Assembly (NCBI GenBank): GCA_031701365.1
Contig: GCA_031701365.1_4118.1
Direction: 5' to 3' (one strand)
Length of the DNA stretch: 64,000 bases
Origin: Escherichia coli
GTDB taxonomy: Bacteria > Pseudomonadota > Gammaproteobacteria > Enterobacterales > Enterobacteriaceae
Made by a program: the position numbers and the translations under genes. Below are positions 1-64,000 of this stretch, piece by piece. How positions within the stretch are numbered: the first letter of the stretch is position 1; every line of letters begins with the position of its first letter. Under the pieces are notes generated by a model. The model did no database searches. It saw only the letters and a list, made by a program, of their open reading frames with translations, and was not told where the DNA came from.

Positions 1-88
1 GTATTCCACGCAGTAAGTACGAAAAAAGTAGTTGCCATTGATAGTAAAGTACTGTAATATAGTTTCATTAACTCAAGGAGTCAATACA

Positions 89-673
89 ATGCGTAACTAT
101 ACTAAATTCATCCGTTCACTTCATGCAATGGAAACTAATAAAGAGATCCTTACAGCTTGTCGGTTAGCTGGTCTGGAGATCGTCGGTGCGGGTTCTTCCC
201 GTATTGTATTCGCTTTAAATGATCGGTTAGTGATTAAGGTCGCTAATAGTGATGCTGGCGTAGATCAAAATGAAACTGAATGTAAGGTATGGAATTTTTT
301 AGATTATGACCGTCCGCACCTTAAACAGTACTTTGCAAAGGTGCATATGCATTTATGCGATCCTGATAATCTGTTTATTGTTATGGATCGTTTGAGTATT
401 GCAAGCAAAGGTAGTGCAAAGCACATAACGGCCTGTAATGAATTAAAGTACAATGCTAAACGTAAAACTATTGAACGCCAACACCATTTTGCCGATGCAC
501 TACAACACGTCGATGATACATTATCAACACTAACGATCATTGATATCAGCAAGACGAACATAGGCCAGGATCGCAACGGCTTGATTAAAGTACTTGATTA
601 CGGTTTAACCCGCAATATCTGGAATCAGTACTATAAAAAGCGTGATGTAAAAACCGTAACAATAACACGATAA
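89..673 (+). CDS. putative protein kinase-like protein
   Basis: ORF 32-673; likely start ATG 89 after AAGGAG. Gly-rich loop GAGSSRIVF, VIKV lysine, DISKTNIGQD catalytic-loop-like and DYG (DFG-like) motifs. Confidence 0.45.
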   Translation: MRNYTKFIRSLHAMETNKEILTACRLAGLEIVGAGSSRIVFALNDRLVIKVANSDAGVDQNETECKVWNFLDYDRPHLKQYFAKVHMHLCDPDNLFIVMDRLSIASKGSAKHITACNELKYNAKRKTIERQHHFADALQHVDDTLSTLTIIDISKTNIGQDRNGLIKVLDYGLTRNIWNQYYKKRDVKTVTITR

Positions 674-687
674 AAAAGATTAAAAAA

Positions 688-716
688 GGGATTGACTCAG
701 GTCAGTCCCTTTGCTA
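688..716 (+). terminator. rho-independent terminator-like hairpin
   Basis: GGGATTGAC-tcag-GTCAGTCCC inverted repeat followed by T-rich tract. Confidence 0.5.
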
Positions 717-744
717 TTATATATTCATTGAGAGATAACTCACT

Positions 745-775
745 GACCCATAGGGTGCGGAAGTGTATCTATTAT
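745..775 (+). promoter_or_regulatory. conserved intergenic box, copy 1
   Basis: CCCATAGGGTGCGGAAGTGTATCT; near-identical copy at 2665-2690, each downstream of a hairpin and upstream of a promoter cassette. Confidence 0.4.
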
Positions 776-809
776 ATAAGTATTCAGTACTGAAAACTAT
801 TTTATAAAA

Positions 810-875
810 AGTACTTGCATTGTACTTAGAATCAAGTATAATGTTTTATATCGAGAGGGGGAAATGGTTCTCCCT
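810..875 (+). promoter_or_regulatory. PeSL-like cassette 1: early-type promoter plus 5-prime UTR stem-loop
   Basis: -35 TTGCAT 815-820, 16-bp spacer, -10 TATAAT 837-842; hairpin AGGGGGAA-atgg-TTCTCCCT 855-874 just upstream of RBS. Confidence 0.6.
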
Positions 876-896
876 GGTACATTAAGGAATAAAATC

Positions 897-1118
897 ATGA
901 CTACGATGACTTGCGTTCACGCTTCAAATCTTCTGAATGATGCAGCATTTAAAGCAGGTGAAGAATATCAATGCTATCGGGATGAAAATAAAAAAGTTTT
1001 CGTCGTTGATGCTAACGGTTTCCATATTGAATTACAATCCGGCTTCACTGGTGTTGATGGTAAATCAGTATGGGGCGTACAGGACGATAACGGTACATAT
1101 CATTTTAAACGTAATTAA
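897..1118 (+). CDS. hypothetical small early protein
   Basis: ORF 864-1118, start moved to ATG 897 after AAGGA RBS downstream of cassette 1. Confidence 0.6.
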   Translation: MTTMTCVHASNLLNDAAFKAGEEYQCYRDENKKVFVVDANGFHIELQSGFTGVDGKSVWGVQDDNGTYHFKRN

Positions 1119-1121
1119 GTA

Positions 1122-1180
1122 TTGACAAAGTATATCAGTACTGTATAATAGTTTACATCAAGGGGAGAATAGTTCTCCCC
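1122..1180 (+). promoter_or_regulatory. PeSL-like cassette 2
   Basis: -35 TTGACA 1122-1127, TG-extended -10 TATAAT 1144-1149; hairpin GGGGAGA-atagt-TCTCCCC 1162-1180. Confidence 0.6.
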
Positions 1181-1202
1181 ACCAATAAAAGGAAACAAAA
1201 TT

Positions 1203-1475
1203 ATGTCCAGCTACTCCGCTACTATGATTATTAAAGATATGAACGGTAATCCTACTTCTGCTGGTGGATCATTTGGTAACATTAACTTAGATGGTCGGTT
1301 ATCAATTGAATCAGCCATCAATGCCGCGAAAGAAGTTTTTAAGAATGAATGTACTGTAAGCAAGCTGGATTATATGGGCTTCGCTATCGAGAAAACTAAT
1401 CGTTTTGTGGACTACAAAAAACCACTGATGATCGATACTAACCTGAAAGCTAACGAAGTGGAATACTTATTATGA
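1203..1475 (+). CDS. hypothetical small early protein
   Basis: ORF with AAAGGA RBS; downstream of cassette 2. Confidence 0.65.
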   Translation: MSSYSATMIIKDMNGNPTSAGGSFGNINLDGRLSIESAINAAKEVFKNECTVSKLDYMGFAIEKTNRFVDYKKPLMIDTNLKANEVEYLL

Positions 1476-1663
1476 CAGTAGAAGAAGTTAAAAAAGTACT
1501 GGCAGTACTACGCTATCATAATCATTGTAAGGTGAAGAATGATCCTGATTATCTTGATTCATCGCTGGAAGAGGATACACTACAAGCAATAAGCCATATG
1601 CAAAAAATGCTTAAGCGTATGACCGAAAAGAATAGGCCGGACTATATAGGAAATAAAATTTAA
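1472..1663 (+). CDS. hypothetical small protein
   Basis: ORF whose start overlaps upstream stop (ATGA), translationally coupled. Confidence 0.55.
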   Translation: MTVEEVKKVLAVLRYHNHCKVKNDPDYLDSSLEEDTLQAISHMQKMLKRMTEKNRPDYIGNKI

Positions 1664-1670
1664 AAAGTAC

Positions 1671-1727
1671 TTGCATTGTAAGTAAAACAAAGTATAATGT
1701 TTTGCATAGGGGGAGATATCCTCCCCC
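1671..1727 (+). promoter_or_regulatory. PeSL-like cassette 3
   Basis: -35 TTGCAT 1671-1676, -10 TATAAT 1693-1698; hairpin GGGGGAG-atatc-CTCCCCC 1709-1727. Confidence 0.6.
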
Positions 1728-1746
1728 ACTAATAAGGAGTACTAAA

Positions 1747-1971
1747 ATGGCTAACTTTGATGAACTGATGCGGGAAGTAGCTACCCTGGCAGAAGAGAAG
1801 AAATCATTTGATTCTATCTATAACACCGCTTACAGTGATTCAGTACTGGCATGTACTCAGGATCAAAAAGATGAACTGATCGCCACCTATCATGAAGCAT
1901 GGAAGTATTACCGCCAATGGGAGAAAGAAGAAAGCGAGTCTACCATCAACGGCCTCAATAATCTAATCTAA
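1747..1971 (+). CDS. hypothetical small early protein
   Basis: ORF 1702-1971, start moved to ATG 1747 after AAGGAG RBS. Confidence 0.65.
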   Translation: MANFDELMREVATLAEEKKSFDSIYNTAYSDSVLACTQDQKDELIATYHEAWKYYRQWEKEESESTINGLNNLI

Positions 1972-2046
1972 AGTTTTATTTCAGTACTATTATCATAGCG
2001 TGATAGTACTGTTGTGATAACTTTACTAACTACAAGGGGAAACATA

Positions 2047-2304
2047 ATGGAACAGTTTAAAACGTATCGGGTAAATCCAATCGCCACAGCCTACGTAGAA
2101 GACCATAAAACATTACCAGTACAGACACCAATCAAAGGCCGTATCTATCGTGCTATGCAGTGGAATAACGCCTATAATGGCTATAAAGCGGTATCCGCTG
2201 CAATGTACTTAGGGGATGGCGAATGGTTTGATCCAAATAATCCTGGTGCACTCGATAGTACTGAAAAAATGAAATGGGCCGACTATATCGAAGATATCTC
2301 ATAA
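2047..2304 (+). CDS. hypothetical small protein (MYLGDGE motif)
   Basis: ORF 2014-2304, start at ATG 2047; shares MYLGDGE motif with ORF 21801-22109. Confidence 0.6.
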   Translation: MEQFKTYRVNPIATAYVEDHKTLPVQTPIKGRIYRAMQWNNAYNGYKAVSAAMYLGDGEWFDPNNPGALDSTEKMKWADYIEDIS

Positions 2305-2311
2305 AAACTAT

Positions 2312-2373
2312 TTGACAGTACTACAAGATAATGTATAATGTTTTACATAGAGCGGGGGAATAGTTCTCCCGCA
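2312..2373 (+). promoter_or_regulatory. PeSL-like cassette 4
   Basis: -35 TTGACA 2312-2317, TG-extended -10 TATAAT 2334-2339; imperfect hairpin GCGGGGGA..TCTCCCGC 2352-2373. Confidence 0.6.
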
Positions 2374-2392
2374 CCTTTAGGAGTAAAACATT

Positions 2393-2593
2393 ATGTCAAT
2401 CGCTAACGAATTGGTTGCAGTACTGAATGAAGCAAAAGCCAACTGCATCGATGTACAGATCAAAGAGCTTGGCAATGGCTTGATCGGCTGTACATGTTCA
2501 GTTCAAACGGCTACCGATTATCGGGAAGTGGAATCACTCGAATCACTGGTACGGTATATTAAAATCCTGGTAGAAGATTGGAGAATCATCTAA
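2393..2593 (+). CDS. hypothetical small early protein
   Basis: ORF with TAGGAG RBS downstream of cassette 4. Confidence 0.65.
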   Translation: MSIANELVAVLNEAKANCIDVQIKELGNGLIGCTCSVQTATDYREVESLESLVRYIKILVEDWRII

Positions 2594-2611
2594 CAAAAAA
2601 GAATAAAAAAA

Positions 2612-2640
2612 GGAGTTGACTTCGGTCCGCTCCTTTAGTA
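2612..2640 (+). terminator. terminator-like hairpin
   Basis: GGAGTTGAC-ttcg-GTCCGCTCC followed by TTT. Confidence 0.45.
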
Positions 2641-2664
2641 CTATATACGCATAGACAAAAACTA

Positions 2665-2690
2665 GCCCACAGGGTGCAGAGAAGTATCTG
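2665..2690 (+). promoter_or_regulatory. conserved intergenic box, copy 2
   Basis: CCCACAGGGTGCAGAGAAGTATCT, homologous to 745-775. Confidence 0.4.
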
Positions 2691-2766
2691 TAAGATAGTT
2701 AATAACGGTGAGTAACTATCTGCTGGTGGATGTAATTCCAGTACTCAAAACTATTTCAAAAAAGTA

Positions 2767-2830
2767 TTGACAAAGTATAGCAGTACTGCAATAATGTATC
2801 TCGTAGGGCGGCAATGGTGCGACGGCCCAC
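2767..2830 (+). promoter_or_regulatory. PeSL-like cassette 5
   Basis: -35 TTGACA 2767-2772, -10 AATAAT about 2790-2795; GC-rich imperfect hairpin GGGCGGC..GGCCC 2806-2828. Confidence 0.5.
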
Positions 2831-2848
2831 AAAGTTAGGAGCTTCATC

Positions 2849-3175
2849 ATGAGTACTTCAATCGCTATCGTTAAAGCTTTCATCCGTACCAATTTCGACC
2901 GCATTACTGTTGATGGTAATGATCGGGAAGTAGAATACTCTTTCATTGTTGCACAAACCGCAAACGGTGCACGCTATATCTTAAACGATAGTGAAGCTAA
3001 CCACTACTTCTATAATAAAGGATTACACTACATCCCTAGCGAAGTAGTCTACACTAAGATGAATAAGCTGGTAGACAAGATTAACGCTAAAGGTACTATC
3101 GATTTACAGTACTGGACCGAAACAGATCCAGAATACGGATCACATCGTTACCTGAATCCAGGTATTAAAATGTAA
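2849..3175 (+). CDS. hypothetical small early protein
   Basis: ORF with AGGAG RBS. Confidence 0.65.
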   Translation: MSTSIAIVKAFIRTNFDRITVDGNDREVEYSFIVAQTANGARYILNDSEANHYFYNKGLHYIPSEVVYTKMNKLVDKINAKGTIDLQYWTETDPEYGSHRYLNPGIKM

Positions 3176-3182
3176 AAAGTAC

Positions 3183-3245
3183 TTGCATAGTACTTAGAAT
3201 CAAGTATAATGTTTTACATAGAGAGGGGGAAATGGTTCTCCCTCC
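3183..3245 (+). promoter_or_regulatory. PeSL-like cassette 6, near-identical to cassette 1
   Basis: -35 TTGCAT 3183-3188, -10 TATAAT 3205-3210; hairpin AGGGGGAAATGGTTCTCCCT 3223-3242; about 70 bp nearly identical to 808-875. Confidence 0.6.
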
Positions 3246-3264
3246 TAAATTAAGGAGTTTTATC

Positions 3265-3666
3265 ATGACCTTCTCAATCACTTCCTTCGCTGACGTTTTA
3301 GTACTGGCTCGGACTTTTGGTAAAGATGCACTGGAGTACGCTGTAAGTAATGGCACTCTCCAACCGGAACAATGCCGCATCATTGGAAACTGTAAACGTT
3401 GGGCGGTATCCAATACTATTGCACTAGAAAACTTCAACGATGGTAACAATGAGTATTCAGTTGATGCAGTATTCGAAGCCGTTGATCTTGGCGGTATCTA
3501 TAACACTAACCTAAATGATGTGCGTATCGTTCGCACGGGGTTCGGTGCTTATGATGTATCTATCCGTGAAGCTATGAACACCGGATACATTAGTAAGGAC
3601 TTACTTGCTCACATCATGCAGCTATGGACGGAACGTAACGAAGCACGCACTATCTTAGGACTATAA
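3265..3666 (+). CDS. hypothetical protein
   Basis: ORF 3232-3666, start moved to ATG 3265 after AAGGAG RBS. Confidence 0.65.
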   Translation: MTFSITSFADVLVLARTFGKDALEYAVSNGTLQPEQCRIIGNCKRWAVSNTIALENFNDGNNEYSVDAVFEAVDLGGIYNTNLNDVRIVRTGFGAYDVSIREAMNTGYISKDLLAHIMQLWTERNEARTILGL

Positions 3667-3690
3667 GCATTACACATCACCAAACATCAT

Positions 3691-3710
3691 AGGCCGCTCT
3701 CTAGCGGCCT
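3691..3710 (+). terminator. palindromic hairpin, weak terminator candidate
   Basis: AGGCCGCT-ctct-AGCGGCCT; no clear U-tract. Confidence 0.35.
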
Positions 3711-3734
3711 TAACTATATCAGGAGGGCATACAT

Positions 3735-3944
3735 ATGTTCTATACAGTATACAGCGTTCTAGGTACGATTGCTGGCGTACATGATAACGTCGATGATGCT
3801 ATGCGTACAGTACTAACACAAGTCCCCCTCAAGCCTAAGACTGTTAAGCAGATGACAGCACGACTAACCAGGGCGGGCGATGGCGTGGAAGTATGGCAGG
3901 ACTACGGGGATACACAGATAATCGTTAGCGTAACGAAGGATTAA
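3735..3944 (+). CDS. hypothetical small protein
   Basis: ORF with AGGAGG RBS. Confidence 0.55.
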   Translation: MFYTVYSVLGTIAGVHDNVDDAMRTVLTQVPLKPKTVKQMTARLTRAGDGVEVWQDYGDTQIIVSVTKD

Positions 3945-4135
3945 TGCGTAAAGGGATCTAGTACTGATTCAGAAAAAAGTCAAGGCGTTTTTAAAATTAT
4001 GCGTTAAAAAAATGCATAGGTAATCCCTTGACTTTTTTGAAATAAAAGGGATTGGACTATGGCAAAATGCGTAGGGGGCTAAAGGGCGGGTAACCTTAGC
4101 GACTTCGATAAAGGGGTATTACGAATAAAATGTTA

Positions 4136-4163
4136 TTGACTTTTTATACAATTCATATATTAT
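4136..4163 (+). promoter_or_regulatory. sigma70-like promoter upstream of family A array
   Basis: -35 TTGACT 4136-4141, 16-bp spacer, -10 TATTAT 4158-4163. Confidence 0.45.
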
Positions 4164-4193
4164 ATGATTGATATTATTTTCAAGGGAGTCCCT

Positions 4194-4391
4194 ATGCGTA
4201 TTTTAACTCAAGCAGAACACCACGAAAGACTTATCAATAACATGGCTATGATAATGTATAAGTCACATGAACGTGGTATTGCCTATAAGCGTGAATTAAT
4301 TATGGCACTATTCATTGGAACTAACTTTCAGGAAAGGTATGTCAAGGATTGGATTTGGTATTTAATTGAAGATGTAACGAGTAAACTATGA
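4194..4391 (+). CDS. family A small protein 1
   Basis: C-terminal FIGTNFQERYV..IEDVTSKL; start moved to ATG 4194. Confidence 0.65.
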   Translation: MRILTQAEHHERLINNMAMIMYKSHERGIAYKRELIMALFIGTNFQERYVKDWIWYLIEDVTSKL

Positions 4392-4588
4392 AAATGCGTA
4401 AATTAACCGAAAAAGAATATCAATCACTGTTACGTAAAAACTACGTAAAGATTTACAATACAGACACACACGTAGAACGAATGGAGTTATACCTTTTGAT
4501 TACATTGGGAACTAACTATCAGGATGCATGGGTGATTCAATATATGGATGCATTGAAAAATGAAATATTGTCCACGAGGAAACAATGA
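4388..4588 (+). CDS. family A small protein 2
   Basis: LGTNYQDAWV motif; ATGA overlap with upstream stop. Confidence 0.65.
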   Translation: MKMRKLTEKEYQSLLRKNYVKIYNTDTHVERMELYLLITLGTNYQDAWVIQYMDALKNEILSTRKQ

Positions 4589-4794
4589 AAACTATAACAC
4601 GAACCCAATCATTCGGACTTATCTTGAAATACATGGACTTAATGGTGGATATCAGCAAAGACCTGCCTAAAACTGCAATTGAAGTTGCAAGAGCAGAGAT
4701 CCGCATGTTGGCTGTACTGAACACAAACCATCAGGAAGAGTATGTTGACGATTGGATTCGATTTTTAATAGAAGATATTAAGAGTAAACTATGA
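4585..4794 (+). CDS. family A small protein 3
   Basis: LNTNHQEEYV..IEDIKSKL. Confidence 0.65.
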   Translation: MKTITRTQSFGLILKYMDLMVDISKDLPKTAIEVARAEIRMLAVLNTNHQEEYVDDWIRFLIEDIKSKL

Positions 4795-5003
4795 TTATAT
4801 TAACACCTGAAGAATATAAGAAACGTTTTAAATCTGTCCAGGCTGAAATATTACTTATATACCTTTCAAATGCAGATCTTAACTTATCAAGGGTAATGGA
4901 GAAGGATTTACTTATGGGTGCATTTTTGGATACAGACTTTCAGGAGTATTATGTAGGAGAATACTTTATTGCACTTCAGAACCACATTAAGAGTAAACTA
5001 TGA
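4791..5003 (+). CDS. family A small protein 4
   Basis: LDTDFQEYYV..IKSKL. Confidence 0.65.
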   Translation: MIILTPEEYKKRFKSVQAEILLIYLSNADLNLSRVMEKDLLMGAFLDTDFQEYYVGEYFIALQNHIKSKL

Positions 5004-5215
5004 TTATTCTAGAAAAATCATATCAATATACTGAACGCATCGCTGCCAGACAACTTGAAATCCTCATAATATACGAAGAGACTTCTGATTTAAACTTAGC
5101 CGAGGTATTGGAAAATGAAATACTTTTGGGTGCATTCTTGGGAACAGACTATCAGGAGTATTATGAGGAAAAGTATTTGTCATCTCTTGAGAAATACGTC
5201 AGGAGCAAACTATGA
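5000..5215 (+). CDS. family A small protein 5
   Basis: LGTDYQEYYE..VRSKL. Confidence 0.65.
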   Translation: MIILEKSYQYTERIAARQLEILIIYEETSDLNLAEVLENEILLGAFLGTDYQEYYEEKYLSSLEKYVRSKL

Positions 5216-5439
5216 AACATTTAAGTAATATAGAGAAGAATAAAATTATCATTGCTGTAATAAACAAATATTTTACACTTCCACAAAAAGAATGTTTATC
5301 TATAAGGGAACACAGGATAAACACCACCGAGATTCGCATGTTGGCTGTACTGGGGACTAACTTCCAAGAAGGCTATGTTCATGAGCACATCGTTGCACTC
5401 ACTAATTACATAATGGACAAATGTAATGAACATCATTAA
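5212..5439 (+). CDS. family A small protein 6
   Basis: LGTNFQEGYV. Confidence 0.65.
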   Translation: MKHLSNIEKNKIIIAVINKYFTLPQKECLSIREHRINTTEIRMLAVLGTNFQEGYVHEHIVALTNYIMDKCNEHH

Positions 5440-5650
5440 TAACTTTGAATACGAGGCCCGTGCTAAGAGTGCCAGAAAAAAAGAGAACACCATTTACTTC
5501 ACTATGATGTACTTACAATGGACTGAGATTGAAGAAAAGGTTGCTGAAGTATGGATGTTGGAATTCATGGGGACGCAGTATCAGAATAGGTTTGCGGGTG
5601 AGTATATCAATGTTCTTATGAAACAAATAGAAAGAAAGGAAAAGAACTAA
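5426..5650 (+). CDS. family A small protein 7
   Basis: MGTQYQNRFA. Confidence 0.6.
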   Translation: MNIINNFEYEARAKSARKKENTIYFTMMYLQWTEIEEKVAEVWMLEFMGTQYQNRFAGEYINVLMKQIERKEKN

Positions 5651-5808
5651 TGGTTTTCATTAACATATCTGACCAACTCGATACTAAACTAAAAGTCGAG
5701 AAGAGTGAGGGATGGATGCTGTACTTTCTTGGAACTTCTCATCAGAATTTTTATATCCATGAACACATAGTTGCACTCACAAATCTAATAAGGGATAAAT
5801 GCAAATGA
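5650..5808 (+). CDS. family A small protein 8 (52 aa, not in ORF track)
   Basis: Hand-translated MVFINISDQLDTKLKVEKSEGWMLYFLGTSHQNFYIHEHIVALTNLIRDKCK; below track length cutoff. Confidence 0.55.
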   Translation: MVFINISDQLDTKLKVEKSEGWMLYFLGTSHQNFYIHEHIVALTNLIRDKCK

Positions 5809-6062
5809 AACACTTAACACAAGATGAATATTCACTTAGAATTCGAAAGCTCACCCCAGAAGCAAGAGTAATCTACGATGACGATGCACTTTCATGGAAC
5901 GAGATGAAAGTTAAAGTTCATGAGCTATGGTTGCTGTACTTTGTGGGAACCCAATATCAAGAGAAATATTGTACCGATTATCTTGAACAACTAATGGATC
6001 TTATACAGATAAAACTAAATGAACGAATTGTGGAAAAATATGAAAACTTTATCAAGCACTGA
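5799..6062 (+). CDS. family A small protein 9
   Basis: VGTQYQEKYC; C-terminal extension past usual IK.KL end. Confidence 0.6.
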   Translation: MQMKHLTQDEYSLRIRKLTPEARVIYDDDALSWNEMKVKVHELWLLYFVGTQYQEKYCTDYLEQLMDLIQIKLNERIVEKYENFIKH

Positions 6063-6291
6063 GTATCAAACTGCCCTCTTCTCCCTTCTAAACACTCTCC
6101 GCACGAACAATAAACTTTATAATTCCCGTGAAGCTGATATTGTCAACGGTGAACTTTATCTTATGAAATTCATTGGAACAAACTATCAAGATCTGTTCAT
6201 TCAACGATACCTGGCAGCATTGAGAAACGAAATATCAGATAAAACCCGCCAAGCCAGAAGAGAATGGAAGAAACAATGCGACAAAGACTAA
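6019..6291 (+). CDS. family A small protein 10
   Basis: IGTNYQDLFI; start uncertain (6019 or 6040). Confidence 0.55.
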   Translation: MNELWKNMKTLSSTEYQTALFSLLNTLRTNNKLYNSREADIVNGELYLMKFIGTNYQDLFIQRYLAALRNEISDKTRQARREWKKQCDKD

Positions 6292-6527
6292 ATCACAAAA
6301 TGTATTGTAAACTATTACAGAATCTGGGACAAAAACACTATGATACAGTATCTGAAATATTACCCTATGATATCATGCGTTTAATTCATAGTGAGGCAGA
6401 GATGCTTGTACTGATGACAGGCACTGATAAAACAGCAATTACCAAATCTATAGATATGTTCATCGATGCACACTGCCAACACATTAGAACCGAGATATGG
6501 AGACGTGAGAATGAAAATCCTGACTGA
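6264..6527 (+). CDS. family A-like small protein 11 (divergent)
   Basis: MTGTDKTAI in place of LGTNYQ; start uncertain. Confidence 0.45.
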   Translation: MEETMRQRLNHKMYCKLLQNLGQKHYDTVSEILPYDIMRLIHSEAEMLVLMTGTDKTAITKSIDMFIDAHCQHIRTEIWRRENENPD

Positions 6528-6726
6528 GCATGAGTATTACAATAGGTTAAGAACGATACAAGGAAAAGTCTCGTGGACTTTTTTAGATAATTCTATTGCA
6601 GAAGCGGACCGATGTGTTATAATAGCTGAAATGAAGCTATTACTCTTCATTGGGACAAACTATCAAAGTATCTACATAGACGCATGGTTAAGCAGCTTAC
6701 GTCTGAAGTCGGTGAGTTTAAAATGA
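6511..6726 (+). CDS. family A small protein 12
   Basis: IGTNYQSIYI; start ATG 6511 (MKILTEHEY). Confidence 0.6.
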   Translation: MKILTEHEYYNRLRTIQGKVSWTFLDNSIAEADRCVIIAEMKLLLFIGTNYQSIYIDAWLSSLRLKSVSLK

Positions 6727-6941
6727 GAAAATTAATAGGTTTCGAATATGTTAAGCTTCTACAAACCTGTGGAATCAGAAGGAGAATGATTCAAAAGGAT
6801 AAAAGAATTGCCGAAGAACGAAAGTATATAATGATAACTGAACTTTATGTCTTAACACTCTTAGGCACAAACTATCAACACACTTATGTAGACCTATGGA
6901 TCGATGCACTACAGAAAGAGGTTAAAAGTAAATGCAAATGA
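6723..6941 (+). CDS. family A small protein 13
   Basis: LGTNYQHTYV; ATGA overlap start 6723. Confidence 0.6.
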   Translation: MRKLIGFEYVKLLQTCGIRRRMIQKDKRIAEERKYIMITELYVLTLLGTNYQHTYVDLWIDALQKEVKSKCK

Positions 6942-7150
6942 TTAATTTAAGTAAAGACGAATTTTATGTTATACTGGCGAAAACTTATCCAGCACGTAAG
7001 GCCGTTTATGATAGTCACATTATTGAACCCTCAAAGAAGTTGATTTTAGTAAATGAGATAAAGATGCTTTCAGTCTTAGGAACAAACTATCAAGAGAATG
7101 CGGTACTGATGTTAATTGATGCCCTCCAGCGAGAGGTTAAACGTAAATGA
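6932..7150 (+). CDS. family A small protein 14
   Basis: LGTNYQENAV; N-terminus MQMINLSKDEF. Confidence 0.65.
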   Translation: MQMINLSKDEFYVILAKTYPARKAVYDSHIIEPSKKLILVNEIKMLSVLGTNYQENAVLMLIDALQREVKRK

Positions 7151-7392
7151 AAATGATTAATTTAACTTACCATGAATATCAAAAACGTTTAAATGCATCC
7201 AGAGATATAAGGATTCAAATATTCAATAACAAAAGATTGAAGCCTGATATCAGGAAAATCAAAATCATAGAAGCCGTGTTGTGCAACTTCCTAGGGACTA
7301 ACTATCAGGAAGGTAAGGTAGAAAACTATCTTATAGAACTCATGAATAGTATTGAAAATAAATGCGAGGATAATGATCATGAAAATGATTAA
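7147..7392 (+). CDS. family A small protein 15
   Basis: LGTNYQEGKV; N-terminus MKMINLTYHEY. Confidence 0.65.
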   Translation: MKMINLTYHEYQKRLNASRDIRIQIFNNKRLKPDIRKIKIIEAVLCNFLGTNYQEGKVENYLIELMNSIENKCEDNDHEND

Positions 7393-7642
7393 TTTAAGTA
7401 AAGATGAATATACCGAGCGTATGACAAAAAATACTCTTAAACGTAATACAATCTATCACAACCCAGAAATTCAACACAGTAAGAAAATGATTATGATACG
7501 TGAGTTAAAGATGGGTGTATTCTTAGGAACAAACTATCAAGAGATGGAAGTAAATCGCTTAATCGCGGAGTTACTAATGGAAATCAAAGGTAAGCTGTAC
7601 TTTTATCAAATGACCCGTCCACTAAGGTGTACTGATCGATGA
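7379..7642 (+). CDS. family A small protein 16
   Basis: LGTNYQEMEV; start 7379 (MKMINLSKDEY) by analogy with the junction at 7147. Confidence 0.6.
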   Translation: MKMINLSKDEYTERMTKNTLKRNTIYHNPEIQHSKKMIMIRELKMGVFLGTNYQEMEVNRLIAELLMEIKGKLYFYQMTRPLRCTDR

Positions 7643-7881
7643 ATATTGTGAATAACATCAGATTAGCAGAAAGATTTGATAGAATTGGGGAAGCACTGAG
7701 AAGATACGATAAAGAATATGGTCATTTGAGCTTTTCTATAGAAAAGAGATATGAACTTGAAGCAGAGTTTAAAATGCAGAGTCTCTTAGGCACACAGTAT
7801 CAAAACCAATATATTCAAACTTGGATTGATTGTTTAATCCAGACAATTTACGTAAGGAACATTAAATGCAAAATGAAATGA
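7639..7881 (+). CDS. family A small protein 17
   Basis: LGTQYQNQYI. Confidence 0.6.
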   Translation: MNIVNNIRLAERFDRIGEALRRYDKEYGHLSFSIEKRYELEAEFKMQSLLGTQYQNQYIQTWIDCLIQTIYVRNIKCKMK

Positions 7882-8111
7882 TATACTTAACATATAATGA
7901 ATACGTCGAGAGATTAGTTAGTGCCAAGAGATATACAAATCAACTTCCTCACAACCCAAACCAAACCCCAGAGGAAAAGAATGCGGAAGCTCTATTCCAA
8001 GCACTACCATACCTTCTTGGAACTGATAGGCAGGAGTATCACGTTGAACGTATAATTAAATCTCTTAAAATCACTATTAAGGAAAAGATACATGAAGCAC
8101 TTGACAGATGA
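7866..8111 (+). CDS. family A small protein 18
   Basis: LGTDRQEYHV. Confidence 0.6.
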   Translation: MQNEMIYLTYNEYVERLVSAKRYTNQLPHNPNQTPEEKNAEALFQALPYLLGTDRQEYHVERIIKSLKITIKEKIHEALDR

Positions 8112-8322
8112 TGAACATGGGCTTATAGTAATGGATGTAATCAACATCGAATACAAAAAGTTGATACGCTACCGTTGTTATGAAGATAAGCAACTAGTTC
8201 TAGCAGAACAGAAGTTGTTTCGACTCTTAAACACAAACTACCAAGCACAATACGAAGAATCGTATATGTACCTTTTGGCGAGGAAAGCAAAAAGAGATTA
8301 TGAAAATTTTAAGCAAAGGTGA
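8092..8322 (+). CDS. family A small protein 19
   Basis: LNTNYQAQYE. Confidence 0.6.
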   Translation: MKHLTDDEHGLIVMDVINIEYKKLIRYRCYEDKQLVLAEQKLFRLLNTNYQAQYEESYMYLLARKAKRDYENFKQR

Positions 8323-8521
8323 TTCAGTAATATTACTTATAGAGAGTTCAAGTAAATTCTTAAACATAACACTGTCTGATATAGATGAAGATGATAAAGA
8401 AGTACTGAGAGCAGATTTAAGAGTACTGTTGCATCTCGGAACAAACCTACAAGAAGAATATGTAGAGTACTACATTGATGAACTTAAAGAATCAGTACTG
8501 AGAAGATGCAAATGCGAATGA
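8300..8521 (+). CDS. family A small protein 20
   Basis: LGTNLQEEYV. Confidence 0.6.
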   Translation: MKILSKGDSVILLIESSSKFLNITLSDIDEDDKEVLRADLRVLLHLGTNLQEEYVEYYIDELKESVLRRCKCE

Positions 8522-8733
8522 TTACCGACGAAGAATACCTAACAATTATAAATGGATTGTTTTTGAAGTTGTTTGTTATTAACACATCAGATATACCAGA
8601 TATGGATAAAATTATTAAGAGAAATGAAATCTATGTTCTAGCTACCCTGGGAACTAACTATCAAGAATACGATATTAATGATTATATTAATACACTTAAA
8701 CGAGCGATTGAACTAAAATGCCAAAACCACTAG
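8506..8733 (+). CDS. family A small protein 21
   Basis: LGTNYQEYDI. Confidence 0.6.
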   Translation: MQMRMITDEEYLTIINGLFLKLFVINTSDIPDMDKIIKRNEIYVLATLGTNYQEYDINDYINTLKRAIELKCQNH

Positions 8734-8933
8734 GAACAGCAGAATACATTGAACTCATGGGATTACACTTCTCATCCTTTCAGAAACTTATGCGAGAATC
8801 AAAGAATGATTTAGAATATACCATCAGAGGTTCAGATTTAAGAATGCTTCTCACCCTAGACACAGATTCCCAAGAGCGTTTTGTCAATGAGCACATTAGA
8901 GCACTTTTAATGGAAATTAAAAGTAAACTATGA
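8718..8933 (+). CDS. family A small protein 22
   Basis: LDTDSQERFV..IKSKL. Confidence 0.6.
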   Translation: MPKPLGTAEYIELMGLHFSSFQKLMRESKNDLEYTIRGSDLRMLLTLDTDSQERFVNEHIRALLMEIKSKL

Positions 8934-9145
8934 AGATAATATCAAATCAAGAGTACTTGGCACTATTCAGAAAGAATAATCACAAATTTATGGCACTTGA
9001 TTCAAGAACTGATATAAGTGAACTTGAAAAAAATCTTTTGCGTTCAGAGATGATAGTACTGACACTCTTAGGAACACAGCATCAAGAAAGAACTGTTAAT
9101 TCACACATAGAAATACTTAAGAAGCTTATACAGGAAAAGTTATGA
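8930..9145 (+). CDS. family A small protein 23
   Basis: LGTQHQERTV. Confidence 0.6.
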   Translation: MKIISNQEYLALFRKNNHKFMALDSRTDISELEKNLLRSEMIVLTLLGTQHQERTVNSHIEILKKLIQEKL

Positions 9146-9363
9146 GAATCATAACACAACAAGATATTCTTAAGTTCACAAGGGTTCATGCATCTGAATT
9201 TGATGCTATATTATCAAAAAGTTACAACAACCCTTATACAGAAGATGTACACTACAATGAATTATGGATGTATATACTTTTAGGTACAGATCATCAAGAG
9301 CAAGCCGTACAGAGGTATTTGAGTGCTTTAAGTACTGCTACTGCTAATGGAGTATGTGTTTAA
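9142..9363 (+). CDS. family A small protein 24
   Basis: LGTDHQEQAV. Confidence 0.6.
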   Translation: MRIITQQDILKFTRVHASEFDAILSKSYNNPYTEDVHYNELWMYILLGTDHQEQAVQRYLSALSTATANGVCV

Positions 9364-9364
9364 T

Positions 9365-9607
9365 ATGAAAGTACTGACAGAATTAGAAATGTATCATAGA
9401 TTTAATAAGTACTATCATTTACTTAAACCTATACAGAGGATTAAGTGTCCCTTTGTAGTGAAACAGGTATTAATTTATGAGCATAAGTTATTTGTATCAT
9501 TAGGTACGAATGAACAAGAGTATTATTTGAAGTTGTACTTGATTACATTAATAGATTTAATTCACTATAAAACCAAACAAGCTAATAAAGAGAAATATGA
9601 AAACTAA
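9365..9607 (+). CDS. family A small protein 25
   Basis: LGTNEQEYYL; start ATG 9365 (MKVLTEL). Confidence 0.55.
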   Translation: MKVLTELEMYHRFNKYYHLLKPIQRIKCPFVVKQVLIYEHKLFVSLGTNEQEYYLKLYLITLIDLIHYKTKQANKEKYEN

Positions 9608-9941
9608 TATACAACTCAAGGTATATAAATCATTTGAACATACATATATCAAAAGTAGTCTATGTAGAGATGTAATGGATTACAAGGGTAAGCCATTCAC
9701 AATTACCTATGATTCTTATGTTAGTGATTTATATATATCATTTGTTAATTACGAAAATAAAATATACAAGCACGTTGATATTAAAGATTTAAGTACTTTA
9801 TCACCAGAGGAATACTTTCAGGAATCATTAGTATGGGATTTAGAGTTCCCTATGCCATTAGTACATAAGATGATAGTACTAATGAAAGAATCTAAACAGG
9901 AGCCTAATAGTGGTTATGAAGAACACATTATTGAGTATTAA
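9597..9941 (+). CDS. family B protein 1
   Basis: C-terminal EEYFQESLVWD. Confidence 0.6.
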   Translation: MKTNIQLKVYKSFEHTYIKSSLCRDVMDYKGKPFTITYDSYVSDLYISFVNYENKIYKHVDIKDLSTLSPEEYFQESLVWDLEFPMPLVHKMIVLMKESKQEPNSGYEEHIIEY

Positions 9942-9973
9942 GAGTTCTGATAGTACTGAGAGTACAAATGTTC

Positions 9974-10002
9974 TTGACAGTACTTTTCATTACTGATATA
10001 GT
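9974..10002 (+). promoter_or_regulatory. sigma70-like promoter
   Basis: -35 TTGACA 9974-9979, 17-bp spacer, -10 TATAGT 9997-10002. Confidence 0.45.
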
Positions 10003-10031
10003 GCACCAACGTTAATCATAGGGTACAGATT

Positions 10032-10277
10032 ATGTTAAAATTTTTAAATTTCCTTATCGTCTTGTGTATTGTTCTTGGAATTGCACCGTTTGTATTAGCG
10101 TATCTGGATTCAGATGAAATGCAGAAGATGAATTGCACAAAGACAGGACAGAGTAGAGAAGAGACGGTTATGATGCCTGTAACGGTTATTGTGAATAACA
10201 TACCAATTACGAACATGATTCCTACCCTAACGACAACGTACCAGTACTCTTGTACAGATGGAGAGAGGTGGAGATGA
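10032..10277 (+). CDS. hypothetical small membrane protein
   Basis: Hydrophobic N-terminal segment FLNFLIVLCIVLGIAPFVLAYL; weak RBS. Confidence 0.4.
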   Translation: MLKFLNFLIVLCIVLGIAPFVLAYLDSDEMQKMNCTKTGQSREETVMMPVTVIVNNIPITNMIPTLTTTYQYSCTDGERWR

Positions 10278-10594
10278 AATTTAATATAGCAAAAACATCT
10301 AATATATGTATATTTGGTTATGCCGAAGAGTTGGGTGATATTGACATTCTTTTGTACAAAAAGGATGGTGTTATGCATTTCAAGTACCAGGATGAAGAGG
10401 CAGACAATTATCCTTTACCTAATTTAGTACAAATGCAGGAAGAGGAATTATTCCAGTACAGCTTAGTATATGACATTGATATTTGCACGATGCCAGTACT
10501 AATTAATATTCAAAAAGTGATGCTCGATGTGTTTGATAGGCTAATACAAGGCACACAAGGAAGAACCATATATGTCAATGTACAAGACAATTAA
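10274..10594 (+). CDS. family B protein 2
   Basis: EELFQYSLVYD; start probably ATG 10274 (MKFNIAK). Confidence 0.6.
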   Translation: MKFNIAKTSNICIFGYAEELGDIDILLYKKDGVMHFKYQDEEADNYPLPNLVQMQEEELFQYSLVYDIDICTMPVLINIQKVMLDVFDRLIQGTQGRTIYVNVQDN

Positions 10595-10787
10595 TCAAGA
10601 ATGGAAGACCCAAAAGTACAGGGAATTCAGTACTAGTTTAACAAAAGATGCATTGAATTTAAAAAGAACAGAGTTTGATATGTTTATTTTTCTTGGAACA
10701 CGTTCCCAGGAACAATACATTCATTATTATATAAGTTCATTGCGAACGGAGATCGTATGCAAAACACAGGGTATTATAAAAAAGTAA
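10572..10787 (+). CDS. family A small protein 26 (displaced copy)
   Basis: LGTRSQEQYI. Confidence 0.55.
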   Translation: MSMYKTINQEWKTQKYREFSTSLTKDALNLKRTEFDMFIFLGTRSQEQYIHYYISSLRTEIVCKTQGIIKK

Positions 10788-11023
10788 ACCAATATTTGTA
10801 CGCTACAAAGTACAGGGATTTTTGTTTAAAGGGTGGTGATGAAGATTTTTCTTTGCGATTATCAGAATTTAATCTGTTATTTTATCTTGGTACATCGGAA
10901 CAAGAAGAAATGGCACAGAAATTTATCAAGCACCTTGAACAAAAAATTCATATGCAAATTTTGATGCTTAAGGTACATAATGAGATAAACAAATATGAAC
11001 CCAACAATAGTACAGGATCTTAA
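10757..11023 (+). CDS. family A small protein 27 (displaced copy)
   Basis: LGTSEQEEMA. Confidence 0.5.
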   Translation: MQNTGYYKKVNQYLYATKYRDFCLKGGDEDFSLRLSEFNLLFYLGTSEQEEMAQKFIKHLEQKIHMQILMLKVHNEINKYEPNNSTGS

Positions 11024-11384
11024 ACAAGTAATATTCCTTTTGAATACAAGAAGTGAAATGTATACAGAGTTTAAAGAGATTAATGCATTTTATCAGAATT
11101 TTGTAATTCAAGAGTTCAGTGATTTAATTACAGATGCATTATTTGAATTATCGGAAAAATACAAAGGAACAGAGTTCAGTGTTAAGAATGTATTACGTTC
11201 TTTATCAAAGCGTATAATAAAATTAGATCATTTTACATTTGACAATAAAGATTTATTCAGTCACAATCCAAGTACAGCTTTATATTTTATTCCTGATTCA
11301 GACAAAAATCATCCTATTCATTACGGATGGATTTTGTCGTACATAGTACAAGGAAAGGAGTATCCTATTAAATGGAACGATTAG
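10995..11384 (+). CDS. family B-like protein 3 (divergent)
   Basis: AFYQNFVIQE variant motif; placement in family tentative. Confidence 0.45.
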   Translation: MNPTIVQDLKQVIFLLNTRSEMYTEFKEINAFYQNFVIQEFSDLITDALFELSEKYKGTEFSVKNVLRSLSKRIIKLDHFTFDNKDLFSHNPSTALYFIPDSDKNHPIHYGWILSYIVQGKEYPIKWND

Positions 11385-11741
11385 GGCGATTAGATTATTA
11401 CACAATTAATACAAATTATTTGTTGCGTAATATAAAATCCGATTACAAAATATGGATAAAGAACAGAGATAGTATGTGTTATGAATTTTATTTAGATTAT
11501 GCCATCAAACGCTTTTTAAGAGAAGAACATTAATGCACACACCGCACAAAGAGCACACAGAGCACAAAAATACAAAAACGATAAATGTTTTAAATGATTC
11601 TTTATTGGTGAGTATAAATTTATATTATAAAATTCATTTAAATGGTGGTATTGAAAATTTTAGTTATTATTTGAGTACAATATCGCAAGAGCATTTAATA
11701 TACCAAGATCATTTATTGCACCCGAATCCATAAGGCGAATT

Positions 11742-12287
11742 ATGAATGAGATAGAATTATTAGCACACAAGATTAGTACAATAATGCTTATCCTAAATAA
11801 CAACCATCCTATATCGCAGATAGATGGAATCCTGAGTCAGAGGACAGGTGGTAGTTTATATTTGACATTAACAGAGGTTATCGCAAGGAATTACATTGAT
11901 ATTGAAATCGAGAACAGTGATGCATCAGGAAAGGTTGATGTAGGTGCATTAATCAGTTCAAATCCAGTATCAGCATCCCCATTGACCAAAGGTGTTAGTA
12001 CAGGATTCGAAGGGTATTTGTGGTACAATACCAATGATGATTATTTTATATATCAGCATTCCAATACAAATTATGATGAAGACAAATTTCAGTTCATAGA
12101 CCCTTATGATGAAGCTGAAGTATTTCAAAAATCATTAATCACAAAACCGCATGAGATGATGTATCTAATGTTATTCAGTACAATGCATTTGAATCCATTA
12201 ATTAAAGGTTTAAAATTTTATATTCAATTGAAATTAGTCCATGTAGTTTATGATTTATTAATGCAAGGATATAGTTATGAAGTATAA
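11742..12287 (+). CDS. family B protein 4
   Basis: AEVFQKSLITK. Confidence 0.6.
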   Translation: MNEIELLAHKISTIMLILNNNHPISQIDGILSQRTGGSLYLTLTEVIARNYIDIEIENSDASGKVDVGALISSNPVSASPLTKGVSTGFEGYLWYNTNDDYFIYQHSNTNYDEDKFQFIDPYDEAEVFQKSLITKPHEMMYLMLFSTMHLNPLIKGLKFYIQLKLVHVVYDLLMQGYSYEV

Positions 12288-12588
12288 AATGATGTATACC
12301 CCAGATATGATTTATGTTGAATTAGAAGATGATGACGATGGGTGGAATTTGATTTATTCAAGAAGTTCAGGTTGGTACATGGCACATTTAAATGATTCGA
12401 TAGTTACAGATTATTTTGTAGATTTCAATACATTATCCGATGAAGAATTGTTCCAACAGCAATTAGTAATTGACACGGGTGGTTATGATGTTTTATTATT
12501 AAAAAAGATACAGAAAGCTGTTATTGATTTTAAGCCCAAGATGTTGCAAAGGAAATATTATGACCTCGAAGTACCGTACCAGCAATGA
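12277..12588 (+). CDS. family B protein 5
   Basis: EELFQQQLVID. Confidence 0.6.
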   Translation: MKYKMMYTPDMIYVELEDDDDGWNLIYSRSSGWYMAHLNDSIVTDYFVDFNTLSDEELFQQQLVIDTGGYDVLLLKKIQKAVIDFKPKMLQRKYYDLEVPYQQ

Positions 12589-13126
12589 AATTCAGTACAC
12601 CTACGCTAATGCAATCATTATGGGACAAAAGTTAGCTTGTATTGTTGCAGCCTTATATAATGCCCAGAAATATCACAAGCGTCATTTCCACAAATGTATT
12701 GGTATTATTCCATCGAAGTACAATACATATATTGCGTGCACGAGTCATTTTGATAAACGATTCAATACACCTGATACCCCAAATGCCAGTAGTGTTATTG
12801 GTCTTTTGGATTTCGCACCTGGTGCTGTTATTGGAAAGAATGATTTAGAGTACGCATGGTATAATAAAAATGCACCGTTAGTAATGGTAAAATATGATAC
12901 AGAAACGAACAAAACAATAGAGTACAATACATATAAATCAGAGGAAGAATTTTTCCAAGGTTCATTGCTTGTGCCAGTGCGTTTGTTGTTTTATAATGTC
13001 CTTATTAGTACAGTACACAATAGTCCATTACACAAGAATCACAAAATTAATTTCAATTTTTGTGCTTATGCGATTGATGGTGTGTATGAGTGTTTAATGG
13101 AGGTATTGAGTTATGAAGCTGAATAA
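12560..13126 (+). CDS. family B protein 6
   Basis: EEFFQGSLLVP; start ATG 12560 after AAAGGA. Confidence 0.6.
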   Translation: MTSKYRTSNEIQYTYANAIIMGQKLACIVAALYNAQKYHKRHFHKCIGIIPSKYNTYIACTSHFDKRFNTPDTPNASSVIGLLDFAPGAVIGKNDLEYAWYNKNAPLVMVKYDTETNKTIEYNTYKSEEEFFQGSLLVPVRLLFYNVLISTVHNSPLHKNHKINFNFCAYAIDGVYECLMEVLSYEAE

Positions 13127-13454
13127 TACATTTGATATTAATAAGTTAAGAGAATGGTTTTATAGTATTGAAATTGAAGCCATCCCGTATCATAGATATG
13201 AACAATATAATTTAACCAGTATTGATATCAGTGAGTTGTACGCGTATTATCAAAGTGCATTAGAGATGCATAAGTTATTTTTGAGTACAGATTTTGTTCT
13301 AAATTACAATTTTGAGGAATTTAATAATTATAATTTAGTACAGAAATATGTAGTAGCAAAGTATATGTACCTTCAAGGAATTACAAGTAATTTGGAATTC
13401 AATACAGTCCTTGCTTTAGTTGAGGTAATTTTATGCAGTACATGTATGATTTAG
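13113..13454 (+). CDS. family B-like protein 7 (divergent)
   Basis: YAYYQSALEMH variant. Confidence 0.45.
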   Translation: MKLNNTFDINKLREWFYSIEIEAIPYHRYEQYNLTSIDISELYAYYQSALEMHKLFLSTDFVLNYNFEEFNNYNLVQKYVVAKYMYLQGITSNLEFNTVLALVEVILCSTCMI

Positions 13455-13939
13455 AGTTTAGTTTAGATGCTGCCTTTAAATTTGTTCACAAGATAGAAAC
13501 AATATACAGTACATTATGTGCAATAAAATCAGTAACAGAAGAGCTTGATGTTGGTGAAAAATATCAGGTATGGAATAATACATTTCTAAACAAAGAACGT
13601 TGCTCTACGGGGTTTAATATTTTAACATTTAATCCCAGCAATTGTTACCCAGAGAAGCATGAACGTTATCCGAATGACGACATGTGGTTTGATTACACAA
13701 AAGATGGTGATATGTCATCCCTTGTAGTTCCTGATGATTTTAATGCCGAAGATTTAACGGAAGAGTGGTGGTTTCAACAGAATTTAGTACACGATGATAT
13801 TGATTTATTTTTTTATGTAGTATTTAAAATGCTTTACCACAACAATATATTAAAAGATAGTGTGTTTTTTTCATGTCTATATATTGATGATTTGTACAAT
13901 GAAATCCAAATCAACATACCCAGAACGCCTGTATCGTAA
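13433..13939 (+). CDS. family B protein 8
   Basis: EEWWFQQNLVHD. Confidence 0.6.
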   Translation: MQYMYDLEFSLDAAFKFVHKIETIYSTLCAIKSVTEELDVGEKYQVWNNTFLNKERCSTGFNILTFNPSNCYPEKHERYPNDDMWFDYTKDGDMSSLVVPDDFNAEDLTEEWWFQQNLVHDDIDLFFYVVFKMLYHNNILKDSVFFSCLYIDDLYNEIQINIPRTPVS

Positions 13940-13964
13940 GATATGGGCTTTTTTCGTTTTGGTA

Positions 13965-13993
13965 TTGACAAAGAAGTGCAAAGCTGTTATCAT
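13965..13993 (+). promoter_or_regulatory. sigma70-like promoter
   Basis: -35 TTGACA 13965-13970, 17-bp spacer, -10 TATCAT. Confidence 0.4.
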
Positions 13994-14021
13994 GTGTAAT
14001 CATTTTAAAGGAGAACATATA

Positions 14022-14534
14022 GTGAGTTTCATAATCCCAAGTACATACGAAGATGCATCAAGTGCAGTTCATAAGATTCATTATATTTTTAATTTAATTA
14101 TTAGATCTGCAAAAATTAAAATGTATGCACCTCTTGTGACAAATAATCGAAATGAAGAAATTTTTATTAGCACAGACAAAATTATTTTTCCATATTTCAA
14201 TGAAGATAGATTGTGGTTCATACATTTAGCTGCATTACAAAAATATAAGATGTCAATTCGTAATAATTTGGATATACCGTTATATCATCCTGATATTGGA
14301 GAGGATGAATATTTTCAGTACAGTACAGTACACCGCCATGAAGATATCTTTGTTGCTATGCTTATTGCTAAATTGAATACCGTTGATTTGGAGCAGTACA
14401 AATACAATAATAAATCATGTAAGATCATAATCCCTGCATTCATAGCTCTTTATGATTATGTGGTGCATAACAAAAAAGATGATACATATGCTTTCAATGA
14501 AGAGTATTTGAATTTTTTTAAGGAGAACATATGA
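14022..14534 (+). CDS. family B protein 9 (GTG start)
   Basis: DEYFQYSTVHR; AAAGGAG RBS 8 nt upstream of in-frame GTG 14022; ORF track gives 13860. Confidence 0.55.
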   Translation: MSFIIPSTYEDASSAVHKIHYIFNLIIRSAKIKMYAPLVTNNRNEEIFISTDKIIFPYFNEDRLWFIHLAALQKYKMSIRNNLDIPLYHPDIGEDEYFQYSTVHRHEDIFVAMLIAKLNTVDLEQYKYNNKSCKIIIPAFIALYDYVVHNKKDDTYAFNEEYLNFFKENI

Positions 14535-15058
14535 GCAGTGAAGTGCTGAAATCAATGACATTCAATGAAATTGGTACATTTAAAGATAAGATCATTGATT
14601 GCATTGAATACATGATTTGTAGTAATATCGAAAGTATCGAGATATTTAACAAGACAAATCGCTCTTACCATATGATGTACATTGCAAACAATAATGGTAT
14701 CATTCCATTTATTTCGGATAGTACAATATGGTACGCATGTGATACGAAAAAAACCACAATAGGTTTACATTCATTTGAGACACATTATGATCTAATTATT
14801 CCTGAACATTGTATGCAAGAAGAAGAATATTTTCAAATGCAATGTATACATTCACCATTAGTGTTGTTTAGTTTATATATTATACCTTATATCACCAAAT
14901 GTGTTCATGAGAATAAAGCTCCGTGGAATCATGAATTTGTATCGTTGAAGTTATTGTATAATGTATTAGTAGAATATTATGATTACAGGCACAATGGTAC
15001 AATCAGTGATGTATGGGATTTTGAATCGCTAAGGGTGAAAACATACACAGGTGAATGA
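14531..15058 (+). CDS. family B protein 10
   Basis: EEYFQMQCIHS; AAGGAG RBS. Confidence 0.6.
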   Translation: MSSEVLKSMTFNEIGTFKDKIIDCIEYMICSNIESIEIFNKTNRSYHMMYIANNNGIIPFISDSTIWYACDTKKTTIGLHSFETHYDLIIPEHCMQEEEYFQMQCIHSPLVLFSLYIIPYITKCVHENKAPWNHEFVSLKLLYNVLVEYYDYRHNGTISDVWDFESLRVKTYTGE

Positions 15059-15674
15059 TATGACCAGAATTAAAATGTATGATTTGATGCAGTACAGTAA
15101 AATTGCCATTCCAGTGCTTAATAAAGTGCTGGATGCATTCATTGCCAAATACCCTGAGAATTCAGTGTTATGTATTCCATTTAGTGTTCCAGATAAAGAT
15201 GATATATTCCAAGTGAATGTCAGTACACGTGGTATTACATTGCAGCAGAAATACATGGATACGGAATATTATGGAATAAAGTTGGATTCAGTACAGGGTT
15301 CAAAATCAGCCTATGATTTTTTTGTTCCTAATAACATCGAGTCATGGGAAACAAACATTTCAAAGAAAGATGAAAATGATGTTCCTATTAGTGGTGTGTT
15401 CAACAATAAAGTTTTTTATTATTACGAAACCGACAAATTCCCTGAAGAGTTATATTACAATTCAGAAATGAATGAAGATGTAGATGCATTCATGTTTCAA
15501 TTATCTTTAGTACATGATATCATTGATGTTCAAGAGTTAAGAGCAGAAATCAATTTAGCTAAAGAGTTATCGGACATGCTGCCACCGTTTAGTATGCTTT
15601 TTTGTGAAGGAGGTTATTTTTCAAAAGAAGTGTTTGAACATTTCGTAGATGTTGTAAAAGGGTTGGATATATAG
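15051..15674 (+). CDS. family B protein 11
   Basis: DAFMFQLSLVHD. Confidence 0.6.
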   Translation: MNDMTRIKMYDLMQYSKIAIPVLNKVLDAFIAKYPENSVLCIPFSVPDKDDIFQVNVSTRGITLQQKYMDTEYYGIKLDSVQGSKSAYDFFVPNNIESWETNISKKDENDVPISGVFNNKVFYYYETDKFPEELYYNSEMNEDVDAFMFQLSLVHDIIDVQELRAEINLAKELSDMLPPFSMLFCEGGYFSKEVFEHFVDVVKGLDI

Positions 15675-15675
15675 T

Positions 15676-15870
15676 ATGCTTATAATTGATATTAAACAAA
15701 AATACCGTAAGTTTGATTGGTTCACCGATAGTTTCCAGCTTGAATTATTACATATGAATATCAGTGAAACATTATGTGCAGAAACACAAGATGAATTTGA
15801 TGATAGAGTGATGAACATAGTAATGCTTTCTTGCTTTAAACATTTTGGTTATTTTTTCGGGCAGAATTGA
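15676..15870 (+). CDS. hypothetical small protein (weak family B-like FQLELL)
   Basis: 64-aa ORF; ATGA-type junction. Confidence 0.4.
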   Translation: MLIIDIKQKYRKFDWFTDSFQLELLHMNISETLCAETQDEFDDRVMNIVMLSCFKHFGYFFGQN

Positions 15871-15877
15871 GGTAAAA

Positions 15878-16393
15878 ATGCATCAACACAAGCATCATTC
15901 ATATGATTTTGCAATTAACATTATGAAGTTTATTCGAGCGTTGGAGGATGGGAAGCTTAGTCATAAGTACAGGAAAGAGGGTAACAATTGGTTCAGAAAT
16001 GATTCCGAGTTCAGTTGTCATAAAATCGTGTATAGTAATCAGTACAGTGCCAATTACCTACAAGATGTAGTGATGTGTTTTGAATACGTGTTGCAGTTCA
16101 GGGGTTCAATCCAAGATGAGTTGATGGAGAACATGTACATCCGATACCTTCCAATGCTCAAAGATGAAAATGTATTATTAAATTCAATATATCAACGAGT
16201 TCGTGAAATAGAGTGCAGGGATATATTAGATACAGAAGAATCGTATTTCCAGCAATCCCTGATTTATTCACCTGATTTATTACAGGTACATAATTTGTTT
16301 AATACATTACGTCAGAACATCAGTACAGACATATTTTTGTCATTATCGGATTATGATACATTTGTCAAAGATTTAGAGGAAATAGGTTTATGA
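15878..16393 (+). CDS. family B protein 12
   Basis: ESYFQQSLIYS; start ATG 15878 after GAGG. Confidence 0.6.
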   Translation: MHQHKHHSYDFAINIMKFIRALEDGKLSHKYRKEGNNWFRNDSEFSCHKIVYSNQYSANYLQDVVMCFEYVLQFRGSIQDELMENMYIRYLPMLKDENVLLNSIYQRVREIECRDILDTEESYFQQSLIYSPDLLQVHNLFNTLRQNISTDIFLSLSDYDTFVKDLEEIGL

Positions 16394-16734
16394 GTAGATT
16401 TTCAGTTTATATAGTAAACGTCAGTAAAGATGGTAGTTTAATTGAATTTGATGTAGTTGATAACAATGATAATTCATATGGTATTAAGGTACAGGACAAT
16501 GATGTGCAGTTCAGTACAAGAACAAATTTTGAAAATCCAGTCCAAGTTCCTAATTTCATAGAAGATGAAGCAGCACGTTTCCAATACGAAACGGCATATG
16601 ACAATGTACATATGCATATTATTATGCAAACGAGTTTAGTTCAATTAGTTCCTTTGTTCAGACAAAATATATATGTACATGAAGTGTCGATTAATGGCAT
16701 TCAAAGTTCCGTTTTGTTCGATACAAATATGTAA
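16390..16734 (+). CDS. family B protein 13
   Basis: AARFQYETAYD. Confidence 0.55.
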   Translation: MSRFSVYIVNVSKDGSLIEFDVVDNNDNSYGIKVQDNDVQFSTRTNFENPVQVPNFIEDEAARFQYETAYDNVHMHIIMQTSLVQLVPLFRQNIYVHEVSINGIQSSVLFDTNM

Positions 16735-16744
16735 GGAAAGTACA

Positions 16745-17296
16745 ATGAGTTCAATGAGTTTATTAGATACATTAGAAAAAGACAGAAGTGCAATTAAGCG
16801 TTTAAAAGAGCAAGTACAAAAGATTGTATACAACGTTGATAAGTTTGAGGTTCCCGGAAGATTTGGTGATATTTCCCATACGGAGATCAAATCCCTTAAG
16901 TCAGATTTGTTGATTAAAAATAAAAATGGGTTGATTTTAGTTTTGAGTTCAGATATGATGGGGGCAACACATAGTTATAATGCCGTATCGGTGCGTTCCG
17001 AGTGTGAAGGTATATATCTATCACAGGGTTTCAATAGCGAGACACAGGTTTGTTTTTGTGATGCAGTACATGACCCTATGAAGTTCACGAGAAGTGAAGC
17101 CCAAGCGTTATTAGAGCTATCAGACGAGAGTTTGTTTCAGTACAGTACAATGTATGACAATGATAAGATTCGTTGTATGTACGCTGTAAAGCATTATACA
17201 CAGGAGTTTTCTGGATTTGCATACCTTTTAGTTAGAACCAATACCAGATATATTGATATGTTAGAAGATTACATCGATAAAGTTGTTAATGTATGA
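16745..17296 (+). CDS. family B protein 14
   Basis: ESLFQYSTMYD; start ATG 16745 after AAGGA. Confidence 0.6.
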   Translation: MSSMSLLDTLEKDRSAIKRLKEQVQKIVYNVDKFEVPGRFGDISHTEIKSLKSDLLIKNKNGLILVLSSDMMGATHSYNAVSVRSECEGIYLSQGFNSETQVCFCDAVHDPMKFTRSEAQALLELSDESLFQYSTMYDNDKIRCMYAVKHYTQEFSGFAYLLVRTNTRYIDMLEDYIDKVVNV

Positions 17297-17308
17297 TTTT
17301 GTGATGGG

Positions 17309-17488
17309 ATGATGCTAATGAAAGAGTTATTTGAAGATCAGTTCAATACATATGTGGATAATATTCTTTATTCCAGTCGTGCCAGTCAACGAGGAAATCG
17401 TGCTTACAATATTGATTACCTATTAGTGGTGCTGAGTTCACAGTACACCAATGCGGTACAAAGGGTTTATTATGAAAAGTGCAAGTAA
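17309..17488 (+). CDS. hypothetical small protein (59 aa, not in ORF track)
   Basis: Hand-translated MMLMKELFEDQF...VYYEKCK. Confidence 0.35.
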   Translation: MMLMKELFEDQFNTYVDNILYSSRASQRGNRAYNIDYLLVVLSSQYTNAVQRVYYEKCK

Positions 17489-17681
17489 TAGTGATATTGC
17501 AAAGGAGAAGTTTAAGTGCAGTTTAGATTACGGTTTAAATAATTTTCTTACATGCACAATGTACAGGGATGATGATTATGAACAATCCGTAATTTCGTTG
17601 CACAGATATTTCGAAATAATTTACGCAAGATATCTTAGAAGGTTAGATGGGATAGGGGATTGGAATTATGATTACGTTTGA
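17472..17681 (+). CDS. hypothetical small protein
   Basis: ORF 17451-17681; likely start ATG 17472. Confidence 0.4.
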   Translation: MKSASNSDIAKEKFKCSLDYGLNNFLTCTMYRDDDYEQSVISLHRYFEIIYARYLRRLDGIGDWNYDYV

Positions 17682-17892
17682 AGAGCCGGAAGTGGTATAT
17701 TGCTTTAGTGTGAAAGGTTTTGAATACATGATGGATTCGATTTTGAAGGATACATATTTGGTTCAGATTGCAGTTGCACATAATGCAGATAATGCATTAC
17801 AGCGAGTATTGAATATATACGAGAGGACGAGTCGAAGGCTTTGTGCAATGAAAAGGATTGAAGAAATAAAGGTTTCTAGGCTGAATAAATAG
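17668..17892 (+). CDS. hypothetical small protein
   Basis: ORF only. Confidence 0.4.
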   Translation: MITFEEPEVVYCFSVKGFEYMMDSILKDTYLVQIAVAHNADNALQRVLNIYERTSRRLCAMKRIEEIKVSRLNK

Positions 17893-18090
17893 AGACGTTT
17901 CATTTTGACAGGCCGCTGGAGGGGGTCAAAAAAATTTCCGCTGAAAAACATGCTAAGGTATATGTTTAATATAAAGTTTTATATTGTGTTTTTCAGAGTA
18001 CAGTTCATGTTTCCTTAAACAAAAAATACCCCGCCACCGAACGTGCTCTTTATATTGGAGTTTACCTTATTAATTATAGTAGAGATTGAG

Positions 18091-18468
18091 ATGGAAATAA
18101 AATATAATGAATTTTGTGCAAGGACATGGATGTACACTGGTGAGTTAGTTACGCACTCTAACTTATACAAGGGTGATTTAAACTACGCTAGGGACAAGAT
18201 TTTAAAGTACTGGAATGCTGACTTTTATTTGATGGATTTTAGTACTGGGTTTAGGGGTAAAGCAACCGAGATGTTGGACTATACAGTACTTGATGATGCT
18301 GCACTGTTTCAGGCGGCATTAGTATTTGATAAGAAGTACATCTGTACATTAGAAGAGATGATTGAATTACAGCGTAGAATTAAATGTATTCACAGGGAAT
18401 GTATAGATATCTGGTGCAGTACTGGTGAAGATGATTTTTGTAATCATTTCAATCTAGGGGAAGAGTGA
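18091..18468 (+). CDS. family B protein 15
   Basis: AALFQAALVFDKKYICTLEE; start ATG 18091. Confidence 0.6.
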   Translation: MEIKYNEFCARTWMYTGELVTHSNLYKGDLNYARDKILKYWNADFYLMDFSTGFRGKATEMLDYTVLDDAALFQAALVFDKKYICTLEEMIELQRRIKCIHRECIDIWCSTGEDDFCNHFNLGEE

Positions 18469-18824
18469 TGGAATTTGATTTTTTAATATCAGTACATTCT
18501 TTTAAGCACAGTTTTCAGTACTTTTGTAATTTAAACAAAGGTGATTTAATGCACAGTGCGAATGAGTATATTCATTACACTCAGGGTAAATTTACATTCA
18601 TTGATTACAGTTCATTACAGTATCCACACCAAGATATGCCGGACTATACATTAATGGATACCGCAGAACTATTCCAAGAATCATTAGTATTTGATAAGAA
18701 GTACATATGTACCTTTGAAGAAGTAATTGCTATACAAAATGAAATGAAGAAGTATGCTGCTTTGAATAAACCCAATGCAAGTATTAATCAAGAATACAAA
18801 TTCAATTTAGGAATTCAAGAATGA
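18465..18824 (+). CDS. family B protein 16
   Basis: AELFQESLVFDKKYICTFEE; close paralog of 18091-18468. Confidence 0.65.
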   Translation: MMEFDFLISVHSFKHSFQYFCNLNKGDLMHSANEYIHYTQGKFTFIDYSSLQYPHQDMPDYTLMDTAELFQESLVFDKKYICTFEEVIAIQNEMKKYAALNKPNASINQEYKFNLGIQE

Positions 18825-19180
18825 CATATGATTATTCTATGTACTATTATAAGTTACCTAAAGGATGGGACTTGTGCTGTAATCTTATTAAGGGAGACTC
18901 GGAACATGAGTTGAGTTTATATATGCACTACAAAGATTCTTGTTTTAAATTTATTCATGTATTACATGATGGCTATGACTATGAATCTGAGAGTCTCATA
19001 GATTATACAGTACTGGACGATGGTGAACTATTTCAGGAAGCATTAGTGTTTGATAAGAATAAGTACTCCTGTACATTTGAAGAAATGGTTTCTTTGCAAA
19101 ATGAAATGAAGAGATTTGAAAAAGAAAACGTATTTAATCCATCCCCATCAAGAACGAATAATTATTATTTCAATATATGA
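18821..19180 (+). CDS. family B protein 17
   Basis: GELFQEALVFDKNKYSCTFEE; close paralog. Confidence 0.65.
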   Translation: MTYDYSMYYYKLPKGWDLCCNLIKGDSEHELSLYMHYKDSCFKFIHVLHDGYDYESESLIDYTVLDDGELFQEALVFDKNKYSCTFEEMVSLQNEMKRFEKENVFNPSPSRTNNYYFNI

Positions 19181-19189
19181 GATTATAAA

Positions 19190-19660
19190 ATGACATTACA
19201 GAGTTCATTGGAAAAAGCAAAGAAGATTCATGAGTACATGAATATGGCAAAAGAAGGTTCAGTTTACGGTGTTTTCAAAGACACAAGTACTCAATATTAT
19301 GTACCGGATAACCTCCTTTATAATGACTGCTCAGATACAGAAACGTGCGTACTGGATACCGACCCTAATGATTATGAATGCTTCATTAATATGCATAATG
19401 AGTACATGGTCTATATTAATGATTCAGATACTATCTACAGTACTGACAGCGATTCCAATGACATTATAATTCCGAGTGAAGTACTGGAAGGTCCGTGGGA
19501 TAGTGAAGAGTATTACTTCCAACAAAGTACTGTATACGATAATGAAGTACTTGATGTTATTATAATTATGTGGTACTTTAAAAGTATTGGTTCTGGGAAC
19601 TTCTTTTTCGATTACAAATACGTAAAGAAAACTGTAGATAACGGTATTAACAGGGGTTAA
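19190..19660 (+). CDS. family B protein 18
   Basis: EEYYFQQSTVYD; N-terminus MTLQSSLEKAKKIHEY. Confidence 0.65.
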   Translation: MTLQSSLEKAKKIHEYMNMAKEGSVYGVFKDTSTQYYVPDNLLYNDCSDTETCVLDTDPNDYECFINMHNEYMVYINDSDTIYSTDSDSNDIIIPSEVLEGPWDSEEYYFQQSTVYDNEVLDVIIIMWYFKSIGSGNFFFDYKYVKKTVDNGINRG

Positions 19661-19661
19661 A

Positions 19662-20132
19662 ATGAGTTTAGAAAGAGCATTAGAGATTGCGAAGTTAATT
19701 GATTTATGCAGCAAAGAAATTGTATCAAATTGTCTCAATGGATATCTATTCAAGGAAGGTAAATCATATTGTCGAATGATATACGATGACAGTAGTGAAT
19801 ATATCCATATGTATGAAGAAAACTTAGATGATTCTGACATAGTACTCACAGGATGTGATGTTAATTTGGAAGATAATTACATGTACTTCTGCCGTGATGC
19901 TGATATTTTAATCCAAGATTCATTAATTCAAACAGGTGCACCAGAGGTATATCTTCCGTATTCAGTACTGGATAATAACTGGGGTAGTGAAGATTACTAT
20001 TTCCAGCAGAGTACTATATATAATGAAGATATACTTGACAAACTTGTTATTTCTTGGTACTTTCATAACACGGATTATAGTAGCTTCTACATAGACTTGG
20101 ATCTACTAAGAGTACTTAAAGAGGATATATGA
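19662..20132 (+). CDS. family B protein 19
   Basis: EDYYFQQSTIYN; N-terminus MSLERALEIAK. Confidence 0.65.
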   Translation: MSLERALEIAKLIDLCSKEIVSNCLNGYLFKEGKSYCRMIYDDSSEYIHMYEENLDDSDIVLTGCDVNLEDNYMYFCRDADILIQDSLIQTGAPEVYLPYSVLDNNWGSEDYYFQQSTIYNEDILDKLVISWYFHNTDYSSFYIDLDLLRVLKEDI

Positions 20133-20569
20133 GTTTAGAAAGAGCACTAGAACTAGCCAACAAAATACATCAGTACCATGATAAAATAAAAAGTGGGTTC
20201 TATGCTGATAAAGTACATGCATATGGGAATGAATATTATCTCACAGGAGTAAAGAGATACTCTAATGATATTTTACTTATGGGTCATGATAAAGACTATA
20301 CTATACAGTACTCTTCATGTAGTCAATATACTAGTTTTATGGTATATATTCCTGGTACTAAGATTACTTTTGACACATCAAATACACCTGTTGACTTCGG
20401 GGTACTTGATGGCCCGTGGGGTACTGAAGAGTATTACTTCCAACAGAGTCTCATTTTTAACCAAGAAATGCTTGATTCCTTGGTTGTGTTGTGGTACTTT
20501 AAGGAATTGAATTTTGAACCATTCTTTCTTGACTGGGGTTCATGTGAGTATTTAAGTTCAGGGGAATAA
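20129..20569 (+). CDS. family B protein 20
   Basis: EEYYFQQSLIFN; N-terminus MSLERALELANK. Confidence 0.65.
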   Translation: MSLERALELANKIHQYHDKIKSGFYADKVHAYGNEYYLTGVKRYSNDILLMGHDKDYTIQYSSCSQYTSFMVYIPGTKITFDTSNTPVDFGVLDGPWGTEEYYFQQSLIFNQEMLDSLVVLWYFKELNFEPFFLDWGSCEYLSSGE

Positions 20570-20571
20570 TA

Positions 20572-21060
20572 ATGTCATTACAAAGTGCATTGAAAGAAGC
20601 AAAGAAGATTCATGAGTACATGATTATGGTACAGGAAGGTTCAGTACCAGGTGTATACAAAACATCAGATACGGAATTCTTCGTTAAGGATAGAGATGAT
20701 TATGACGAATCAGAGGTATGTGCAGAAACATTAGTACTGCACACTGATACTGGTGACAGTGATAACTGTGAATATCATATGTACAACCAGTACATTAGTT
20801 ATTGCCGTAATGAAGATATTACCATCTACAACACAGATAGTGATGCTGATGACACTATCATTCCTTATTCAGTACTGGAAGGTCAGTGGGATAGTGAAGA
20901 ATATTACTTCCAGAATAGTACTATCTACAATGAAGAAGAACTGGATGTTATTGTGATTATGTGGTATTTCAAAAGTATTGACTCCAGTAGTTTCTATTTT
21001 GATTATGAATATGTAGAGAATACGATAGGAGAAGGTAATGTCATTACAAAGTGCTCTTGA
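20572..21060 (+). CDS. family B protein 21
   Basis: EEYYFQNSTIYN; N-terminus MSLQSALKEAKK. Confidence 0.65.
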   Translation: MSLQSALKEAKKIHEYMIMVQEGSVPGVYKTSDTEFFVKDRDDYDESEVCAETLVLHTDTGDSDNCEYHMYNQYISYCRNEDITIYNTDSDADDTIIPYSVLEGQWDSEEYYFQNSTIYNEEELDVIVIMWYFKSIDSSSFYFDYEYVENTIGEGNVITKCS

Positions 21061-21490
21061 AAAAGCAAAAGAACTACATGGATACGTTGAAGATATAAAG
21101 GCAGAAAAGTTCAAAGAAGTGTACAAAGCCGAGAACGGTAACTACTACAAAGATGAAATGTATAATAACTCCGTTGGAGTAAGGGTTATTCTTGGGTTGA
21201 ATTCCAATAGCCCAGTGTCGTATTCGGAATACAATAGAGATGCAGAATTCATTAGTTATGTTGAAAATGGTAGCATTCGTTTTATTAATAGACAAAAACC
21301 ATTAACATTGAATTGTGAAGTACTGAATGGTCCGTGGAATAGTGAAGAGTATTACTTCCAAAACAGTACTGTATATGATGATGAAGTACTTGAAGCATTA
21401 GTTATTATGTGGTACTTCAAGAGTGTTAGCTGTCCTCGATTTTATTTGGATTTCGAAGAACTTCGTAAAGATCCAGAAGGTATAGAATGA
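21038..21490 (+). CDS. family B protein 22
   Basis: EEYYFQNSTVYD; N-terminus MSLQSALEKAKE. Confidence 0.65.
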   Translation: MSLQSALEKAKELHGYVEDIKAEKFKEVYKAENGNYYKDEMYNNSVGVRVILGLNSNSPVSYSEYNRDAEFISYVENGSIRFINRQKPLTLNCEVLNGPWNSEEYYFQNSTVYDDEVLEALVIMWYFKSVSCPRFYLDFEELRKDPEGIE

Positions 21491-21801
21491 AAAACTTATT
21501 CAGTGTTCAGTACGTCCCTGGTGAAATTGGTTTATTATATCTATTTGACCATGATAATTCATTATTACTAGTAGTGAAGAAATGCCAAGCTAGTTCGTTT
21601 GTTGAATACATTCACGATAGTGAATACATTCCTGATTTCCTAGAGTGTGATTATCACGATGAACATGAATCATTTATTTTTCAGGAATCACTAGTATGGG
21701 ATAAATCGATCAACTTCTTTACGTTAATTGAATTACAAAAGCAGGTGAAGTATTATTGGGATTACTTAATTACACAGGATTACATTGAGATTGAAACATA
21801 A
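21487..21801 (+). CDS. family B protein 23
   Basis: ESFIFQESLVWD. Confidence 0.6.
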   Translation: MKNLFSVQYVPGEIGLLYLFDHDNSLLLVVKKCQASSFVEYIHDSEYIPDFLECDYHDEHESFIFQESLVWDKSINFFTLIELQKQVKYYWDYLITQDYIEIET

Positions 21802-22109
21802 TGACAAAAAATGAATTTGATTCACTTTGTACGGTTTATAATTCATTGACAGAAATACCTGACTTTATTAATTACATTTCAGCGTTAAATCATATTATGC
21901 ATAGTTTTGAACAATCGTTTGAAGAGAAATATGCAGGTAGAAAAGTTCTATGTCATATGTCAATGTACTTGGGAGATGGTGAGCCTTACACTACCAGTAC
22001 TACATGTGAAATAAAAAAATATAATATATTATTGGGCACAATAGAATTCACAGTATCCAATGGTGGTAGTTATATGTACTTTAGAGATGGAGTGGTTGAA
22101 TTATTATGA
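21801..22109 (+). CDS. hypothetical small protein (MYLGDGE motif)
   Basis: EEKYAGRKVLCHMSMYLGDGE; related to 2047-2304. Confidence 0.55.
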   Translation: MTKNEFDSLCTVYNSLTEIPDFINYISALNHIMHSFEQSFEEKYAGRKVLCHMSMYLGDGEPYTTSTTCEIKKYNILLGTIEFTVSNGGSYMYFRDGVVELL

Positions 22110-22555
22110 GTTACGAAAGTGCAATCAAGAAAGCAAATGATATTCTAAAAGTTGTTCAGTTCTTCAAAGAAAATCCTGAATACCTAGATGATGAAAACCA
22201 TGATCACGATGAGAGATTGAGAAGAAAAATTGTCTCTTTATTTGACACTAATGCGGATAATTATAGTCTAATTGAGTTAGCATACGATTATATTTCATTG
22301 AACCGAAACGGACATTTAGTTAATATAGAAAGACATGCGAGTGAAGAATCTTTTAAAATTTCAGACATTTTATCCCTGAGTACTGAAGAAGGGTACTTCC
22401 AGGGTAGTACTGTTTATGAACAAGGAACACTTGACAATCTATGCACATTCAGTGTAATATATCAGAAATCAGTACTGGATGTATTTTATCTTGACACTGC
22501 TGAACTGGATACACTAATCAATTTTGTTACTACTGAAGAGGCCACATTTGAGTGA
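22106..22555 (+). CDS. family B protein 24
   Basis: EEGYFQGSTVYE. Confidence 0.6.
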   Translation: MSYESAIKKANDILKVVQFFKENPEYLDDENHDHDERLRRKIVSLFDTNADNYSLIELAYDYISLNRNGHLVNIERHASEESFKISDILSLSTEEGYFQGSTVYEQGTLDNLCTFSVIYQKSVLDVFYLDTAELDTLINFVTTEEATFE

Positions 22556-23088
22556 TGAAAGTTAACATCAATGACTTTGATGCATTACAAGATTTATCAA
22601 AAAAGATTCGCATAATCGTACCAGTACTCAAAAAATGCAGTACTGGTTTAATTGATCCTAGTACTGTTGTTAATGAGAAGTACAATTTTCATCGTGTATT
22701 ACAGGGTACAGGTGCATTTCAGAAGTGTGATGTACGTGAGAAACACGTAATTGATACATCATTGTTTTCTATTGGTGCACCTGTGTCGAATAATTCTATT
22801 TTCCTGGATAACGCAGGAAATATTCAACAATTAACATTTAAGAAAAGGAAAAAGAACAATAACATTGGTGTGTACGCGATGAAGTGGGGTCAACCTGATT
22901 TGAAGCGTGAAATTCACATCCCTAAGTACAATTACAATGCATTTGACGAACAGTGTTTTCAACTATCGTGTACTGACCCTGACTATGCAATCATTCAGTT
23001 CTATATGGAATTGCAGATAGCATTTAACAGTAATTTATATATTAACTTGTTGGCAATGAACATCGATGAAGTATTCAAAAACATTTAA
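22552..23088 (+). CDS. family B protein 25
   Basis: DEQCFQLSCTDP. Confidence 0.55.
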   Translation: MMKVNINDFDALQDLSKKIRIIVPVLKKCSTGLIDPSTVVNEKYNFHRVLQGTGAFQKCDVREKHVIDTSLFSIGAPVSNNSIFLDNAGNIQQLTFKKRKKNNNIGVYAMKWGQPDLKREIHIPKYNYNAFDEQCFQLSCTDPDYAIIQFYMELQIAFNSNLYINLLAMNIDEVFKNI

Positions 23089-23284
23089 TCGAATTGAATA
23101 CATGAGAACTGTGAGTGCAGTGTGGGATATATGGTTCACTACTAAACCAAAAATGGATTACCATGACTTTAAGCTCTTGTTCTTCGTTGGCTCTAACAAA
23201 CAGGATGTTGCAATGAAGGGTTATATTCAGCACTTACAGGAACTAATTCAGAAGAGGGTTAATGAAAATAATAGACCAAGATGA
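23066..23284 (+). CDS. family A small protein 28 (displaced copy)
   Basis: VGSNKQDVAM. Confidence 0.5.
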   Translation: MKYSKTFNRIEYMRTVSAVWDIWFTTKPKMDYHDFKLLFFVGSNKQDVAMKGYIQHLQELIQKRVNENNRPR

Positions 23285-23453
23285 TATTGCTAAACTATTC
23301 AATATATATTCTACTAGAATGATGCAAACCGACTCATATGGTACGGAATTCAAAGAGTTGAAAGTACTGATGTACTTGGGAACCCAATATCAGGAACAAG
23401 TTATTTTGGAATATATTAATTCGTTGAAGAAGGATATCCGTTATGTACGATGA
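23262..23453 (+). CDS. family A small protein 29 (displaced copy)
   Basis: LGTQYQEQVI. Confidence 0.55.
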   Translation: MKIIDQDDIAKLFNIYSTRMMQTDSYGTEFKELKVLMYLGTQYQEQVILEYINSLKKDIRYVR

Positions 23454-24003
23454 TTTAGATCTTGCGTTTGAACGTATGGTAATTTTAATGCAATGTGCAG
23501 AAATGCATGAAACAATCCGTCGCACCAAAGGGATTGAATATACAAGTAAACTATTCTCATACGAAAGTCGTCGAGGGATGGATCATTTTTACTGCACTGA
23601 TTGTTCAAAGTTTTCAGTACTGAAATATTATCATCCTACTGTTTCCAATAATAGTTTAATATCCACATATGACGGTGATCTGTTTAGTGTAATGTATGAC
23701 ACATTACATCCATCAATTTCAATCTATAAAGATTGCGATAGTAGTTTATCGTATATAATTGAAGATTACTTATCTCCTAATACTGAAGAGAATATTTTTC
23801 AGAACAGTGTGTTGCATGATGAATTAAGTATAAAATGCATCTATATGTTCAATAAGTTAAAAGAGTACGCCGATAATAATTACTTCATTGATGATTTAGC
23901 GGTATTGTCTGTTTCCGTTTTTAATACAAATGATATTGATATGAAATACTATAATGAGATTTATAAAGTACATCATATGTATAAGGAACTATTATGTCAA
24001 TAA
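23443..24003 (+). CDS. family B protein 26
   Basis: EENIFQNSVLHD. Confidence 0.6.
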   Translation: MYDDLDLAFERMVILMQCAEMHETIRRTKGIEYTSKLFSYESRRGMDHFYCTDCSKFSVLKYYHPTVSNNSLISTYDGDLFSVMYDTLHPSISIYKDCDSSLSYIIEDYLSPNTEENIFQNSVLHDELSIKCIYMFNKLKEYADNNYFIDDLAVLSVSVFNTNDIDMKYYNEIYKVHHMYKELLCQ

Positions 24004-24596
24004 ATGCAAATAAATGTTGTAGTGCAGATGTGCATTTGTTTTTTAAGAAATTGGCAAATGATATTATATATATGCAGGAAATGATTTATCACAAACGAGC
24101 GGATTTAGAAAAAGCATTAGTACAGTTCTCATTTATGCTTGATGGTGATATATTTCTAGAGAGTGATGCATTGCGAATAGTATTAGACAAAAATGCTAAA
24201 AGATTTTTATTTCATGTAGATAATAAATTATGTTCCTCCGTATGTCGTACTTTTTATAATCGTGATTCGGACTTATATCAATTCCTTTATTCTAAAGGTG
24301 CAGTAGAAGCATCATATGGTGATGGTTATGCCCTAGGAAAGAGTATTCCATTTATGAAATCATTTAAAATAGAACACATCAGTACTGATGAAGATGCAAT
24401 GTTCACAAATGATATAACTATGGGACGTGAAGATGCAATGCGATATATTACAAATTCTATGTATACATTCTTTCAACGAACAGAATTTGATAATGTATAT
24501 ATATCAAATGTAAATATTTTCAATGACCTGTGTCAGTACTTGAGAAGTGTTTGTAATTTCGATGAAAGCTATTGTAAGCTATATACTGAGGTATAA
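23994..24596 (+). CDS. family B-like protein 27 (divergent)
   Basis: MYTFFQRTEFD variant. Confidence 0.45.
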   Translation: MSINANKCCSADVHLFFKKLANDIIYMQEMIYHKRADLEKALVQFSFMLDGDIFLESDALRIVLDKNAKRFLFHVDNKLCSSVCRTFYNRDSDLYQFLYSKGAVEASYGDGYALGKSIPFMKSFKIEHISTDEDAMFTNDITMGREDAMRYITNSMYTFFQRTEFDNVYISNVNIFNDLCQYLRSVCNFDESYCKLYTEV

Positions 24597-24601
24597 AACA
24601 A

Positions 24602-24964
24602 ATGAACACATTAAGTATTACATACTATACAACTAAAAAATTAGTTACTTGTTTAATATCTTTGAAGACAAACCATGATGATATGTTTGATATGGCTGCA
24701 TATGAATTAGAATTATCAGAAGATGGCTTCAAGAGCTATGAAGTATATAGCTATGTCCGTGAAGATGTAATTGACACTACACTAATGCAAGAGGATGAGT
24801 TATTCCAAGAAAGTTTAGTATGGGATAATAAGTACGATTGTAACTTTGATTTCTTATGTTTAATCCAGAAAGAAATGAAAAGAATCTTTGATAATTATCC
24901 AATCAAACGTTTCAGTACTGCACCTGAGCAATATAAAAGGATTATATTCACCTATGAAGATTGA
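24602..24964 (+). CDS. family B protein 28
   Basis: DELFQESLVWD. Confidence 0.6.
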   Translation: MNTLSITYYTTKKLVTCLISLKTNHDDMFDMAAYELELSEDGFKSYEVYSYVREDVIDTTLMQEDELFQESLVWDNKYDCNFDFLCLIQKEMKRIFDNYPIKRFSTAPEQYKRIIFTYED

Positions 24965-25331
24965 ATTTGAAGTTATTACATATAGTATAGGTGATGGTAT
25001 CCGTTGCTATGTACAAGCAAGGCATATGGTTCCTGATGATAAACTGTCACCAAAAAGCTTCTGTATCACACAAGATCTCTTAGATATCAACGGAGAGAAC
25101 AAGTACATATATTATCTTACTAAGGGTTATTGTAGTACACGTGGTTTTAATATTGTAGCTGTTTCTAGAGATGAAATTGATGATTTAACTGAGTACGGGG
25201 AAGAAGAGATGTTCCAGTACAGTACTGTTTTTAATGAACTGGATGTGTTTCTGTTACGAAAAATACAACACATTATGCAAGAATGTTTGCATCATAAGAG
25301 AGGTATGGTATGCGACGTGAATCTGAATTAG
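24954..25331 (+). CDS. family B protein 29
   Basis: EEMFQYSTVFN; start ATG 24954. Confidence 0.6.
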   Translation: MKIEFEVITYSIGDGIRCYVQARHMVPDDKLSPKSFCITQDLLDINGENKYIYYLTKGYCSTRGFNIVAVSRDEIDDLTEYGEEEMFQYSTVFNELDVFLLRKIQHIMQECLHHKRGMVCDVNLN

Positions 25332-25651
25332 TTAAAGTAATGTACGCTACTCATATTAAACTACTACTTGTTAAATTTGATTATAATAAAAAACATAATG
25401 ATTTCTATACTTTAATTCGTGATGAAAATACATTCTCCTTGCGATGCAACAATATACCCTTGAAGATAAATGATTTTACTTCACTTGACGAGGGGGAATT
25501 ATTTCAAGAATCATTAGTTTTTAATAGTAATATAAAAATTGATATAGAAGTTATTAAAAAATACCAGATTCTATTGAACAAAATTATGAATTGTTATCCA
25601 TGTGAAATAGGTGGTCATATGCAGTTCAAATCAAAAATGTATGAATTATGA
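25310..25651 (+). CDS. family B protein 30
   Basis: GELFQESLVFN. Confidence 0.6.
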   Translation: MRRESELVKVMYATHIKLLLVKFDYNKKHNDFYTLIRDENTFSLRCNNIPLKINDFTSLDEGELFQESLVFNSNIKIDIEVIKKYQILLNKIMNCYPCEIGGHMQFKSKMYEL

Positions 25652-25658
25652 GGTTTAT

Positions 25659-26195
25659 ATGTTAGATAAAAAAATGAACTCTGGAACCCAATATAATCAT
25701 CTTAAGTTGGATACATTCGAATCAGCTATCAGTACAGCACAAGATATAATTGATATTATCAAGTTCATTAAAGAAGATAAGTTCAAATGTTTGAAAATAC
25801 TAAATCGTTCAATGTACCGTGATAAAAATATTCATGTATCAGTACGTAGACCGAAAGATCAAGAAAGTGGGAGAGATTTCTATAACAACAGTGAGCAGTT
25901 CGAATGTGAATATGATCCAGAATTTAGAGGTGGTTTCATGTGTTACTGTATGAAGGATACCTCACACATTGAGATACGTTCATCGAAAGGTGGCATACGT
26001 ACATTAGAGTTTATTGATATAGTTTTAAATCAGGAATACTACTTTCAACTATCATTATTGTTTCCTGCATACGATTTAGGAGTTCTATTCATGTATAAGT
26101 ACTTTCATGAGCACTGGAATGAAGACTTCTATCTGGACTTAGAAGATTACCACTTAGTTTGGAAAGAAATGGTAAAACTTCGCAACCCATCTTGA
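25659..26195 (+). CDS. family B protein 31
   Basis: QEYYFQLSLLFP; start ATG 25659 after GAGG. Confidence 0.6.
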   Translation: MLDKKMNSGTQYNHLKLDTFESAISTAQDIIDIIKFIKEDKFKCLKILNRSMYRDKNIHVSVRRPKDQESGRDFYNNSEQFECEYDPEFRGGFMCYCMKDTSHIEIRSSKGGIRTLEFIDIVLNQEYYFQLSLLFPAYDLGVLFMYKYFHEHWNEDFYLDLEDYHLVWKEMVKLRNPS

Positions 26196-26254
26196 CACCC
26201 TCCGATTCTTTGTGATATAATCTCTTTATATTAATTGTAAAGGGTTATATCACA

Positions 26255-26731
26255 ATGTCCAAAGACCTATCATTTAGCAATGCACAAAAAATAGCAAAAG
26301 ACATTATCAGGGTTTATAAATTCCTTACAAATGTTACTGAAGATTTTTCCGTAGGCAAACATACAGTCAAAAAACGAAATGGATACCTTTCCTTTATGGA
26401 TGGGTTACTCTATAGTTCAGATGAATCAACTTGTAGTATTAGAGTGCTTGATGAAGTACCAAGTGGTGATTTTATTTCATACCATTTCCCAAGTTCAGAT
26501 AATTTCAAATACTACAATCATCATCTTATAAATGAAGGATTTGATACGGCTGAAATTAACACTGAAGAAGAGTTCTTCCAGTACAGTACTGTGTATCCAG
26601 AGAGGATTGTTTTCAGTTCAGTGATTTACACTGCCCTTAAAAATGAACTAAATTCAGATAGTGATCATTTCTACTTGGACCTGAACAATATCGATTGTAT
26701 TATTGAGTACCTGGAGAAAAATGGTTTATGA
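26255..26731 (+). CDS. family B protein 32
   Basis: EEFFQYSTVYP. Confidence 0.6.
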   Translation: MSKDLSFSNAQKIAKDIIRVYKFLTNVTEDFSVGKHTVKKRNGYLSFMDGLLYSSDESTCSIRVLDEVPSGDFISYHFPSSDNFKYYNHHLINEGFDTAEINTEEEFFQYSTVYPERIVFSSVIYTALKNELNSDSDHFYLDLNNIDCIIEYLEKNGL

Positions 26732-27222
26732 TTACTACAGAATATGATTACGATGGTGTTTTAGAATTTGCAGACAATATCTATCGCATTGCAAAGGAGT
26801 TCAGAAGTCCTGACCCATTTGGTGGTATGTTCGAATACGATGAGTTTAGTTCATCCAAAGGAAGACTTGCGTTTACTAATGTAAGAGGTAATCAAATCTA
26901 TGCCGAGTACTTTGATGACAATGACTTTCATTACAAAGCCGGATACATTTCATATTGCCCTGGGTCTGATTTGAAGATTAATATTGACAATTATAGAGAA
27001 GCAGTATTTGTTAAGTATGATGATTTAGTGTTCATGTCAGAGGAAATGTACTTTCAGGGTTCTTGTATTCATGATGTAAAAGTACTTAATGCTATGTTAT
27101 TTTATGGTGCACTACTTCATCATTACAAATACAAACAACGATTCTTTTTAGATTTAGTAGTATACTATAAATGCGTGGATTATTTGAATGCAAAATACGA
27201 CAACAATTCAGTACATGACTGA
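26728..27222 (+). CDS. family B protein 33
   Basis: EEMYFQGSCIHD. Confidence 0.6.
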   Translation: MITTEYDYDGVLEFADNIYRIAKEFRSPDPFGGMFEYDEFSSSKGRLAFTNVRGNQIYAEYFDDNDFHYKAGYISYCPGSDLKINIDNYREAVFVKYDDLVFMSEEMYFQGSCIHDVKVLNAMLFYGALLHHYKYKQRFFLDLVVYYKCVDYLNAKYDNNSVHD

Positions 27223-27550
27223 TGGTACTGAATACTTTGTTTCAAGATATGTAATCAACCACAACCATTATGTAACCTATATTCCAGAATACAATCAATT
27301 TTATATCCAGATTTATCAATATAATGGAAAGATAAATGATATATATTCAGAAATAAAAATCCCTGATTATAGTACTTTATCAGAAGAGGAATTGTTTCAG
27401 CAGAGCACTATCAGTACTGAAGATGTGTACGAAATAATGGAATACCAGAAGGTACTTAAACATTTTCATGAAGTACAGGATATACAAATAGATATTCTTA
27501 CTGCATGGAGTTATATCACACACGAGGTAAATTATGTTCGAAATGATTAA
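27215..27550 (+). CDS. family B protein 34
   Basis: EELFQQSTIST; start ATG 27215. Confidence 0.55.
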   Translation: MTDGTEYFVSRYVINHNHYVTYIPEYNQFYIQIYQYNGKINDIYSEIKIPDYSTLSEEELFQQSTISTEDVYEIMEYQKVLKHFHEVQDIQIDILTAWSYITHEVNYVRND

Positions 27551-27947
27551 AATTATACAACGATGTGTTGTTGACAAACACGGGATATATGGATATCGTT
27601 TAAGTGCTCCTATTGACAAAAATAAAACAACCTATGTAAGCTATAATGCTGTACAAGGATTTGATATATTCATTAGTACTAAAGTTCAAATCAAACAAGC
27701 TAAAGATGTGTCTATGATGACTCCTGAAGAGATATTTCAATACAGCTTAGTTCTGCCTACATGTATCGATTTACAACGTCTAGGAGCGATACAGAAGGTT
27801 TTACGCGAACATAAAGTACAACCCAATAAAGTTACACACCTTCCAGAAACATTCTTCAAAACAATAGAAGTAGAAACTCCTGATTATATGTTAAGTGATG
27901 ATGAGTACTACGAGAAACACTTCCCTGGTAAAGATTGGAGAGATTGA
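27534..27947 (+). CDS. family B protein 35
   Basis: EEIFQYSLVLP. Confidence 0.6.
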   Translation: MFEMIKIIQRCVVDKHGIYGYRLSAPIDKNKTTYVSYNAVQGFDIFISTKVQIKQAKDVSMMTPEEIFQYSLVLPTCIDLQRLGAIQKVLREHKVQPNKVTHLPETFFKTIEVETPDYMLSDDEYYEKHFPGKDWRD

Positions 27948-28438
27948 TGAACCGAAAGTACAGAGAAACTATGAAGTTTGCTAGGGAGTGTTTAGAAGTG
28001 TTTGAGTTCATCAATGCTCATAAAGATTTACTCCATAGATACATTGCAATCAGTGAGACAGATGACCATAGGTACATATGTTCTCGAATTCAAGATAAGA
28101 TATATAAGATTGTGTTCTCGGAAACATACACAGATACATCTAATTCACTATATGATTTTGCACGTACTGATTACGTTTCATACAAATCTTGGTCTGATAG
28201 TATTAAAATTGTGCACAAGCAAAATACATTTTATTCTTTTCTTACGGACATTTCCGAAGAAAGTTACTTTCAAAACAGTTTAATTTATACAGAAAAAGAA
28301 CTCAAAATGTTATATATTATGTCGTACTTTAAAAAGTACTGCAAATTTAATACATTATCTTTTGAGATTTCTGCAATGAAAGTATTCATTAAAAATGTAA
28401 AAGAATTAAAGAGGGCTTTTAATGTACATAGAAAATGA
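27935..28438 (+). CDS. family B protein 36
   Basis: EESYFQNSLIYT. Confidence 0.6.
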   Translation: MERLMNRKYRETMKFARECLEVFEFINAHKDLLHRYIAISETDDHRYICSRIQDKIYKIVFSETYTDTSNSLYDFARTDYVSYKSWSDSIKIVHKQNTFYSFLTDISEESYFQNSLIYTEKELKMLYIMSYFKKYCKFNTLSFEISAMKVFIKNVKELKRAFNVHRK

Positions 28439-28964
28439 GAATGTAAAATGCATTACTGAAATTTGTATAAAATTAATGAAAATTTTCATTAACCCAAAAT
28501 ACAAAAAACGTTCATTACATCATAATATTGATGAGCATTGTACCATTAATATACTAGGTAGTATTCTTGATGTAAAATATGATGGTAGAATGTTATTTGG
28601 CATAAGAGAAGAGAAAATAGATGATGCATTCTTTTCCTGTAAAGATAAATTTGAACCTTCTGATTATAAAGTAATTATTCGTGATGATAGCATCTACATT
28701 AGTAGTGATTATTCAAATTACTTCGATAAAATATACACTGAAAACGTTGACTACCATTATGAAATGATAGATTTACCAGTAACAGACATTGATATGGAGA
28801 GAATCAAATTTTCATTATCAGATAATGAGTACTTAGGTATACAAACATATTATTCACTACAAGGAAAGATTCCACCTGCTATGTATATAAGGATTGAGAT
28901 TGGTAATGTATTCAATGATAAGGTTATATCTATTGCTGATAAAATATTGAGGGTTGAATTATGA
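28422..28964 (+). CDS. family B-like protein 37 (divergent)
   Basis: Array position and size; motif degenerate (DNEYLGIQTYYS). Confidence 0.45.
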   Translation: MYIENENVKCITEICIKLMKIFINPKYKKRSLHHNIDEHCTINILGSILDVKYDGRMLFGIREEKIDDAFFSCKDKFEPSDYKVIIRDDSIYISSDYSNYFDKIYTENVDYHYEMIDLPVTDIDMERIKFSLSDNEYLGIQTYYSLQGKIPPAMYIRIEIGNVFNDKVISIADKILRVEL

Positions 28965-29524
28965 ATATCAATGATTACCAATTTCATAGGCTTGAATTTC
29001 GTCATTGTGTTGCATTTGCAAAAACATTGATGTGCATCATTGACACTCTTTCATCCAAACAATTTCGTAAGGATAATGATTTATTTCTGAAAAAAGGTCG
29101 TGTAACATCAACCGATATCGGTATTGAACTATTTGTTGATATCAGTGTTGATACCGGAGACAGTACAAGGGTTGGTTGTATAGGTCATATTGGTACACAT
29201 TGCTTCACATGGAATCCAAATACAAGTCAAGTACGAATTGATTATAGAAATTCACGTTGGGTTGATCTTAGTACTGAATCAGATTTAGAATCAGCTATGT
29301 TCCAGCTAAGTTTAATTCACAATCCTAATGAACTTCTTTACATTATTACTTTCAGTTATCTGTTACAAAACTACAATAAACCATCAGGTTTTTTTATAGA
29401 ATCAGATATAGATGAAATTATGGAAGAGATTCCCAGTTTAAAGGATATTCTGGAAGAAAAAGATTTCTATGAAGACTTCATAGATTTATACGACATGCAC
29501 TTGGAGTTATTTAAGAATGGATAA
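28961..29524 (+). CDS. family B protein 38
   Basis: SAMFQLSLIHN. Confidence 0.6.
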   Translation: MNINDYQFHRLEFRHCVAFAKTLMCIIDTLSSKQFRKDNDLFLKKGRVTSTDIGIELFVDISVDTGDSTRVGCIGHIGTHCFTWNPNTSQVRIDYRNSRWVDLSTESDLESAMFQLSLIHNPNELLYIITFSYLLQNYNKPSGFFIESDIDEIMEEIPSLKDILEEKDFYEDFIDLYDMHLELFKNG

Positions 29525-30035
29525 AGATGATATTCTAATTAGACTAATTAATAGTTTAATAAAGTTCTCAAATAATGATGTCGATACATACAAAGTGGGG
29601 GATATTGAATTTAAATCATTTGGTATGTACGGTGAGGATAAAACATATTATGCGTCAATGAAATTTCAAGATTTTCACGAGATGTTAATATCGTTATCAT
29701 ATGAAGATGTTGATCCAAGATGGAGTTCCAGTATTTCACTATCGAGAATGGTAATTCGTAGTAAGCATCGTTATATTTCGTCAAAGAATACTCCTAACTT
29801 GATTAATATTGTGTTGAATGAAAATACAAATCCCCTATCTAAACATGATATCGTACCGTTAACCGATGAAGTTCTTTTTCAATTGAGTACCATTTGTGAT
29901 GAAGATGTGATATCATGTATGAAAATTTATGAGAAGGTTGGGAGTGATATTCCCATGAACTATTACCTAACTATAGATGGAACGTACCTTCGAGATGAGG
30001 TTCTAGCGTACATTGACAGTGTTTTACCAAAATAA
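29517..30035 (+). CDS. family B protein 39
   Basis: EVLFQLSTICD. Confidence 0.6.
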   Translation: MDKDDILIRLINSLIKFSNNDVDTYKVGDIEFKSFGMYGEDKTYYASMKFQDFHEMLISLSYEDVDPRWSSSISLSRMVIRSKHRYISSKNTPNLINIVLNENTNPLSKHDIVPLTDEVLFQLSTICDEDVISCMKIYEKVGSDIPMNYYLTIDGTYLRDEVLAYIDSVLPK

Positions 30036-30058
30036 AGACCCGTATGGGTCTTTTTGTG
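30035..30058 (+). terminator. rho-independent terminator
   Basis: AAGACCC-gtat-GGGTCTT followed by TTTTGTGTTT. Confidence 0.65.
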
Positions 30059-30122
30059 TTTATGGCTTTACAAGAGCATTCAGGTGTGTTATACTTGATT
30101 TTAACTAGAGTTGGAGGAATCT

Positions 30123-30689
30123 ATGAGTACTGAATTAATTAAAGAAGTCACATTACTTCTGAAGCATTGTTTTAAGTTCATTCCTGATACTGGCTCACGC
30201 CAGTACATTAAAGTTAATGAGAAATATAACATCAATATCCTTGTATCTGAAACTGCGAGCAGTTATGCTAACATTGAGTTGGATTCTGAAGAAAAATATA
30301 CAGTATTACAAATCATAGCAGATGTACAACGTAAACAAGATTATCGTTCTTCATTTTACAACGATTATCTGTGTGTTTGCTCAAACTTCAGTGAGAATAA
30401 AATTGTGTATAAGAATTTATACACACATGAAGTGATTGATACATATAATTATAAAATTTCATCTGATGAATACAATGTTCTAATGTTCAACGCAAACCTT
30501 TTGTATGATGCCAGTACTGTACGCTGTTTAGAGTTAGCATATAAAATTCCAAAGATCATGGAAAGAAAAGATTTGATTCACTTTAAAACTATTTTAAAAT
30601 ACAGTACAAAAGAATTAGAGGATTTAGTACAGGCTCTTAAGAATTTCATTAATGAACATGTACCTGTTAAATTCGAGGATGCACAATGA
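30123..30689 (+). CDS. family B-like protein 40 (divergent)
   Basis: GGAGG RBS, start ATG 30123; motif degenerate. Confidence 0.5.
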   Translation: MSTELIKEVTLLLKHCFKFIPDTGSRQYIKVNEKYNINILVSETASSYANIELDSEEKYTVLQIIADVQRKQDYRSSFYNDYLCVCSNFSENKIVYKNLYTHEVIDTYNYKISSDEYNVLMFNANLLYDASTVRCLELAYKIPKIMERKDLIHFKTILKYSTKELEDLVQALKNFINEHVPVKFEDAQ

Positions 30690-31270
30690 ACCATATCAGA
30701 ACTAAAATTTTGAGACTCATGCATGACATTGCAGAACTTTCAGAGATTCATGACATTACGGAAATTGTTGAATTTGATAATTATCGACTGAAAATTGAAA
30801 ACAAATCCAAACATCGTTTTGGTTCAGTTCAGTTGGATGTATATAAAACTTATGAATTTTCTAAAAAAATTAAAAGTTCATGGGATACGATTACTATGTA
30901 CATTCGCACATCCAGAAATCGTGAACGTATTGGTTCTATTTCTTCTAATATGGTATTTGCGAATGCATTACATGAAAAAATGAATAAAATTGTAGAATCT
31001 GATTTCAGTGAAGATGATGGTTTTATTGGGTTGGATGTTCCACCAGAATTAGACCAAAGTGAAGATATTCGAGATGCATTCATTTTCCAGAAATCATTGT
31101 TGGACAATTACAAAGAATTCGAGTACTTAATGCTTTGTTACGATACTGCAAAAATTCTTGATTGTGGTGAACTAGTTATGTACAATGATTTTATCAATTG
31201 CAAGACTGATGTTCTGAATACACTACTTCAAAATATAGAATCTGTTAAGGAAAAATATGAACGCTTATAG
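30686..31270 (+). CDS. family B protein 41
   Basis: DAFIFQKSLLDN. Confidence 0.6.
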   Translation: MNHIRTKILRLMHDIAELSEIHDITEIVEFDNYRLKIENKSKHRFGSVQLDVYKTYEFSKKIKSSWDTITMYIRTSRNRERIGSISSNMVFANALHEKMNKIVESDFSEDDGFIGLDVPPELDQSEDIRDAFIFQKSLLDNYKEFEYLMLCYDTAKILDCGELVMYNDFINCKTDVLNTLLQNIESVKEKYERL

Positions 31271-31838
31271 TTATATGACAGAACGCCATCAGTTATTATA
31301 TGATATCAGTAAAAAAATGCTATCAATTGTTGGTAGTGCGAAAGAAATTGAAAAACAATATCTCATCCGTGATGTATCAATTTCATCTAAATGTTGGTCA
31401 AATGAATATTACGACCACGGTATTCTTACTATTTCTGGGGCCAGAAATATTTGTATTGTAAAAAATAAAAGTAAAAGTAATGAAGAGTGTGAGATTAGAA
31501 CCGATATACAAATTAAGGATGATGGAAGTTTTTCACATCACCCATTCCATATTAGTACTGTTGGTGTTTTATATAATATTAAAGTACTATTCGGTGATGA
31601 AGAGTATGTGTTAAAAGCTATCAATCCAGATTCAAGTACAGTTGAAGAAGAACTGTTCCAGATGAGCACTGTTATACCTGAAGAGGTTCTTAGTACTGTT
31701 GTTTTTTGTAGTTTAATTTATCATGAATACAAAAAGAACCAATTCGATTTCCACATTTTAGGAACGTACATCTTCAATACTTTGAATGTTGATCGTTTAA
31801 AAGCATTAAATGCAGCAATGGATAAGGTGCTACAATGA
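31257..31838 (+). CDS. family B protein 42
   Basis: EELFQMSTVIP. Confidence 0.6.
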   Translation: MNAYSYMTERHQLLYDISKKMLSIVGSAKEIEKQYLIRDVSISSKCWSNEYYDHGILTISGARNICIVKNKSKSNEECEIRTDIQIKDDGSFSHHPFHISTVGVLYNIKVLFGDEEYVLKAINPDSSTVEEELFQMSTVIPEEVLSTVVFCSLIYHEYKKNQFDFHILGTYIFNTLNVDRLKALNAAMDKVLQ

Positions 31839-32263
31839 CAAGAGATGATTGTTTGTACATATGGGATATAATTGAAACTACACTTTCAAATCCAGAAAAT
31901 TATAAAACAAAAAAAAGACAACGACACAAAATATGGATAGATTTGTTCGTTGAGGGCATACACGCAGTGACTATTTGGGATTCACCGAGGGCATCAGCAT
32001 CTACTCTATTGGACAATGAATGCATTGATTGCATTAATTCCACTTTTCATCTCTACGGTACTACATTTTTCGGTACATTTCTGGATATTGAAAGTAAAGA
32101 TGATATTGATTCACTTGCGTTACAATACCAAGTACTGTATAATACTAAATTAATTTACGATTTAGTACTAGCTTCTTATGTGTATAAATTAATGATGAAA
32201 TATAATCATATTTCTGTTTCAGTTTATACTAAGGATATTCTTTCATTAAGAGACAAAACATGA
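31835..32263 (+). CDS. family B-like protein 43 (divergent)
   Basis: DSLALQYQVLYN variant. Confidence 0.45.
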   Translation: MTRDDCLYIWDIIETTLSNPENYKTKKRQRHKIWIDLFVEGIHAVTIWDSPRASASTLLDNECIDCINSTFHLYGTTFFGTFLDIESKDDIDSLALQYQVLYNTKLIYDLVLASYVYKLMMKYNHISVSVYTKDILSLRDKT

Positions 32264-32769
32264 GTTTATTAAATGCACGCGAATTAGTTGAGATGTATGA
32301 GATTTTGTCTTCATATAAAAATTCTCATGGAGATGTGATTCTCGACAAAAAGTTCCATGTCAGTGTTGAACATATATCAAATATAGATATGATTTCTTTG
32401 GTGGAAAGTAATAAGTCAGGTCTTGAACGCGATATCATGCGTTTGATTTATATTCCCAAACCATCATATACTAATGATAGTTCAATTAGTAATGAGACAT
32501 TTATGTATAGTCCTGGTACGGATTCTACTATAGTATCGCTGTCCAATAAATCAATGGGTACTTTCCAATTCATCTATACCAGTACTGATAACATTGAAGA
32601 AATTGAATTTCAAAACAATACATTAAGTCCATGTAGTAGTGTTATAACCTTTATGTCATATCTATGGTCAACTAAAACAAGTGCTGTTGTATATAGTTCA
32701 AATTATACACAAGATAGTATTGTTGAATCATATAAAGTTCTAAAGGAATACTATGAAAATAACAAATGA
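32260..32769 (+). CDS. family B-like protein 44
   Basis: EEIEFQNNTLSP. Confidence 0.5.
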   Translation: MSLLNARELVEMYEILSSYKNSHGDVILDKKFHVSVEHISNIDMISLVESNKSGLERDIMRLIYIPKPSYTNDSSISNETFMYSPGTDSTIVSLSNKSMGTFQFIYTSTDNIEEIEFQNNTLSPCSSVITFMSYLWSTKTSAVVYSSNYTQDSIVESYKVLKEYYENNK

Positions 32770-33334
32770 TTTTATTAAAAGTGTAGTACACCCTATGCTT
32801 AGTATTATGAAAAAAATACAGAATCTACCGGAAGATAACGATTACAAGTTTAATCGTTTTGATTCAGATGTGTTTTGTATTGAAATTGAAATTAATAACA
32901 ATCGCAATTTACATTTAAAATTCAAAGAATCGTCAAGTCCGTACTACAACTTTGATATGAATTTTAAAATAGATACTGACATTGAAGAAAACGTAATATC
33001 AAATCATACTAGCAAAAATGGTTTTATGCATAGAACTACTATGTACAATAATAAAAATAGTATTATATCTAAATGGAATCATCAATTCACTAAAATTTGT
33101 GAAATTGAATATAGTGATTTTGGTGAAGAGAATTACTTTCAGTTAAGTACAATTCATGAACTTCCACCGTATGATTATGTTAAAACATGGTTTGATATTC
33201 ATAATATAATTGATGATGCAATCAAACTTCCATTTGGTGTGTCAATATCATATACTGCTCCTAAAACATTTGTTTTTACTGAAGATATGATTATGAAAAA
33301 GATATGGGCAATTATCCCACTTATGATGGATTAA
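32753..33334 (+). CDS. family B protein 45
   Basis: ENYFQLSTIHE. Confidence 0.6.
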   Translation: MKITNDFIKSVVHPMLSIMKKIQNLPEDNDYKFNRFDSDVFCIEIEINNNRNLHLKFKESSSPYYNFDMNFKIDTDIEENVISNHTSKNGFMHRTTMYNNKNSIISKWNHQFTKICEIEYSDFGEENYFQLSTIHELPPYDYVKTWFDIHNIIDDAIKLPFGVSISYTAPKTFVFTEDMIMKKIWAIIPLMMD

Positions 33335-33339
33335 ATTCG

Positions 33340-33366
33340 TACCAGGGGTTGACTCTGGTATTTTTG
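33340..33366 (+). terminator. rho-independent terminator
   Basis: TACCAG-gggttgact-CTGGTA followed by TTTTT. Confidence 0.6.
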
Positions 33367-33395
33367 TATGATACATTGTCCTAAAGGAGAATTTT

Positions 33396-33947
33396 ATGAA
33401 CTACAATCATGATCTTTTTACATTATGTGCATCCAAATGTGTTGATGGATGGACAGATAAAATCAATACCATAATTCATCGATATCTGGTCTTTAGTTCT
33501 CGTGCTCGAAGTGAGGGGGCTATGGATTTCAAATATACACTATCTATTGATGGTGTAACTATCCATGCAGACGAAGAACGTCTGAGCATTAATTTGTATG
33601 ATTCCTGTGTATTTGCTATTCACCAAAAGATGGGGAAAGGATGGGGTTGTAATAACATTAACTCAAAAGCTATCTTTTGGGTTGGTCACCACCAGACAGT
33701 ACTTGATCCTTCAATCAAATCTAATCTTTTAACCGACAACATCGTTTATGATTTAGCGTACCCTGAAGAACTACATTTCCAGTTGAGTACATTACATAAT
33801 TTGGCACACTACGATGATTGTTATAAAACATTAGAACTATGCCATTCCCTTGATCTTAAAGATAAATTGATACAAGTTTACCCTTCATTCTTTCATGAAG
33901 AAGTACAAAGTACACTAGATCATATTTTATATGGATACGATAAATGA
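33396..33947 (+). CDS. family B protein 46
   Basis: ELHFQLSTLHN; AAAGGAG RBS. Confidence 0.6.
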   Translation: MNYNHDLFTLCASKCVDGWTDKINTIIHRYLVFSSRARSEGAMDFKYTLSIDGVTIHADEERLSINLYDSCVFAIHQKMGKGWGCNNINSKAIFWVGHHQTVLDPSIKSNLLTDNIVYDLAYPEELHFQLSTLHNLAHYDDCYKTLELCHSLDLKDKLIQVYPSFFHEEVQSTLDHILYGYDK

Positions 33948-34546
33948 GAAAAAGTTATCAAGAAGCTATTGACTTAATTCGTGAAGTTATCAAGGTGGCT
34001 CCTGCTGCTATTGAGTTCAAGAAGTCCATATACAAGAAGTATGGTCCAATGTCGAGTATGTGCTTTCAAAAGAAACGTAGTGCATATACTACACAGTACT
34101 GGAATGATTCTATCATCCTGAGCAATGAGACTCAGCGTATTTTATCTCTAGAATCTGAACCTACTGATTACGGGGAAGGGAACATTTGTGTACCTGATTA
34201 TGATGAAATTAACTTCAACTGCGGTGATTTTGAAACAACATTATTACTTCATGAGGGTTATCCAGAAGGTGATGTATTAGCTGAGTACAATCCAAAAACT
34301 AAAATTCTCAAAAGTGGAATCCAGTTCACTATTAATAACAAAGATGATGTTCAAGCAGCACTGATGCAACTGAGTACAAGTGAACCTATCACTATTAGTG
34401 TAGAAGAGTTATGGGGAATTATTTCAGTACTCAATGAGTGCTACAAAGTAAAATCATTGCGTAAACACAGCATTATATTACATACCAATATGGCAAATAT
34501 AAAATGTAAGCACATTCAAGAAATGGTGGTTCCAGATGGACTTTAA
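33944..34546 (+). CDS. family B-like protein 47 (divergent)
   Basis: AALMQLSTSEP variant. Confidence 0.5.
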   Translation: MRKSYQEAIDLIREVIKVAPAAIEFKKSIYKKYGPMSSMCFQKKRSAYTTQYWNDSIILSNETQRILSLESEPTDYGEGNICVPDYDEINFNCGDFETTLLLHEGYPEGDVLAEYNPKTKILKSGIQFTINNKDDVQAALMQLSTSEPITISVEELWGIISVLNECYKVKSLRKHSIILHTNMANIKCKHIQEMVVPDGL

Positions 34547-35120
34547 AGAAATTGAAAGTAAATTAAAGTACTTCAAAGATATCAAACTTCTTTGGAAAAA
34601 GTATAAAGTTGATTACAATTTCAGTGATGATGAGACAATAAAATACATTGAGATTAATATCAAAATCAAGTTCAAGAATAATAATTATGGTGAAGTAACC
34701 TTAAATCATACTGGTATATCACTCAAGGACTATGATGGTACAACACTCGCATATTTTGACTTCACACCAGAACCAGGTGAAACACTACTTAGTGAGATAA
34801 ATTCCTATGACATGGAAGTGTTCGGCGGGAATCCGTTACTGTTCCGACTTTCTGAAGAGTGGAGTGAAGAGTACTACACTTACAAAGATGGTGTAGTACT
34901 TGACATTCATGGAGAAGTTGTGAATGACTTGGAAGAACGTTTGTTCCAAGAATTGTGTGTTTCAAATACTTCATATGCATACAATCATATCCTTGACATG
35001 TTTGATTTATATAGTAAAATAGATGCTGAAATGAAGGCACATGGTATTCATTACCTTACAATTAACGACTATGCTCAACTCGAAACCGCTGTGAAAGCAT
35101 TGACTAAAGTACTGAAATAG
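34536..35120 (+). CDS. family B protein 48
   Basis: ERLFQELCVSN. Confidence 0.55.
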   Translation: MDFKEIESKLKYFKDIKLLWKKYKVDYNFSDDETIKYIEINIKIKFKNNNYGEVTLNHTGISLKDYDGTTLAYFDFTPEPGETLLSEINSYDMEVFGGNPLLFRLSEEWSEEYYTYKDGVVLDIHGEVVNDLEERLFQELCVSNTSYAYNHILDMFDLYSKIDAEMKAHGIHYLTINDYAQLETAVKALTKVLK

Positions 35121-35129
35121 GAATGAAAT

Positions 35130-35543
35130 ATGAAACTGTATCATGCGAGTACTGTAAAAATTGATAACTTTTATATCCCGTATGGTGGTCTTCATATGGG
35201 AGGTAAACACAGTGCTTTGGAAGCTGCATTACGCAAGCTGAGAAGCCCACTGAACGTAGTAGACGCATGTACAGTATACTTGCATACCTTAGAAGTTGAT
35301 GTTGATAACGTGCTTCTGTGTGAAGATTTAGGCAGTGATGATGAGTGGCGTTCACTTATTGAGAATTGCACTGCTCAAGGTTATGATGCTGTTCAGTACA
35401 AAAATGACTACGAGCCTGATAATGTTCCTAGTTATATGATTTGGGATGCATCTAAAGTTCGCATCATTGAAGTTGATGCTATGCATATGGATGAAGCTGA
35501 AATAATTATCGAAGATTTTCTTGATGAATATGAAGGTGTATAA
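35130..35543 (+). CDS. hypothetical protein (not family B)
   Basis: 137-aa ORF MKLYHASTVKID..., acidic C-terminus; no family motif. Confidence 0.55.
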   Translation: MKLYHASTVKIDNFYIPYGGLHMGGKHSALEAALRKLRSPLNVVDACTVYLHTLEVDVDNVLLCEDLGSDDEWRSLIENCTAQGYDAVQYKNDYEPDNVPSYMIWDASKVRIIEVDAMHMDEAEIIIEDFLDEYEGV

Positions 35544-36079
35544 TGACTGACCCGATGGTAGCACTGGCACGTACTAAGTTACTATTAAAGATTGGTGAGA
35601 TTTTTACGGTTCTTCTGTCCAATAATATTGATATTACTGAGCTAGATATTAAGCAACCGTGGGAAGTGACTATGTTCTCGGCGTTCCACCGATTGTCATA
35701 TAAAGGTGAAAGTGTTCTTGATTTTAACCCTAAAGCAAAATTCATAGATTATGCTGCGTTGTACAGAGAGTTGCACCGAAATATTTATTCCGGTTGTATA
35801 ACCAATAACTTCAAAGAAATTAAAGTTCAAACTGCATCACATGAGTTCAATGATTTACTTTATCCAGAATTTAATCTAACTGAAGAATTACTCTTTCAGT
35901 ACTCGTTAATTCTCACAAATCTCGAAACGTTAGAGTACTACAAAGAGTTAGTAGATATTTTTATGAATACACGACTTTCAAAAGATATTGTGATATTCTG
36001 GTATACAGAGCATGTTACGGAGGAATTGCTTACTGAATTTCTTCTAAATATGACAGCTATAAAGGAGAAGTTATGTTAG
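35543..36079 (+). CDS. family B protein 49
   Basis: ELLFQYSLILT. Confidence 0.6.
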   Translation: MTDPMVALARTKLLLKIGEIFTVLLSNNIDITELDIKQPWEVTMFSAFHRLSYKGESVLDFNPKAKFIDYAALYRELHRNIYSGCITNNFKEIKVQTASHEFNDLLYPEFNLTEELLFQYSLILTNLETLEYYKELVDIFMNTRLSKDIVIFWYTEHVTEELLTEFLLNMTAIKEKLC

Positions 36080-36546
36080 ATATTTTAGGAAACATTGATA
36101 CTGCAAATTATTTTATCCAGGACGCACTGTTCAATACAGTTCAACATGGATTAGAAGTTCGTCATAACGTTTACCAAGGTGATGGTTATTTCGTTGATAT
36201 TGTTGAGGCACGAAAGAATACGTTTAATGTTAACATTACAACACTGGGTAGACAGAACATTGCACGAATTTTAGTAAGTAAAGATGAAATTGTATTGAGA
36301 TACAGTGCTAAGTTTATGTTGACTTATAAGAAAAAAACTGATATGTTCAGTACTAATTTATTTGATGAGCCATTTGACCTTGAAGATATTGAAGCTACTT
36401 TCTTTACTCAAAGTACTATGGTAAAATACACTGATGTTCAATTTTCTGCTGATGTAATGTCAGAAACATTACAAATGATCAAGGTATTATTTTATGCATT
36501 TGAGCAATTTAGAGAAGAAAGAAACAAGGTTAACAACCACAGATGA
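36073..36546 (+). CDS. family B-like protein 50
   Basis: EATFFTQSTMVK variant. Confidence 0.5.
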   Translation: MLDILGNIDTANYFIQDALFNTVQHGLEVRHNVYQGDGYFVDIVEARKNTFNVNITTLGRQNIARILVSKDEIVLRYSAKFMLTYKKKTDMFSTNLFDEPFDLEDIEATFFTQSTMVKYTDVQFSADVMSETLQMIKVLFYAFEQFREERNKVNNHR

Positions 36547-36907
36547 ACTAATAGAGGCGATCACTAAGGAGTCAAAATACCACAAAGGGATTCGTCTATA
36601 TTTTATAGATATTGGTTCAATGGAAGGCATATACATTTATGGTTCACAATCTTTATCTTATGATGTAATGCCAAAAAAACATGTAAAAATCTTTTTAGGT
36701 TCAGATAAAAAAACTTTCTTGACAATTAATGATAAAAACGTTATTATGAATTCGTTGGGTCATGATAAGGTGGAAATTGATCTAAACACACTGGAGGATA
36801 TTGATTTTTTTCAATACGAGTGTTTAGGTGTTGACTTACATGGCATTAGTAGCGATATGATAAAATCATTAATCAAATATTTCGAAGGTGTTCATAAATG
36901 TATCTAA
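36494..36907 (+). CDS. family B-like protein 51
   Basis: DIDFFQYECLGVD; start uncertain. Confidence 0.45.
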   Translation: MHLSNLEKKETRLTTTDELIEAITKESKYHKGIRLYFIDIGSMEGIYIYGSQSLSYDVMPKKHVKIFLGSDKKTFLTINDKNVIMNSLGHDKVEIDLNTLEDIDFFQYECLGVDLHGISSDMIKSLIKYFEGVHKCI

Positions 36908-37395
36908 CTAAATCAATGAAAAATTCATTTGATAAAATCAAGAGTTGTCTTGATGGGGAAAATATTACAAGTGTTACACAAACTGCTGACCAAATTCAAA
37001 GCAGTTCAAGTGATTGTACTGTTATTTTAGGTTTACATAGTCTACGTTTATCAATAGTAAATAATATTGACAACACTGCTATTGTAATCACACCATGCAA
37101 TATTCAAAATGAGAATGGTGTATATCTTCATCACATGGGAACAGTATTTCATATTTTCAATACAAACGAAAACATTGTTAAGGAATACAAATCTCTTAAT
37201 ATTGATTCAGGTGAATTATTTCAAATGAGTACTTTGTACTCATGTAATTTCACAGATACTTCATGCATTTTGCCATTTTTCTTGGAAATTATTAAGAAAA
37301 TGGAAAATTTAAAACGTGAATACAATAAAGAAATGGTTCCTGAAGCTATATTAAATATTACTAATGCTATAGAGAAGTATAATGCAGTGACTTAA
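36898..37395 (+). CDS. family B protein 52
   Basis: GELFQMSTLYS. Confidence 0.6.
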   Translation: MYLTKSMKNSFDKIKSCLDGENITSVTQTADQIQSSSSDCTVILGLHSLRLSIVNNIDNTAIVITPCNIQNENGVYLHHMGTVFHIFNTNENIVKEYKSLNIDSGELFQMSTLYSCNFTDTSCILPFFLEIIKKMENLKREYNKEMVPEAILNITNAIEKYNAVT

Positions 37396-37437
37396 TAAAA
37401 ACGCACATGGAGTGCATTAGAAGATCAAGGATAGATC

Positions 37438-37911
37438 ATGGAGATTAAAACTGTTGAAAATGGGAAAATTGATGACATTTTAGAGTTGGACGCATTCAAA
37501 GTTCATGATATAATGTTTAATGTGAAGGACATTATTCAATGTCTATTTTTGTGTAGCAAGACAATGCATGATTTTTTTCACAACCCAAATACTAACGTTT
37601 TTATACTAACAATCAGTACTGAAAACTCGTTTATCATGGGTATGCCTATGAGTACAAATGAACAATATATTGATTGTGTTATTCGTAATAACGATAGTAT
37701 TACGCCACAATCTGAAGTACGTAAAAAGAAAAACACCTACACAATCAAAGATGATAAAATTATGATGTGCTGTAGTAAAGGGTTTATATTAGATAATTTT
37801 ATCGTCAAAGACAGTTATCACGACTTTAAAGTGTCTGAAAATCAATCCAATGTAGTTCTTTATGCGAGTGACATAGAAAGTCTAACAGTTAAAGATCCCA
37901 GTTTGGAGTAA
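37438..37911 (+). CDS. hypothetical protein
   Basis: 157-aa ORF with GGA RBS. Confidence 0.55.
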   Translation: MEIKTVENGKIDDILELDAFKVHDIMFNVKDIIQCLFLCSKTMHDFFHNPNTNVFILTISTENSFIMGMPMSTNEQYIDCVIRNNDSITPQSEVRKKKNTYTIKDDKIMMCCSKGFILDNFIVKDSYHDFKVSENQSNVVLYASDIESLTVKDPSLE

Positions 37912-37913
37912 GT

Positions 37914-38045
37914 ATGGCTAAGAAAGTAAACAATTTCGTACAGAAACACATGAATGAGTTTAACAAGCCTCAGACACATGTGGATCGTAAAAAAGAAATG
38001 AAAAATGGTAAAGTAAAACACAAGTCGAGATTTATTCTCGACTAA
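37914..38045 (+). CDS. hypothetical small basic protein (43 aa, not in ORF track)
   Basis: Hand-translated MAKKVNNFVQKHMNEFNKPQTHVDRKKEMKNGKVKHKSRFILD; GGAG 6 nt upstream. Confidence 0.4.
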   Translation: MAKKVNNFVQKHMNEFNKPQTHVDRKKEMKNGKVKHKSRFILD

Positions 38046-38074
38046 TTTTTTGTCTAAATTTATGAGGATTGTAT

Positions 38075-38923
38075 ATGTTAGATATTTCAGATTTTCTTAA
38101 TTTTAAAAAGTATTCAGTACTTGAACATATCAACGAATTTCTGAATTCTACTACACCATTTGGTATCAGTACATCAGATGCATACGATGGATATACAATC
38201 TTCCCATACAATGACTTTCAAATTTCCGTCAAAAAAGGTTTTACAAAAGAAGTTGCAATTCGTGATGTAGTAATGTATAGCGATTCTTCTATTTCTTACT
38301 GTCATGACGTGAACAAGTTTGAATCTCTTTCAACACCTAATTGTTCATACTACAAATCCCATGACACGATGATGTATAAAGAACAACATATTAATGGTGT
38401 TTCGTTCTATAAAACTAGCAGTGATAAATCATATACATCTAGAGATGATTTTGGAAAATACACATGTACTATGCACACGGATAATGAAAAAACAAATTAC
38501 ACTCATTCATTCGAGTCCAAATTCCAAGAGAGTGAAGTTTCAAATATCACTATACAAGAACAGGTTTCAGAAGGCATTGTATATCGTAGTACTGCATTCT
38601 TTCGCATGAAAGATATTGCCACAGGCAGACCAATGATGTACAATATTGACATATACATGAAAGGTGATATATCCGAAGTAGTGATTAGTACTGGTTATCG
38701 TGAAAAATATACAGTTACAATGGAATCACCAGATGCATCATTAGTTCACCTCTTTAACAATTTATATACATTCCAATTCGAACTTAGTTTCGATCCAAAT
38801 GAATATCAAATATTTGATATATTAAAAAGTAATATTATTAATAAGTTAGAATATTACTACAAGTTAGGTGGTAAGATGTGCATAGTTAATACTATGTTAC
38901 ATAACATAAAAGAAACATTATAA
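38075..38923 (+). CDS. hypothetical protein
   Basis: ORF 38069-38923, start ATG 38075 after GAGG; possible family B-like YTFQFELSFD. Confidence 0.6.
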   Translation: MLDISDFLNFKKYSVLEHINEFLNSTTPFGISTSDAYDGYTIFPYNDFQISVKKGFTKEVAIRDVVMYSDSSISYCHDVNKFESLSTPNCSYYKSHDTMMYKEQHINGVSFYKTSSDKSYTSRDDFGKYTCTMHTDNEKTNYTHSFESKFQESEVSNITIQEQVSEGIVYRSTAFFRMKDIATGRPMMYNIDIYMKGDISEVVISTGYREKYTVTMESPDASLVHLFNNLYTFQFELSFDPNEYQIFDILKSNIINKLEYYYKLGGKMCIVNTMLHNIKETL

Positions 38924-38939
38924 ATCTGGAGGATTTGGT

Positions 38940-39233
38940 ATGGATACTAAATTCAAAATTATTTTTAAAACTAAGCCGTATATTCCACATACAGCAGAAC
39001 GTTTTATACCACATGGTGCTGAGGAAATTATTCACCAAGATGGTACTAAGTTATACCTTGTTCCTTGTTCTTATGAACGTGCAGTAGAAATGTTACTAAT
39101 GAATGCTAGACTATGCAAAAACAAGTACATTAGTTACCTATACAATGAACATATTTTAGATTTCAATGATGAAAATATGTTCATTCTAGCAATTGAGGAT
39201 TTTGATAACTGGTACAATATTATTAAAATCTAA
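38940..39233 (+). CDS. hypothetical protein
   Basis: ORF with GGAGG RBS. Confidence 0.6.
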   Translation: MDTKFKIIFKTKPYIPHTAERFIPHGAEEIIHQDGTKLYLVPCSYERAVEMLLMNARLCKNKYISYLYNEHILDFNDENMFILAIEDFDNWYNIIKI

Positions 39234-39242
39234 TGAAAATAA

Positions 39243-39289
39243 TGTGAACATATTAGATTCTTGTGATATAATGTTCACATCTTTTTTTG
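39243..39289 (+). terminator. hairpin with U-tract; loop contains a TATAAT
   Basis: 9-bp inverted repeat TGTGAACAT / ATGTTCACA, 19-nt loop TTGTGATATAAT, followed by TCTTTTTTT. Confidence 0.45.
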
Positions 39290-39304
39290 ATAACGGAGAT
39301 ATAG

Positions 39305-39691
39305 ATGAATACAAGTTCAGTCCTAAAAGCAATTGGTGGTGTTTTACTCATTGAAGTAAAAGGTGAGCCAAAGCTATGCTGTTTAGAAGATATGAAGAAT
39401 ACAAAACACTTCAGTACTGGTCAGATTTTCAATGCCATTCGTATTCTAAATGACAAATCCATTGCTGATTATGGAAAAGTTTGGCCTGTATATCAAAATG
39501 CTGATGGTGATATCAGTACTGATTGGAAAACAATTGAGGCGGTACGACAAAGTTGTGAGAGTGATTGGGACTTCATTGTTGAAGTTTGTGATCAACTACA
39601 AGAAGATGTTCCAGAAATTGTTGAACGAAAAGAAGTTCTAGCACGACTTGAAAAATTCCGTCACGGAACACTACAGTATGACACAATCTAA
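39305..39691 (+). CDS. hypothetical protein
   Basis: ORF with GGAG RBS. Confidence 0.6.
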   Translation: MNTSSVLKAIGGVLLIEVKGEPKLCCLEDMKNTKHFSTGQIFNAIRILNDKSIADYGKVWPVYQNADGDISTDWKTIEAVRQSCESDWDFIVEVCDQLQEDVPEIVERKEVLARLEKFRHGTLQYDTI

Positions 39692-39740
39692 TCTGCTTAT
39701 TAAAAATATCTAATTAACATTATATAAAAGGAATTTAAAA

Positions 39741-40046
39741 ATGGAAGACAATGGAATGAAATTTGATATGTTTGAAGGTGTACCAGAGTTCGATTTCAAC
39801 AAACTTGAAGAAGGTGAGGAATCAGAACTAGTTAGTGTTACACTTAAAGCAGATTCTAAAAAGAAATATTCATCATCAGTACGTTCACGTTCACAAGAAG
39901 AATACGAAACATTTATTGAAAGTATTCATTATGAAACATTCCATCACGCAGATGGAACTCCATATGAAGTACGTGTAACAGTACTGAAGCCTGAAGTAAA
40001 TCCAATGGAAAATCTACGTCCTGTTTACTGCTGGGCAAGTCACTAA
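39741..40046 (+). CDS. hypothetical protein
   Basis: ORF with AAAGGA RBS. Confidence 0.6.
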   Translation: MEDNGMKFDMFEGVPEFDFNKLEEGEESELVSVTLKADSKKKYSSSVRSRSQEEYETFIESIHYETFHHADGTPYEVRVTVLKPEVNPMENLRPVYCWASH

Positions 40047-40054
40047 TAAACCAA

Positions 40055-40086
40055 AGGACGGGATTTGTTATCTCGTCCTTTTTTTG
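40055..40086 (+). terminator. rho-independent terminator
   Basis: AGGACG-loop-CGTCCT followed by TTTTTTT. Confidence 0.65.
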
Positions 40087-40097
40087 TCTGGAGATGT

Positions 40098-40952
40098 ATG
40101 AAACTTTATCTAATCGTTGACTACAATAAGGATTATGCTGGTAACTTCACCGAAGATTCGGATGGATATTGCACATCGACTAATGTCAATGTACGTAGCA
40201 GTAGTGCTCATGAACATGAATCTTGTAAAAATCTAAAAGATTTTATCGCATACCGAGCATTTGAAAAGAACTTCTGCCGCAGTAGATATTCGAAGTTTGA
40301 GTACCCGTTAATTGATGTTCCTGATGATTTAATGTTCCAGTTAATGCTGACTGGAGTTCAAGATTATGATTACATAGCGTATAATCATATTACTAAGAAA
40401 ATTTATATTGGTACATCATCACATGACACTTCTATGTATGCATCATGCCCAGATGATCGAATGAATGATAGAAAATCATACTATAGTGGGTCAGTTGGTT
40501 TAAATGATTCATTAAATAAAAATTCATTCTTTGAGTATGTTTATGATTACCATCATGAGAAAAAAGAACGTGAAGATTACTGTATAGCAATTGATAGTAC
40601 TAATGGTTATGAAGACGTGAAAGAAGCACTTATGCCGTACATTATTGAAAAGTACTACAAAGATTTTCAGTACTGTAGTAATTTTCTAATCAGAAATTCT
40701 ATTATAATCGGTCGCCAATCTAGTGCATACTCTCAGTACTACAACGATTCACCAGTAGCATCGGCAAATGAAATGTGTGATATTTTACAAATTCCACGTG
40801 AAGATATGACATTTATTTTTACGTCTTTTATTGAAGATGATGAGTTGTATATTAAAAATAAACACCGTTTCATGCCAAGCAAGATTGAGGTTATTCGAAG
40901 TTTTAGTGTTGATATACTAACAAATTTCACAGAAAAAACCGAATATAACTGA
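40098..40952 (+). CDS. hypothetical protein
   Basis: ORF 40065-40952, start ATG 40098 after GGAGA; family B-like DDLMFQLMLTGV. Confidence 0.6.
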   Translation: MKLYLIVDYNKDYAGNFTEDSDGYCTSTNVNVRSSSAHEHESCKNLKDFIAYRAFEKNFCRSRYSKFEYPLIDVPDDLMFQLMLTGVQDYDYIAYNHITKKIYIGTSSHDTSMYASCPDDRMNDRKSYYSGSVGLNDSLNKNSFFEYVYDYHHEKKEREDYCIAIDSTNGYEDVKEALMPYIIEKYYKDFQYCSNFLIRNSIIIGRQSSAYSQYYNDSPVASANEMCDILQIPREDMTFIFTSFIEDDELYIKNKHRFMPSKIEVIRSFSVDILTNFTEKTEYN

Positions 40953-40981
40953 GACAAATGATAAGTTAATGATATAATATA

Positions 40982-41015
40982 AGGTGACAACATAATATGT
41001 TAGTCACCTTTTTTA
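40982..41015 (+). terminator. rho-independent terminator
   Basis: AGGTGAC-loop-GTCACCT followed by TTTTTT. Confidence 0.65.
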
Positions 41016-41629
41016 ATCCTGAAAGGTTCCCATAAGGAAATGATTAAAAGCCTAATCCACTCGAAAATGTAGAGGGTAGATGAGTAGTCCTTTCAGTACG
41101 AACAGCAGATGAAACCCGTTAGATGATGGCATAGTTTGAACCACTCACGGCAATGCGGCTGTATAAAGAACTCCAATAGGATAAAGAGAGTTCCTCGATA
41201 GACATATAAGGATCGCACCTTACCAATTATCTAAGGGAGATTTCATAAGAAATATGCGGTCGGAATTATACAATATAGTTGCGTCCAAATTTTGTGAAAT
41301 CAAATACAAGTACTGGTCATATGGTATTTGTATTATGTGTCGGGATGTTTAAGACCGACGACCGTTGCTACAAGAACCGCGATAGAGAGAAACAGAGCAA
41401 CCCGCTTTCGTCTCGTAAGAGAATTCGTGATATGAACTATGTGAAGGCCACCAGCGTCAAATTTTTTTGTTCTTTCCCCTGCGGGGGGATGAAATATGCT
41501 CAAGCAAACCCCGTCAATATTAATTAAAAGAAAATAGTACTTGTAGAATTAAACATGCGTAGCATGATAATTCTACTGATGTTGATGCAATCAACGTCAC
41601 GTATATTCATTGATGTTTCCATAGGAATA

Positions 41630-42175
41630 ATGATGGCATTTATTAGAAAAGAAAAAACTGTTACTTATAAAACTTTGAATTTTGATGATTGCATTAATCA
41701 ATCACAAGACGAAGATATCTTTACTGGATATGTGGTTATTAAAGAAAAAGGATGCATTTCTTATATAAAGGAATTACAAAATGGAATTGAAGTGACTTCA
41801 GTTAAATTACTTCCTACTCAAAAACCAACAATATCAAAAGCCCAGTATGGTAATTATTTTGAAGAAAGATATAGTAATAATTCAATAAGTGTTAAGGCTC
41901 ATATTATTAAAGGAGAACTAGAAGGAGAATATAGAAAATACAACCCACAAGGAAAATGTGTTTGGGTTAAATACTTCAATTCAGGATATGATGTAACATC
42001 TGAAATTATAGAATTCTTGGGTTTAAAATGTACCCCTGAGACTATTCATGATTACAAGTTCAATACTGAAGAAGAGTTTAATCTGATGATGCGTTACGGT
42101 TCACATTTTAAATTTTTATATGAATATAACATTGACAGTAGTACTTTTGATAAGATAGTACACAACTGTCTCTAA
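41630..42175 (+). CDS. hypothetical protein, possibly MORN-repeat-like
   Basis: ORF 41555-42175, start ATG 41630 after AGGA; repeats such as GEYRKYNPQGKCVWVKYFNSG. Confidence 0.45.
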   Translation: MMAFIRKEKTVTYKTLNFDDCINQSQDEDIFTGYVVIKEKGCISYIKELQNGIEVTSVKLLPTQKPTISKAQYGNYFEERYSNNSISVKAHIIKGELEGEYRKYNPQGKCVWVKYFNSGYDVTSEIIEFLGLKCTPETIHDYKFNTEEEFNLMMRYGSHFKFLYEYNIDSSTFDKIVHNCL

Positions 42176-42191
42176 CAAAAGGAATTATATA

Positions 42192-42713
42192 ATGTCGAAG
42201 AAGGATGCTTCGAAAAAACATTCAGTACATTTCAGTACTGGAAAGGACAACTGGACAACTCCCAAAGATTTCTTTGAAGATTTGGATGAGTTATGGGGAT
42301 TTACACTTGATGCTGCTTGTGTTGATGAGACTGCATTGTGTGATAACTATTTTACACCTGATGATAATTCTCTTGAACAAGACTGGGGAAAAAATATTGT
42401 TTGGTTAAATCCCCCATATAGTGATTTAAAAACTTGGTTAGCCAAGGCAGTAGATGCGTATAATAAAGGTGCTACAGTACTGATTCTAGTACCATCCAGG
42501 ACTGATACAATAGCATTTCAGGAATATGCAGCCAAAATATGTGATTGTATTTGTTTTATCAAAGGTAGATTACGTTTTGGTATTCCAGAAGAACCTGATA
42601 AGAAAACAGATTCAGCACCATTTCCTTCGTGTCTTATAGTCCTTGATAAGTACCTCACTACTGCTAAAATTAATTATCTTAAATCTCTCGGATTGGTGAT
42701 GAAGAATCTATGA
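42192..42713 (+). CDS. phage Dam-type DNA N6-adenine methyltransferase
   Basis: DNWTTP, FTLDAAC and NPPYS motifs typical of the small phage N6-adenine MTase family. Confidence 0.75.
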   Translation: MSKKDASKKHSVHFSTGKDNWTTPKDFFEDLDELWGFTLDAACVDETALCDNYFTPDDNSLEQDWGKNIVWLNPPYSDLKTWLAKAVDAYNKGATVLILVPSRTDTIAFQEYAAKICDCICFIKGRLRFGIPEEPDKKTDSAPFPSCLIVLDKYLTTAKINYLKSLGLVMKNL

Positions 42714-43243
42714 AAGAAACATGTGTATTAACGTTTGGTCGTATTAATCCTGTACATCGTGGACATGGTTTAGTTTTTGAAAAGGCCAAAACATTACAAG
42801 AACAGTACAATGCTGATTTAAAAATATATCTAAGCACCAGTACTGACAATATAAAAAACCCACTCCCACCTGAACTAAAAATGTATTATACAGAGGGATT
42901 CTATCCTTCAGTGCAAGAGAACATCTACACAGAAGACAATCTATTTGATATAATGAGAGAACTGGATGGAAAGTACTTAGATGTTCTTTTCATTTGTGGT
43001 TCTGACCGTATTGATTCTTTTCAAAAAACTCTTGACATGTACAATGGTAAGTTGTATAATTTTTGTAGTATAAAAGCAATTCAGGCAGGTATTGACCGTA
43101 ATGTAAGTCAATATAGCTCAACACAAATGCGTAACTTCGCAAAAAATGAAGATTTTGATAGTTTTCGTGAGTTTTTACCTGGAAATGACGAGGACTTAAA
43201 AATACAATTATTTGAAGACGTTATAAAATACATGAGGAAATAA
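42710..43243 (+). CDS. HxGH-motif nucleotidyltransferase (adenylyl/cytidylyltransferase-like)
   Basis: N-terminal TFGRINPVHRGH (HxGH); about 177 aa. Confidence 0.6.
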   Translation: MKETCVLTFGRINPVHRGHGLVFEKAKTLQEQYNADLKIYLSTSTDNIKNPLPPELKMYYTEGFYPSVQENIYTEDNLFDIMRELDGKYLDVLFICGSDRIDSFQKTLDMYNGKLYNFCSIKAIQAGIDRNVSQYSSTQMRNFAKNEDFDSFREFLPGNDEDLKIQLFEDVIKYMRK

Positions 43244-43245
43244 TT

Positions 43246-43539
43246 ATGTCAGTACTGTTCAAAACCAATCCAGTACTTTGGGATCAAAATGAGCAATCAG
43301 GATTTCGTTCCATCCATGTTGAATACAAAGGTAATACTGTAGTTGCAATTATTGCTAACAAAACTCTAGGAAACTGGACTGCACAGGTTGTTCCTATGGG
43401 ATATTCTTACACATCTGATGAGGTACAATTCTTGGCTGAACTATATCGCCAAGTGCCGTTTATCATTAATGTACTAGAAGGTAATGATACATTATCACAT
43501 GCAGATGTGATTAATTTTCTTGGAAACTTGCATGTGTGA
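43246..43539 (+). CDS. hypothetical protein
   Basis: ORF only. Confidence 0.55.
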   Translation: MSVLFKTNPVLWDQNEQSGFRSIHVEYKGNTVVAIIANKTLGNWTAQVVPMGYSYTSDEVQFLAELYRQVPFIINVLEGNDTLSHADVINFLGNLHV

Positions 43540-43819
43540 TGAAATAAATCTTACAGGATATTTTTTACAAGAATCAATGATTAAATTTAGTGAAAAATTT
43601 TCAGTACTGGATGGTATCGAAATGTGGCATGTCAAACCACTGTTCCACACTTTCAGTAAAGAGCACAAAATGTTATTGACTGAAGCGAGTAAATCAAATA
43701 ACATATGTGAAATCAAAATTGGTGTAAATGTCTATAAAGGGATGGTTATCTTTTTTGACAATAACAGCAACTACTTTTATATTGTTAAGGAGCATTACGT
43801 TGACAAATACAAATACTAA
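43520..43819 (+). CDS. hypothetical protein
   Basis: ORF; start uncertain. Confidence 0.45.
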   Translation: METCMCDEINLTGYFLQESMIKFSEKFSVLDGIEMWHVKPLFHTFSKEHKMLLTEASKSNNICEIKIGVNVYKGMVIFFDNNSNYFYIVKEHYVDKYKY

Positions 43820-44414
43820 TACATACTTCCGTTATCTTCGCTTAGGTCTTTCCCTACGTCCGATCCGTGGAAAGTGCGATTCACTCGCTGATCTTGACTA
43901 TGCATATGCATTACATCATGAAGGTGTACAGTATGTATTGGGTGATTATGGTGAATTTGAAGAAACAAATGACAGTACTGGAATTAATGCTGGTGTAGAA
44001 AATCTTAACAACATTGCTAACAGTTCTCGCCATGACATTGTGTTACAGATTCAAAACTTTATTGAGCAGCACACAGGTAAACGTGTTTGGTGCTATGTCG
44101 GTACTGATGCACAAATGTCAATTTCATTCGGTAACGATGAAGGATATGTTGCACAGCTTATTATGGATTTTGAATCTGAAGAGAAGTTTTTAGAATTCAA
44201 AGAAAAGATTATTCAGTCACTTGTTGATATGGGTATCCCCGAAGATAAAATGCCAGAAGTTCAAAACATTGATGAATTTGTTTTGATTCCATCTGATGAG
44301 AAATATGATGCAATGTTTACTGCCCTTAATATTCCAGGAGTTATTGTGGAGTACTTTGATGATGGTGATGATAGTATCTATATCGATCTAGATGACGATG
44401 ACGACGATGAATAA
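43800..44414 (+). CDS. hypothetical protein with poly-Asp C-terminus
   Basis: ORF 43728-44414; proposed TTG start 43800 after AAGGAG; ends DLDDDDDDE. Confidence 0.5.
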   Translation: MTNTNTNTYFRYLRLGLSLRPIRGKCDSLADLDYAYALHHEGVQYVLGDYGEFEETNDSTGINAGVENLNNIANSSRHDIVLQIQNFIEQHTGKRVWCYVGTDAQMSISFGNDEGYVAQLIMDFESEEKFLEFKEKIIQSLVDMGIPEDKMPEVQNIDEFVLIPSDEKYDAMFTALNIPGVIVEYFDDGDDSIYIDLDDDDDDE

Positions 44415-44420
44415 TGTACA

Positions 44421-44449
44421 TAGCCCGACATAAGTTCGGGCTATTTTTG
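44421..44449 (+). terminator. rho-independent terminator
   Basis: TAGCCCGA-cataagt-TCGGGCTA followed by TTTTTGT. Confidence 0.7.
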
Positions 44450-44460
44450 TAAGGGGATAT

Positions 44461-44736
44461 ATGAATTATAAAGTTCTACAATATACATACAGTGTTTTGT
44501 TTGATTTACATCACAATGGAAGATATCTCAATACAATACGAGAAAACACATTCACTCATACTATCTGGATTAATCACTTAATAATGATACGTGAATATTT
44601 TGTTAATAGTGAGATAATCATTCGTGGTAAAAAACATAAGATAGAACAAGTTAATAGTTTTGGTGGTAAATTAGTACTATCATTTATAGATAGTAATACT
44701 AATGAAAGATATAGTATAGATTTGGTGGACATATGA
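44461..44736 (+). CDS. family C small protein 1
   Basis: N-terminal YKVLQYTYSVLFDL. Confidence 0.6.
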   Translation: MNYKVLQYTYSVLFDLHHNGRYLNTIRENTFTHTIWINHLIMIREYFVNSEIIIRGKKHKIEQVNSFGGKLVLSFIDSNTNERYSIDLVDI

Positions 44737-44999
44737 ATTATAAAGATTTCCTACTAACATACAAGATTATTCGAGATTTAGCACACGACAATGATAGCCC
44801 TAGTCTAGAAGACACATGCACTGAAATGATTCATACGATTCGTGGTAAGATTAAAAAAAAATTCAGTACTGTTATTATTGGTGATGACCATGCAGAATTT
44901 TCTGATATAATCATTAGACGTGATGGTAAAGTTGAGGTTCAGTACTACACTGATTTTGGATTTACCAGTATTCCGTTGGAGATATTCCCTTGGGATTAA
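44733..44999 (+). CDS. family C small protein 2
   Basis: YKDFLLTYKIIRDL. Confidence 0.6.
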   Translation: MNYKDFLLTYKIIRDLAHDNDSPSLEDTCTEMIHTIRGKIKKKFSTVIIGDDHAEFSDIIIRRDGKVEVQYYTDFGFTSIPLEIFPWD

Positions 45000-45301
45000 A
45001 TTTAAATGATATACAATTCACTTATAAGATCCTATATGATTTGTATGATGTATACCTTGTTAGTAACAAAATAGGTTCACATAACCCATACAAAGAACAA
45101 CCATTTATTGATTTATATATTGAGTACTTAGATTCAGTAGGTGAATATATAAAAAAGAATTACAGTACTTTTATCGACGGAAATGATATATTCGAGTTCT
45201 CTGGAGTTAAATCATACAATGGGATTATCCATGTTGAATTTCTTGAAATAACCGATAGGGGATTTATCGAGATTAAAGTTGTGAAGTTGGTGAATTTATA
45301 A
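44990..45301 (+). CDS. family C small protein 3
   Basis: LNDIQFTYKILYDLYD; start uncertain (track implies non-ATG start). Confidence 0.5.
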   Translation: MGLNLNDIQFTYKILYDLYDVYLVSNKIGSHNPYKEQPFIDLYIEYLDSVGEYIKKNYSTFIDGNDIFEFSGVKSYNGIIHVEFLEITDRGFIEIKVVKLVNL

Positions 45302-45311
45302 GAGGTTACAT

Positions 45312-45623
45312 ATGTTATTAAATGATATACAATTCACATACAAATTTTTGTATATCCAATACGCTACGGTTGATGCTGGAGAATATCTCTACGGTGAAAT
45401 CTATCGTTCGGTATGGATAAAGTTTTTGGATGAATTACATGAATATTACCATGATTTGTGTATAGTTCGTGATAATAAAATATACAAATTCCGCGATATT
45501 GTTAGTCATAGCGGTAAGCTACGATTGGAATTAAGTACTGATAGTGATGTTGATTGGATTGGTGTAAATTTACTGGAGTTGGAGAATGAAAAACAACTTA
45601 AAGGAAATACAAGTATTTTATAA
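45312..45623 (+). CDS. family C small protein 4
   Basis: MLLNDIQFTYKFLY. Confidence 0.6.
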   Translation: MLLNDIQFTYKFLYIQYATVDAGEYLYGEIYRSVWIKFLDELHEYYHDLCIVRDNKIYKFRDIVSHSGKLRLELSTDSDVDWIGVNLLELENEKQLKGNTSIL

Positions 45624-45870
45624 ATTCTTATACTTGTCATATGTAAAAGATGAGTACTATGAAAGTGTGTATTATTTTTTATGGCAACATTACCGTACTA
45701 TAGTAAGAGATTTATATATAGGAAAATCTATCATATCCAATGGTGAAAGATGTATATGTACTGATGTTGTTAGTTTTAATGGTTCTTTAACACTGTGTTT
45801 CAGATGCGATAATAATAGTGGGTCATTTTCATTAAACGTATATCAGTTAGAAGGAATAAATTTTGAATAA
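45586..45870 (+). CDS. family C small protein 5
   Basis: LKEIQVFYKFLYLSY. Confidence 0.55.
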   Translation: MKNNLKEIQVFYKFLYLSYVKDEYYESVYYFLWQHYRTIVRDLYIGKSIISNGERCICTDVVSFNGSLTLCFRCDNNSGSFSLNVYQLEGINFE

Positions 45871-46063
45871 ATGTCCATATTGTAACAGTACTCAATTAGC
45901 TCGTTTCCGTTTAGATTCAGACTGGGCGACGGGTGCTGGTGATTTCTTCCCTATCAATGATGATGCAGAATACACCGAAGAACAACACAAAGATTTTGAT
46001 AAATCATGGCGACCTGACATTGAGTGCATTTATTGCCTTAATTGTGAGCGTGTTCATGACTAA
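45863..46063 (+). CDS. small zinc-ribbon protein
   Basis: CPYC...CIYCLNC cysteine pairs. Confidence 0.5.
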   Translation: MNKCPYCNSTQLARFRLDSDWATGAGDFFPINDDAEYTEEQHKDFDKSWRPDIECIYCLNCERVHD

Positions 46064-46319
46064 AGCTGAACTAATAGTTCATACATATAAAATGATATCA
46101 AGTACTGAGTTATCATATAGTGCAGATAATCCAGTACTGGATTATTTTGTTGAATTATTGAAAGAGCATTATATTGGTAAATCACTGATTCTTAATAATA
46201 TTAATTTCACGGTAAAGGATGTAGCACCTGGAAAAAACGTACTAATAGTATGTGTTACTTCATCTGATAACCCAGTATACCCAATATCAATAATTTTTGA
46301 GATATTAGGAGATTTATGA
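46057..46319 (+). CDS. family C-like small protein 6
   Basis: ORF 45933-46319, start ATG 46057 (MTKAELIVHTYKMIS). Confidence 0.45.
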
Positions 46320-46606
46320 ATATCATTTTAATGCAGAAAACATATGCTATATTGGTGAAAGATTATTCCATTACTTTCGATTCACAAGAAAGTGCTCTAC
46401 ATAACCTATACAAAAACGTAACACAAGAATACAGAAATATGTTTTCTGACTTAGTAGTAGGAAGGTATTTCAGTACTAGAAAATACCCAAAACTTCAAAT
46501 AGTTGATGTTTCTTTTTATTTCAATGGTCATATTACTATTCATAGTTTAGACCAAGATTCAACAACGTACTTAAACTTTTCATTTGATGAGGTAACATTT
46601 TTATGA
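46316..46606 (+). CDS. family C-like small protein 7
   Basis: MNIILMQKTYAILVKDY. Confidence 0.5.
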   Translation: MNIILMQKTYAILVKDYSITFDSQESALHNLYKNVTQEYRNMFSDLVVGRYFSTRKYPKLQIVDVSFYFNGHITIHSLDQDSTTYLNFSFDEVTFL

Positions 46607-46785
46607 GAACAGTATTTTTTATCTGGAGTCTTTTTTCATTGGCAGTACTGACAGTTTCAGGTGCTTATTCATTTTTAACAATGAACACATGGTATGTTAA
46701 TTTACTATTCCCAATTGTTGGTGTTGGTTTAGGATTTACTTTACATAGTGTATGTAAGGATTACAATGACAAATACAACAAATGA
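46603..46785 (+). CDS. small membrane protein
   Basis: Two hydrophobic segments (FFIWSLFSLAVLTV, LLFPIVGVGLGFTL). Confidence 0.5.
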   Translation: MRTVFFIWSLFSLAVLTVSGAYSFLTMNTWYVNLLFPIVGVGLGFTLHSVCKDYNDKYNK

Positions 46786-47050
46786 AGTTCTTATTGCTGA
46801 AACAATGAAGATGATTTACTTTATTACTACGGCACAGGATTTGTCTTATCCAGTAAAATCGTTACTTAGGTCAATGTATCTTGATATTGTAAAAGAATAT
46901 TATAAATCTAAACACAGAAGCATTATTAGTGTTTATCGTGATTATGAAAGGATTCGTATTTTATTCTGGAACAAGAATCGAGTACGTTCTGAATGTGATC
47001 TAGTAGATTTTAAATTAGAGAATCTTTATTGCTATAAACAGGGACAATAG
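46766..47050 (+). CDS. family C-like small protein 8
   Basis: ORF 46748-47050, start ATG 46766 after AAGGA. Confidence 0.5.
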   Translation: MTNTTNEVLIAETMKMIYFITTAQDLSYPVKSLLRSMYLDIVKEYYKSKHRSIISVYRDYERIRILFWNKNRVRSECDLVDFKLENLYCYKQGQ

Positions 47051-47108
47051 TCTAATTCATGATATAATAATGGGTAAGGAACAATAATTAACACAAGGAG
47101 TGTGTGAA

Positions 47109-47837
47109 ATGCTTGACCGTATCCGTTTCGCTACAGAGATGGCGAATGAATTAAACATGGCAAATTTCCAAATGTTAACATCAGTAATGGCTGAACATGC
47201 ATGTGCTTATTCTGTAAGTGGTGTGCAGTGTGGTCAGGAGAATATGTTAGCAGATGTTTATAGTGAAGTACAAAGTAAGCAATATAGTGTAAAGACATAT
47301 AAGGATAAGTTTGTTAGTCTTTATATGAACGAAGATATTGCCGAAGACCGCAAATTCACTGATTTTATTATTGAACGCCGAGTATCAGGTGTATCTAATC
47401 CTAATGCATCAAGCGATGAAGTTTTTGCAGAAGTACTGAAAGATATATACGAAAATGAATTAAAAAGTAAGAATCATTACAATGTACGTGAAACTAACAC
47501 AGTGCTCTTGGGATATGATGAAGACGAAGAATACTATTATTTTCGTATGACTGAAGTTCCTTTTGAATACAAATCTCCATATACAACTACAGTGAAAGAA
47601 TTTACTGAAAAAAGTAAAAACTTTATGAAGCATGAAGGAAATCGTTGTAGTATAAATGGTTATGACGAAAATGGCATTCACATTTATGAATGGGTTCACC
47701 CAAATTGTCAGACATACACTCGTTGCTTGAAAAAACGTTATAATTTAGAAGAGCATGAATCATTCTATTTTAAAGTTAAGAAGCAAGGTTATACTCGCCC
47801 CGCCGATTCTGAATTGATGGGTATGATATATTTCTAA
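47109..47837 (+). CDS. hypothetical protein
   Basis: ORF 47100-47837, start ATG 47109 after AAGGAG. Confidence 0.65.
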   Translation: MLDRIRFATEMANELNMANFQMLTSVMAEHACAYSVSGVQCGQENMLADVYSEVQSKQYSVKTYKDKFVSLYMNEDIAEDRKFTDFIIERRVSGVSNPNASSDEVFAEVLKDIYENELKSKNHYNVRETNTVLLGYDEDEEYYYFRMTEVPFEYKSPYTTTVKEFTEKSKNFMKHEGNRCSINGYDENGIHIYEWVHPNCQTYTRCLKKRYNLEEHESFYFKVKKQGYTRPADSELMGMIYF

Positions 47838-47847
47838 GGAAACTGCT

Positions 47848-48129
47848 ATGGATTTTTATCTACACACATGGACATACGAACAATATATTACATTATATCT
47901 TGAAATTATTAACACAGAACCTAGGTGTGGTTGTTGGTTCGCAGATATCATAAAAGAGTATGCGGACGAATTTGAGTTCGTGTATCTTGGTACTGATATA
48001 TTTGTAAAAAGTGTAGGTAAAACCGGACGAATCACTGATATAGATTACGACACTGTTAGTGTGAATTTCTATGTTGATTTTCCTGATGCTGGCGTTGATG
48101 GTGTATATTGTCTTTATGAAATAATTTAA
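47848..48129 (+). CDS. hypothetical protein
   Basis: ORF only. Confidence 0.55.
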   Translation: MDFYLHTWTYEQYITLYLEIINTEPRCGCWFADIIKEYADEFEFVYLGTDIFVKSVGKTGRITDIDYDTVSVNFYVDFPDAGVDGVYCLYEII

Positions 48130-48136
48130 ATTTTTA

Positions 48137-48161
48137 GGCCAGCGTTTGCTGGTCTTTTTTC
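48137..48161 (+). terminator. rho-independent terminator
   Basis: GGCCAGC-gttt-GCTGGTC followed by TTTTTT. Confidence 0.7.
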
Positions 48162-48173
48162 GCAGGTACAAAG

Positions 48174-48476
48174 ATGTTCAGTATAGATTTAATTAACAGT
48201 ACTATCAAAATGTTGGCAGATTTGGTGAGACAATCCAATGGAACTTTATATTCTGCAATGTATAAAATGTTTGACCGATATATCAAGGATTGTAACATAT
48301 CATTATATGGACTTGCTGTTGATATAGACGATTACTATGGAATTAATACTTCATATAAAACAGGAATTTTAATTGGTATTAATATAAAGATGGGGTATTT
48401 CCCTTATTACTGTATAGGATTACCAGATAATACTTTGGTAGAATATCCAGCCAGTACTATAAAAATAAGAGGATAA
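48174..48476 (+). CDS. hypothetical protein
   Basis: ORF only. Confidence 0.55.
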   Translation: MFSIDLINSTIKMLADLVRQSNGTLYSAMYKMFDRYIKDCNISLYGLAVDIDDYYGINTSYKTGILIGINIKMGYFPYYCIGLPDNTLVEYPASTIKIRG

Positions 48477-48483
48477 AACTAAA

Positions 48484-49062
48484 ATGAATGTATTAGAATT
48501 AAGTACTAAGCTGATTACTATGCGTAACGAGTGGTACGATTGGTTTTATAATGGTACTGATATGGATTTTTCAAAATATCCATTTATGGAATCAGGATGT
48601 GATGCAAGATACCGCTGGTTGAGCAAAGATTGTTCTGGTTTACATATTCTAGTTGACGATAGTGGTCAGGGAATTATAAAAGATTTACTTCAAGTTGAAC
48701 AACTCGTCCATGATAATTGGTGTGATAACGATCCATACCTTGGAAATATGATTTATGTAAGTGAAGATGATTGCATATTCGTTATCCAGCGTCATGGTAA
48801 TTCTATGTTTTATGTAGCAGACAGCAGTACTCCAGAAGGTGCAGCAGCCGATGGTCTTATGCCTAAGATTGATATATTGGAATTTGGATTACCTGAGCAC
48901 TTCCAGATTAGTACTTTATACGATATTCCACCACTTGAGTTCTTTGAAGAATTTAAATTGTACTACAATGATCTTCAAAAATTGAGTACTGAGAGTCGCC
49001 TTGAAATAACCGTCAAGTACATGGACGGAACGAAATTAACCGATACGGGGATAGAATTTTGA
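48484..49062 (+). CDS. hypothetical protein with family B-like motif
   Basis: EHFQISTLYD. Confidence 0.6.
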   Translation: MNVLELSTKLITMRNEWYDWFYNGTDMDFSKYPFMESGCDARYRWLSKDCSGLHILVDDSGQGIIKDLLQVEQLVHDNWCDNDPYLGNMIYVSEDDCIFVIQRHGNSMFYVADSSTPEGAAADGLMPKIDILEFGLPEHFQISTLYDIPPLEFFEEFKLYYNDLQKLSTESRLEITVKYMDGTKLTDTGIEF

Positions 49063-49748
49063 TTAAAGATTTAGATAGAATTTTATATGTACTAAGGGGT
49101 GTAATTACATTACATCCACAAATCAATCGAATTGAAAGTACATTTCAGTTGGAGTCAAGAGAAACTCCATATTCACATATATCAAATGTAGTTGGTTCAC
49201 TCAGTACTGAAGACTCGTCTTACGATATTTGTGTATGTGAAGTTCAACCAAGTTCGGATCTTGGATTTGCTATTTTTGATAAAGAACAAAATCTCATTAG
49301 TATGTTTCAGTGCAATAATCCTTTTTGGAAAACATGCCTGTATCCAGAGTGGGCTATGCTTGATCCAACCAAGAGTACCATTAAAGTTTATGACTCTAAA
49401 AATGATGAAGTCGCTATTGATTTGGATGAGTCAATGTCAGAGGAAGAACACTTTCAGCTAATGATGATGCGTGCTATGCCTGAGTACAATGCAATGATTA
49501 ACACTGTGCAATACATTAAGGATACTATGCCATCATTGCGTACACATGAGTTTTGTCATCCTGTATTGTATGAACATTTGGATTTAGATTTCAGTACTAT
49601 TAAATTCAAAGATAGTATTATAAAATATATTCAAGAAAATGTTAAATTTAATTTCATTAGTACTATGAACAATAATCCAAAAACGAATTTTAGGCATCAG
49701 TACAATGAATCTTTTTCTAATGGTCGTGATACCAGTTGGTGGAAATAA
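49059..49748 (+). CDS. hypothetical protein with family B-like motif
   Basis: EEEHFQLMMMRA. Confidence 0.55.
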   Translation: MIKDLDRILYVLRGVITLHPQINRIESTFQLESRETPYSHISNVVGSLSTEDSSYDICVCEVQPSSDLGFAIFDKEQNLISMFQCNNPFWKTCLYPEWAMLDPTKSTIKVYDSKNDEVAIDLDESMSEEEHFQLMMMRAMPEYNAMINTVQYIKDTMPSLRTHEFCHPVLYEHLDLDFSTIKFKDSIIKYIQENVKFNFISTMNNNPKTNFRHQYNESFSNGRDTSWWK

Positions 49749-49749
49749 C

Positions 49750-50013
49750 ATGAATATCCAAGATAGATTACAATTACTGTACACACTTGAACAGGCTGCT
49801 TTTGAACTTGTTCGAAAAATATCAGATGAACTACCTAAAGGAACTAAAGTTCGTGTACGTGAGATGAATTATTTTTCTGGAGTAATTGAAGAACAAGTAC
49901 TAACAGTGAATAAAGTAACATACTATGAATCTGAGTTGTCTATTCAGTGTGAATCGGATGATGGATTAATATCATATTATGGAACTGATGTAGATATAGA
50001 GGTAATAAAATGA
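49750..50013 (+). CDS. family D-like small protein
   Basis: ORF 49705-50013, start ATG 49750; SDELPKGTKVRV. Confidence 0.5.
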   Translation: MNIQDRLQLLYTLEQAAFELVRKISDELPKGTKVRVREMNYFSGVIEEQVLTVNKVTYYESELSIQCESDDGLISYYGTDVDIEVIK

Positions 50014-51152
50014 CCCTTTTACAAATATATGAAGATTTAATGCACTTATGTAATACAAACGATGCATTCTTTTATGTGGATCATAAAAGTCCTGCTGGTG
50101 GCACGTATCGTGTATTCAGTTATCGCCTAGCATCATACACTGATTTCATGCAACCAAATGCGTTGGAAACCCGTGGCTCTATGTGGGAAATTGATGAAGA
50201 AGGTGACATGATACGTTGTGCAGCACGTACAATGAAAAAGTTCTTCAATGCTTACGAGAATCCTGCTACAATGTTCCCTGCTAACACCACATGCGATGAC
50301 ATTGCGGTCGTGATGCCTAAGTTGGATGGTTCGATTATCAGTACTTATCGTGATAATGATGGTGAGATTCGTTGTAAATCACATACTGCATTGTATTCTG
50401 ACCATGCGATTAACAGTACTCGACTTATTAACGAGAACCAGAATTTGTATCAGTACATCGACGAAGCGGAACGTTTAGGTTACACAGTTAATATGGAGTA
50501 TACAAGCCCAGAGTACCGAATTGTATTACCATATCAGGTAGAACAACTGTTTGTACTGAACGTTCGACATCGTGTGAGTGGTGAGTTGCTATGTGGTAAA
50601 GCACTACGTGATAAGTTTCCATGTCTTGCACAGTACAGTACTAATATGACCGGAAAAGATATTCATCACACTTTTCCGGTACGAAATACCTTCCGTGAAA
50701 GCGTGGAGGAAGTTCATAAAATGCTTGATATTGAGGGTTTTGTGTGCATCCTAAATAATGGGACAATGTGTAAAATAAAAACTGACTGGTACAGTTCATT
50801 ACATCTTACAAAAGATAGTATTATTATTGATTCTCATTTATATGAAGCCGTATTAAATGGTTCAAGTGATGATTTAAAACAATTGTTCAGTACTGATGAA
50901 TATGCTATGCAAAAGATATTAAGAATGGAACATTTGGTATTTTCGTGCTATAATGCATTACAAGATGAAGTAGAAAGCTTCGTCAAGGAACACAAGCACT
51001 TGGAGCGAAAGGAATTCGCAATGAAGGTTCAGGAGTGTTTAACTAATGAACTGAATCGTCAGGGCTTGGCCTTTGCAATGTATAACAATAAGAAAGTTGA
51101 TTACAAAGAGACTCTTATAAAATACATGAAAATTGTACTAAAGGATTTTTAG
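50010..51152 (+). CDS. rnlA: RNA ligase 1 (T4 Rnl1 homolog)
   Basis: Recalled alignment to T4 Rnl1 over N-terminal region (FFY..D, GxxYRxFSY, ALExRG, MPKLDGS), including lysine-nucleotidyltransferase KxDG motif. Confidence 0.9.
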   Translation: MTLLQIYEDLMHLCNTNDAFFYVDHKSPAGGTYRVFSYRLASYTDFMQPNALETRGSMWEIDEEGDMIRCAARTMKKFFNAYENPATMFPANTTCDDIAVVMPKLDGSIISTYRDNDGEIRCKSHTALYSDHAINSTRLINENQNLYQYIDEAERLGYTVNMEYTSPEYRIVLPYQVEQLFVLNVRHRVSGELLCGKALRDKFPCLAQYSTNMTGKDIHHTFPVRNTFRESVEEVHKMLDIEGFVCILNNGTMCKIKTDWYSSLHLTKDSIIIDSHLYEAVLNGSSDDLKQLFSTDEYAMQKILRMEHLVFSCYNALQDEVESFVKEHKHLERKEFAMKVQECLTNELNRQGLAFAMYNNKKVDYKETLIKYMKIVLKDF

Positions 51153-51182
51153 TACTATCTAGCCTAAGCACAAGGAGAAGTG

Positions 51183-51437
51183 ATGGCTAAACCTAAGTAT
51201 AAAAATGACGGTTCCCTTTCTCCGACTGAGTTCAGGAAAATACAAGAAGAAATCGATGAATTACAGCACAAACGCTCAATGAAAGGTGTGAAGATAAGTA
51301 AGAAACGAATCGAGAATACCTTCGGATGTAGTAGTACTGAATACAAGAAGAAAAGGAAACCAAAAGGTGTTAAGCCGAGAATACATGATGTAACTCGCTA
51401 TACATCGAAACGTGAAAATAAATTTGATCCACTATAA
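51183..51437 (+). CDS. hypothetical basic protein
   Basis: ORF 51180-51437, ATG 51183 after AAGGAG; Lys/Arg-rich. Confidence 0.55.
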   Translation: MAKPKYKNDGSLSPTEFRKIQEEIDELQHKRSMKGVKISKKRIENTFGCSSTEYKKKRKPKGVKPRIHDVTRYTSKRENKFDPL

Positions 51438-51446
51438 GGAGTTCAT

Positions 51447-51677
51447 ATGAAAGTTGAAGTTCAGCATAGTATTGTTCAGGATATGTCAGTAGTTAAATTT
51501 CTTTCTCTGAAAGATTACTTCAGATGTATCAAGTTCCTAGAAGAATCTCAATTACAGTGGACCCCATTAAAGTACAGTTCATCCAATGATACAGCTAGTA
51601 TTCGTTGTGATGAATCTGTACTTGTGAAAATCTCCAAACGATTTGGAGTAGGAAAAGTTAATGAGCACAGTAAGTGA
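51447..51677 (+). CDS. hypothetical small protein
   Basis: ORF with AAGGAG RBS. Confidence 0.55.
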   Translation: MKVEVQHSIVQDMSVVKFLSLKDYFRCIKFLEESQLQWTPLKYSSSNDTASIRCDESVLVKISKRFGVGKVNEHSK

Positions 51678-51915
51678 CCTAAAATACTACAACAAAACTG
51701 CGGATACGTTTATTACTCATTTATATGAAGAATTTAGTCGTATCCGTAAGGAATATACAGGTAAATGTATTTTATATAGTTCTTATCATAGTGGTGGAAT
51801 TGAAAGTGCTTACATTACTAAAGTGAAGTTTTCTGATGACTATCAATTACTCTTTGAATTAGATGATTGTTTCGTTATTGAAGCTTGTTTGATAGTGGAT
51901 GTTCTAGATAATTGA
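51661..51915 (+). CDS. family D-like small protein
   Basis: RKEYTGKCILY. Confidence 0.5.
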   Translation: MSTVSDLKYYNKTADTFITHLYEEFSRIRKEYTGKCILYSSYHSGGIESAYITKVKFSDDYQLLFELDDCFVIEACLIVDVLDN

Positions 51916-51921
51916 GGACAT

Positions 51922-52236
51922 ATGAATAAAGAACTTGCATTTGAGAGGATCGAAAAGTTAAAGTACATTGAAAAGGAACTAATAGAATCTGTCGAATCAA
52001 TGGTCGAAGATTACGTTTTCGATTTTAAGAAAACATTGATTGGATGTAAAGTTAAATGCTGGGATCATACAATCAGAGAATGGTTCAGTACTATAATTCT
52101 TGATGTTAAAGTATCGCGTACTGCTATTGGTAATTTAGTAAATGGTGAATGCTTTGTATACACTGAATACAATAACGGAACAAGAAACCTTTCAAGAGGA
52201 TGGCACAAACTCGAAGATGTAGAATTCATTGAGTAA
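51922..52236 (+). CDS. family D-like small protein
   Basis: KKTLIGCKVKCW. Confidence 0.5.
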   Translation: MNKELAFERIEKLKYIEKELIESVESMVEDYVFDFKKTLIGCKVKCWDHTIREWFSTIILDVKVSRTAIGNLVNGECFVYTEYNNGTRNLSRGWHKLEDVEFIE

Positions 52237-52248
52237 CAAGGAGTAATA

Positions 52249-53181
52249 ATGCCAACTATTACACTAACAGTTGGATTACCTGGGTGTGGAAAAACCACAT
52301 GGGCAGTTCAAGAAATTAAAAATGCCAAATCGAAGACTATCAACATTAACCGTGATGACATTCGAGAATCAATGGCAGGGTCACATGATGCATACAAATT
52401 CAACGACGCTAATGAGCAGTACGTAACTAAAATGCAGTTCAGTGCAGCAAATTCAGCAGCAGAGAATGGTTGGAACATCATTGTGTCCGATACGAACCTT
52501 AAACAACATTTCCGTGATGAATGGAAACGTTGGGCTAAAGATAATGAATACGACTACAAAGAAAAGAACTTCTACGAAGATTTTGTACCGAATGAAGATC
52601 GTGGTGCAGATGTTCATGTTTTCTTTAAGATTAAAGAGTTCGTAAAACTTTGTAAGAAACGTAACCTCATGCGTGAGCGTTCAGTACAAGATAATATCAT
52701 TGACACTATGGCAGATACGTACTATTATAGTAAGGCCATGCACATTGGTTACTATGGTAATTCACGAGAAGCTGCTATCATCGTTGATATCGATGGAACT
52801 CTTGCTCATAAATGGGGGCGTAACCCGTTCGATGAAAGTACTGTTCTTCAGGATACACCTGATGAAGAAGTTATTTTGTCTATTATCGCTGAAGCAGTTT
52901 TTCATAAACGCAAGATTATCGTCATGAGTGGGCGTACTGAAGGGTGTCGTGCTGATACCGAACAGTGGCTTAAGAATTGGGGTGTTCCTTACGATGCATT
53001 GTTTATGCGAGATATCGATGATAAACGTCCTGATGATGTTGTAAAATTCGACCTGTACATGAAAAATGTGGTTGATCATTACGATGTTAAAAAGGTATAT
53101 GATGACCGAGCACAAGTCGTATTCATGTGGCGTAAGCTACTTGGCTTGAAAGTTTTTCAAGTTGCAGAAGGAAATTTCTAA
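52249..53181 (+). CDS. pseT: polynucleotide 5-prime kinase / 3-prime phosphatase (T4 Pnk homolog)
   Basis: P-loop GLPGCGKTTWA and INRDD kinase motifs; HAD phosphatase DIDGTLA motif; C-terminal WQVAxGxF as in T4 Pnk. Confidence 0.9.
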   Translation: MPTITLTVGLPGCGKTTWAVQEIKNAKSKTININRDDIRESMAGSHDAYKFNDANEQYVTKMQFSAANSAAENGWNIIVSDTNLKQHFRDEWKRWAKDNEYDYKEKNFYEDFVPNEDRGADVHVFFKIKEFVKLCKKRNLMRERSVQDNIIDTMADTYYYSKAMHIGYYGNSREAAIIVDIDGTLAHKWGRNPFDESTVLQDTPDEEVILSIIAEAVFHKRKIIVMSGRTEGCRADTEQWLKNWGVPYDALFMRDIDDKRPDDVVKFDLYMKNVVDHYDVKKVYDDRAQVVFMWRKLLGLKVFQVAEGNF

Positions 53182-53186
53182 TACAA

Positions 53187-53218
53187 AAGGGATCATATGT
53201 TGGTCCCTTTTTCTTTTA
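53187..53218 (+). terminator. rho-independent terminator
   Basis: AAGGGATCA-tatgt-TGGTCCCTT followed by TTTCTTTT. Confidence 0.65.
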
Positions 53219-53406
53219 AGGTATATTATAATGAATGTAAAAACACAGATGTTGTTACAAAAAGAATACTTAGAAAATATAGAAATGTTCTATAGATTGT
53301 CTTTATACGAAAATAAAGATAAAAAATATAACTTTTCTAAACAACTAAACACAAGTACTAATGATTATCTATTTTCATCAATGTTTTATGTGAGAGGTTT
53401 ATTATA

Positions 53407-53667
53407 ATGGATAAATTTCACACAGATATAACACAGATAGGTAATCTTATCAATAGTCTAATTACTGATTTAGAAGAAAAGTATTTAGGTCGAAATGTAT
53501 ACGTAGAAATGTATGAAACATATGGTGTTATTGATATGATTTATTACAGTGCATTGAAGTGTGAAATACGTTTAACAGTATGTTTGTTTGAAAAAAATAC
53601 ATTCAACAGAAGTACTGCAATTCGCCAAGTTGGAGTTGATGATATAGAATTATACGAGGAACAATGA
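53407..53667 (+). CDS. family D-like small protein
   Basis: DLEEKYLGRNVYV. Confidence 0.55.
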   Translation: MDKFHTDITQIGNLINSLITDLEEKYLGRNVYVEMYETYGVIDMIYYSALKCEIRLTVCLFEKNTFNRSTAIRQVGVDDIELYEEQ

Positions 53668-53918
53668 TGTTTGAGCAGGACTTAGAGATATTCAAAAGTC
53701 ATATTGATTACTTGACTATATTAGAAAATGATTTAACTACAAAGTACAAAGGTATTCGTGTTCTGTGCTGGTATGATGATTGGGATTATAAACGTGAACT
53801 CACTATTGATCGAATTTATTTCAGTGACGGTGTACTAAATGTACATGGTGTAAATGATTTTGGTCATTCATATACATATTCTAATAATGCTAAATTTAAA
53901 AGGATCTACAATGAATGA
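53664..53918 (+). CDS. family D-like small protein
   Basis: DLTTKYKGIRVLC. Confidence 0.55.
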   Translation: MMFEQDLEIFKSHIDYLTILENDLTTKYKGIRVLCWYDDWDYKRELTIDRIYFSDGVLNVHGVNDFGHSYTYSNNAKFKRIYNE

Positions 53919-54213
53919 ATATTATCATAATTTATTCGATTACATAAAACTAATAGATGATCTTTCTTTTGAATTTCTCAGTACTGAAAAAGTTCTTGAA
54001 CCTCTCTATTATGATTGTATTAGTTCACTATCTTTAGATGAAAAAGAGATATTATCAAATAATTTACCGTCAACCGTCTGTGTAATCAATGGTTCCAAGG
54101 CTGTGGTGTCTGAGGTTAATTTTCATAAATCACTTAATACAATTGTTTACAAGTTCGATAACACTTGGTTTAATCATGTAACTAGTAATATTAAATCTGT
54201 GAGATTTTTATGA
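53911..54213 (+). CDS. hypothetical small protein
   Basis: ORF 53854-54213, start ATG 53911 after AAGGA. Confidence 0.5.
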   Translation: MNEYYHNLFDYIKLIDDLSFEFLSTEKVLEPLYYDCISSLSLDEKEILSNNLPSTVCVINGSKAVVSEVNFHKSLNTIVYKFDNTWFNHVTSNIKSVRFL

Positions 54214-54506
54214 ATATAAAAAAATTATTTGAACAAGTAAATTTATTGTACTGGTGTTCAGACGGTTCAGATAAGGAATATAGTGAAGTTTATTTAGAAC
54301 TGTTTAGAACTGAAATTCATTATATTCGAAGATACTTAATTGATAACAAAACTAAAGTACAAGTAAGATACCATAATGGTACTTTAAAGGATGGTATAAT
54401 TATTGGATTGATAGTTGCACGATGGTCTAGTAATATTAAAGTTGCAGTAAGATTAATGTCTGATGATGGTGTCTACACAATAGAAGCTAGTGAGATTATA
54501 TATTAA
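54210..54506 (+). CDS. hypothetical small protein
   Basis: ORF; ATGA overlap. Confidence 0.5.
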   Translation: MNIKKLFEQVNLLYWCSDGSDKEYSEVYLELFRTEIHYIRRYLIDNKTKVQVRYHNGTLKDGIIIGLIVARWSSNIKVAVRLMSDDGVYTIEASEIIY

Positions 54507-54812
54507 ATGGATATACAAACATTCAATAAGCTAAAGTACTATGATAATGGTTTTGCATTAATAATTAACGAACTTGATGGGATACCATACGAATATCATA
54601 ATCAATTAATGAAGATAGTAAAATGTATATGTGAAGAATTAAAAAGTATGTTTAAAAATGAATATGTTTATGATTTAGGTAATAGTAGCAAAAAACTATA
54701 CATAAAGAAATTCTGGGGAACGCATTGTGGTTTAATGGTCGATTTAGGTTTAAGTTTAGACGATAATTCTGAATCATGTTCATTATATATAGATGAAATG
54801 CGAATATCATGA
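54507..54812 (+). CDS. hypothetical small protein
   Basis: ORF. Confidence 0.5.
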   Translation: MDIQTFNKLKYYDNGFALIINELDGIPYEYHNQLMKIVKCICEELKSMFKNEYVYDLGNSSKKLYIKKFWGTHCGLMVDLGLSLDDNSESCSLYIDEMRIS

Positions 54813-54869
54813 GACGTATCAGAATTCGGTGATATAATTTGATTACATCACCAATGTGGAGAAGTTGAA

Positions 54870-55196
54870 GTGAATGGTTCGTTTTTAACAATTTTAGAAA
54901 AGACATCCGAGATGCTTTCTAGTTCGTTAATGCACATTTTCAGTACTAATAATTTATACAATACCCAGGTGTTAGATTCAATTAGTAATAACTATGTGGT
55001 AAGTATATCTGATGAAATATGTCCATTTAATGCGTATACGAATTATAGTGTAGAAGAGTTTCATATATCCGAGATTCGATGTGGTTTTGGTGCTTGGTTA
55101 GTTCTAAATGAACGTTCAGGGACGTCTTTATACATCGAAGAAATTGATAAATTTATATACAAAGGAGTAGAATATGTTAACCCCAATCATTCTTAG
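54870..55196 (+). CDS. hypothetical protein
   Basis: ORF; start uncertain. Confidence 0.45.
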   Translation: MNGSFLTILEKTSEMLSSSLMHIFSTNNLYNTQVLDSISNNYVVSISDEICPFNAYTNYSVEEFHISEIRCGFGAWLVLNERSGTSLYIEEIDKFIYKGVEYVNPNHS

Positions 55197-55803
55197 CAGT
55201 GCATATGTAATCGGTATTATTATTTCTGGTATGCTTGCATATAACTATAACAGAAGTGTTATAGGTTATGTAGTACTTGGTACAGTACTAAGTCCAGTGA
55301 TTGCTATTGGTCTTCTTGTTATGCTAGGTGAGAAAAATACAAGCTTCTTTATTACTAAAGAACTTGATAAAATCACCCCAGCACCAGAAACAGTTATTCC
55401 AGAAGTTAAAGAAGAAGTTAAAGAAGTTGAAGTTCAAATGCAAGTTAAAGTGTATAATACACTTGAAGAAACTGACCCTAAAGTTGTAGTGAATGTAGTT
55501 CCAGTCGTTGAAGAGGTGAAACCAAAAGCTCCTAAAGTACAGAAAAATACTAAAACTGCAAAGAAAGCTCGTTACACTAAAGGTAAGAACAAAGGTAAAT
55601 CTAAGGATGAACCACAACTAGGTGTTCATGACCATACTGCACAAATTGCAACGGCAGCGACCGCAGCAGCAATCGTAACATCACCAATCTACAACAATGA
55701 TGATTACAGTGATTATAGCCGTCACAGCAGTTCTTCCTCTGATTCTTGTTCCTATGATAGCTCTAGTTCTGATTCAAGTTCATCTTCTGGAAGTTGTGAT
55801 TAA
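55174..55803 (+). CDS. membrane protein with charged repeat region and Ser/Asp-rich tail
   Basis: Two N-terminal hydrophobic helices, KEEVKEV/KPKAPK charged segment, C-terminal SSSSSDSCSYDSSSSDSSSSSGSCD. Confidence 0.6.
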   Translation: MLTPIILSSAYVIGIIISGMLAYNYNRSVIGYVVLGTVLSPVIAIGLLVMLGEKNTSFFITKELDKITPAPETVIPEVKEEVKEVEVQMQVKVYNTLEETDPKVVVNVVPVVEEVKPKAPKVQKNTKTAKKARYTKGKNKGKSKDEPQLGVHDHTAQIATAATAAAIVTSPIYNNDDYSDYSRHSSSSSDSCSYDSSSSDSSSSSGSCD

Positions 55804-56132
55804 TGTCAATGAAACCACTAATTCAACATAATATTTTTTATAGGTCATTATTCAAAATTCAAGATGATTTTTATCAGACGTTGAGTAATGATCTTATAGG
55901 TAAAACTGTACGATATTCGGAACAATACATCAAACGTATGACAAGTCAGTATATTGACCCTGAATACGAATACGACATTGAACACATTAATCCCAATACT
56001 AGAATGAAAATCATTGAGATATTTAAGAATGGGAGAACTATAGGTGCTGAAATTGAGTACTTGAATTGTGATTGTTACATAGATACAGAGTTGAGTTTGG
56101 ATTATCTTGTTTTAGTGGATGATGAGGAATAA
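55803..56132 (+). CDS. family D-like small protein
   Basis: SNDLIGKTVRY. Confidence 0.5.
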   Translation: MSMKPLIQHNIFYRSLFKIQDDFYQTLSNDLIGKTVRYSEQYIKRMTSQYIDPEYEYDIEHINPNTRMKIIEIFKNGRTIGAEIEYLNCDCYIDTELSLDYLVLVDDEE

Positions 56133-56134
56133 TT

Positions 56135-56350
56135 ATGATAACATTTTTCGCAATATATGGATTTGTAGCATTTGTTACATTTATAACCAACTTTCTAGTA
56201 CTTAATTGGGGTTGTTTTAAAGATGAAATCATGATTATCATGAATCTCCAAACAGCAGCACTGATGGCTATTATTTGGCCTGTAACGTTAGTATATATTT
56301 TTATTTCACTTACCCAAGATATTATTAACAAATATAAGAGAAAGAAATAA
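56135..56350 (+). CDS. small membrane protein
   Basis: Two hydrophobic segments (FFAIYGFVAFVTFITNFLVL, ALMAIIWPVTLVYIFI). Confidence 0.55.
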   Translation: MITFFAIYGFVAFVTFITNFLVLNWGCFKDEIMIIMNLQTAALMAIIWPVTLVYIFISLTQDIINKYKRKK

Positions 56351-56601
56351 TGTTCAACAACGACTTATCACATTTGCGATATCTTATGTCTTTGGCTGAT
56401 GATTTTATAAATGATCTGAAGCCAAAATATATTGGTCAAGAAGTACGATTAATAAACTCCAGAGGGTATGGAAAATATATTATTACTGATATGTATATTA
56501 GTGGTGGTGAATGGCGTTTTAAAATTAATACTTATCTTAAAGATGGTTCTTTTGCTGGAACACAAGTTACTAAACACACTAATATTATATGGTTGGAGTA
56601 A
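56350..56601 (+). CDS. family D-like small protein
   Basis: DLKPKYIGQEVRL. Confidence 0.55.
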   Translation: MFNNDLSHLRYLMSLADDFINDLKPKYIGQEVRLINSRGYGKYIITDMYISGGEWRFKINTYLKDGSFAGTQVTKHTNIIWLE

Positions 56602-56603
56602 TA

Positions 56604-57347
56604 ATGAAACATTTCTTAGAAGTAACCGTACCTGATGATAAAGATTTATACATTGTAGGTGATTTGCATGGTAATGGTAAACTATGGGATGCTACAGTGA
56701 AAGAATTTGGTATTACACACAATGATTATGTTTTCAGTGTAGGTGATATTATCGACCGTGGAGAACAAAATTCAAAGCTCCTTTTTGAATTTTTGTTCGG
56801 AGAAAATCGTTACATGATTGCGGGTAATCATGAGATGATGTGCGTTGATTCGGAAACACTTCGAGATTGGTATCATTGTTGGATAAGTAATGGTGGTGAT
56901 AAATTCCTTGATGAAGTTGGAGGAACAGGCATTCAATTCTTTCGTCAGTACTTAAAAGATCTCCCTATGATTATCCAAATCAATCACCGAGGCTTGAAGA
57001 TTGGGTTAGTTCATGCTGGAGTTCCGTTGGAATATACAACATGGGAACGATTTGTTAATGGGACAAAATCACTTAGTGCTGATATAATTGATAAGTGCTT
57101 GTGGGATAGGAAAACATTCGATTATTGTAGAACGAATAATACCTATTATGCACCTAAGTTAGATGGAGTGCATTGTGTCTTTAGTGGACATACAGCAGTT
57201 ACTGATCCACTCATTTATGGTAATCGCATTTGGATTGATAGTCAATTCTTGACGGGTGACTTAACTCTCGCTACTCCACAAAGTGGTGGGATGAGATACT
57301 TACGTAAAGAAAAAGATGAGTACTCATTCAATCGTTTCAAAAGGTAA
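56604..57347 (+). CDS. Ser/Thr protein phosphatase (PPP/lambda-phosphatase-type metallophosphatase)
   Basis: GDLHG, GDxxDRG and GNHE motifs; ORF 56589 with start ATG 56604 after GGAG. Confidence 0.8.
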   Translation: MKHFLEVTVPDDKDLYIVGDLHGNGKLWDATVKEFGITHNDYVFSVGDIIDRGEQNSKLLFEFLFGENRYMIAGNHEMMCVDSETLRDWYHCWISNGGDKFLDEVGGTGIQFFRQYLKDLPMIIQINHRGLKIGLVHAGVPLEYTTWERFVNGTKSLSADIIDKCLWDRKTFDYCRTNNTYYAPKLDGVHCVFSGHTAVTDPLIYGNRIWIDSQFLTGDLTLATPQSGGMRYLRKEKDEYSFNRFKR

Positions 57348-57352
57348 TAATT

Positions 57353-57622
57353 ATGCATGATGAAGTTAAAAAATATTTGAATGATAGATATATTATGAAA
57401 AAATCTATTAATTCTATCCTAAAAGATCATGCTAATCAAATACGTGAGATTCTATCAAATAAACTTATTGGTTGTTCAGTTGAGTTCAATTACAAAAAGA
57501 ATGTAGTGAAGATTGGAGTTATTAAACGTGTAGTTGCTGTTTATGACCAAAATGTATATGTTGAAATTGAATATGATGGTAAATTATCACAATTAAGTAC
57601 TGAAGATTTAACATTTTTATAA
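57353..57622 (+). CDS. family D-like small protein
   Basis: SNKLIGCSVEF. Confidence 0.5.
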   Translation: MHDEVKKYLNDRYIMKKSINSILKDHANQIREILSNKLIGCSVEFNYKKNVVKIGVIKRVVAVYDQNVYVEIEYDGKLSQLSTEDLTFL

Positions 57623-57632
57623 GGAAATAGAA

Positions 57633-57860
57633 ATGAAAGTAATTCAAGTTATGGTAGAAAAATACCAAACTGAAGATGGTCGTATTTTTGATTCAGCTAA
57701 ACAAGCTGAACACCATGAACGTATTATTTCGGGTGCACGTAAAGTGTGTCCTACATGTAGTGGAACACAACAAGTACCGTCAGAAGATTACCGCAGCTTT
57801 TATGCTTGTCCACACTGTGATGGGAAAGGCTATGTAGAAAAACAAGAGGTATGGAAATGA
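57633..57860 (+). CDS. small zinc-finger protein (DnaJ-type CxxCxGxG-like)
   Basis: CPTCSGTQ and CPHCDGKG motifs. Confidence 0.6.
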   Translation: MKVIQVMVEKYQTEDGRIFDSAKQAEHHERIISGARKVCPTCSGTQQVPSEDYRSFYACPHCDGKGYVEKQEVWK

Positions 57861-58270
57861 AATTGTATTGCTTAACTAATATGTACTGTCAAGGTGTCCA
57901 AGCTGGTATTCAAGCATTCCATGCTGGTGTTAAACTAATTAAAGAATATGAAGGTACTGCTTTCAGTACTATTATTGATGAATGGTACTATGAACACGAA
58001 ACTATTGTAGTACTAAATGCTGGTGGACATGATAAATTAAATTCTTATTATAACAACCTTAGCAAACAGGGGAAAGTTCCGTTTGCCAAATTCAATGAAG
58101 CTGGGTTGAATGATGCTATTACCTGTGTAGCAGTACTGTGTACGTCTGAAATGATTGAAGACATGGCTGTTATGCGTATGAATCTTCCTGCTGGTGATCA
58201 ACTAATGCAAGTAAAATATGGTGCATTGTTTGACACACTAAAAGCAATCAGTACAATGAGGACTATTTGA
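57857..58270 (+). CDS. hypothetical protein
   Basis: ORF 57851-58270; ATGA overlap start 57857. Confidence 0.55.
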   Translation: MKLYCLTNMYCQGVQAGIQAFHAGVKLIKEYEGTAFSTIIDEWYYEHETIVVLNAGGHDKLNSYYNNLSKQGKVPFAKFNEAGLNDAITCVAVLCTSEMIEDMAVMRMNLPAGDQLMQVKYGALFDTLKAISTMRTI

Positions 58271-59469
58271 TGGATTTTCCAGAGAAGTTATTTGTTGCAC
58301 GTTCCTATGTAAACCACAACCAAGTTGATGGTTTTATTATCGATGCAACAAAATCACATACAAAAGCGTTTGAAACAAAGAAAGAGAGAGCAGAGTACTG
58401 GGCAAAGAAGAACAATCTTCCATCGTTATATATTGACAACGTTCCAACTACTGGATTTTGTGTAGTTGATAAATTAACAATTCATGCACGAGAAACATAT
58501 TTCACAATCCGTCACCCAGAAGGATTTGAATTTATGATTAGTGCCAAAAACATGAATGATTTAATTATCAATAACGATATAATCAAAGGTGTTTTTGTAG
58601 ACCCAATGTTTTTCAACAATAACTTAGAATTAATTAATGGTAAAACAAAAACATTTGCTAAGTTAGTTGAAAAAGAAAATAAAAAAGAACAACAAAAAGA
58701 AACTGTAGCAGGTCTTAAAGTTGGTGATGGTTTCACGTATCTCAAAGAAGATTACTATTACTGCGGTAAAGTACATGCAATTTGTATAAAGAAAACTAAA
58801 GAATTTGCATACCCCGACAAAAGTTCTGTTTATCATTTACTTTTTAACAGTACTCGTGGAACTTATGCATTGAATCAACGTTTGGATAATTACAATCTTG
58901 AACCTCGTGCACTCTTGAATAAGAAGACTACGGCAGATGAAGAAATTAAACTTGCTAATGAATTTTGGCAAAGCTATAGAACAAACAGACATAACCCATT
59001 AGGTGAATCTAACATTCCAGTACTGGTACACAATAAATCATTTAAAGCAAAAGACCTAAAAATTAAATATGAAGAAATAAATGTTGATGATCTTATGAAT
59101 AATGGACGTTTCAACGAGAACGTACCATTTATGACTAAAGATAATGAACAATCTTATCGCGTATTTTTTGGTGTAAGTAATAATACAACACGTAGTTATT
59201 ATGGACGTAGCGGGGATTATAATATTCATTATAATGATAAATTTGAACGCTTTAGTGCATACCCAGTTCAAATTGATGATAATGGAATTATGTCAATGGA
59301 TGTTGATATTAATGAGCACACATCATTTAGTACATGGAACGGTTATCGTTCACCATTCTTTCCACCAAATGAACGAAAAACATCAAGTTCTCGTTACTAC
59401 CAAGATAAGCCGTGTCACGTTCAACTATCAATTAGTAATCCACTTTATATTGGAAAGTATTATCTATAA
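58270..59469 (+). CDS. hypothetical protein (399 aa)
   Basis: ORF 58267-59469; ATG 58270 overlapping upstream stop. Confidence 0.65.
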   Translation: MDFPEKLFVARSYVNHNQVDGFIIDATKSHTKAFETKKERAEYWAKKNNLPSLYIDNVPTTGFCVVDKLTIHARETYFTIRHPEGFEFMISAKNMNDLIINNDIIKGVFVDPMFFNNNLELINGKTKTFAKLVEKENKKEQQKETVAGLKVGDGFTYLKEDYYYCGKVHAICIKKTKEFAYPDKSSVYHLLFNSTRGTYALNQRLDNYNLEPRALLNKKTTADEEIKLANEFWQSYRTNRHNPLGESNIPVLVHNKSFKAKDLKIKYEEINVDDLMNNGRFNENVPFMTKDNEQSYRVFFGVSNNTTRSYYGRSGDYNIHYNDKFERFSAYPVQIDDNGIMSMDVDINEHTSFSTWNGYRSPFFPPNERKTSSSRYYQDKPCHVQLSISNPLYIGKYYL

Positions 59470-59480
59470 AGGAATATACA

Positions 59481-60899
59481 ATGAGCATTTTAGCAATTCT
59501 TGAAAGCATTAAAAATACTAGCAGTACTCTAGGCAAAAAAGCTATTCTTGAACAAAATAAAGATAATGTAACTTTGCAAAAAGTACTGAAATATACACTC
59601 GATCCTAGTATTGTAAGTGGGTATAAAAAGCTACCAGACGCTGATAACGTGTATCAACATATGACATTGGATGAAGCTATTGATAAACTAGAATGCATCT
59701 ATAAGCGTGCATTGACGGGACATACAGGGCGTGATTTCATTGCTTCAGTACTAGGTAGTGTGAGTCCAGATGATGCTGAAGTTCTTCGTAAGATGCTTAC
59801 AAAGAACTTAGATTGTGGTATTCAAGAAAAGAACTGCAATGATGTATTTGGTAAAGGATTTATTAAAGATGAACCATATATGCGTTGTTCTTTGCTTGAT
59901 AAAAAGACTGTTAAGAACATCAACTTCAAAGGTCATGGTTATGCTGTCTCCGAGGTCAAGATGGATGGTCAGTACTTAAACCATGTAGTCATTAATGGTG
60001 CTCTTACCTCTTCCTCCCGTAATGGTAAACTATATGACTTCTTAGGTTGTCGTGATGGTGAGATGGCAGGTCTTGCACATCAAATTCAAATGAATGATGA
60101 ACGTTTTAGTAGTGGTGTCGTCTTTATGGGTGAAGGTCTAGTACTTGATAATGACGGTGAAACTATTCTTCCACGAACAACTGGTAATGGTATCATTCAG
60201 AAGGCTGGTAAAGATAGTATTAGTCAGAATGAAGCAATGCGTACTGTATTTGTACTATGGGATGTTGTTCCGTATGATGCATTCTGTGAAGGTACATGGA
60301 ATGTAAAACGTAAAGAACGTCGCGAACTTCTTGAATCTGCCATCAATGTATTGGGTAGTGATTTTGTACGTATGGTGAAATACCGTAAGGTTCAAAACAT
60401 TAAAGAAGCATTTGAGTACAATAACGAACTCATGGTTCAGGGTGAAGAAGGATCAGTACTGAAATGTGAAGATGGTATCTGGAAATCACATACATCTCCT
60501 AAGCAGTTGAAAGTAAAACTAAAAATGCAATTGGATTTGCGTATTGTTGGTTTCAACGAAGGTGAAGGTAAGCGTAAAGGTTCACTTGGTTCTTTACAAC
60601 TTGAAAGTGCATGTGGCACACTGAAGGTAAATGTAGGAACAGGTATTAAAGAGAAAGATGCAGAGTGGACGTTCAAAACCATTTGGGAACGAATGCAAGA
60701 ACTAATTGGTAAAGTCGTTACCGTTGAGTGCAATGAGATTGTAATCGACAAGCGTACAGGTGAACCATCACTATTTTTACCAGTGTTTATTGAATTTAGA
60801 TTTGACAAGAACACATGTGACGATTATACTCGTATTTTAGAAATTCGTGATAGTGCTGTTGAGGTATTCTCGAACAGTATCATTGAAGCACTTAGCTAA
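59481..60899 (+). CDS. ATP-dependent DNA ligase (T4 gp30 homolog)
   Basis: N-terminus aligns with T4 DNA ligase as recalled (GxKAILEQNKDN), adenylation-site KMDGQ (KxDG) and further T4-ligase-like blocks. Confidence 0.9.
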   Translation: MSILAILESIKNTSSTLGKKAILEQNKDNVTLQKVLKYTLDPSIVSGYKKLPDADNVYQHMTLDEAIDKLECIYKRALTGHTGRDFIASVLGSVSPDDAEVLRKMLTKNLDCGIQEKNCNDVFGKGFIKDEPYMRCSLLDKKTVKNINFKGHGYAVSEVKMDGQYLNHVVINGALTSSSRNGKLYDFLGCRDGEMAGLAHQIQMNDERFSSGVVFMGEGLVLDNDGETILPRTTGNGIIQKAGKDSISQNEAMRTVFVLWDVVPYDAFCEGTWNVKRKERRELLESAINVLGSDFVRMVKYRKVQNIKEAFEYNNELMVQGEEGSVLKCEDGIWKSHTSPKQLKVKLKMQLDLRIVGFNEGEGKRKGSLGSLQLESACGTLKVNVGTGIKEKDAEWTFKTIWERMQELIGKVVTVECNEIVIDKRTGEPSLFLPVFIEFRFDKNTCDDYTRILEIRDSAVEVFSNSIIEALS

Positions 60900-60918
60900 T
60901 CATTTATTGGAGGTAATT

Positions 60919-61710
60919 ATGAAATTTGTTGTAACATCTGACGTACACGGTGGAACTGATTACCTCCATAGCGGTGATTACAGTGATGTAGTACTGATCA
61001 TTGCTGGTGACTTTGATGAAGTTAAACGCAGTCGTTATCGTACTGGGATCGAAGAACTGTGTAAGCAGTTCTATAAGGTAGTACTGGTTCCAGGAAATCA
61101 CGAATACTACGGTTCCAATATCCAAAAGACGCATCAAGTACTATCCAATATGCAGGATGAGATTCCTAATTTTATCTTTTTGCAAAACAAATTTGTATGG
61201 CTGGATGGAGTACTGCTTGTTGGTAGTACTCTGTGGACAGACTTCGATAAAGGTAATTCTTTGACGAAGTTTGATGCTCGTCAGAAGATGAACGATTACA
61301 AACATATCCGTCATGGAACAACATCAGAGCCTTGGCGTAAGAAACTGACACCTGATGATACTGAGTTTATGCATCACAAAGATAAACAATTTATCAAAAA
61401 TTCTATTGACACAGTTCGCTTTATGCATGATAATGATTTCAAGGTCATCGTGATTACTCATCACGCACCAAGTTATCAAAGTGTTTCACCAAAATATAAA
61501 AATGATTCACTAAATGGTTGTTACTGTTCCGATATGGATCAGTACATTGAAGATTTGGGTGCTGATGTTTGGATTCATGGTCATGTTCATAGTAGCTTTG
61601 ACTACCACATTGGTAAGACACGTATCATTTGTAATCCACGAGGCTATGAATCGTATAGTGGAGCTTGTGAGAATTTTGATTACAATCCTAAATTTGTATT
61701 TGAAATTTAA
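60919..61710 (+). CDS. metallophosphoesterase (calcineurin-like)
   Basis: SDVHG, GDFDE, GNHEYYG and GHVH motifs; ORF 60847 with start ATG 60919 after GGAGG. Confidence 0.8.
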   Translation: MKFVVTSDVHGGTDYLHSGDYSDVVLIIAGDFDEVKRSRYRTGIEELCKQFYKVVLVPGNHEYYGSNIQKTHQVLSNMQDEIPNFIFLQNKFVWLDGVLLVGSTLWTDFDKGNSLTKFDARQKMNDYKHIRHGTTSEPWRKKLTPDDTEFMHHKDKQFIKNSIDTVRFMHDNDFKVIVITHHAPSYQSVSPKYKNDSLNGCYCSDMDQYIEDLGADVWIHGHVHSSFDYHIGKTRIICNPRGYESYSGACENFDYNPKFVFEI

Positions 61711-61722
61711 TGTGAGGATACA

Positions 61723-62106
61723 GTGTCATTGATTTATTTTGAACTACCAGAATATACCAATTATCCAAGCCGAGTTATTTGCTCAGTTTATAGTAATGCA
61801 TATCATCACTTGTTAGTGAATAGTAATAAAGCTGTGCATTATTATCGAAATAAAGAACCACGTACATTAAAGAATCGTTATGGTTTTGACCCAACTAACA
61901 CTGAAGTTGAACTCTGTGATCTGTTTGGGGAAGTAATGGTGGTGTTGAAACGAGATATTCATCTTTTCCATACATACAAACTTAATCAGTACTTTATGGA
62001 AACACTGTCTATACGTTCCCATGCTCCGATGATTAAAGTTGATTTGAATTTTGTTGATGATAAATTGAAATATGATTTCATAAATTCACTTGTTTATTTG
62101 GAGTAA
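61723..62106 (+). CDS. hypothetical protein
   Basis: ORF with probable GTG start after GAGG. Confidence 0.5.
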   Translation: MSLIYFELPEYTNYPSRVICSVYSNAYHHLLVNSNKAVHYYRNKEPRTLKNRYGFDPTNTEVELCDLFGEVMVVLKRDIHLFHTYKLNQYFMETLSIRSHAPMIKVDLNFVDDKLKYDFINSLVYLE

Positions 62107-62107
62107 T

Positions 62108-62512
62108 ATGAATATACGTTCAGTACGAATATTTTCATTTGTTGATATGAATGAAAAACACTCTTATGTGTTTGAAACTGTCAATAAGTTAAATCCTCAT
62201 ACGGCAAAAATGATTGAAACCATGAAGATCTTGAGTTTGCATATAGAAGTTTACTATCTTCATGACGATTCTGTTTTTGTATATGATGATGGATGGTATG
62301 ACGGTGTGTTTTATGATGACATTAGCACTACTGCTGATTACTACTTTCTAGTGAGTAACCCACTATTCAGTACTAAAACTTTGTTTGACATTACCGATAC
62401 AAGCGTGTATGATACAAGTCATGTTGAGTTACTTAAGTTTGATCCAGTATTATTCAACAAAGAAACGGCGTATTGGATGACTGATTTCTTTTCAAATATT
62501 CCAGTAAAATAG
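62108..62512 (+). CDS. hypothetical protein
   Basis: ORF 62090-62512, start ATG 62108 after GGAG. Confidence 0.55.
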   Translation: MNIRSVRIFSFVDMNEKHSYVFETVNKLNPHTAKMIETMKILSLHIEVYYLHDDSVFVYDDGWYDGVFYDDISTTADYYFLVSNPLFSTKTLFDITDTSVYDTSHVELLKFDPVLFNKETAYWMTDFFSNIPVK

Positions 62513-62513
62513 T

Positions 62514-62542
62514 TTGGACATTTTAAATCTTAGTGATATAAT
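62514..62542 (+). promoter_or_regulatory. sigma70-like promoter upstream of clpP-like gene
   Basis: -35 TTGGAC 62514-62519, 17-bp spacer, -10 TATAAT 62537-62542. Confidence 0.5.
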
Positions 62543-62576
62543 ACTCACTACAACGAAATAATAGAGGAAATTAACA

Positions 62577-63272
62577 ATGGTTGAACAATTCATGTTTGGT
62601 GGTTATGCTAATGGCGAAGTACGTAACATTTCTATTCCTTACGTAGTTGAGAAAGTTAATGGTTCAGAACGTACATATGATCTAGCATCTCGTATGATGC
62701 AAGACCGTATCATTTTCCTTGATACTGATTTCAATGATCAAATGGCACATATCATCAAACAACAATTGGTGTGGTTAGACTCACAAGGTGATTCCCCTAT
62801 TACATTCTACATTAGTTCACCAGGTGGTTCAGTACACGCAGGTTTGGGTATTGCAGACGTTGCTAAGTCTTGTATTTCCCCAATCCGCACTGTAGTTATG
62901 GGTTATGCGGCATCAATGGGTTGCTATACACAATCTGTTATTGGAACTAAAGGTTTCCGTTTAGGTGGTAAACGCTCATACTTCATGTGTCACCAAGTAA
63001 GTTCTGGTACACAAGGTCTAATTACAGACCAGAAGATTTCCCTACAACATTCTGATGCACTGAATACATTGTTGACCAAAGAAATTGCAGAAGCAGTAGG
63101 CGTATCACATGAACAATTACTAAAAGATGCTGACCGCGATTTGTGGTTAAATGCAGAAGAAGCACTTGAATATGGTGAACATGGTTTCATTGATGGTATT
63201 ATTCTTGGACCACGTAACGAAGAAGGCAAGTACTTAGTTAAGCGTCGCGGCGGTGTGGAAGAGTGGGTGTAA
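62577..63272 (+). CDS. clpP: ClpP-like serine protease (peptidase S14)
   Basis: SPGGSV, GYAASMG (catalytic Ser), MCHQ (His) and DADRDLWLNAEEALEYG matching bacterial ClpP blocks. Confidence 0.85.
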   Translation: MVEQFMFGGYANGEVRNISIPYVVEKVNGSERTYDLASRMMQDRIIFLDTDFNDQMAHIIKQQLVWLDSQGDSPITFYISSPGGSVHAGLGIADVAKSCISPIRTVVMGYAASMGCYTQSVIGTKGFRLGGKRSYFMCHQVSSGTQGLITDQKISLQHSDALNTLLTKEIAEAVGVSHEQLLKDADRDLWLNAEEALEYGEHGFIDGIILGPRNEEGKYLVKRRGGVEEWV

Positions 63273-63320
63273 GATAGATTTTGATGCCTCAATATGGGGC
63301 ATCATCTTTGTGGAGATTAT

Positions 63321-63611
63321 ATGAAAGTACTAGTACGTAATAATACGGAAGTAGCAAATGTATTAGAAGATTCCGATTTTATTAATGTTGCGTTCGATCA
63401 AATTAGTGCAGTAGCACTTGAGTTAAAAAATGTGGATGAATCTGAGCGTGTACTAAATGGTTTTGCAATTGTACTTGAATTAATGAAAGAAGTACTAATT
63501 AAAAAGAACATTAATCCAGTTGATGCGGTTCAACATGCAGAAGCTGTGCGTAAAGAACACGGTACATTCTCTGACAAAAAATACATTCAAACTGATGAGG
63601 TAAAAGAATAA
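63321..63611 (+). CDS. hypothetical protein
   Basis: ORF 63294-63611, start ATG 63321 after GGAG. Confidence 0.55.
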   Translation: MKVLVRNNTEVANVLEDSDFINVAFDQISAVALELKNVDESERVLNGFAIVLELMKEVLIKKNINPVDAVQHAEAVRKEHGTFSDKKYIQTDEVKE

Positions 63612-63612
63612 T

Positions 63613-64000
63613 ATGTCCAATGCACAATATAAAGATGGTTATGACGCATACAAAGCAAAAGTAGTTCTAAGTGCTGAACAGCTAAAAATGCAGCATCCAT
63701 TATATCGTCAGGGCTATCGTGCAGCACAAGCAGAAGCAATGAAGAAAAATAATGTAACTTTCCCTACTACGCTATATGATATTCCAAAACGTCCACACAT
63801 TTTTAAAGCTGAATGGACTGATATTATGGCAGCGACAAAGCGTCCACGTTTTGCTAAATTACACACCGATGAAGGTCGCTGGTTGCTAATGGGGATTATG
63901 AAAGCAGTTGAGAATCAATCTCATAAGATTGTTCGTTATAAAGATGTTGTTGCTATGGTTGATAAAGCATTTGACCTTGTACTTCAATATGGTTATGATG
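63613..64000 (+). CDS. hypothetical protein (3-prime partial, runs off window)
   Basis: ATG 63613 after GAGG; open to window end in hand translation. Confidence 0.55.
   Translation, partial: MSNAQYKDGYDAYKAKVVLSAEQLKMQHPLYRQGYRAAQAEAMKKNNVTFPTTLYDIPKRPHIFKAEWTDIMAATKRPRFAKLHTDEGRWLLMGIMKAVENQSHKIVRYKDVVAMVDKAFDLVLQYGYD

What the first reader, a model, noticed from the sequence alone, without database searches (positions are those of the whole stretch)
9597..37395. About 50 consecutive paralogs of an unrecognised protein family (family B, C-terminal FQxS motif) spanning roughly 28 kb
Almost every ORF from 9.6 to 37.4 kb (100-200 aa each) carries the same C-terminal module: acidic residues, then [FY]-F-Q-x-S-[TL]-[VI]-x-[DN], then a hydrophobic helix (examples EEYYFQQSTVYD, EELFQYSLVYD, EEMYFQGSCIHD). 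The N-terminal 60-150 aa are very diverse. Larger proteins outside the array (40098-40952, 48484-49062, 49059-49748) carry the same motif. Variable N-terminus plus conserved C-terminal module, at this copy number, suggests a diversifying effector family such as host-takeover or anti-defence proteins, with the C-terminus as a shared targeting, packaging or oligomerisation module. I do not recognise the family.
Basis: seen in the sequence. Interest (0 to 1): 0.9.

Follow-up and report, generated by a model that had tools for sequence, protein, structure and literature searches.

The report
Unnamed 45-copy jumbo-phage protein family
A 28-kb stretch of this giant E. coli phage is filled with about 45 old, diverged copies of one uncharacterised small protein that shares an invariant Phe-Gln motif, is found only in RaK2-like jumbo phages, matches no known domain or solved structure, and is probably made early in infection to act inside the host cell.

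Summary
The window comes from an Asteriusvirus jumbo coliphage (97% identical to phage 121Q). Forty-three + strand ORFs between 9597 and 37395 match one profile (E 1e-7 to 1e-32). All share an invariant F-Q inside [ST]-E-E-x-[YL]-F-Q-x-S-[LT]-[VIL]-[YHF]-[DN]. No minus-strand ORF matches. Three to five more ORFs are probable members, so the count is 43-48, not 50, and the genes are not strictly consecutive.

The family is confined to RaK2-like jumbo phages, at a syntenic site: about 45 copies in Asteriusvirus, about 28 in RaK2, at least 4 in GAP32. The paralogs are old. They are soluble and mostly acidic, lie behind near-consensus sigma-70 promoters, and were not detected in two virion proteomes.

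Best reading: an early, non-structural set of host-directed binding proteins built on one scaffold. The function is inferred, not shown. The packaging idea is contradicted.

The parts
9597..9941 (+). family member (short type, 114 aa), motif EEYFQESLVWD
   Evidence: own-profile E 4.4e-14
10250..10594 (+). family member (short type), EELFQYSLVYD; the true start is probably the ATG at 10274
   Evidence: E 2e-14
11742..12287 (+). family member (181 aa), AEVFQKSLITK
   Evidence: E 4.3e-23
12277..12588 (+). family member (short, 103 aa), EELFQQQLVID
   Evidence: E 8e-14
12524..13126 (+). family member, EEFFQGSLLVP; the true start is probably downstream, near 12560
   Evidence: E 4.5e-24; 188-aa database orthologue P0021
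13433..13939 (+). family member (168 aa), EWWFQQNLVHD
   Evidence: E 2.1e-24
13860..14534 (+). family member, DEYFQYSTVHR; the true start is probably near 14016
   Evidence: E 6.2e-15
14531..15058 (+). family member (175 aa), EEYFQMQCIHS
   Evidence: E 1.2e-18
15051..15674 (+). family member (207 aa), AFMFQLSLVHD
   Evidence: E 3.8e-13
15845..16393 (+). family member, ESYFQQSLIYS
   Evidence: E 1.2e-20
16390..16734 (+). family member (short, weakest robust hit), AARFQYETAYD
   Evidence: E 4.5e-7; hhalign E 7e-6
16673..17296 (+). family member, ESLFQYSTMYD
   Evidence: E 2.8e-16
18043..18468 (+). family member (short), AALFQAALVFD; first gene of a lineage-specific trio; 100% identical to phAPEC6 gp447c, which is deposited as 'amidohydrolase 3'
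   Evidence: E 6.8e-12
18465..18824 (+). family member (short), AELFQESLVFD
   Evidence: E 1.5e-17
18821..19180 (+). family member (short), GELFQEALVFD
   Evidence: E 5.8e-14
19190..19660 (+). family member (156 aa), EYYFQQSTVYD; the protein modelled; first gene of a lineage-specific tandem group of five
   Evidence: E 2.3e-30; AlphaFold pLDDT 89.6, pTM 0.84
19662..20132 (+). family member, DYYFQQSTIYN
   Evidence: E 9.5e-24
20129..20569 (+). family member, EYYFQQSLIFN
   Evidence: E 2.3e-23
20572..21060 (+). family member, EYYFQNSTIYN
   Evidence: E 2.8e-32
21038..21490 (+). family member, EYYFQNSTVYD
   Evidence: E 3.9e-28
21487..21801 (+). family member (short), SFIFQESLVWD
   Evidence: E 2.3e-9
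22106..22555 (+). family member, EGYFQGSTVYE
   Evidence: E 4.3e-20
22552..23088 (+). family member, EQCFQLSCTDP; clear orthologue of RaK2 ORF398
   Evidence: E 4.5e-13; 58.9 bits to RaK2 against 22.3 bits to the nearest paralog
23443..24003 (+). family member, ENIFQNSVLHD
   Evidence: E 3.2e-13
24602..24964 (+). family member (short), DELFQESLVWD
   Evidence: E 3.8e-11
24888..25331 (+). family member, EEMFQYSTVFN; the true start is probably near 24951
   Evidence: E 3.2e-19
25310..25651 (+). family member (short), GELFQESLVFN
   Evidence: E 8.7e-12
25611..26195 (+). family member, EYYFQLSLLFP
   Evidence: E 1.5e-24
26255..26731 (+). family member, EEFFQYSTVYP
   Evidence: E 2.2e-22
26728..27222 (+). 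family member, EMYFQGSCIHD; orthologue of RaK2 ORF419
   Evidence: E 3e-24
27188..27550 (+). family member (short), EELFQQSTIST
   Evidence: E 1e-16
27534..27947 (+). family member, EEIFQYSLVLP
   Evidence: E 1.9e-15
27935..28438 (+). family member, ESYFQNSLIYT (basic, pI 9.1)
   Evidence: E 4.9e-20
28422..28964 (+). probable degenerate member (KFSLSDNEY in place of the motif)
   Evidence: profile-profile E 1.6e-5, probability 79%; BLAST E 1.3e-6 to RaK2 member r_28569_29153
28961..29524 (+). family member, SAMFQLSLIHN; orthologue of RaK2 ORF424
   Evidence: E 2.2e-21
29517..30035 (+). family member, EVLFQLSTICD
   Evidence: E 2.6e-20
30686..31270 (+). family member, AFIFQKSLLDN
   Evidence: E 5.5e-12
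31257..31838 (+). family member, EELFQMSTVIP
   Evidence: E 3.1e-18
31835..32263 (+). possible degenerate member (LALQYQVLYN)
   Evidence: motif matrix 3.9 bits, shuffle p = 0.0014; hhalign E 0.023
32260..32769 (+). family member, EIEFQNNTLSP; orthologue of RaK2 ORF430
   Evidence: E 2.5e-13
32753..33334 (+). family member, ENYFQLSTIHE
   Evidence: E 2.9e-16
33396..33947 (+). family member, ELHFQLSTLHN
   Evidence: E 1.9e-13
34536..35120 (+). probable degenerate member (ERLFQELCVSN)
   Evidence: hhalign E 3.2e-4; HMM E 0.04-0.13
35543..36079 (+). family member, ELLFQYSLILT
   Evidence: E 3.1e-13
36494..36907 (+). family member, IDFFQYECLGV
   Evidence: E 6.1e-10
36898..37395 (+). family member, GELFQMSTLYS; last gene of the array; positional orthologue of RaK2 ORF439
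   Evidence: E 4.5e-12
48484..49062 (+). possible outlying member (PEHFQISTLYD)
   Evidence: motif matrix 10.3 bits, above all 2120 shuffles; HMM E 0.0024-0.06
49059..49748 (+). outlying member (229 aa), SEEEHFQLMMMRA
   Evidence: HMM E 4.9e-6; motif matrix 10.0 bits
9974..10002 (+). sigma-70-type promoter-like site (TTGACA-17-TATAGT, with TG) in the gap before 10032/10250
13927..13993 (+). terminator-like hairpin (13927-13948) followed by a promoter-like site (13965-13993, 11 of 12 matches, with TG); a boundary between transcription units inside the array
26192..26221 (+). perfect sigma-70 consensus (TTGACA-18-TATAAT, with TG) in the 59-bp gap before 26255
30034..30095 (+). terminator-like hairpin (30034-30053) followed by a promoter-like site (30067-30095, 10 of 12 matches, with TG)
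33339..33361 (+). terminator-like hairpin in the gap between 33334 and 33396

Best explanation
This is a multigene family specific to one phage clade. Its members are small (100-210 aa), soluble, mostly acidic and non-structural. All are built on one alpha+beta domain.

The conserved segment [ST]-E-E-x-[YL]-F-Q-x-S-[LT]-[VIL]-[YHF]-[DN] forms a short capped helix and turn. It joins the beta-sheet to the C-terminal helices, so it is the folding core of the scaffold and not a separable C-terminal tag.

The genes sit in several operons driven by near-consensus sigma-70 promoters. They are therefore most likely transcribed by host RNA polymerase early in infection. The proteins stay in the infected cell and are not packaged.

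The family was already multi-copy in the common ancestor of Asteriusvirus and Alcyoneusvirus. It has been kept at one syntenic site, with some later tandem duplication. Surfaces diverge quickly while the core motif is held fixed.

The most likely role is a repertoire of binding proteins, each aimed at a different host component (takeover, anti-defence or host range). Specificity would lie in the variable beta-sheet and N-terminal helix.

Shown here: family membership, protein-level constraint, distribution, synteny, age of the paralogs, lack of homology to known families, and lack of transmembrane segments. Inferred: early timing (from promoters), cytoplasmic action, the binder function and the structural role of the motif.
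For: **Membership and motif**
- 43 members with invariant F-Q.
- The motif matrix separates members completely from shuffles and from minus-strand ORFs.

**Selection acts on the protein**
- Phe codons are TTT 23 / TTC 21 and Gln codons CAG 23 / CAA 21. Ser uses both AGY and TCN codons.
- Pooled dN/dS is 0.26-0.31 against 121Q and phAPEC6.

**One domain with no known relative**
- AlphaFold gives pLDDT 89.6 and pTM 0.84, with the motif in helix 106-113.
- BFVD fold matches are all to RaK2-like phage proteins.
- No hit in Pfam, NCBIfam, PADLOC or PDB sequences.

**Likely early transcription**
- Promoter-like sites with at least 11 of 12 matches number 19 on the + strand and 2 on the - strand, against 3.5 +/- 1.8 expected. 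Several lie in the rare intergenic gaps of the array, next to terminator-like hairpins.
- The GAP32 depositors annotated the same promoter type in the syntenic region.

**Non-structural and soluble**
- The array genes are absent from the 62 phAPEC6 virion proteins. RaK2 virion genes lie in other clusters.
- No member has a 19-residue hydropathy window of 1.6 or more. Median pI is 4.84. No Cys, His, Lys or Arg column is conserved, which argues against an enzyme or metal site.

**Old and maintained, with fast-diverging surfaces**
- The nearest paralog is 32% identical at the median and 56% at most.
- 21 of 43 members are closer to a RaK2 protein than to any paralog in their own genome.
- Gene order is collinear with fEgEco12, and with RaK2 at the 3' end of the array.
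- Orthologue identity is 72.6% against 84.5% for neighbouring genes (p = 0.0012). Positional orthologues in RaK2 are 21-41% identical, against 60-64% for embedded non-family genes.

**Copy number varies between genera**
- About 45-46 in Asteriusvirus, about 28 in RaK2, at least 4 in GAP32.
Against: - No experiment or homology ties any member to a host target or a defence system. PADLOC holds defence systems, not anti-defence proteins, so its silence says little.
- Timing rests on promoter consensus alone. I found no transcriptome for any Asteriusvirus or Alcyoneusvirus phage.
- Virion proteomics can miss low-copy small proteins.
- dN/dS well below 1, no recent duplicates and collinear orthologues do not look like a classic arms-race family. 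They would fit housekeeping roles in the phage's own cycle equally well.
- The absolute invariance of Gln across more than 200 sequences from different genera is stronger than a purely structural role usually requires. It may mark a shared functional contact.
- I had no model coordinates, so whether the motif is buried or exposed was not measured.
Confidence: 0.45

Rival explanations
1. Shared-docking adaptor model. The invariant F-Q helix-turn is a common interface that docks every paralog onto one partner. That partner could be a host hub such as a protease, RNA polymerase or the sliding clamp, or a phage protein, or other family members. The variable part would recruit different targets, as substrate-receptor families do.
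For: - F and Q are invariant in all 43 window members. They are also present in nearly all of the sequences examined from RaK2 and 146 database clusters. The rest of each protein falls to 10-30% identity.
- The acidic pair before the motif and the Ser and hydrophobic residues after it are kept at 65-88%.
- Such extreme conservation of a polar residue often marks a contact.
Against: - AlphaFold places the segment in the centre of one compact domain, at pLDDT 95-97 and between two helices. The residue pattern reads as [ST]-x-x-E helix capping plus hydrophobic core residues.
- No partner is known and no multimer prediction could be run.
- The resemblance of Q-x-S-L-[VI]-[YF] to bacterial clamp-binding peptides (QL[SD]LF, QLxLxL) comes from memory only. 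The position after Q is variable here.
Confidence: 0.2
2. The family serves the phage's own cycle and not host manipulation. Members could be non-virion assembly chaperones, replication or transcription accessory factors, or organisers of a large replication compartment.
For: - Purifying selection, old paralogs, stable collinear order and retention across genera.
- Location upstream of conserved nucleotide and nucleic-acid metabolism genes: Dam methylase, RNA ligase and PseT in RaK2.
Against: - Copy number ranges from at least 4 (GAP32) to about 45 (Asteriusvirus) among phages that share the same core machinery. A core function would not tolerate that.
- Family members diverge faster than neighbouring genes.
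- Sigma-70-type promoters suggest expression before phage-directed transcription.
Confidence: 0.15
3. The motif is a protease recognition site. E-x-x-Y-F-Q followed by G or S resembles the TEV / 3C-type site E-x-x-Y-x-Q|(G/S), so the proteins could be cleaved after Gln by a phage or host protease.
For: A few members match the TEV consensus literally, for example 26728-27222 (EEMYFQGS) and 22106-22555 (EEGYFQGS). The TEV consensus itself is taken from general knowledge.
Against: - The residue after Gln is variable (Y 21%, Q 16%, L 14%, E 14%, N 12%). It is Gly in only 3 of the 44 sequences counted, which include the 64-aa ORF 15676-15870.
- The segment is helical and lies inside a confidently folded domain, not in a linker.
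- No 3C-like protease was seen in the window. The only protease reported for these phages in the papers I read is the T4-type prohead protease.
Confidence: 0.02
4. Not a real protein family: spurious ORFs, or a repeated DNA element that happens to translate to the motif.
For: None beyond the fact that all members are annotated only as hypothetical proteins.
Against: - Synonymous codons are evenly mixed at the invariant residues, and both serine codon classes are used.
- dN/dS is 0.26-0.31.
- Orthologues occur in different genera.
- The predicted fold is confident.
- No minus-strand ORF matches the profile.
Confidence: 0.01

Closest known systems
PHROG families phrog_9317, 12674, 13866, 15629, 19795 and 25 others (all 'unknown function')
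   Same: These PHROGs contain the orthologues of the window's genes. Some cross-hits between them are visible.
   Different: PHROGs splits the 43 members into 30 separate families and assigns no function. The single superfamily, its invariant F-Q motif and its clade-wide syntenic array are not recorded there.
Lineage-specific multigene expansions in large DNA viruses, for example the roughly 35-copy zinc-ribbon family of Bacillus phage G (PMC7824862), and the multigene families of African swine fever virus and the Bcl-2-like families of poxviruses (general knowledge)
   Same: Dozens of diverged paralogs of one small fold, clustered in the genome, non-structural, and variable in copy number between related viruses.
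   Different: No sequence or fold relationship to any of them. This array is old and collinear between genera rather than terminal and rapidly turning over. Its function is untested.
Hyperplastic early regions of T4-type phages: blocks of small early ORFs behind sigma-70-like promoters (general knowledge; RaK2-like phages are T4-related 'group 2' jumbo phages, PMC7824862)
   Same: Same-strand, tightly packed small ORFs, strong sigma-70-type promoters, unknown functions, lying between conserved modules.
   Different: T4-type plastic regions are mostly unrelated singletons. Here one family supplies about 70% of a 28-kb block.
TEV / picornaviral 3C protease cleavage site E-x-x-Y-x-Q|(G/S)
   Same: The string E-E-x-Y-F-Q is the same, and three members also have Gly after Gln.
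   Different: The residue after Gln is not conserved. The motif is helical and embedded in a folded domain. No cognate protease is known. This is a resemblance only.
Bacterial sliding-clamp binding peptides QL[SD]LF / QLxLxL (recalled from the literature, not tested)
   Same: Q-x-S-L-[VI]-[YFH] overlaps the hexapeptide pattern. Some members read QLSLIH, QLSLVH or QLSLLF.
   Different: The second position is variable. The peptide is not in a disordered tail but between two helices, at pLDDT above 95. This is a lead only.

Membership tests
Any curated protein family (Pfam-A, NCBIfam) | Score above the family's curated cut-off against its profile HMM | tested here: not met
   All 43 members were scanned. 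One sub-threshold Pfam hit (DUF3741, 17 bits against a cut-off of 24) and three isolated NCBIfam hits at E > 1e-3.
Known anti-phage defence system components (PADLOC-DB) | Significant match to a defence-system protein model | tested here: not met
   Only two chance-level Cas5e hits (E 0.006-0.009), each in 1 of 43 members.
Virion / ejected (packaged) proteins of RaK2-like phages | Detection in purified virions by mass spectrometry | tested here: not met
   The phAPEC6 array genes are gp404c-gp466c. None is among the 62 virion proteins; that list has no gene numbered between gp347 and gp549. All RaK2 virion proteins map to two other clusters. These data come from the literature, not from this isolate.
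TEV/3C-type protease substrates | E-x-x-Y-x-Q followed by Gly or Ser, in an accessible linker | tested here: not met
   Gly follows Gln in 3 of the 44 sequences counted, and the commonest residues there are Y, Q, L, E and N. The segment is helical and inside the domain.
Integral membrane or secreted proteins | A hydrophobic segment of about 19 residues (Kyte-Doolittle mean of 1.6 or more) or a signal peptide | tested here: not met
   0 of 43 members reach 1.6. The neighbouring ORF 10032-10277 scores 2.8 as a positive control. Signal peptides were not tested with a dedicated predictor.
Early (host RNA polymerase-transcribed) phage genes | Transcription from sigma-70 promoters in the first minutes of infection | tested here: inconclusive
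   Sites with at least 11 of 12 consensus matches number 19 on the coding strand against 2 on the other, with 3.5 +/- 1.8 expected. Several lie in the array's intergenic gaps. No transcript data exist for this genus.
The family defined here (F-Q family of RaK2-like jumbo phages) | Match to the family profile, plus the motif [ST]EEx[YL]FQxS[LT][VIL][YHF][DN] at about two-thirds of the protein's length | tested here: met
   43 ORFs at E of 4.5e-7 or better. The motif matrix trained on outside sequences gives a median of 27.8 bits, against a null maximum of 8.2. About 28 members lie at the syntenic site in RaK2.

The most novel reading that the evidence does not exclude
The family is a phage-encoded substrate-receptor system. 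The invariant F-Q helix-turn docks all of the roughly 45 paralogs onto one cellular machine, such as a host protease, the sliding clamp or RNA polymerase. Each variable beta-sheet face delivers a different host protein to it. One conserved handle would then give the phage dozens of separate ways to degrade, sequester or re-target host and defence factors. This would be a bacterial-virus counterpart of the F-box or BTB receptor families, built on a fold not yet seen in the PDB.
Probability: 0.1. Interest if true: 0.9.

Novelty: new variant of a known kind. Interest (0 to 1): 0.62.

Why it matters
RaK2-like jumbo phages (121Q, PBECO4, phAPEC6, RaK2, K64-1 and relatives) are being developed for therapy against E. 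coli and Klebsiella, yet more than 80% of their genes have no assigned function.

This one family accounts for about 45 genes, roughly 6-8% of the genome. It can now be treated as a single object with a defined profile, a diagnostic motif and a confident structural model.

If the members are host-directed binders, they form a ready-made library of about 45 natural variants on one scaffold, each possibly aimed at a different bacterial protein. That would be useful for finding new anti-defence or growth-inhibiting activities. It would also help explain why these genomes are so large.

The predicted fold has no PDB match, and it carries an invariant Phe-Gln pair of unknown purpose. That makes it a good target for structural work.

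Tried and rejected
- **Wider distribution.**
  - A full HMMER scan of 1.84 billion representatives found 155 clusters. Nearly all keep the motif. All 20 that I traced come from Asteriusvirus-like phage genomes or phage-sized contigs.
  - A strict back-translated motif pattern in IMG/VR hit only 121Q, RaK2 and two uncultured contigs.
- **Rescuing the degenerate array ORFs (23994, 30111, 33944, 36073).**
  - HMM, hhalign and the motif matrix were not significant.
  - AlphaFold of 30111-30689 gave the same order of secondary-structure elements, but only pLDDT 66.
  - Its BFVD search returned only its own orthologue. These ORFs are left unresolved.
- **A combined window + RaK2 + database profile.** It was less sensitive than the window-only profile, probably because the 974-column alignment was poor.
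- **DNA-level repeat explanation.** Rejected from codon usage.
- **Positive selection.** Pooled dN/dS is well below 1. Per-site tests were not run.
- **Literature.** The papers on CBB, RaK2, Sharanji, phAPEC6, fEgEco12 and PA5oct, and the Iyer et al. jumbo-phage review, mention paralogs only in general terms or not at all. None describes this family.
- **Not done.** I did not count members in the roughly 285 kb of the genome outside the window.

Full report
**Origin of the window.** A 6-kb piece of the region is 97.4% identical to Escherichia phage 121Q and 95-97% identical to PBECO4, phAPEC6, slurp01 and other Asteriusvirus jumbo coliphages of about 350 kb. In 121Q and phAPEC6 every gene of the region is deposited as 'hypothetical protein'. 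The one exception is phAPEC6 gp447c, deposited as 'amidohydrolase 3'. It is 100% identical to family member 18091-18468 and has no amidohydrolase signal in Pfam.

**Checking the observation.** I listed all ORFs of at least 50 aa on both strands (186 on the + strand, 78 on the - strand) and seeded a profile from ORFs carrying an acidic-x-FQ-x-[ST] pattern. The profile was then iterated on full-length sequences.
- The search converges on 43 + strand ORFs between 9597 and 37395, with E-values from 4.5e-7 to 2.8e-32. No minus-strand ORF is found.
- In a MAFFT alignment of the 43, Phe and Gln are the only invariant columns.
- The anchored logo reads h-[ST]-E-E-x-[YL]-F-Q-x-S-[LT]-[VIL]-[YHF]-[DN], followed by an amphipathic helix pattern.
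- As an independent test I trained a 27-position matrix only on outside sequences: RaK2 plus database clusters less than 50% identical to the window. Window members score a median of 27.8 bits. The best of 2120 shuffled ORFs scores 8.2, and the best of 78 minus-strand ORFs scores -10.8.
- The family covers 20.1 kb of the 27.8-kb span.

- The robust count is 43.
- 28422-28964 (profile-profile E 1.6e-5, and a BLAST hit to a RaK2 member), 34536-35120 (E 3.2e-4) and perhaps 31835-32263 are degenerate members.
- 49059-49748 (E 4.9e-6) and probably 48484-49062 are outlying members.
- 40065-40952 is not supported.
- 23994, 30111, 33944 and 36073 remain unresolved.
- AlphaFold of 30111-30689 gave the same order of secondary-structure elements as the family, but only pLDDT 66. 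Its fold search returned only its own orthologue.

**These are real genes under protein-level constraint.**
- At the invariant residues the codons are evenly split: TTT 23 / TTC 21 and CAG 23 / CAA 21.
- The conserved Ser uses both AGY and TCN codons. A repeated DNA element would not produce this.
- Pooled Nei-Gojobori dN/dS for 40-41 family genes is 0.31 against 121Q and 0.26 against phAPEC6. Other genes in the region give 0.18-0.26.

**What the protein looks like.**
- AlphaFold2 on 19190-19660, using the 43-paralog alignment, gives pLDDT 89.6 and pTM 0.84.
- The elements in order are an N-terminal helix (3-22), a six-strand beta region (35-94), a short helix, helix 106-113 (which is the EEYYFQQS motif), a tight turn (TVYD), helix 118-132, a strand and a last helix.
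- The high pTM indicates one compact domain, not a variable domain with an appended module.
- The motif reads as a [ST]-x-x-E helix cap, a short helix carrying F-Q, a hydrophobic turn and an Asp or Asn cap of the next helix. That is the centre of the fold.
- Short members (100-140 aa) align only from profile positions of about 17-70 onward, so they lack the N-terminal helix.
- No member has a transmembrane-like segment. Median pI is 4.84, and 33 of 43 are below 5.5. No Cys, His, Lys or Arg column is conserved, which argues against an enzyme or metal site.

**Comparison with what is known.**
- Pfam, NCBIfam and PADLOC give nothing for any of the 43.
- A profile search of PDB sequences gives nothing better than E 0.13.
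- PHROGs contains the orthologues but splits them into 30 families, all of unknown function.
- A Foldseek search of BFVD returns only proteins of RaK2-like jumbo phages: 121Q, SP27, RaK2, GAP32, Serratia BF, Yersinia fHe-Yen9-04 and Erwinia pEa_SNUABM_47.
- The RaK2 paper says only that about 10% of its proteins are paralogues. The CBB paper counts 22 paralogous ORFs. The Iyer et al. review of jumbo-phage expansions does not mention this family. The Sharanji, fEgEco12, phAPEC6 and PA5oct papers do not describe it either.

**Distribution and history.**
- A full HMMER scan of 1.84 billion representative proteins finds 155 clusters at E below 1e-3. Nearly all keep the motif even at 20-35% overall identity.
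- The 20 clusters I traced come from Asteriusvirus-like genomes (JNE01, A4, 350-kb contigs in E. coli assemblies) or from unnamed contigs of up to 249 kb.
- A strict back-translated motif pattern hits only 121Q, RaK2 and two uncultured contigs in IMG/VR.
- RaK2 (genus Alcyoneusvirus, Klebsiella host) has about 28 members at E below 1e-3. They lie at the syntenic position, upstream of the same conserved genes: the orthologue of 37438-37911, Dam methylase, a cytidylyltransferase-like gene and RNA ligase.
- 121Q has 45 profile hits and fEgEco12 has 46. GAP32 (Mimasvirus) has at least 4. One uncultured contig has 11 in 9.4 kb.
- Within the window the nearest paralog is 32% identical at the median and 56% at most, so there are no recent duplicates.
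- 21 of 43 members are closer to a RaK2 protein than to any paralog in their own genome. Clear orthologue pairs include 22552, 26728, 28961, 32260 and 36898.
- The groups 18043-19180 and 19190-21490 are expansions specific to Asteriusvirus.
- Gene order is collinear with fEgEco12 throughout. Family orthologues there are 72.6% identical at the median, against 84.5% for neighbouring genes (Mann-Whitney p = 0.0012).
- Against RaK2, positional orthologues are 21-41% identical, while embedded non-family genes are 60-64% identical.
- Overall the array is old and maintained at one site. Protein surfaces evolve quickly around a fixed core.

**Expression and location.**
- Sigma-70 promoter-like sites with at least 11 of 12 consensus matches number 19 on the coding strand and 2 on the other. 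A Markov model predicts 3.5 +/- 1.8.
- Inside the array they fall in the rare intergenic gaps: 9974, 13965 and 26192 (a perfect consensus with an extended -10), with a weaker site (10 of 12) at 30067.
- Two of them directly follow terminator-like hairpins at 13927 and 30034. This suggests several early operons read by host RNA polymerase.
- The GAP32 depositors annotated the same promoter type in the syntenic region.
- In phAPEC6 the array is gp404c-gp466c, and none of these is among the 62 virion proteins found by mass spectrometry.
- RaK2 virion proteins map to two other clusters.
- Together with the absence of membrane segments, this points to cytoplasmic, non-structural proteins.

**Interpretation.** The best-supported reading (confidence about 0.45) is an early repertoire of small binding proteins on one scaffold, directed at host components. 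The motif would be the folding core, and specificity would lie in the variable beta-sheet and N-terminal helix. The main rivals are:
- **Shared docking (0.2).** The invariant F-Q segment is a common interface for one partner. The invariance of Gln across genera keeps this idea alive.
- **Phage-internal role (0.15).** The spread in copy number from 4 to 45 argues against it.
- **TEV-like cleavage site (0.02).** The residue after Gln is variable and the motif lies inside a folded helix.
- **Artefact (0.01).** Refuted by the codon and dN/dS tests.

'Diversifying' holds only in the sense of faster divergence under overall purifying selection.

**Limits.**
- I had no model coordinates, so burial of F and Q was not measured.
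- No multimer prediction could be run, and the AFDB fold library was unavailable.
- Timing rests on promoter consensus only.
- The roughly 285 kb of the genome outside the window was not scanned.

Noticed in passing
window 4164-11023, plus 23066-23453: A second multigene family. At least 19 + strand ORFs of 63-96 aa share h-LGT-N-[YF]-QE-x-[YV]-x-x-Y-[IL]-x-x-L near residues 40-57, and none of 78 minus-strand ORFs matches. Four copies are interleaved with the F-Q family (10572, 10757, 23066, 23262). BLAST links them to small RaK2 ORFs.
   Followed up: partly
whole window, + strand: Near-consensus sigma-70 promoters (at least 11 of 12 matches) number 19 on the coding strand and 2 on the other, with about 3.5 expected. 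Three perfect TTGACA-N16-18-TATAAT sites lie in intergenic gaps at 1122, 2312 and 26192; a fourth perfect site at 43032 lies inside an ORF.
   Followed up: partly
window 18091-18468; L002 15097-15474: phAPEC6 gp447c is deposited as 'amidohydrolase 3'. It is 100% identical to this F-Q family member and has no amidohydrolase signal in Pfam, so the deposited name looks wrong.
   Followed up: yes
window 42710-43243: 121Q and fEgEco12 annotate the orthologue as 'ribonucleotide reductase A'. RaK2 annotates it as a putative cytidylyltransferase. Pfam shows only weak, sub-threshold cytidylyltransferase-like and FAD-synthetase matches, and nothing resembling a ribonucleotide reductase.
   Followed up: partly
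window 10032-10277: An 81-aa ORF inside the array has a strongly hydrophobic N-terminal segment (Kyte-Doolittle 2.8), so it is probably a small membrane protein. It is 88% identical in fEgEco12.
   Followed up: no
window 35130-35543 and 37438-37911: Two non-family genes at the 3' end of the array are much better conserved than their neighbours (60% and 64% identity to RaK2). The second is present in 72 RaK2-like phage records, including phages of Erwinia, Yersinia, Serratia, Xanthomonas and Cronobacter, so it marks the syntenic site well. Neither has a Pfam match.
   Followed up: partly
window 18000-19200 compared with L001 20133-21772 and L002 15097-16715: Copy number differs between close isolates. 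The window has three genes of the ELFQE[SA]LVFDKK subgroup, where 121Q and phAPEC6 each have four, plus a small extra ORF.
   Followed up: partly
window 18091-18468 compared with the rest of the array: This gene is 100% identical to phAPEC6, while the surrounding array is about 95.7% identical to phAPEC6 and 97.4% to 121Q. That suggests mosaic exchange between Asteriusvirus isolates.
   Followed up: no

Follow-up and report, generated by a model that had tools for sequence, protein, structure and literature searches.

Why does a short protein motif shared by dozens of paralogous genes so often coincide with a DNA palindrome? In the window, by which we mean the whole 64-kb stretch of DNA that was analysed, the genes of one family (family B) encode an F-Q-x-S-T motif whose Ser-Thr pair is often written AGT-ACT, and an earlier note on this DNA had offered two explanations: either the site AGTACT is selected as DNA and shapes the protein motif, or repeated duplication of the family has seeded the genome with the site. 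The window comes from an Asteriusvirus jumbo coliphage, 97% identical to phage 121Q; it starts within the left direct terminal repeat (DTR), of which it covers the right end, and continues through about 60 kb of early genes. Nearly all genes of the region lie on one strand. The limit of the DTR was taken from the annotation of phage vB_Ec-M-J (1-21525), in which the DTR end maps to window position 4095. The features discussed below are collected in Table 1.

Table 1. Coordinates of features in the 64-kb window
Feature	Position	Strand	Remark
Left direct terminal repeat (DTR), right end, immediate-early genes	1..4095	.	AGTACT ~6.8 per kb
Sigma-70 early promoter, consensus TTGACA-16-TATAAT	1122..1149	+	AGTACT at 1137, abutting the -10
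Sigma-70 early promoter, consensus	2312..2339	+	AGTACT at 2317, overlapping the -35 (TTGACAGTACT)
Block B, first 4.4 kb after the DTR, ~18 small paralogous genes	3971..8400	+	no AGTAC on the + strand
Family B cluster, ~39 divergent paralogs, EE..FQxS[TL][VIL]	9597..37395	+	one further member at 48484-49062
Strong conserved sigma-70-type promoter TTGACAGTACTTTTCATTACTGATATAGT	9974..10002	+	ACT depletion begins here
ACT-free zone, ~17 genes including family B members	10633..18135	+	no ACT on the coding strand
F-Q-Y-S-T-V as CAG-TAC-AGT-ACA-GTA (AGTACA)	14317..14332	+	family B motif
F-Q-Y-S-T-M as CAG-TAC-AGT-ACA-ATG (AGTACA)	17139..17149	+	family B motif
Promoter-like site TAGAGA-17-TATAAT	18080..18108	+	consensus match only; marks the zone end
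AGTACT = S-T of FQQSTV	19526..19531	.	family B motif
AGTACT = S-T of FQQSTI	20010..20015	.	family B motif
AGTACT = S-T of FQNSTI	20917..20922	.	family B motif
AGTACT = S-T of FQNSTV	21365..21370	.	family B motif
AGTACT = S-T of FQGSTV	22406..22411	.	family B motif
Dam-family N6-adenine DNA methyltransferase (PF05869), candidate writer of a mark on the palindrome	42192..42713	+	domain match

AGTACT is enriched throughout the phage genome

The over-representation of AGTACT claimed in the earlier note was borne out. It is the commonest hexamer of the window, with 200 copies in 64 kb compared to 17.2 ± 4.2 in dinucleotide shuffles, and CAGTACTG occurs 44 times (0.6 expected). In vB_Ec-M-J we counted 1125 copies of AGTACT in 378 kb (128 expected) and 256 of CAGTACTG (4 expected), the excess extending across the entire 378 kb, structural and minus-strand genes included. 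A second genus is also enriched, since phage RaK2 (genus Alcyoneusvirus) carries 213 copies in 50 kb where 17 are expected. Overall, the enrichment amounts to 9-12-fold, or about one copy per 330 bp, with a density of ~3 per kb genome-wide, a peak of ~7 per kb in the DTR and a minimum of 2 per kb in late genes. Between genomes that are 84% identical, 72% of AGTACT sites are conserved in position, compared to 44% for all hexamers.

The family B motif follows a genome-wide pressure

Family B consists of 36-40 very divergent paralogs that share 9-37% amino-acid identity and have EE..FQxS in common. They fall into PHROGs of unknown function, and comparison of a confident AF2 model with the PDB gave no match. 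In 17 members the motif contains S-T, and the pair is spelled AGT-ACT in 10, AGT-ACA in four, AGC-ACT in two and AGT-ACC in one, so that the word 'often' in the earlier note was fair. Five of the seven examples it had named are indeed AGT-ACT, while near 14320 and near 17140 the DNA is CAGTACAGTACA and thus contains AGTACA, because a ban on ACT described below makes the same residues AGT-ACA.

The motif and the palindrome do coincide at 11 sites (10 at S-T and one at Q-Y-S), but these are only 11 of the 200 copies in the window and 11 of the 58-59 inside family B. Moreover, the rate of AGT-ACT at the motif S-T, 59% (67% outside the ACT-free zone), is close to that of any S-T in the window (56%). 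Tabulating codon choice, as the earlier note had suggested, gave no difference between S-T pairs in family B (28 of 50) and elsewhere (49 of 88), both being AGT-ACT in 56% of cases against 13% expected; in RaK2, AGT-ACT makes up 44% of S-T over the whole genome and 5 of the 12 at the motif. Since the motif's Ser-Thr is spelled AGT-ACT at the general S-T rate, its overlap with the palindrome is a by-product of the pressure for AGTACT that acts genome-wide.

Masking of the 40 family B genes, also proposed in the earlier note, left 141 copies in 44.7 kb, where 12.2 ± 3.5 are expected, so the enrichment persists without the family. Inside family B there are 59 copies in 19.3 kb (4.8 expected), a roughly 12-fold excess as found outside, and the densities are 3.25 and 3.08 per kb, respectively. 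That repeated duplication spread an AGTACT-bearing motif and thereby made the enrichment is suggested by the size of the family (~40 genes) and by the majority of motif S-T members that use AGT-ACT, but the idea has practically no chance of being correct, given how few sites the motif holds, an excess identical in masked and unmasked DNA that holds over the whole genome, and paralogs so divergent that synonymous positions are saturated and shared codons are therefore not inherited. We accordingly rejected seeding by duplication, as the copies are neither concentrated in family B nor mostly at homologous positions.

AGTACT is selected as a double-stranded DNA site

Synonymous-codon shuffling within genes yielded 49 ± 6 genic copies of AGTACT compared to the 178 observed. 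These are distributed over the three reading frames as 77, 39 and 62, and 22 more lie outside called genes. The flanks are symmetric, with C at position -1 in 45% of sites (A 23%, T 19.5%, G 12.5%) and G at +1 in 45%, and there is no dependence between the two flanks. The extended consensus in the phage is T-C-AGTACT-G-A; that of RaK2 is TCAGTACTGA. AGTACT thus displays the compositional excess, flank symmetry and positional conservation of a selected palindromic site in double-stranded DNA.

AGT and ACT are common codons for Ser and Thr (37% and 36%, respectively), which could make the palindrome a mere consequence of preferred codons or codon pairs (AGT, ACT, TAC, GTA, CTN). We consider such a translation artefact extremely improbable, since synonymous shuffles fall far short of the observed count, the palindrome occurs in all three frames, in intergenic DNA and in promoters, its flanks are symmetric, and it itself inflates the codon frequencies; an origin in codon usage or codon-pair bias was rejected on the shuffle and frame tests. 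AGTACT is a genome-wide double-stranded-DNA signal that is selected as DNA. The first alternative of the earlier note, a selected DNA site, was therefore upheld by the excess over synonymous shuffles, the presence in all frames, the second genus and the site conservation. Its corollary, an influence of the site on the protein motif, holds only in a general sense: S-T, V-L and Q-Y dipeptides are 1.6-2.2-fold over-represented across the proteome, but family B does not stand out in this respect, and F, Q and S, which are invariant in the motif, are independent of AGTACT. We propose that (C)AGTACT(G) is positively selected as a symmetric double-stranded site over the whole jumbo-phage genome, and that wherever the protein permits (S-T, V-L, [QKE]-Y-x) codon choice spells AGTACT.

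Copies of the palindrome also sit at fixed offsets within early sigma-70 promoters, +15 (TAGTACTGTATAAT) and +5 (TTGACAGTACT), the former being found in 20 promoter-like sites of vB_Ec-M-J. Because of these fixed offsets and the symmetric flanks, we infer that the reader of AGTACT is a dimeric factor, for instance a DNA-binding protein, operator-like or of the nucleoid type, or else a methyltransferase whose mark would label the DNA as self. Most AGTACT sites are intragenic, and an operator role is therefore possible for a minority only. In addition to the Dam-family enzyme (Table 1), the phage encodes a second methyltransferase, of the C5 type (PF00145), and these two enzymes are the only candidates for the cognate factor.

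Short words that rise far above composition through DNA-level selection, and that are accommodated within genes via codon and amino-acid choice, are also represented by Chi, DUS/USS, KOPS and GATC (Dam/SeqA). AGTACT differs from these in being a viral palindrome of 6-8 bp, enriched 9-12-fold in two jumbo-phage genera and placed inside early promoters. The SlmA sites of E. coli, reportedly of consensus GTGAGTACTCAC, have the same central hexamer, and SlmA is likewise dimeric with many sites. SlmA requires G at position -1, with GTG/CAC arms flanking AGTACT, whereas the phage consensus lacks these arms and G is the rarest base at -1. We therefore rejected the identification of AGTACT as a SlmA site.

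ACT is absent from one strand of a 7.5-kb early block

Downstream of the promoter at 9974-10002, the coding strand is subject to a second pattern. Within the ACT-free zone there is no ACT in 7504 bp compared to ~130 expected (53, 36 and 40 in the three frames, with none observed in any). No other trinucleotide desert in the 378-kb genome is as large: for the runner-up, the genome-wide rate of the missing word predicts only 23 copies in the gap. The avoidance reaches into every codon context: none of 109 Thr codons is ACT, CTN Leu codons are missing after codons ending in A (0 of 51, compared to 49 of 153 after other codons), and NAC codons are missing before codons starting with T (0 of 121, compared to 127 of 421 before other codons). 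TCT is reduced to 0.32 times. No AGTACT occurs between 10634 and 18206, and AGTACA stands in for it with 39 copies that keep both symmetric flanks. The complementary strand retains ACT, as AGT occurs 196 times on the + strand.

Upstream of the 9974-10002 promoter ACT has a density of 23 per kb, while downstream there are three further ACT, all within AGTACT, and then none. The first ACT after the zone is at 18136, just behind a probable gene start (ATG at 18130, Shine-Dalgarno AAGGA); we found no terminator at this end, which is intergenic and beside a promoter-like site, and within the zone itself there are promoter-like sites and a single terminator-like site, so that it may comprise more than one transcript.

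The zone is also present in 121Q, vB_Ec-M-J and TH47, and the promoter 29-mer is identical in the latter two. In ph0011 and UE-S1, by contrast, the constraint is relaxed and AGTACT is back, with the promoter retained. At 79 sites of the zone, two genomes differ at a position able to create ACT, and none has ACT, compared to 54-58% outside the zone. Across the genomes compared, purifying selection maintains the depletion of ACT in four, and in one sister lineage it has decayed.

Block B, at the start of the unique region, follows a rule of its own, with TGTACT (8 copies) taking the place of the palindrome. The pattern recurs in 121Q and vB_Ec-M-J, and its statistics are weaker than those of the ACT-free zone. 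Type III restriction strand bias was considered and rejected: blocks with a single orientation are confined to 4.4 and 7.5 kb, the palindrome provides both orientations elsewhere, and the banned word of the zone is a triplet. We regard it as highly probable that two nucleic-acid-level constraints, selection for AGTACT and the ban on ACT, are superimposed here and that neither is due to family B.

The ACT ban may protect early transcripts

From the 9974-10002 promoter to ~18100, the coding strand is barred from ACT, with TCT partly avoided, presumably so that early transcripts or their exposed non-template strand escape a sequence-specific factor recognising ACU/ACT. The ban is probably an escape from a sequence-specific nuclease or similar factor, for which an mRNA-interferase-type endoribonuclease appears the most likely candidate. 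Comparable transcripts are the engineered ACA-less mRNAs used with MazF, the natural GCU-free mRNAs of MqsR and the early mRNAs controlled by RegB at GGAG in T4. As in these, synonymous and context-dependent codon choice keeps the sense strand free of a triplet whatever the frame, and the transcripts of the zone are early and start at a defined promoter; unlike them, the zone is a natural phage block of 7.5-8.5 kb with ~17 genes, and its triplet is ACU. To our knowledge there is no ACU-specific RNase. A review of toxins likewise has none, the closest being Kid (UUACU) and ChpBK (ACY). Pfam scans of 405 phage ORFs recognised no RNase, the only hit being a ParE-like toxin domain in the DTR.

A tentative extension, which we hold to be possible rather than likely, is that the ACT-free block acts as a natural 'single-protein-production' device against an early ACU-cleaving endoribonuclease. 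Such an enzyme would destroy host mRNAs and most phage mRNAs early in infection and may be phage-borne, for example the immediate-early ParE/RelE-fold protein of the DTR, or a host abortive-infection toxin. If so, the ACU-less, family-B-rich operon of 17 genes would be the sole message to survive and be translated, and ph0011 and UE-S1 would represent a lineage that no longer encounters the nuclease or has lost it.

A single factor could instead account for both phenomena if AGTACT works at the RNA level. AGUACU might, for example, be where a phage endoribonuclease of the RegB type preferentially cuts to time the decay of mRNAs; ACU would then be the minimal core, and transcripts of the ACT-free operon would be immune. 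Such a reading is unlikely. It fits the peak of AGTACT in the immediate-early DTR and its scarcity in late genes, the appearance of a palindrome in mRNA from either strand, the start of the ban at a promoter with the remaining downstream ACTs all in AGTACT, and a phage RNA-repair set (Rnl1, PNKP, 2H and cREC). However, symmetric C(-1)/G(+1) flanks amid genes that lie nearly all on one strand are unexpected for a reader of single-stranded RNA, sites occupy fixed offsets in untranscribed promoter spacers, and there is no excess of close, hairpin-forming AGTACT pairs.

Replication provides another explanation, which we judge to be quite unlikely: 5'-ACT-3', and weakly TCT, would be the triplet of the phage primase, AGTACT would template pppGUACU, transcripts from the promoter at 9974 would prime an origin, and ~8 kb of the displaced + strand would be cleared of priming sites. 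Primase triplets are GTC in T7, GTT/GCT in T4 and CTG for DnaG. The banned word resembles the T4 and T7 triplets in being strand-specific, in having a pyrimidine at its centre and one degenerate flank, and in a graded second-best variant (ACT >> TCT); the zone starts at a promoter, as the origins of T4 and T7 do, lies 6 kb from the DTR boundary and leaves ACT on the complementary strand. Against this, an unprimed 8-kb strand has no known benefit, ACT outside palindromes does not appear generally enriched from the vB_Ec-M-J counts, Block B is not a mirror image (AGT is present 57 times), and ph0011 and UE-S1 lost the constraint yet kept the promoter. In addition, we know of no genome that clears a primase triplet from several kilobases.

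It is more doubtful still that the ban shields the exposed non-template strand of heavily transcribed early genes from an enzyme that attacks single-stranded DNA at WCT, such as an ADP-ribosyltransferase of the DarT type, a deaminase or a nickase. The position of the zone on the non-template strand behind a strong promoter, the short-motif preference typical of such enzymes (TNTC/TCT for DarT) and a weak Macro-domain match in the phage all agree with the idea, but the DTR and the units between the blocks are equally strongly transcribed and full of ACT. In addition, the zone is enriched in TTT, which has been reported as a motif of DarT.

Local site avoidance has precedents in the DNA of other phages: the first-step-transfer DNA of T5 is without EcoRI sites, and the EcoP15I sites of T7 are all in one orientation. 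As in these, a region near the end of the genome is under its own strand-specific sequence rule, with the difference that the avoided word is a trinucleotide rather than a restriction site of 5-6 bp, and that the zone begins 6 kb into the unique region with a promoter at its start.

AGTACT enrichment in the early region of the phage

Window positions 18000-23000 match Escherichia phage 121Q at 97% identity and other Asteriusvirus jumbo phages at 94-97%; when more relatives were sought in IMG/VR, 121Q was the only match. Across 59.8 kb, vB_Ec-M-J is 84% identical to the window, and the end of the direct terminal repeat (DTR) annotated at 1-21525 in its record aligns with window position 4095, so that the window opens with the final 4 kb of the left DTR and continues through the 60 kb of unique DNA that come next. 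It covers the early region, with its short hypothetical genes, and 146 of its 152 ORFs lie on the + strand.

AGTACT was the commonest hexamer of the window, with 200 copies compared to 17.2 ± 4.2 (maximum 30) in dinucleotide-preserving shuffles, and CAGTACTG occurred 44 times where base composition predicts 0.6. The whole vB_Ec-M-J genome held 1125 copies of AGTACT (128 expected) and 256 of CAGTACTG (4 expected). AGTACT density was ~7 per kb both within the DTR and over the 6 kb that precede its right copy, and 2-4 per kb across the remainder, structural and minus-strand genes included. AGTACT was also the most enriched hexamer in 50 kb of the Alcyoneusvirus RaK2 (213 versus 17 expected), with the surrounding consensus TCAGTACTGA. 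Permuting synonymous codons within each gene left 49 ± 6 sites compared to 178 observed (31 compared to 120 in genes outside family B), indicating that the excess is not translational. By reading frame the sites divided 77/39/62, another 22 falling outside called + strand genes. Dipeptides able to carry the site were over-represented (S-T 138 versus 75 expected, V-L 172 versus 104, Q-Y 67 versus 39), while T-S, checked alongside them, was not; the DNA word thus has a general influence on protein composition.

The flanks of AGTACT were symmetric, with 45% C directly before the word (-1) and 45% G directly after it (+1), left and right behaving independently, and with T-rich and A-rich positions further out. 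Between the window and vB_Ec-M-J the word was conserved at 72% of sites; hexamers overall reached 44%, and other common ones 42-63%. AGTACT is a positively selected, symmetric and positionally conserved double-stranded DNA word. Its spacing was essentially Poisson, with a small excess at 20-25 bp only, which rules out hairpin or cruciform site pairs; a Vsr-like repair bias was ruled out by the undepleted one-mismatch neighbours, and an SlmA site by the finding that G is the rarest base at -1.

Two further observations concern the distribution of sites in vB_Ec-M-J. A 2.25-kb gap without AGTAC or GTACT at 65363-67613 of the record (L004 20363-22613) spans EcMJ_170, annotated as an 'endonuclease', together with the gene that follows; it looks like a recent insertion yet to acquire the palindrome, and the corresponding place in the window showed no comparable gap without sites. 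AGTACT is also enriched where 14 minus-strand genes stand in tandem (333206-350767; L003 4633-22194); these carry the annotation 'regulator of chromosome condensation', are Kelch/RCC1-like beta-propellers and lie just before the right-end early region.

The family B motif carries no special share of the sites

The motif EE..[YFL]FQxS[TL][VIL] identified 36 ORFs of family B, a set of divergent paralogues, and a few more were found by eye. F is invariant and Q and S exceed 90% in their alignment, pairwise identity being only 9-37%. The family had no match in Pfam, and its PHROGs matches were all of unknown function. An AlphaFold2 model built from a 30-paralogue alignment was confident (pLDDT 89, pTM 0.83), with an N-terminal helix, a 7-stranded sheet and C-terminal helices; a PDB structure search with this model gave no significant neighbour, and the predicted fold may be new. 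RaK2 also has the family, with at least 19 genes in 50 kb.

The earlier note had described the S-T of this motif as frequently written AGT-ACT, and had offered either selection of the DNA site or seeding by duplication of the family as the cause. The overlap was partly confirmed: five of the seven motif positions it named do read AGT-ACT, but those near 14320 and 17140 read CAG-TAC-AGT-ACA. S-T stands at the motif in 17 members, which write it AGT-ACT in 10 cases, AGT-ACA in 4, AGT-ACC in 1 and AGC-ACT in 2. Masking 40 family B genes left 141 sites in the remaining 44.7 kb compared to 12.2 ± 3.5 expected, and the family itself held 59 sites in 19.3 kb compared to 4.8 ± 1.9 in shuffles. The excess of ~12-fold is therefore the same inside the family and with it removed, which refutes duplication as its source. 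Nor was codon choice specific to the family, since AGT-ACT wrote 56% of S-T dipeptides both within family B (28 of 50) and elsewhere (49 of 88), compared to 13% expected from codon frequencies; in RaK2 it accounted for 44% of S-T overall and for 5 of the 12 motif cases. The motif holds only 11 of the 200 sites, and S-T anywhere in this phage genome shows the same coincidence. Selection on the DNA site is supported, but as a genome-wide property without family B specificity.

AGTACT at early promoters

Strong sigma-70-type promoters of the DTR (vB_Ec-M-J L002 1-21525; window 1-4095) carry AGTACT at fixed offsets. At offset +15 it abuts the -10 element, as TTGACA-N9-TAGTACTG-TATAAT (20 cases), in a promoter form with an extended -10 element, TAGTACTGTATAAT; at offset +5 it overlaps the -35 element, as TTGACAGTACT (10 cases). 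These fixed positions suggest operator-like control of immediate-early transcription. We infer that a dimeric factor reads AGTACT. This putative reader could bind in the manner of an operator-like or nucleoid-type protein, or the word could serve as a methyltransferase-based mark; as candidate writers, the window encodes a Dam-family N6A methyltransferase and the rest of the phage genome a C5 methyltransferase. The genome papers on CBB and Sharanji cover promoters and methylases and do not contain the AGTACT word, and a search of the available literature library found no paper combining AGTACT and 'jumbo'. Should the palindrome serve for binding or marking, it would belong to an undescribed genome-wide regulatory or 'self-identity' system, common to Asteriusvirus and Alcyoneusvirus jumbo phages and wired into early promoters, that visibly shapes codon use and protein composition in both.

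A 7.5-kb zone is purged of ACT on the coding strand

The two failing examples lie in a region without any AGTACT between 10634 and 18206, and they exposed a more remarkable result than the family B coincidence. Counts by region gave 41 AGTAC, 39 of them AGTACA, and no GTACT at 10641-18205, and an unbiased scan found that the + strand of the window contains no ACT at all in the 7504 bp of 10633-18135, where ~130 are expected. The ACT-free stretch measures 7511 bp in 121Q and 8458 bp in vB_Ec-M-J (~175 expected). When each trinucleotide was scored by the copies expected, at its genome-wide rate, in its longest copy-free gap, ACT scored 175 in the 378-kb vB_Ec-M-J genome and the runner-up 23. To our knowledge, this is the largest natural trinucleotide-purged sequence.

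Within the zone TCT falls to 0.32x; CCT and GCT keep normal levels, and those of the complement AGT range from normal to high. Threonine was encoded by ACT in 0 of 109 cases compared to 42% elsewhere; leucine CTN followed an A-ending codon in 0 of 51 cases compared to 55% elsewhere, and other codons in 49 of 153; and Asn, His, Asp or Tyr NAC preceded a T-starting codon in 0 of 121 cases compared to 30% elsewhere, and other codons in 127 of 421. With 53, 36 and 40 copies expected in the three frames and none observed, the ban on ACT works in every frame through context-dependent synonymous choice. The zone is 81% identical between the window and vB_Ec-M-J, and at 79 sites that differ at the sole ACT-creating position the ACT allele occurred in neither genome (0/79), compared to 54-58% at comparable variable sites outside. 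The ban is under ongoing purifying selection.

The AGTACA sites of the zone keep palindromic flanks (C at -1 in 19 of 39, G at +1 in 17 of 39) and look like palindromes minimally changed to remove ACT. Because both flanks are kept, we treated the palindrome and the ACT ban as separate, superimposed constraints. An origin by C-to-T hypermutation was rejected, as AGTACT became AGTACA and not AGTATT, coding sequences are intact and ACT is missing from all 79 variable sites.

Boundaries of the zone and its decay in one lineage

Up to 9992 ACT occurs at ~23 per kb. Downstream of a conserved promoter (see table) there are only three copies (10246, 10498 and 10632), all within AGTACT, and the next is at 18136. 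This 29-mer promoter is identical, and the ACT pattern alike, in vB_Ec-M-J and TH47, the latter with one ACT in 8.1 kb. The zone end follows a 195-bp intergenic region, and no terminator was detected there.

Positions of features in the window and in two related genomes
Feature	Sequence	Position
Promoters with embedded AGTACT (examples)	window	1122, 2312, 2767, 9974
Conserved promoter TTGACAGTACTTTTCATTACTGATATAGT	window	9974-10002
Internal promoter-like sites of the zone	window	12470, 13965
Terminator-like site inside the zone	window	13927
Promoter-like site adjoining the zone end	window	18080-18108
Probable start codon at the zone end	window	18130
Family B genes	window	9597-37395, one more at 48484
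Decayed zone	ph0011 (L011)	~3143-10073
Decayed zone	UE-S1 (L013)	~3859-10813

In the homologous 7 kb of ph0011 and UE-S1, ACT is merely depleted, at ~2.5 per kb compared to ~20 outside. Restored AGTACT sites account for 5 of the 20 copies in ph0011. Both genomes have a promoter variant in common, which suggests a single relaxation event. The 50 kb of RaK2 that we examined held no ACT desert. Contrasting the gene content of zone-keeping and zone-decayed genomes could reveal the selective agent.

A sequence-specific factor may impose the ACT ban

Since the ban is strand-specific and frame-independent, starts at a promoter and was lost in one lineage, we infer a sequence-specific factor acting on zone transcripts or on the non-template strand. 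The explanation we rank first is that the transcripts would escape an ACU-recognising endoribonuclease. ACA-less mRNAs under MazF, GCU-free mRNAs under MqsR and Kid, which acts at UUACU, offer precedents. A toxin review listed no ACU-specific toxin, and a local phmmer search with approximate RelE, ParE, MazF and related sequences gave no match.

Two sets of phage genes are leads towards the endoribonuclease model, not evidence for it. Extensive genes for RNA repair and end processing lie at window 50010-53181 and elsewhere in vB_Ec-M-J (L004/L005/L008), comprising an RNA-end repair set (T4-type RNA ligase 1 (Rnl1), PNKP, 2H phosphoesterase and cREC domains), a Nudt16-like decapping enzyme, PTH2 and a weak Macro-domain match; this repertoire would imply that the phage regularly meets RNA-cleaving defences. 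In addition, the DTR of vB_Ec-M-J encodes, at 15832-16083 (L002), an 84-aa immediate-early protein with a ParE-like toxin domain (PF24732, 42.6 bits), with a homologue in 121Q gene 305, which falls immediately before the window. This RelE/ParE-fold protein is a candidate host-shutoff factor or RNase.

As rivals to RNase escape, ACT could be a triplet recognised by the primase and excluded from the strand that a transcript-primed origin displaces, or the ban could protect exposed non-template single-stranded DNA. A single factor acting on RNA, with AGUACU as its optimal site and ACU as its core, is attractive, but we disfavour it because the flanks of AGTACT are symmetric and copies lie in promoter spacers. 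Whether the factor is an RNase, a primase or a single-stranded-DNA enzyme, the zone points to the genes bound to escape it, and its anonymous 'hypothetical' early genes become experimentally approachable. The zone could lead to a new strategy of host takeover or anti-defence, and to a sequence-specific nuclease that would be new and of use as a tool.

A second block lacks AGTAC

Block B, at 3971-8400 and beginning directly after the DTR end, contains no AGTAC on its + strand, where ~23 are expected at the density downstream of 18206 and ~5 from base composition. It has nine GTACT, eight of them TGTACT; no GTAC follows an A, and the palindrome takes the form C-TGTACT-G in 8 copies. Block B is conserved in 121Q and vB_Ec-M-J, and the recurrence of both it and the zone in these genomes shows that they are not sequencing artefacts; base-calling error at a modified motif was likewise rejected, as the same AGTACA and TGTACT blocks occur in the independently sequenced 121Q, vB_Ec-M-J and TH47. 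A mirror image of the zone was ruled out, since AGT is present in 57 copies. Several of the TGTACT copies look paralogous.

Follow-up and report, generated by a model that had tools for sequence, protein, structure and literature searches.

The stretch of DNA analysed here (the window, 64,000 nucleotides) is about 99.7% identical to the Escherichia jumbo phage 121Q, and positions 40953-41554 correspond to the space between gp415 and gp416 of that phage, in which nothing is annotated. From the end of the upstream ORF at 40952 to the start of the next long ORF at 41555 there are 602 bp, in agreement with the gene-free region of about 600 bp described in a first-pass annotation of the sequence. 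Both flanking ORFs are complete, unrelated genes; gp415 and gp416 have PHROG matches of unknown function only, and the match of the ORF downstream of the gap starts at residue 17. The G+C content is 0.38-0.44 in sub-windows across 41000-41599 compared to 0.27-0.345 in those of 40500-40999 and 41500-42199, bearing out the elevated G+C noted in the first pass, and the GC skew is positive on either side of the gap without inflection. No second copy of the region was found inside the window by blastn with a word size of 7.

The ORF within the gap (Table 1) had previously been dismissed as unconvincing, and an ORF matching it in columns, strand and frame was found in 0/49 homologous copies. The longest ORFs of these copies are scattered (median 64.5 aa), and no ORF remnant common to them was found. 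Since no ORF is shared between copies and conserved blocks contain indels of lengths not divisible by three, a protein-coding gene was rejected. ARAGORN reported no tRNA or tmRNA in the whole 64-kb window, matching the earlier failure to see a tRNA signature by eye. The Rfam scan for known RNAs proposed at that stage came back empty: no family in Rfam 15 matched at the gathering score in the whole window, searches of 40850-41700 up to E = 10 gave chance-level matches only, to terminator-like sRNAs and snoRNAs, and nothing was found on one copy from phage GAP32 or on the bacterial island copies described below. A tRNA, tmRNA or T4-type small stable RNA was rejected because there is no ARAGORN gene and no relevant Rfam match, and a group I or II intron because there is no Rfam match and the flanking ORFs are complete and unrelated. 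In these searches the putative RNA matches no described RNA family. We found no description of it in the open-access full-text literature; the candidates of a large screen for viral structured RNAs were at most 151 nt long.

The unit begins 5′ of 40953, as its promoter overlaps the upstream stop codon. A consensus scan gave this promoter 10/12 matches, with a TG ahead of the -10 element. The arrangement GRGACR/TGAAAC ... TGnTATAAT is present upstream of all 50 aligned copies, and its TATAAT columns are invariant. The promoter, of the TGAAACG/GRGACR plus extended -10 class, fits the ‘divergent RpoD-like’ class (TGAAACG + TATA) reported for phages CBB and GAP32, which in CBB is mostly found ahead of DNA-synthesis genes (PMC5259590). 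Three further promoters of the same class occur elsewhere in the window.

Downstream of the promoter stands the hairpin that the first-pass annotation had taken for a strong terminator bounding the region. The hairpin (40981-41010, followed by six U) is real (-13.9 kcal/mol, z = -4.24, 0/200 shuffles as stable); it is, however, not the boundary of the RNA unit and belongs to it, because it is located between the RNA core and the unit's own promoter. A hairpin and T-run stand at the equivalent place in seven of the aligned copies, all from other genomes, with stems that differ but compensate (GGACGAUGC/GCACCGUCC, GGACAGUA/UACUGUCC, GACAGC/GCUGUC), and in an eighth copy (L106) the hairpin GGGGUAAAGG/CCUUUACCCC is kept and the T-run is short. 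Positional orthologues in other genera also keep the hairpin downstream of the promoter, with compensatory changes. In the window copy this element probably blocks read-through from the upstream operon, with attenuation or stabilisation of the RNA transcript itself as a possible second role. A terminator-like hairpin straight after the promoter could also abort most transcripts of this copy, which counts against an RNA gene.

To the 50 non-redundant homologues of the alignment we fitted 80 proposed pairs in 15 helices. The helices were curated by hand and then tested, as a first automatic helix scan was too noisy from G-U pairs. In the curated structure 95.2% of the cells were paired, compared to 74.0% after shuffling (0/500 shuffles reached the observed value) and 37-44% in slid registers. 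Double changes were seen in 64 of the 80 pairs; double-change cells numbered 779 vs. 211 (shuffled) and 72-131 (slid registers), and the covariation score was 0.541 vs. 0.181 and at most 0.118, respectively. Kinship among the aligned sequences inflates the shuffle control, a weakness from which the slid-register control is free. The comparison with related phages suggested in the first pass thus revealed a conserved structure, beyond both controls. Of the 57 pairs that RNAalifold predicted, 35 show compensatory changes; the program missed P1, P9, P11, and every pseudoknot. In a strand test 247 G-U and 52 A-C cells were counted, with 95.2% of the cells paired on the + strand and 90.1% on the - strand. 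An excess of G-U over A-C of this kind is indicative of a single-stranded molecule of the + strand. The minimum free energy of the 505-nt core yielded a z-score of only -1.18, with 14/100 shuffles as stable, and covariation was therefore used as evidence instead of thermodynamics, which alone would have missed the RNA.

Table 1. Features of the gap and of the putative RNA, in positions of the window.
Feature	Position	Strand	Description
Promoter	40951..40978	+	-35-like GAGACA 40951-40956; extended -10 TGATATAAT 40970-40978
5′ hairpin and U-run	40981..41016	+	between promoter and RNA core; the ‘terminator’ of the first pass
5′ domain	41017..41240	+	P1, P1a, P2, P3, P4, P6
P1	41019-26/41089-96	+	7/8 pairs with double changes
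P1a	41027-30/41037-40	+	5′ domain
P2	41052-62/41072-79	+	7/8 pairs with double changes
P3	41102-06/41158-62	+	100% paired; 4/5 with double changes
P4	41116-19/41147-50	+	5′ domain
P6	41168-73/41188-93	+	6/6 pairs with double changes
Variable insert	41241..41302	+	module UAUACAAUAUAGUUGCGUCC at 41267-41286
3′ domain	41303..41437	+	P9-P13, S2, two pseudoknots
P9 stem	41303-13/41324-34	+	3′ domain
P9 loop pseudoknot	41316-22 with 41430-36	+	99.7% paired; 7/7 pairs changed on both sides
P10	41339-42/41356-59	+	3′ domain
P11	41364-68/41397-41401	+	crosses S2 and P12 (second pseudoknot)
S2	41385-89/41405-09	+	crossed by P11
P12	41378-82/41425-29	+	crossed by P11
P13	41412-14/41419-21	+	3′ domain
Linker	41438..41469	+	conserved CCACCAGCGUCAAA 41448-41461; seven-U run 41462-41468
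3′ module	41470..41518	+	hairpin UCCCC-UGCG-GGGGG 41475-79/41484-88; conserved GCAAACCCCGUCAA 41505-18
Downstream hairpin	41543..41576	+	-13.7 kcal/mol, z = -4.37; encloses nominal starts 41555 and 41565 of next ORF
82-aa ORF, TTG start	41279..41527	+	judged spurious

The predicted RNA has a core of about 0.5 kb in a unit of about 0.5-0.6 kb, with two folded domains and at least two pseudoknots. Of the earlier suggestion of a small stable RNA as in T4-like phages, the structured RNA holds, by covariation, and the rest does not: the unit is larger, contains pseudoknots, and has no relation to T4 RNAs or Rfam families. The 5′ domain contains invariant junction sequences, including CUAAGGGAG at 41231-39. 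Only some copies have the variable insert; in other copies its module UAUACAAUAUAGUUGCGUCC is found at a second site within the P13 loop, and both occur in copy C of 121Q. P11, P12, and S2 are 100% paired in 50/50 sequences with several pair types each. In the linker the columns of CCACCAGCGUCAAA and of the U-run are invariant or near-invariant. Copies #2, #3, and #4 of other genomes have a hairpin inserted ahead of this U-run, which gives it the look of an intrinsic terminator, and the window copy is without it; many copies have a terminator-like hairpin upstream of the conserved 3′ module. The hairpin of the 3′ module (CCCCUGCGGGGGG, 41475-41488), which had been picked out near 41480 by the first reading, is conserved in 50/50 copies, with stem changes from G-C to G-U only, and a G-run lies near the 3′ end of the RNA. 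Further downstream, at the relative place of 41543-41576, a CGAAGUGA-type loop caps hairpins of other copies, and the hairpin in the window is probably the counterpart of these hairpins 3′ of the 3′ module. We infer that it is a member of the RNA unit, which probably extends beyond 41554 because the nominal start of the following ORF falls within this hairpin.

Homologous copies were recovered with an nhmmer profile, and the family is present in 62-71 jumbo-phage records. In a phage collection that included sequenced temperate phages, matches were found only in the same 62 jumbo-phage records. Phage 121Q carries four diverged copies, 69-80% identical to one another, all on the + strand and each in a gap of 600-840 bp; one is inside the window and the other three are outside. 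CBB, GAP32, BF, and Yen9-04 have five copies each. Complete jumbo contigs besides 121Q have mostly five and in one case four, always on a single strand and each in its own otherwise empty gap. RaK2 has a diverged syntenic copy (E = 3e-37), and in distant genera the region is 66-76% identical at the nucleotide level and mostly without annotation. The copies cluster by genome position (#1-#5) across genera and not by phage, so the duplications are old and each copy has been retained separately. The 4-5 paralogous copies per genome of these 121Q/RaK2-type phages, like the homologues in bacterial chromosomes, were invisible to the first-pass annotation from the sequence alone. Downstream genes differ from copy to copy. 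Copy D of 121Q is on the + strand between minus-strand genes, and in the UE-S1 record a + strand terminator is annotated after copy D, part of which is labelled ‘repeat_region’. Together with the conserved promoter, the setting of copy D and this terminator favour an independent transcription unit. The tRNA cluster of 121Q, at 72-78 kb, is away from all four copies. Spacing between copies is roughly even, with gaps of 52-84 kb, and more even than expected by chance: a minimum gap this large had a probability of 0.002-0.005 in CBB, GAP32, and BF; for Yen9-04 it was 0.0006-0.02, the value varying with a linear or circular treatment of the genome. Being syntenic, the four genomes count as a single observation. 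In 121Q the spacing was less even (P = 0.05-0.08). An RNA acting in trans leaves the even spacing unexplained.

Copies were also found in nine bacterial contigs, in eight of which the match covers almost the full profile (E = 1e-82 to 1e-101); the copy in Serratia sp. L9 is partial (E = 1e-57). Full-length homologues are located in chromosomal islands of Enterobacterales, among them islands of Citrobacter, Serratia, and E. coli LR-29-1, between an integrase and a cI/cro switch. Each island carries one copy, with a similar promoter (a TGAAAC -35-like box and a TATACT or TATAAT -10), and the gene that follows this copy, convergent to it, encodes a cI-like repressor. Island neighbours comprise the integrase, the cI-like repressor, a cro-like protein, an LprI-like protein, a resolvase, and a conserved 286-aa protein without a family. 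Comparison of these neighbours with PADLOC and NCBIfam gave nothing useful to function, and no homologues of them were found beside the phage copies. In one island the Kiwa defence gene kwaB lies about 4 kb from the RNA. A copy was present in 2 of 5426 complete E. coli genomes, further diverged copies occur in metagenomes, and a search of 72,556 plasmid records gave no homologue.

We propose that the gap, rather than being spacer, a leader or a protein gene, holds an independent gene whose product is a large structured non-coding RNA that would act as RNA, and we give this reading a probability of about 85%. Transcription, transcript ends, and stability of the RNA are inferred. Host RNA polymerase, possibly phage-modified, would transcribe each copy during infection, and the RNA would fold as a compact two-domain particle and act in trans. 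ROOL and GOLLD are large ornate RNAs of phages and prophages, with Rfam families and cryo-EM structures (PMC12286853). The jumbo-phage RNA resembles them as a 0.5-0.8 kb non-coding RNA with many helices and pseudoknots and strongly conserved junctions, carried by phages and integrated elements and with no known partner protein. With a core of about 500 nt and 15 covarying helices it is likewise a large multi-pseudoknot phage/prophage RNA, which is resemblance and not membership: the ROOL and GOLLD covariance models gave no match in the window, in 40850-41700 (E = 10), or in the island or GAP32 copies. ROOL and GOLLD often adjoin tRNA genes, whereas the 64-kb window contains no tRNA; their hosts are mainly Firmicutes, rumen, and lake organisms and not Enterobacterales; and 4-5 diverged paralogues per genome are a trait of the jumbo-phage RNA that has not been described for them. 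The analogy concerns size, complexity, and phage association only. By this analogy the RNA may assemble by itself into a scaffold or be the RNA component of a ribonucleoprotein, as proposed for ROOL and GOLLD, and we hold such a trans-acting mode as a tentative suggestion, somewhat short of an even chance.

A second parallel is phage PA5oct, of a related jumbo-phage lineage, in which RNA-seq defined four lncRNAs of 236-619 nt on the + strand in ORF-free gaps, two of them highly expressed (PMC7318152). One of the four lies between minus-strand genes, like 121Q copy D. Homology was tried and rejected: PA5oct lncRNA001-004 showed no similarity to the family (nhmmer --max, best E = 1.1), and the core motifs GACCGT, ACCCGC, CGGCAAT, TAAGGGA, and GATGAG are absent from all four, which share only short generic chance strings with it, so that the parallel is an analogy only. 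The four PA5oct lncRNAs are also dissimilar to each other.

The main rival to a trans-acting RNA is an RNA-primed replication origin. T4 oriF/oriG and ColE1 RNA II involve transcripts a few hundred nucleotides long that start from a promoter, and the T4 genome has several of them. The copies could similarly be cis-acting origins at which a promoter-made structured primer forms a persistent RNA-DNA hybrid; with five of them distributed over 350 kb, replication would start evenly across the genome. Even spacing (gaps of 52-84 kb), a single strand for all copies, and the G-run near the RNA 3′ end fit this model, as do the T4-like replisome, RNase H, and UvsW-like helicase that the phage encodes, a likeness to T4. 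The integrative islands, which also need replication, carry one copy, and the promoter class of the RNA is in CBB mostly ahead of DNA-synthesis genes (PMC5259590). We nevertheless consider an origin unlikely. There is no AT-rich unwinding element, as G+C climbs from about 0.3 in the flanks to 0.38-0.44 past the promoter, and the GC skew shows no inflection; the region thus differs from T4 oriF/oriG and ColE1 RNA II, which it also far exceeds in elaboration and conservation of tertiary structure. Pseudoknots and invariant junction sequences are not what a primer would be expected to require, terminator-like hairpins occur in many copies, the spacing in 121Q is less even, and the plasmid records hold no homologue, unlike the case of ColE1 RNA II.

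A giant riboswitch or attenuator, that is, a cis-acting leader controlling the downstream gene, would have the classic layout seen here of promoter, structured region, terminator-like hairpin, and ORF, and the window copy has no strong terminator before the next ORF, whose nominal start is covered by a hairpin. Such a leader would be the same-strand 5′ UTR of one gene family, whereas the downstream genes vary among copies, opposite-strand genes follow copy D, and the convergent repressor comes next in the islands. Size and number of pseudoknots are also beyond any known leader, and we regard this explanation as very improbable. Least credible, with hardly any weight, is a reading without RNA function, in which the element is a decayed gene or a repeated site that acts at the DNA level (in recombination, packaging, or genome organisation). 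Multiple copies in a single orientation, their even spacing, and the ‘repeat_region’ label in UE-S1 agree with a DNA site, but compensatory changes keep the pairs, including long-range ones and those of pseudoknots, the G-U vs. A-C asymmetry indicates a single-stranded + strand molecule, no ORF remnant is common to the copies, and a promoter is conserved ahead of every copy.

Large intricate non-coding RNAs are rare, and RNase P, group I/II introns, tmRNA, OLE, ROOL, and GOLLD each taught new biochemistry. The RNA proposed here is in cultivable phages of E. coli, Salmonella, Cronobacter, Erwinia, and Serratia, and genetics, RNA-seq, and cryo-EM are therefore feasible at once. In about 60 deposited jumbo-phage genomes its loci are blank or filled with spurious small ORFs. 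The 4-5 anciently diverged paralogues per genome hint at non-redundant roles or hetero-assembly. That the RNA is common to virulent jumbo phages and to islands with defence genes points to phage-host or phage-satellite conflict. In one speculative scenario, to which we assign a low probability, jumbo-phage replication or genome handling depends on the RNA, in cis or in trans, with each of five evenly spaced copies kept separately, and the island copy, switched on through its similar phage-type promoter when such a phage infects, hijacks the phage as a satellite or jams it as a decoy. If this were true, the island would be a jumbo-phage satellite or an RNA-only anti-phage defence.

The gap between gp415 and gp416 very probably contains the gene for a structured RNA, not for a protein. 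Window positions 40900-41650 were 99.7% identical to Escherichia phage 121Q (KM507819.1, 192692-193443), a jumbo myovirus (genus Asteriusvirus, RaK2-like group) with a genome of 348.5 kb, whose record has no annotation between these two genes. The first-pass annotation had described a gene-free region of raised G+C content with local hairpins, an unconvincing ORF and no tRNA-like signature. This description was confirmed: the gap extends from the end of the upstream ORF at 40952 to the start of the next long ORF at 41555, G+C was 0.38-0.44 in windows spanning 41000-41599 vs. 0.27-0.345 on either side, the ORF present is 82 aa long with a TTG start, a hairpin (CCCCUGCGGGGGG) lies at 41475-41488, and ARAGORN found no tRNA or tmRNA in the whole window. 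The terminator-like hairpin at 40981-41010 with its U-run is real (-13.9 kcal/mol, z -4.24), but it does not bound the region as had been proposed; it sits between the promoter and the core of the RNA.

Alignment of the four 121Q paralogues of the RNA (copies A to D) gave stretches of identity broken up by indels whose lengths are not divisible by three, and no ORF common in position, strand or frame was found among 50 copies. These 50 copies, with mutual identity below 96%, constitute alignment A2. RNAalifold predicted 57 pairs in A2, with compensatory changes in 35, and missed several helices and every pseudoknot. Fifteen helices (80 pairs) were defined by inspection and then tested; the resulting fold consists of two domains. 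In A2 95.2% of cells were paired, compared to 74.0% after shuffling (0 of 500 shuffles reached the observed value) and 37-44% when slid by 1-3 columns. Double-change cells numbered 779 (shuffled 211, slid 72-131), the covariation score was 0.541 (shuffled 0.181, slid at most 0.118), and both sides had changed in 64 of the 80 pairs. Two pseudoknots follow from the 3' domain, where the P9 hairpin loop is base-paired to sequence ~110 nt downstream (99.7% paired, both-side changes in 7 of 7 pairs) and helix P11 crosses helices P12 and S2, all three being paired in 50/50 sequences with several pair types. G-U cells outnumbered A-C cells (247 vs. 52), and the folding strand is thus the plus strand. 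The minimum free energy of the 505-nt core was ordinary (z -1.18), which is a weakness, and the argument is carried by covariation. The first-pass suggestion of a small stable RNA held as to structure and failed as to size, since the RNA is larger and more unusual than proposed, and pseudoknotted. Invariant junction sequences suggest putative tertiary contacts, or a binding or catalytic core. A ~25-nt module, (U)GUACAAUAUAGAUCCGUCC with AAAUUU/AAAUUU flanks (window 41267-41286), occupies either of two insertion points depending on the copy (A2 columns 417-450 or 587-620), and both in copy C; it includes the palindrome UGUACA and behaves like a portable structural module.

Features of the RNA locus in the window and positions of the four copies in phage 121Q
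Feature	Position	Strand	Remarks
Promoter	-35-like GAGACA 40951-56; extended -10 TGATATAAT 40970-78	+	-35-like element overlaps gp415 stop codon
5' hairpin and U-run	40981-41016	+	"terminator" of the first-pass annotation
5' domain	41017-41240	+	helices P1, P1a, P2, P3, P4, P6
Variable insert	41241-41302	+	module at different site in other copies
3' domain	41303-41437	+	
Conserved linker and U-run	41438-41469	+	
3' module with G/C hairpin	41470-41518	+	
Strong hairpin	41543-41576	+	z -4.37; covers nominal gp416 start codons (41555, 41565)
Copy A	121Q 192.8-193.3 kb	+	the copy in this window
Copy B	121Q 90.3-90.8 kb	+	after sigma-factor gene
Copy C	121Q 247.5-248.0 kb	+	small minus-strand ORF gp516 annotated within
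Copy D	121Q 326.6-327.2 kb	+	minus-strand genes on both sides

The promoter arrangement was present in 50/50 copies, with GRGACR in the 121Q type and TGAAAC in the others. Three more GRGACR-N(12-15)-TGATATAAT promoters occur in the window (47041-47068, 54811-54838 and 57060-57088), all on the plus strand, and extended -10 motifs (TGnTATAAT) numbered 14 on the plus and 1 on the minus strand. In phage CBB this motif (TGAAACG plus TATA) has been described as a second promoter class, also found in GAP32, mostly ahead of DNA-synthesis genes (PMC5259590). Host polymerase would probably transcribe the RNA from this phage promoter class. The 5' hairpin and T-run recurred at exactly the same place in seven aligned copies from other genomes, with stems that differ in a compensating manner; an eighth kept the hairpin with a short T-run. 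Such maintenance in positional counterparts makes the element a conserved part of this paralogue. It probably serves to block read-through out of the gp415 operon, and it may attenuate or stabilise the RNA's own transcript. Upstream, a strong intrinsic-terminator-like hairpin (40053-40081, plus strand, 12 pairs, then a T run) lies just past an ORF ending at 40046, and the gp415 ORF, as listed, has its first bases within this hairpin.

At the other end, the PHROG match of gp416 begins at residue 17, so the real start is probably the ATG near 41626-41629, which has AGGA ahead of it; the deposited start is probably too far upstream, and the non-coding stretch would then be nearer 670 bp. At positions #2, #3 and #4 of other genomes a hairpin inserted ahead of the U-run gives it the look of an intrinsic terminator, and several copies have a further terminator ~250 nt downstream of the 3' module. 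The RNA may thus end ~470 nt or ~750 nt from its start, depending on the copy.

The 539-bp core matched 71 phage records, every one a RaK2-like jumbo phage, from Escherichia, Salmonella, Klebsiella, Erwinia, Yersinia, Serratia, Cronobacter and Pectobacterium, plus two deposited as Xanthomonas phages. Core identity fell to 66-76% in distant genera, the locus was mostly without annotation, and each record matched at four or five separate places. The 64-kb window held no second copy. In 121Q the four copies share 69-80% identity, each filling an otherwise empty 600-840-bp gap. Among viral contigs, pattern scans and a profile search revealed five copies in most other complete jumbo contigs of the group and four in one 360-kb metagenomic contig, always on one strand. 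CBB carries them at 32, 94, 174, 258 and 336 kb, and positions in GAP32, BF and Yen9-04 are near-identical. Copies grouped by genome position (#1 to #5) across genera and not by phage, indicating that the duplications are older than these genera and that each copy has been maintained separately. RaK2 has a strongly diverged copy at the syntenic site, with the same downstream neighbours, namely the unknown gene, a dam methylase and a cytidylyltransferase. The annotated gp516 of 121Q (51 aa, 121Q 247799-247954, L005 32799-32954) falls wholly inside copy C, antisense to the RNA, and is likely to be spurious; in several other phage records the gaps are filled with 3-6 small 'hypothetical proteins'. 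A second unannotated 121Q gap of ~2 kb (135194-137161; L004 35195-37160), following a run of ~60-aa tandem paralogous ORFs, shows no sequence relationship to the RNA family.

When bacteria were scanned with one genome for each species, nine contigs contained the RNA: Citrobacter amalonaticus, two Serratia, Enterobacter chinensis, Buttiauxella, Silvania, two Enterobacteriaceae assemblies and a MAG labelled Clostridium, where it sits on one short contig. In eight of the nine the match extends over almost all of the profile (E 1e-82 to 1e-101); the copy of Serratia sp. L9 is partial (E 1e-57). Among complete E. coli genomes 2/5426 had a copy, in an unannotated gap of an island adjoining ffs, and a metagenome scan added ~15 diverged copies. 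Plasmids and sequenced temperate phages gave no match. The recurring island order is an integrase (large serine or tyrosine type) followed by the RNA on the same strand, behind a similar promoter (TGAAAC ... TATACT/TATAAT); in Citrobacter two tandem motifs, TGAAAC ... TGGTATAAT, precede it (L150 ~3380-3520). On the 3' side a cI-like S24 repressor gene converges on the RNA, and genes for a cro-like protein, a conserved protein of 286 aa, an LprI-like protein and a resolvase come next; in one case the Kiwa defence gene kwaB is found beyond these. No virion genes were visible in the 7-8 kb on each side, and judged from these flanks the loci resemble small integrative islands that carry a cI/cro switch.

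The 286-aa protein (L147 5039-5899; homologues in L149, L152, L155, L156 and L165) is invariably encoded 0.45-1.7 kb downstream of the RNA in the islands, with the cI/cro pair present or missing, and is a possible functional partner. It matched no family in Pfam, PHROG, PADLOC or NCBIfam, and had no homologue in the other jumbo-phage loci searched or in ~87% of the 121Q genome (186.7-215 kb covered by the window only). A KwaB-like protein of the Kiwa anti-phage system (L165 13083-14033, minus strand, Pfam E 7e-38) is encoded ~4 kb from the RNA on the 232-kb metagenomic contig ERZ773156, which has bacterial-type flanking genes. Genes for DUF4326, DUF488 and dual-OB proteins are present in the island of E. 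coli LR-29-1. In an Enterobacteriaceae MAG a TPP riboswitch (73.5 bits, L148 5385-5481, minus strand) places the RNA within ~1 kb of thiamine-related sequence of the host, and no integrase gene intervenes.

Direct tests contradicted the readings of the locus as a DNA site, as coding sequence (no shared ORF) and as a leader or riboswitch. Against the last are the downstream genes, which differ from copy to copy, the setting of copy D, and the UE-S1 record, in which a plus-strand terminator is annotated after copy D and a "repeat_region" within it. The main rival is that the copies are RNA-primed replication origins. Their even spacing (P about 0.002-0.005, as one independent observation), single orientation and promoter class fit such a role, and the phage has a T4-like replisome with RNase H and a UvsW-like helicase; the G+C-rich composition, the elaborate structure, the terminator-like hairpins, the lack of a GC-skew inflection and the absence from plasmids argue against it. 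The favoured proposal is that the RNA would act in trans, either by forming a compact particle or as the RNA core of an RNP.

Rfam 15 gave nothing at gathering score in the window, only chance-level matches in the region up to E=10, and nothing for the island copies and a GAP32 copy. ROOL and GOLLD are the nearest known RNAs in kind, by resemblance only; neither family model matched, and no tRNA gene lies nearby. Four lncRNAs that resemble the RNA in size and setting have been defined by RNA-seq in PA5oct, a related jumbo phage (PMC7318152), but they share no sequence or motif with the RNA family or with each other, and serve as an analogy, not as expression evidence. A large screen of viral genomes for structured RNAs reported elements up to 151 nt only, and no description of the RNA was found in the open-access literature. 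Judged by sequence comparison and against that literature, these large pseudoknotted RNA genes form a family not described before, with 4-5 per jumbo-phage genome. Its members are promoter-equipped units with a conserved fold and a defined folding strand, kept separately as old paralogues and spread across mobile elements of one host order, an RNA family common to jumbo phages and the chromosomal islands of their hosts.
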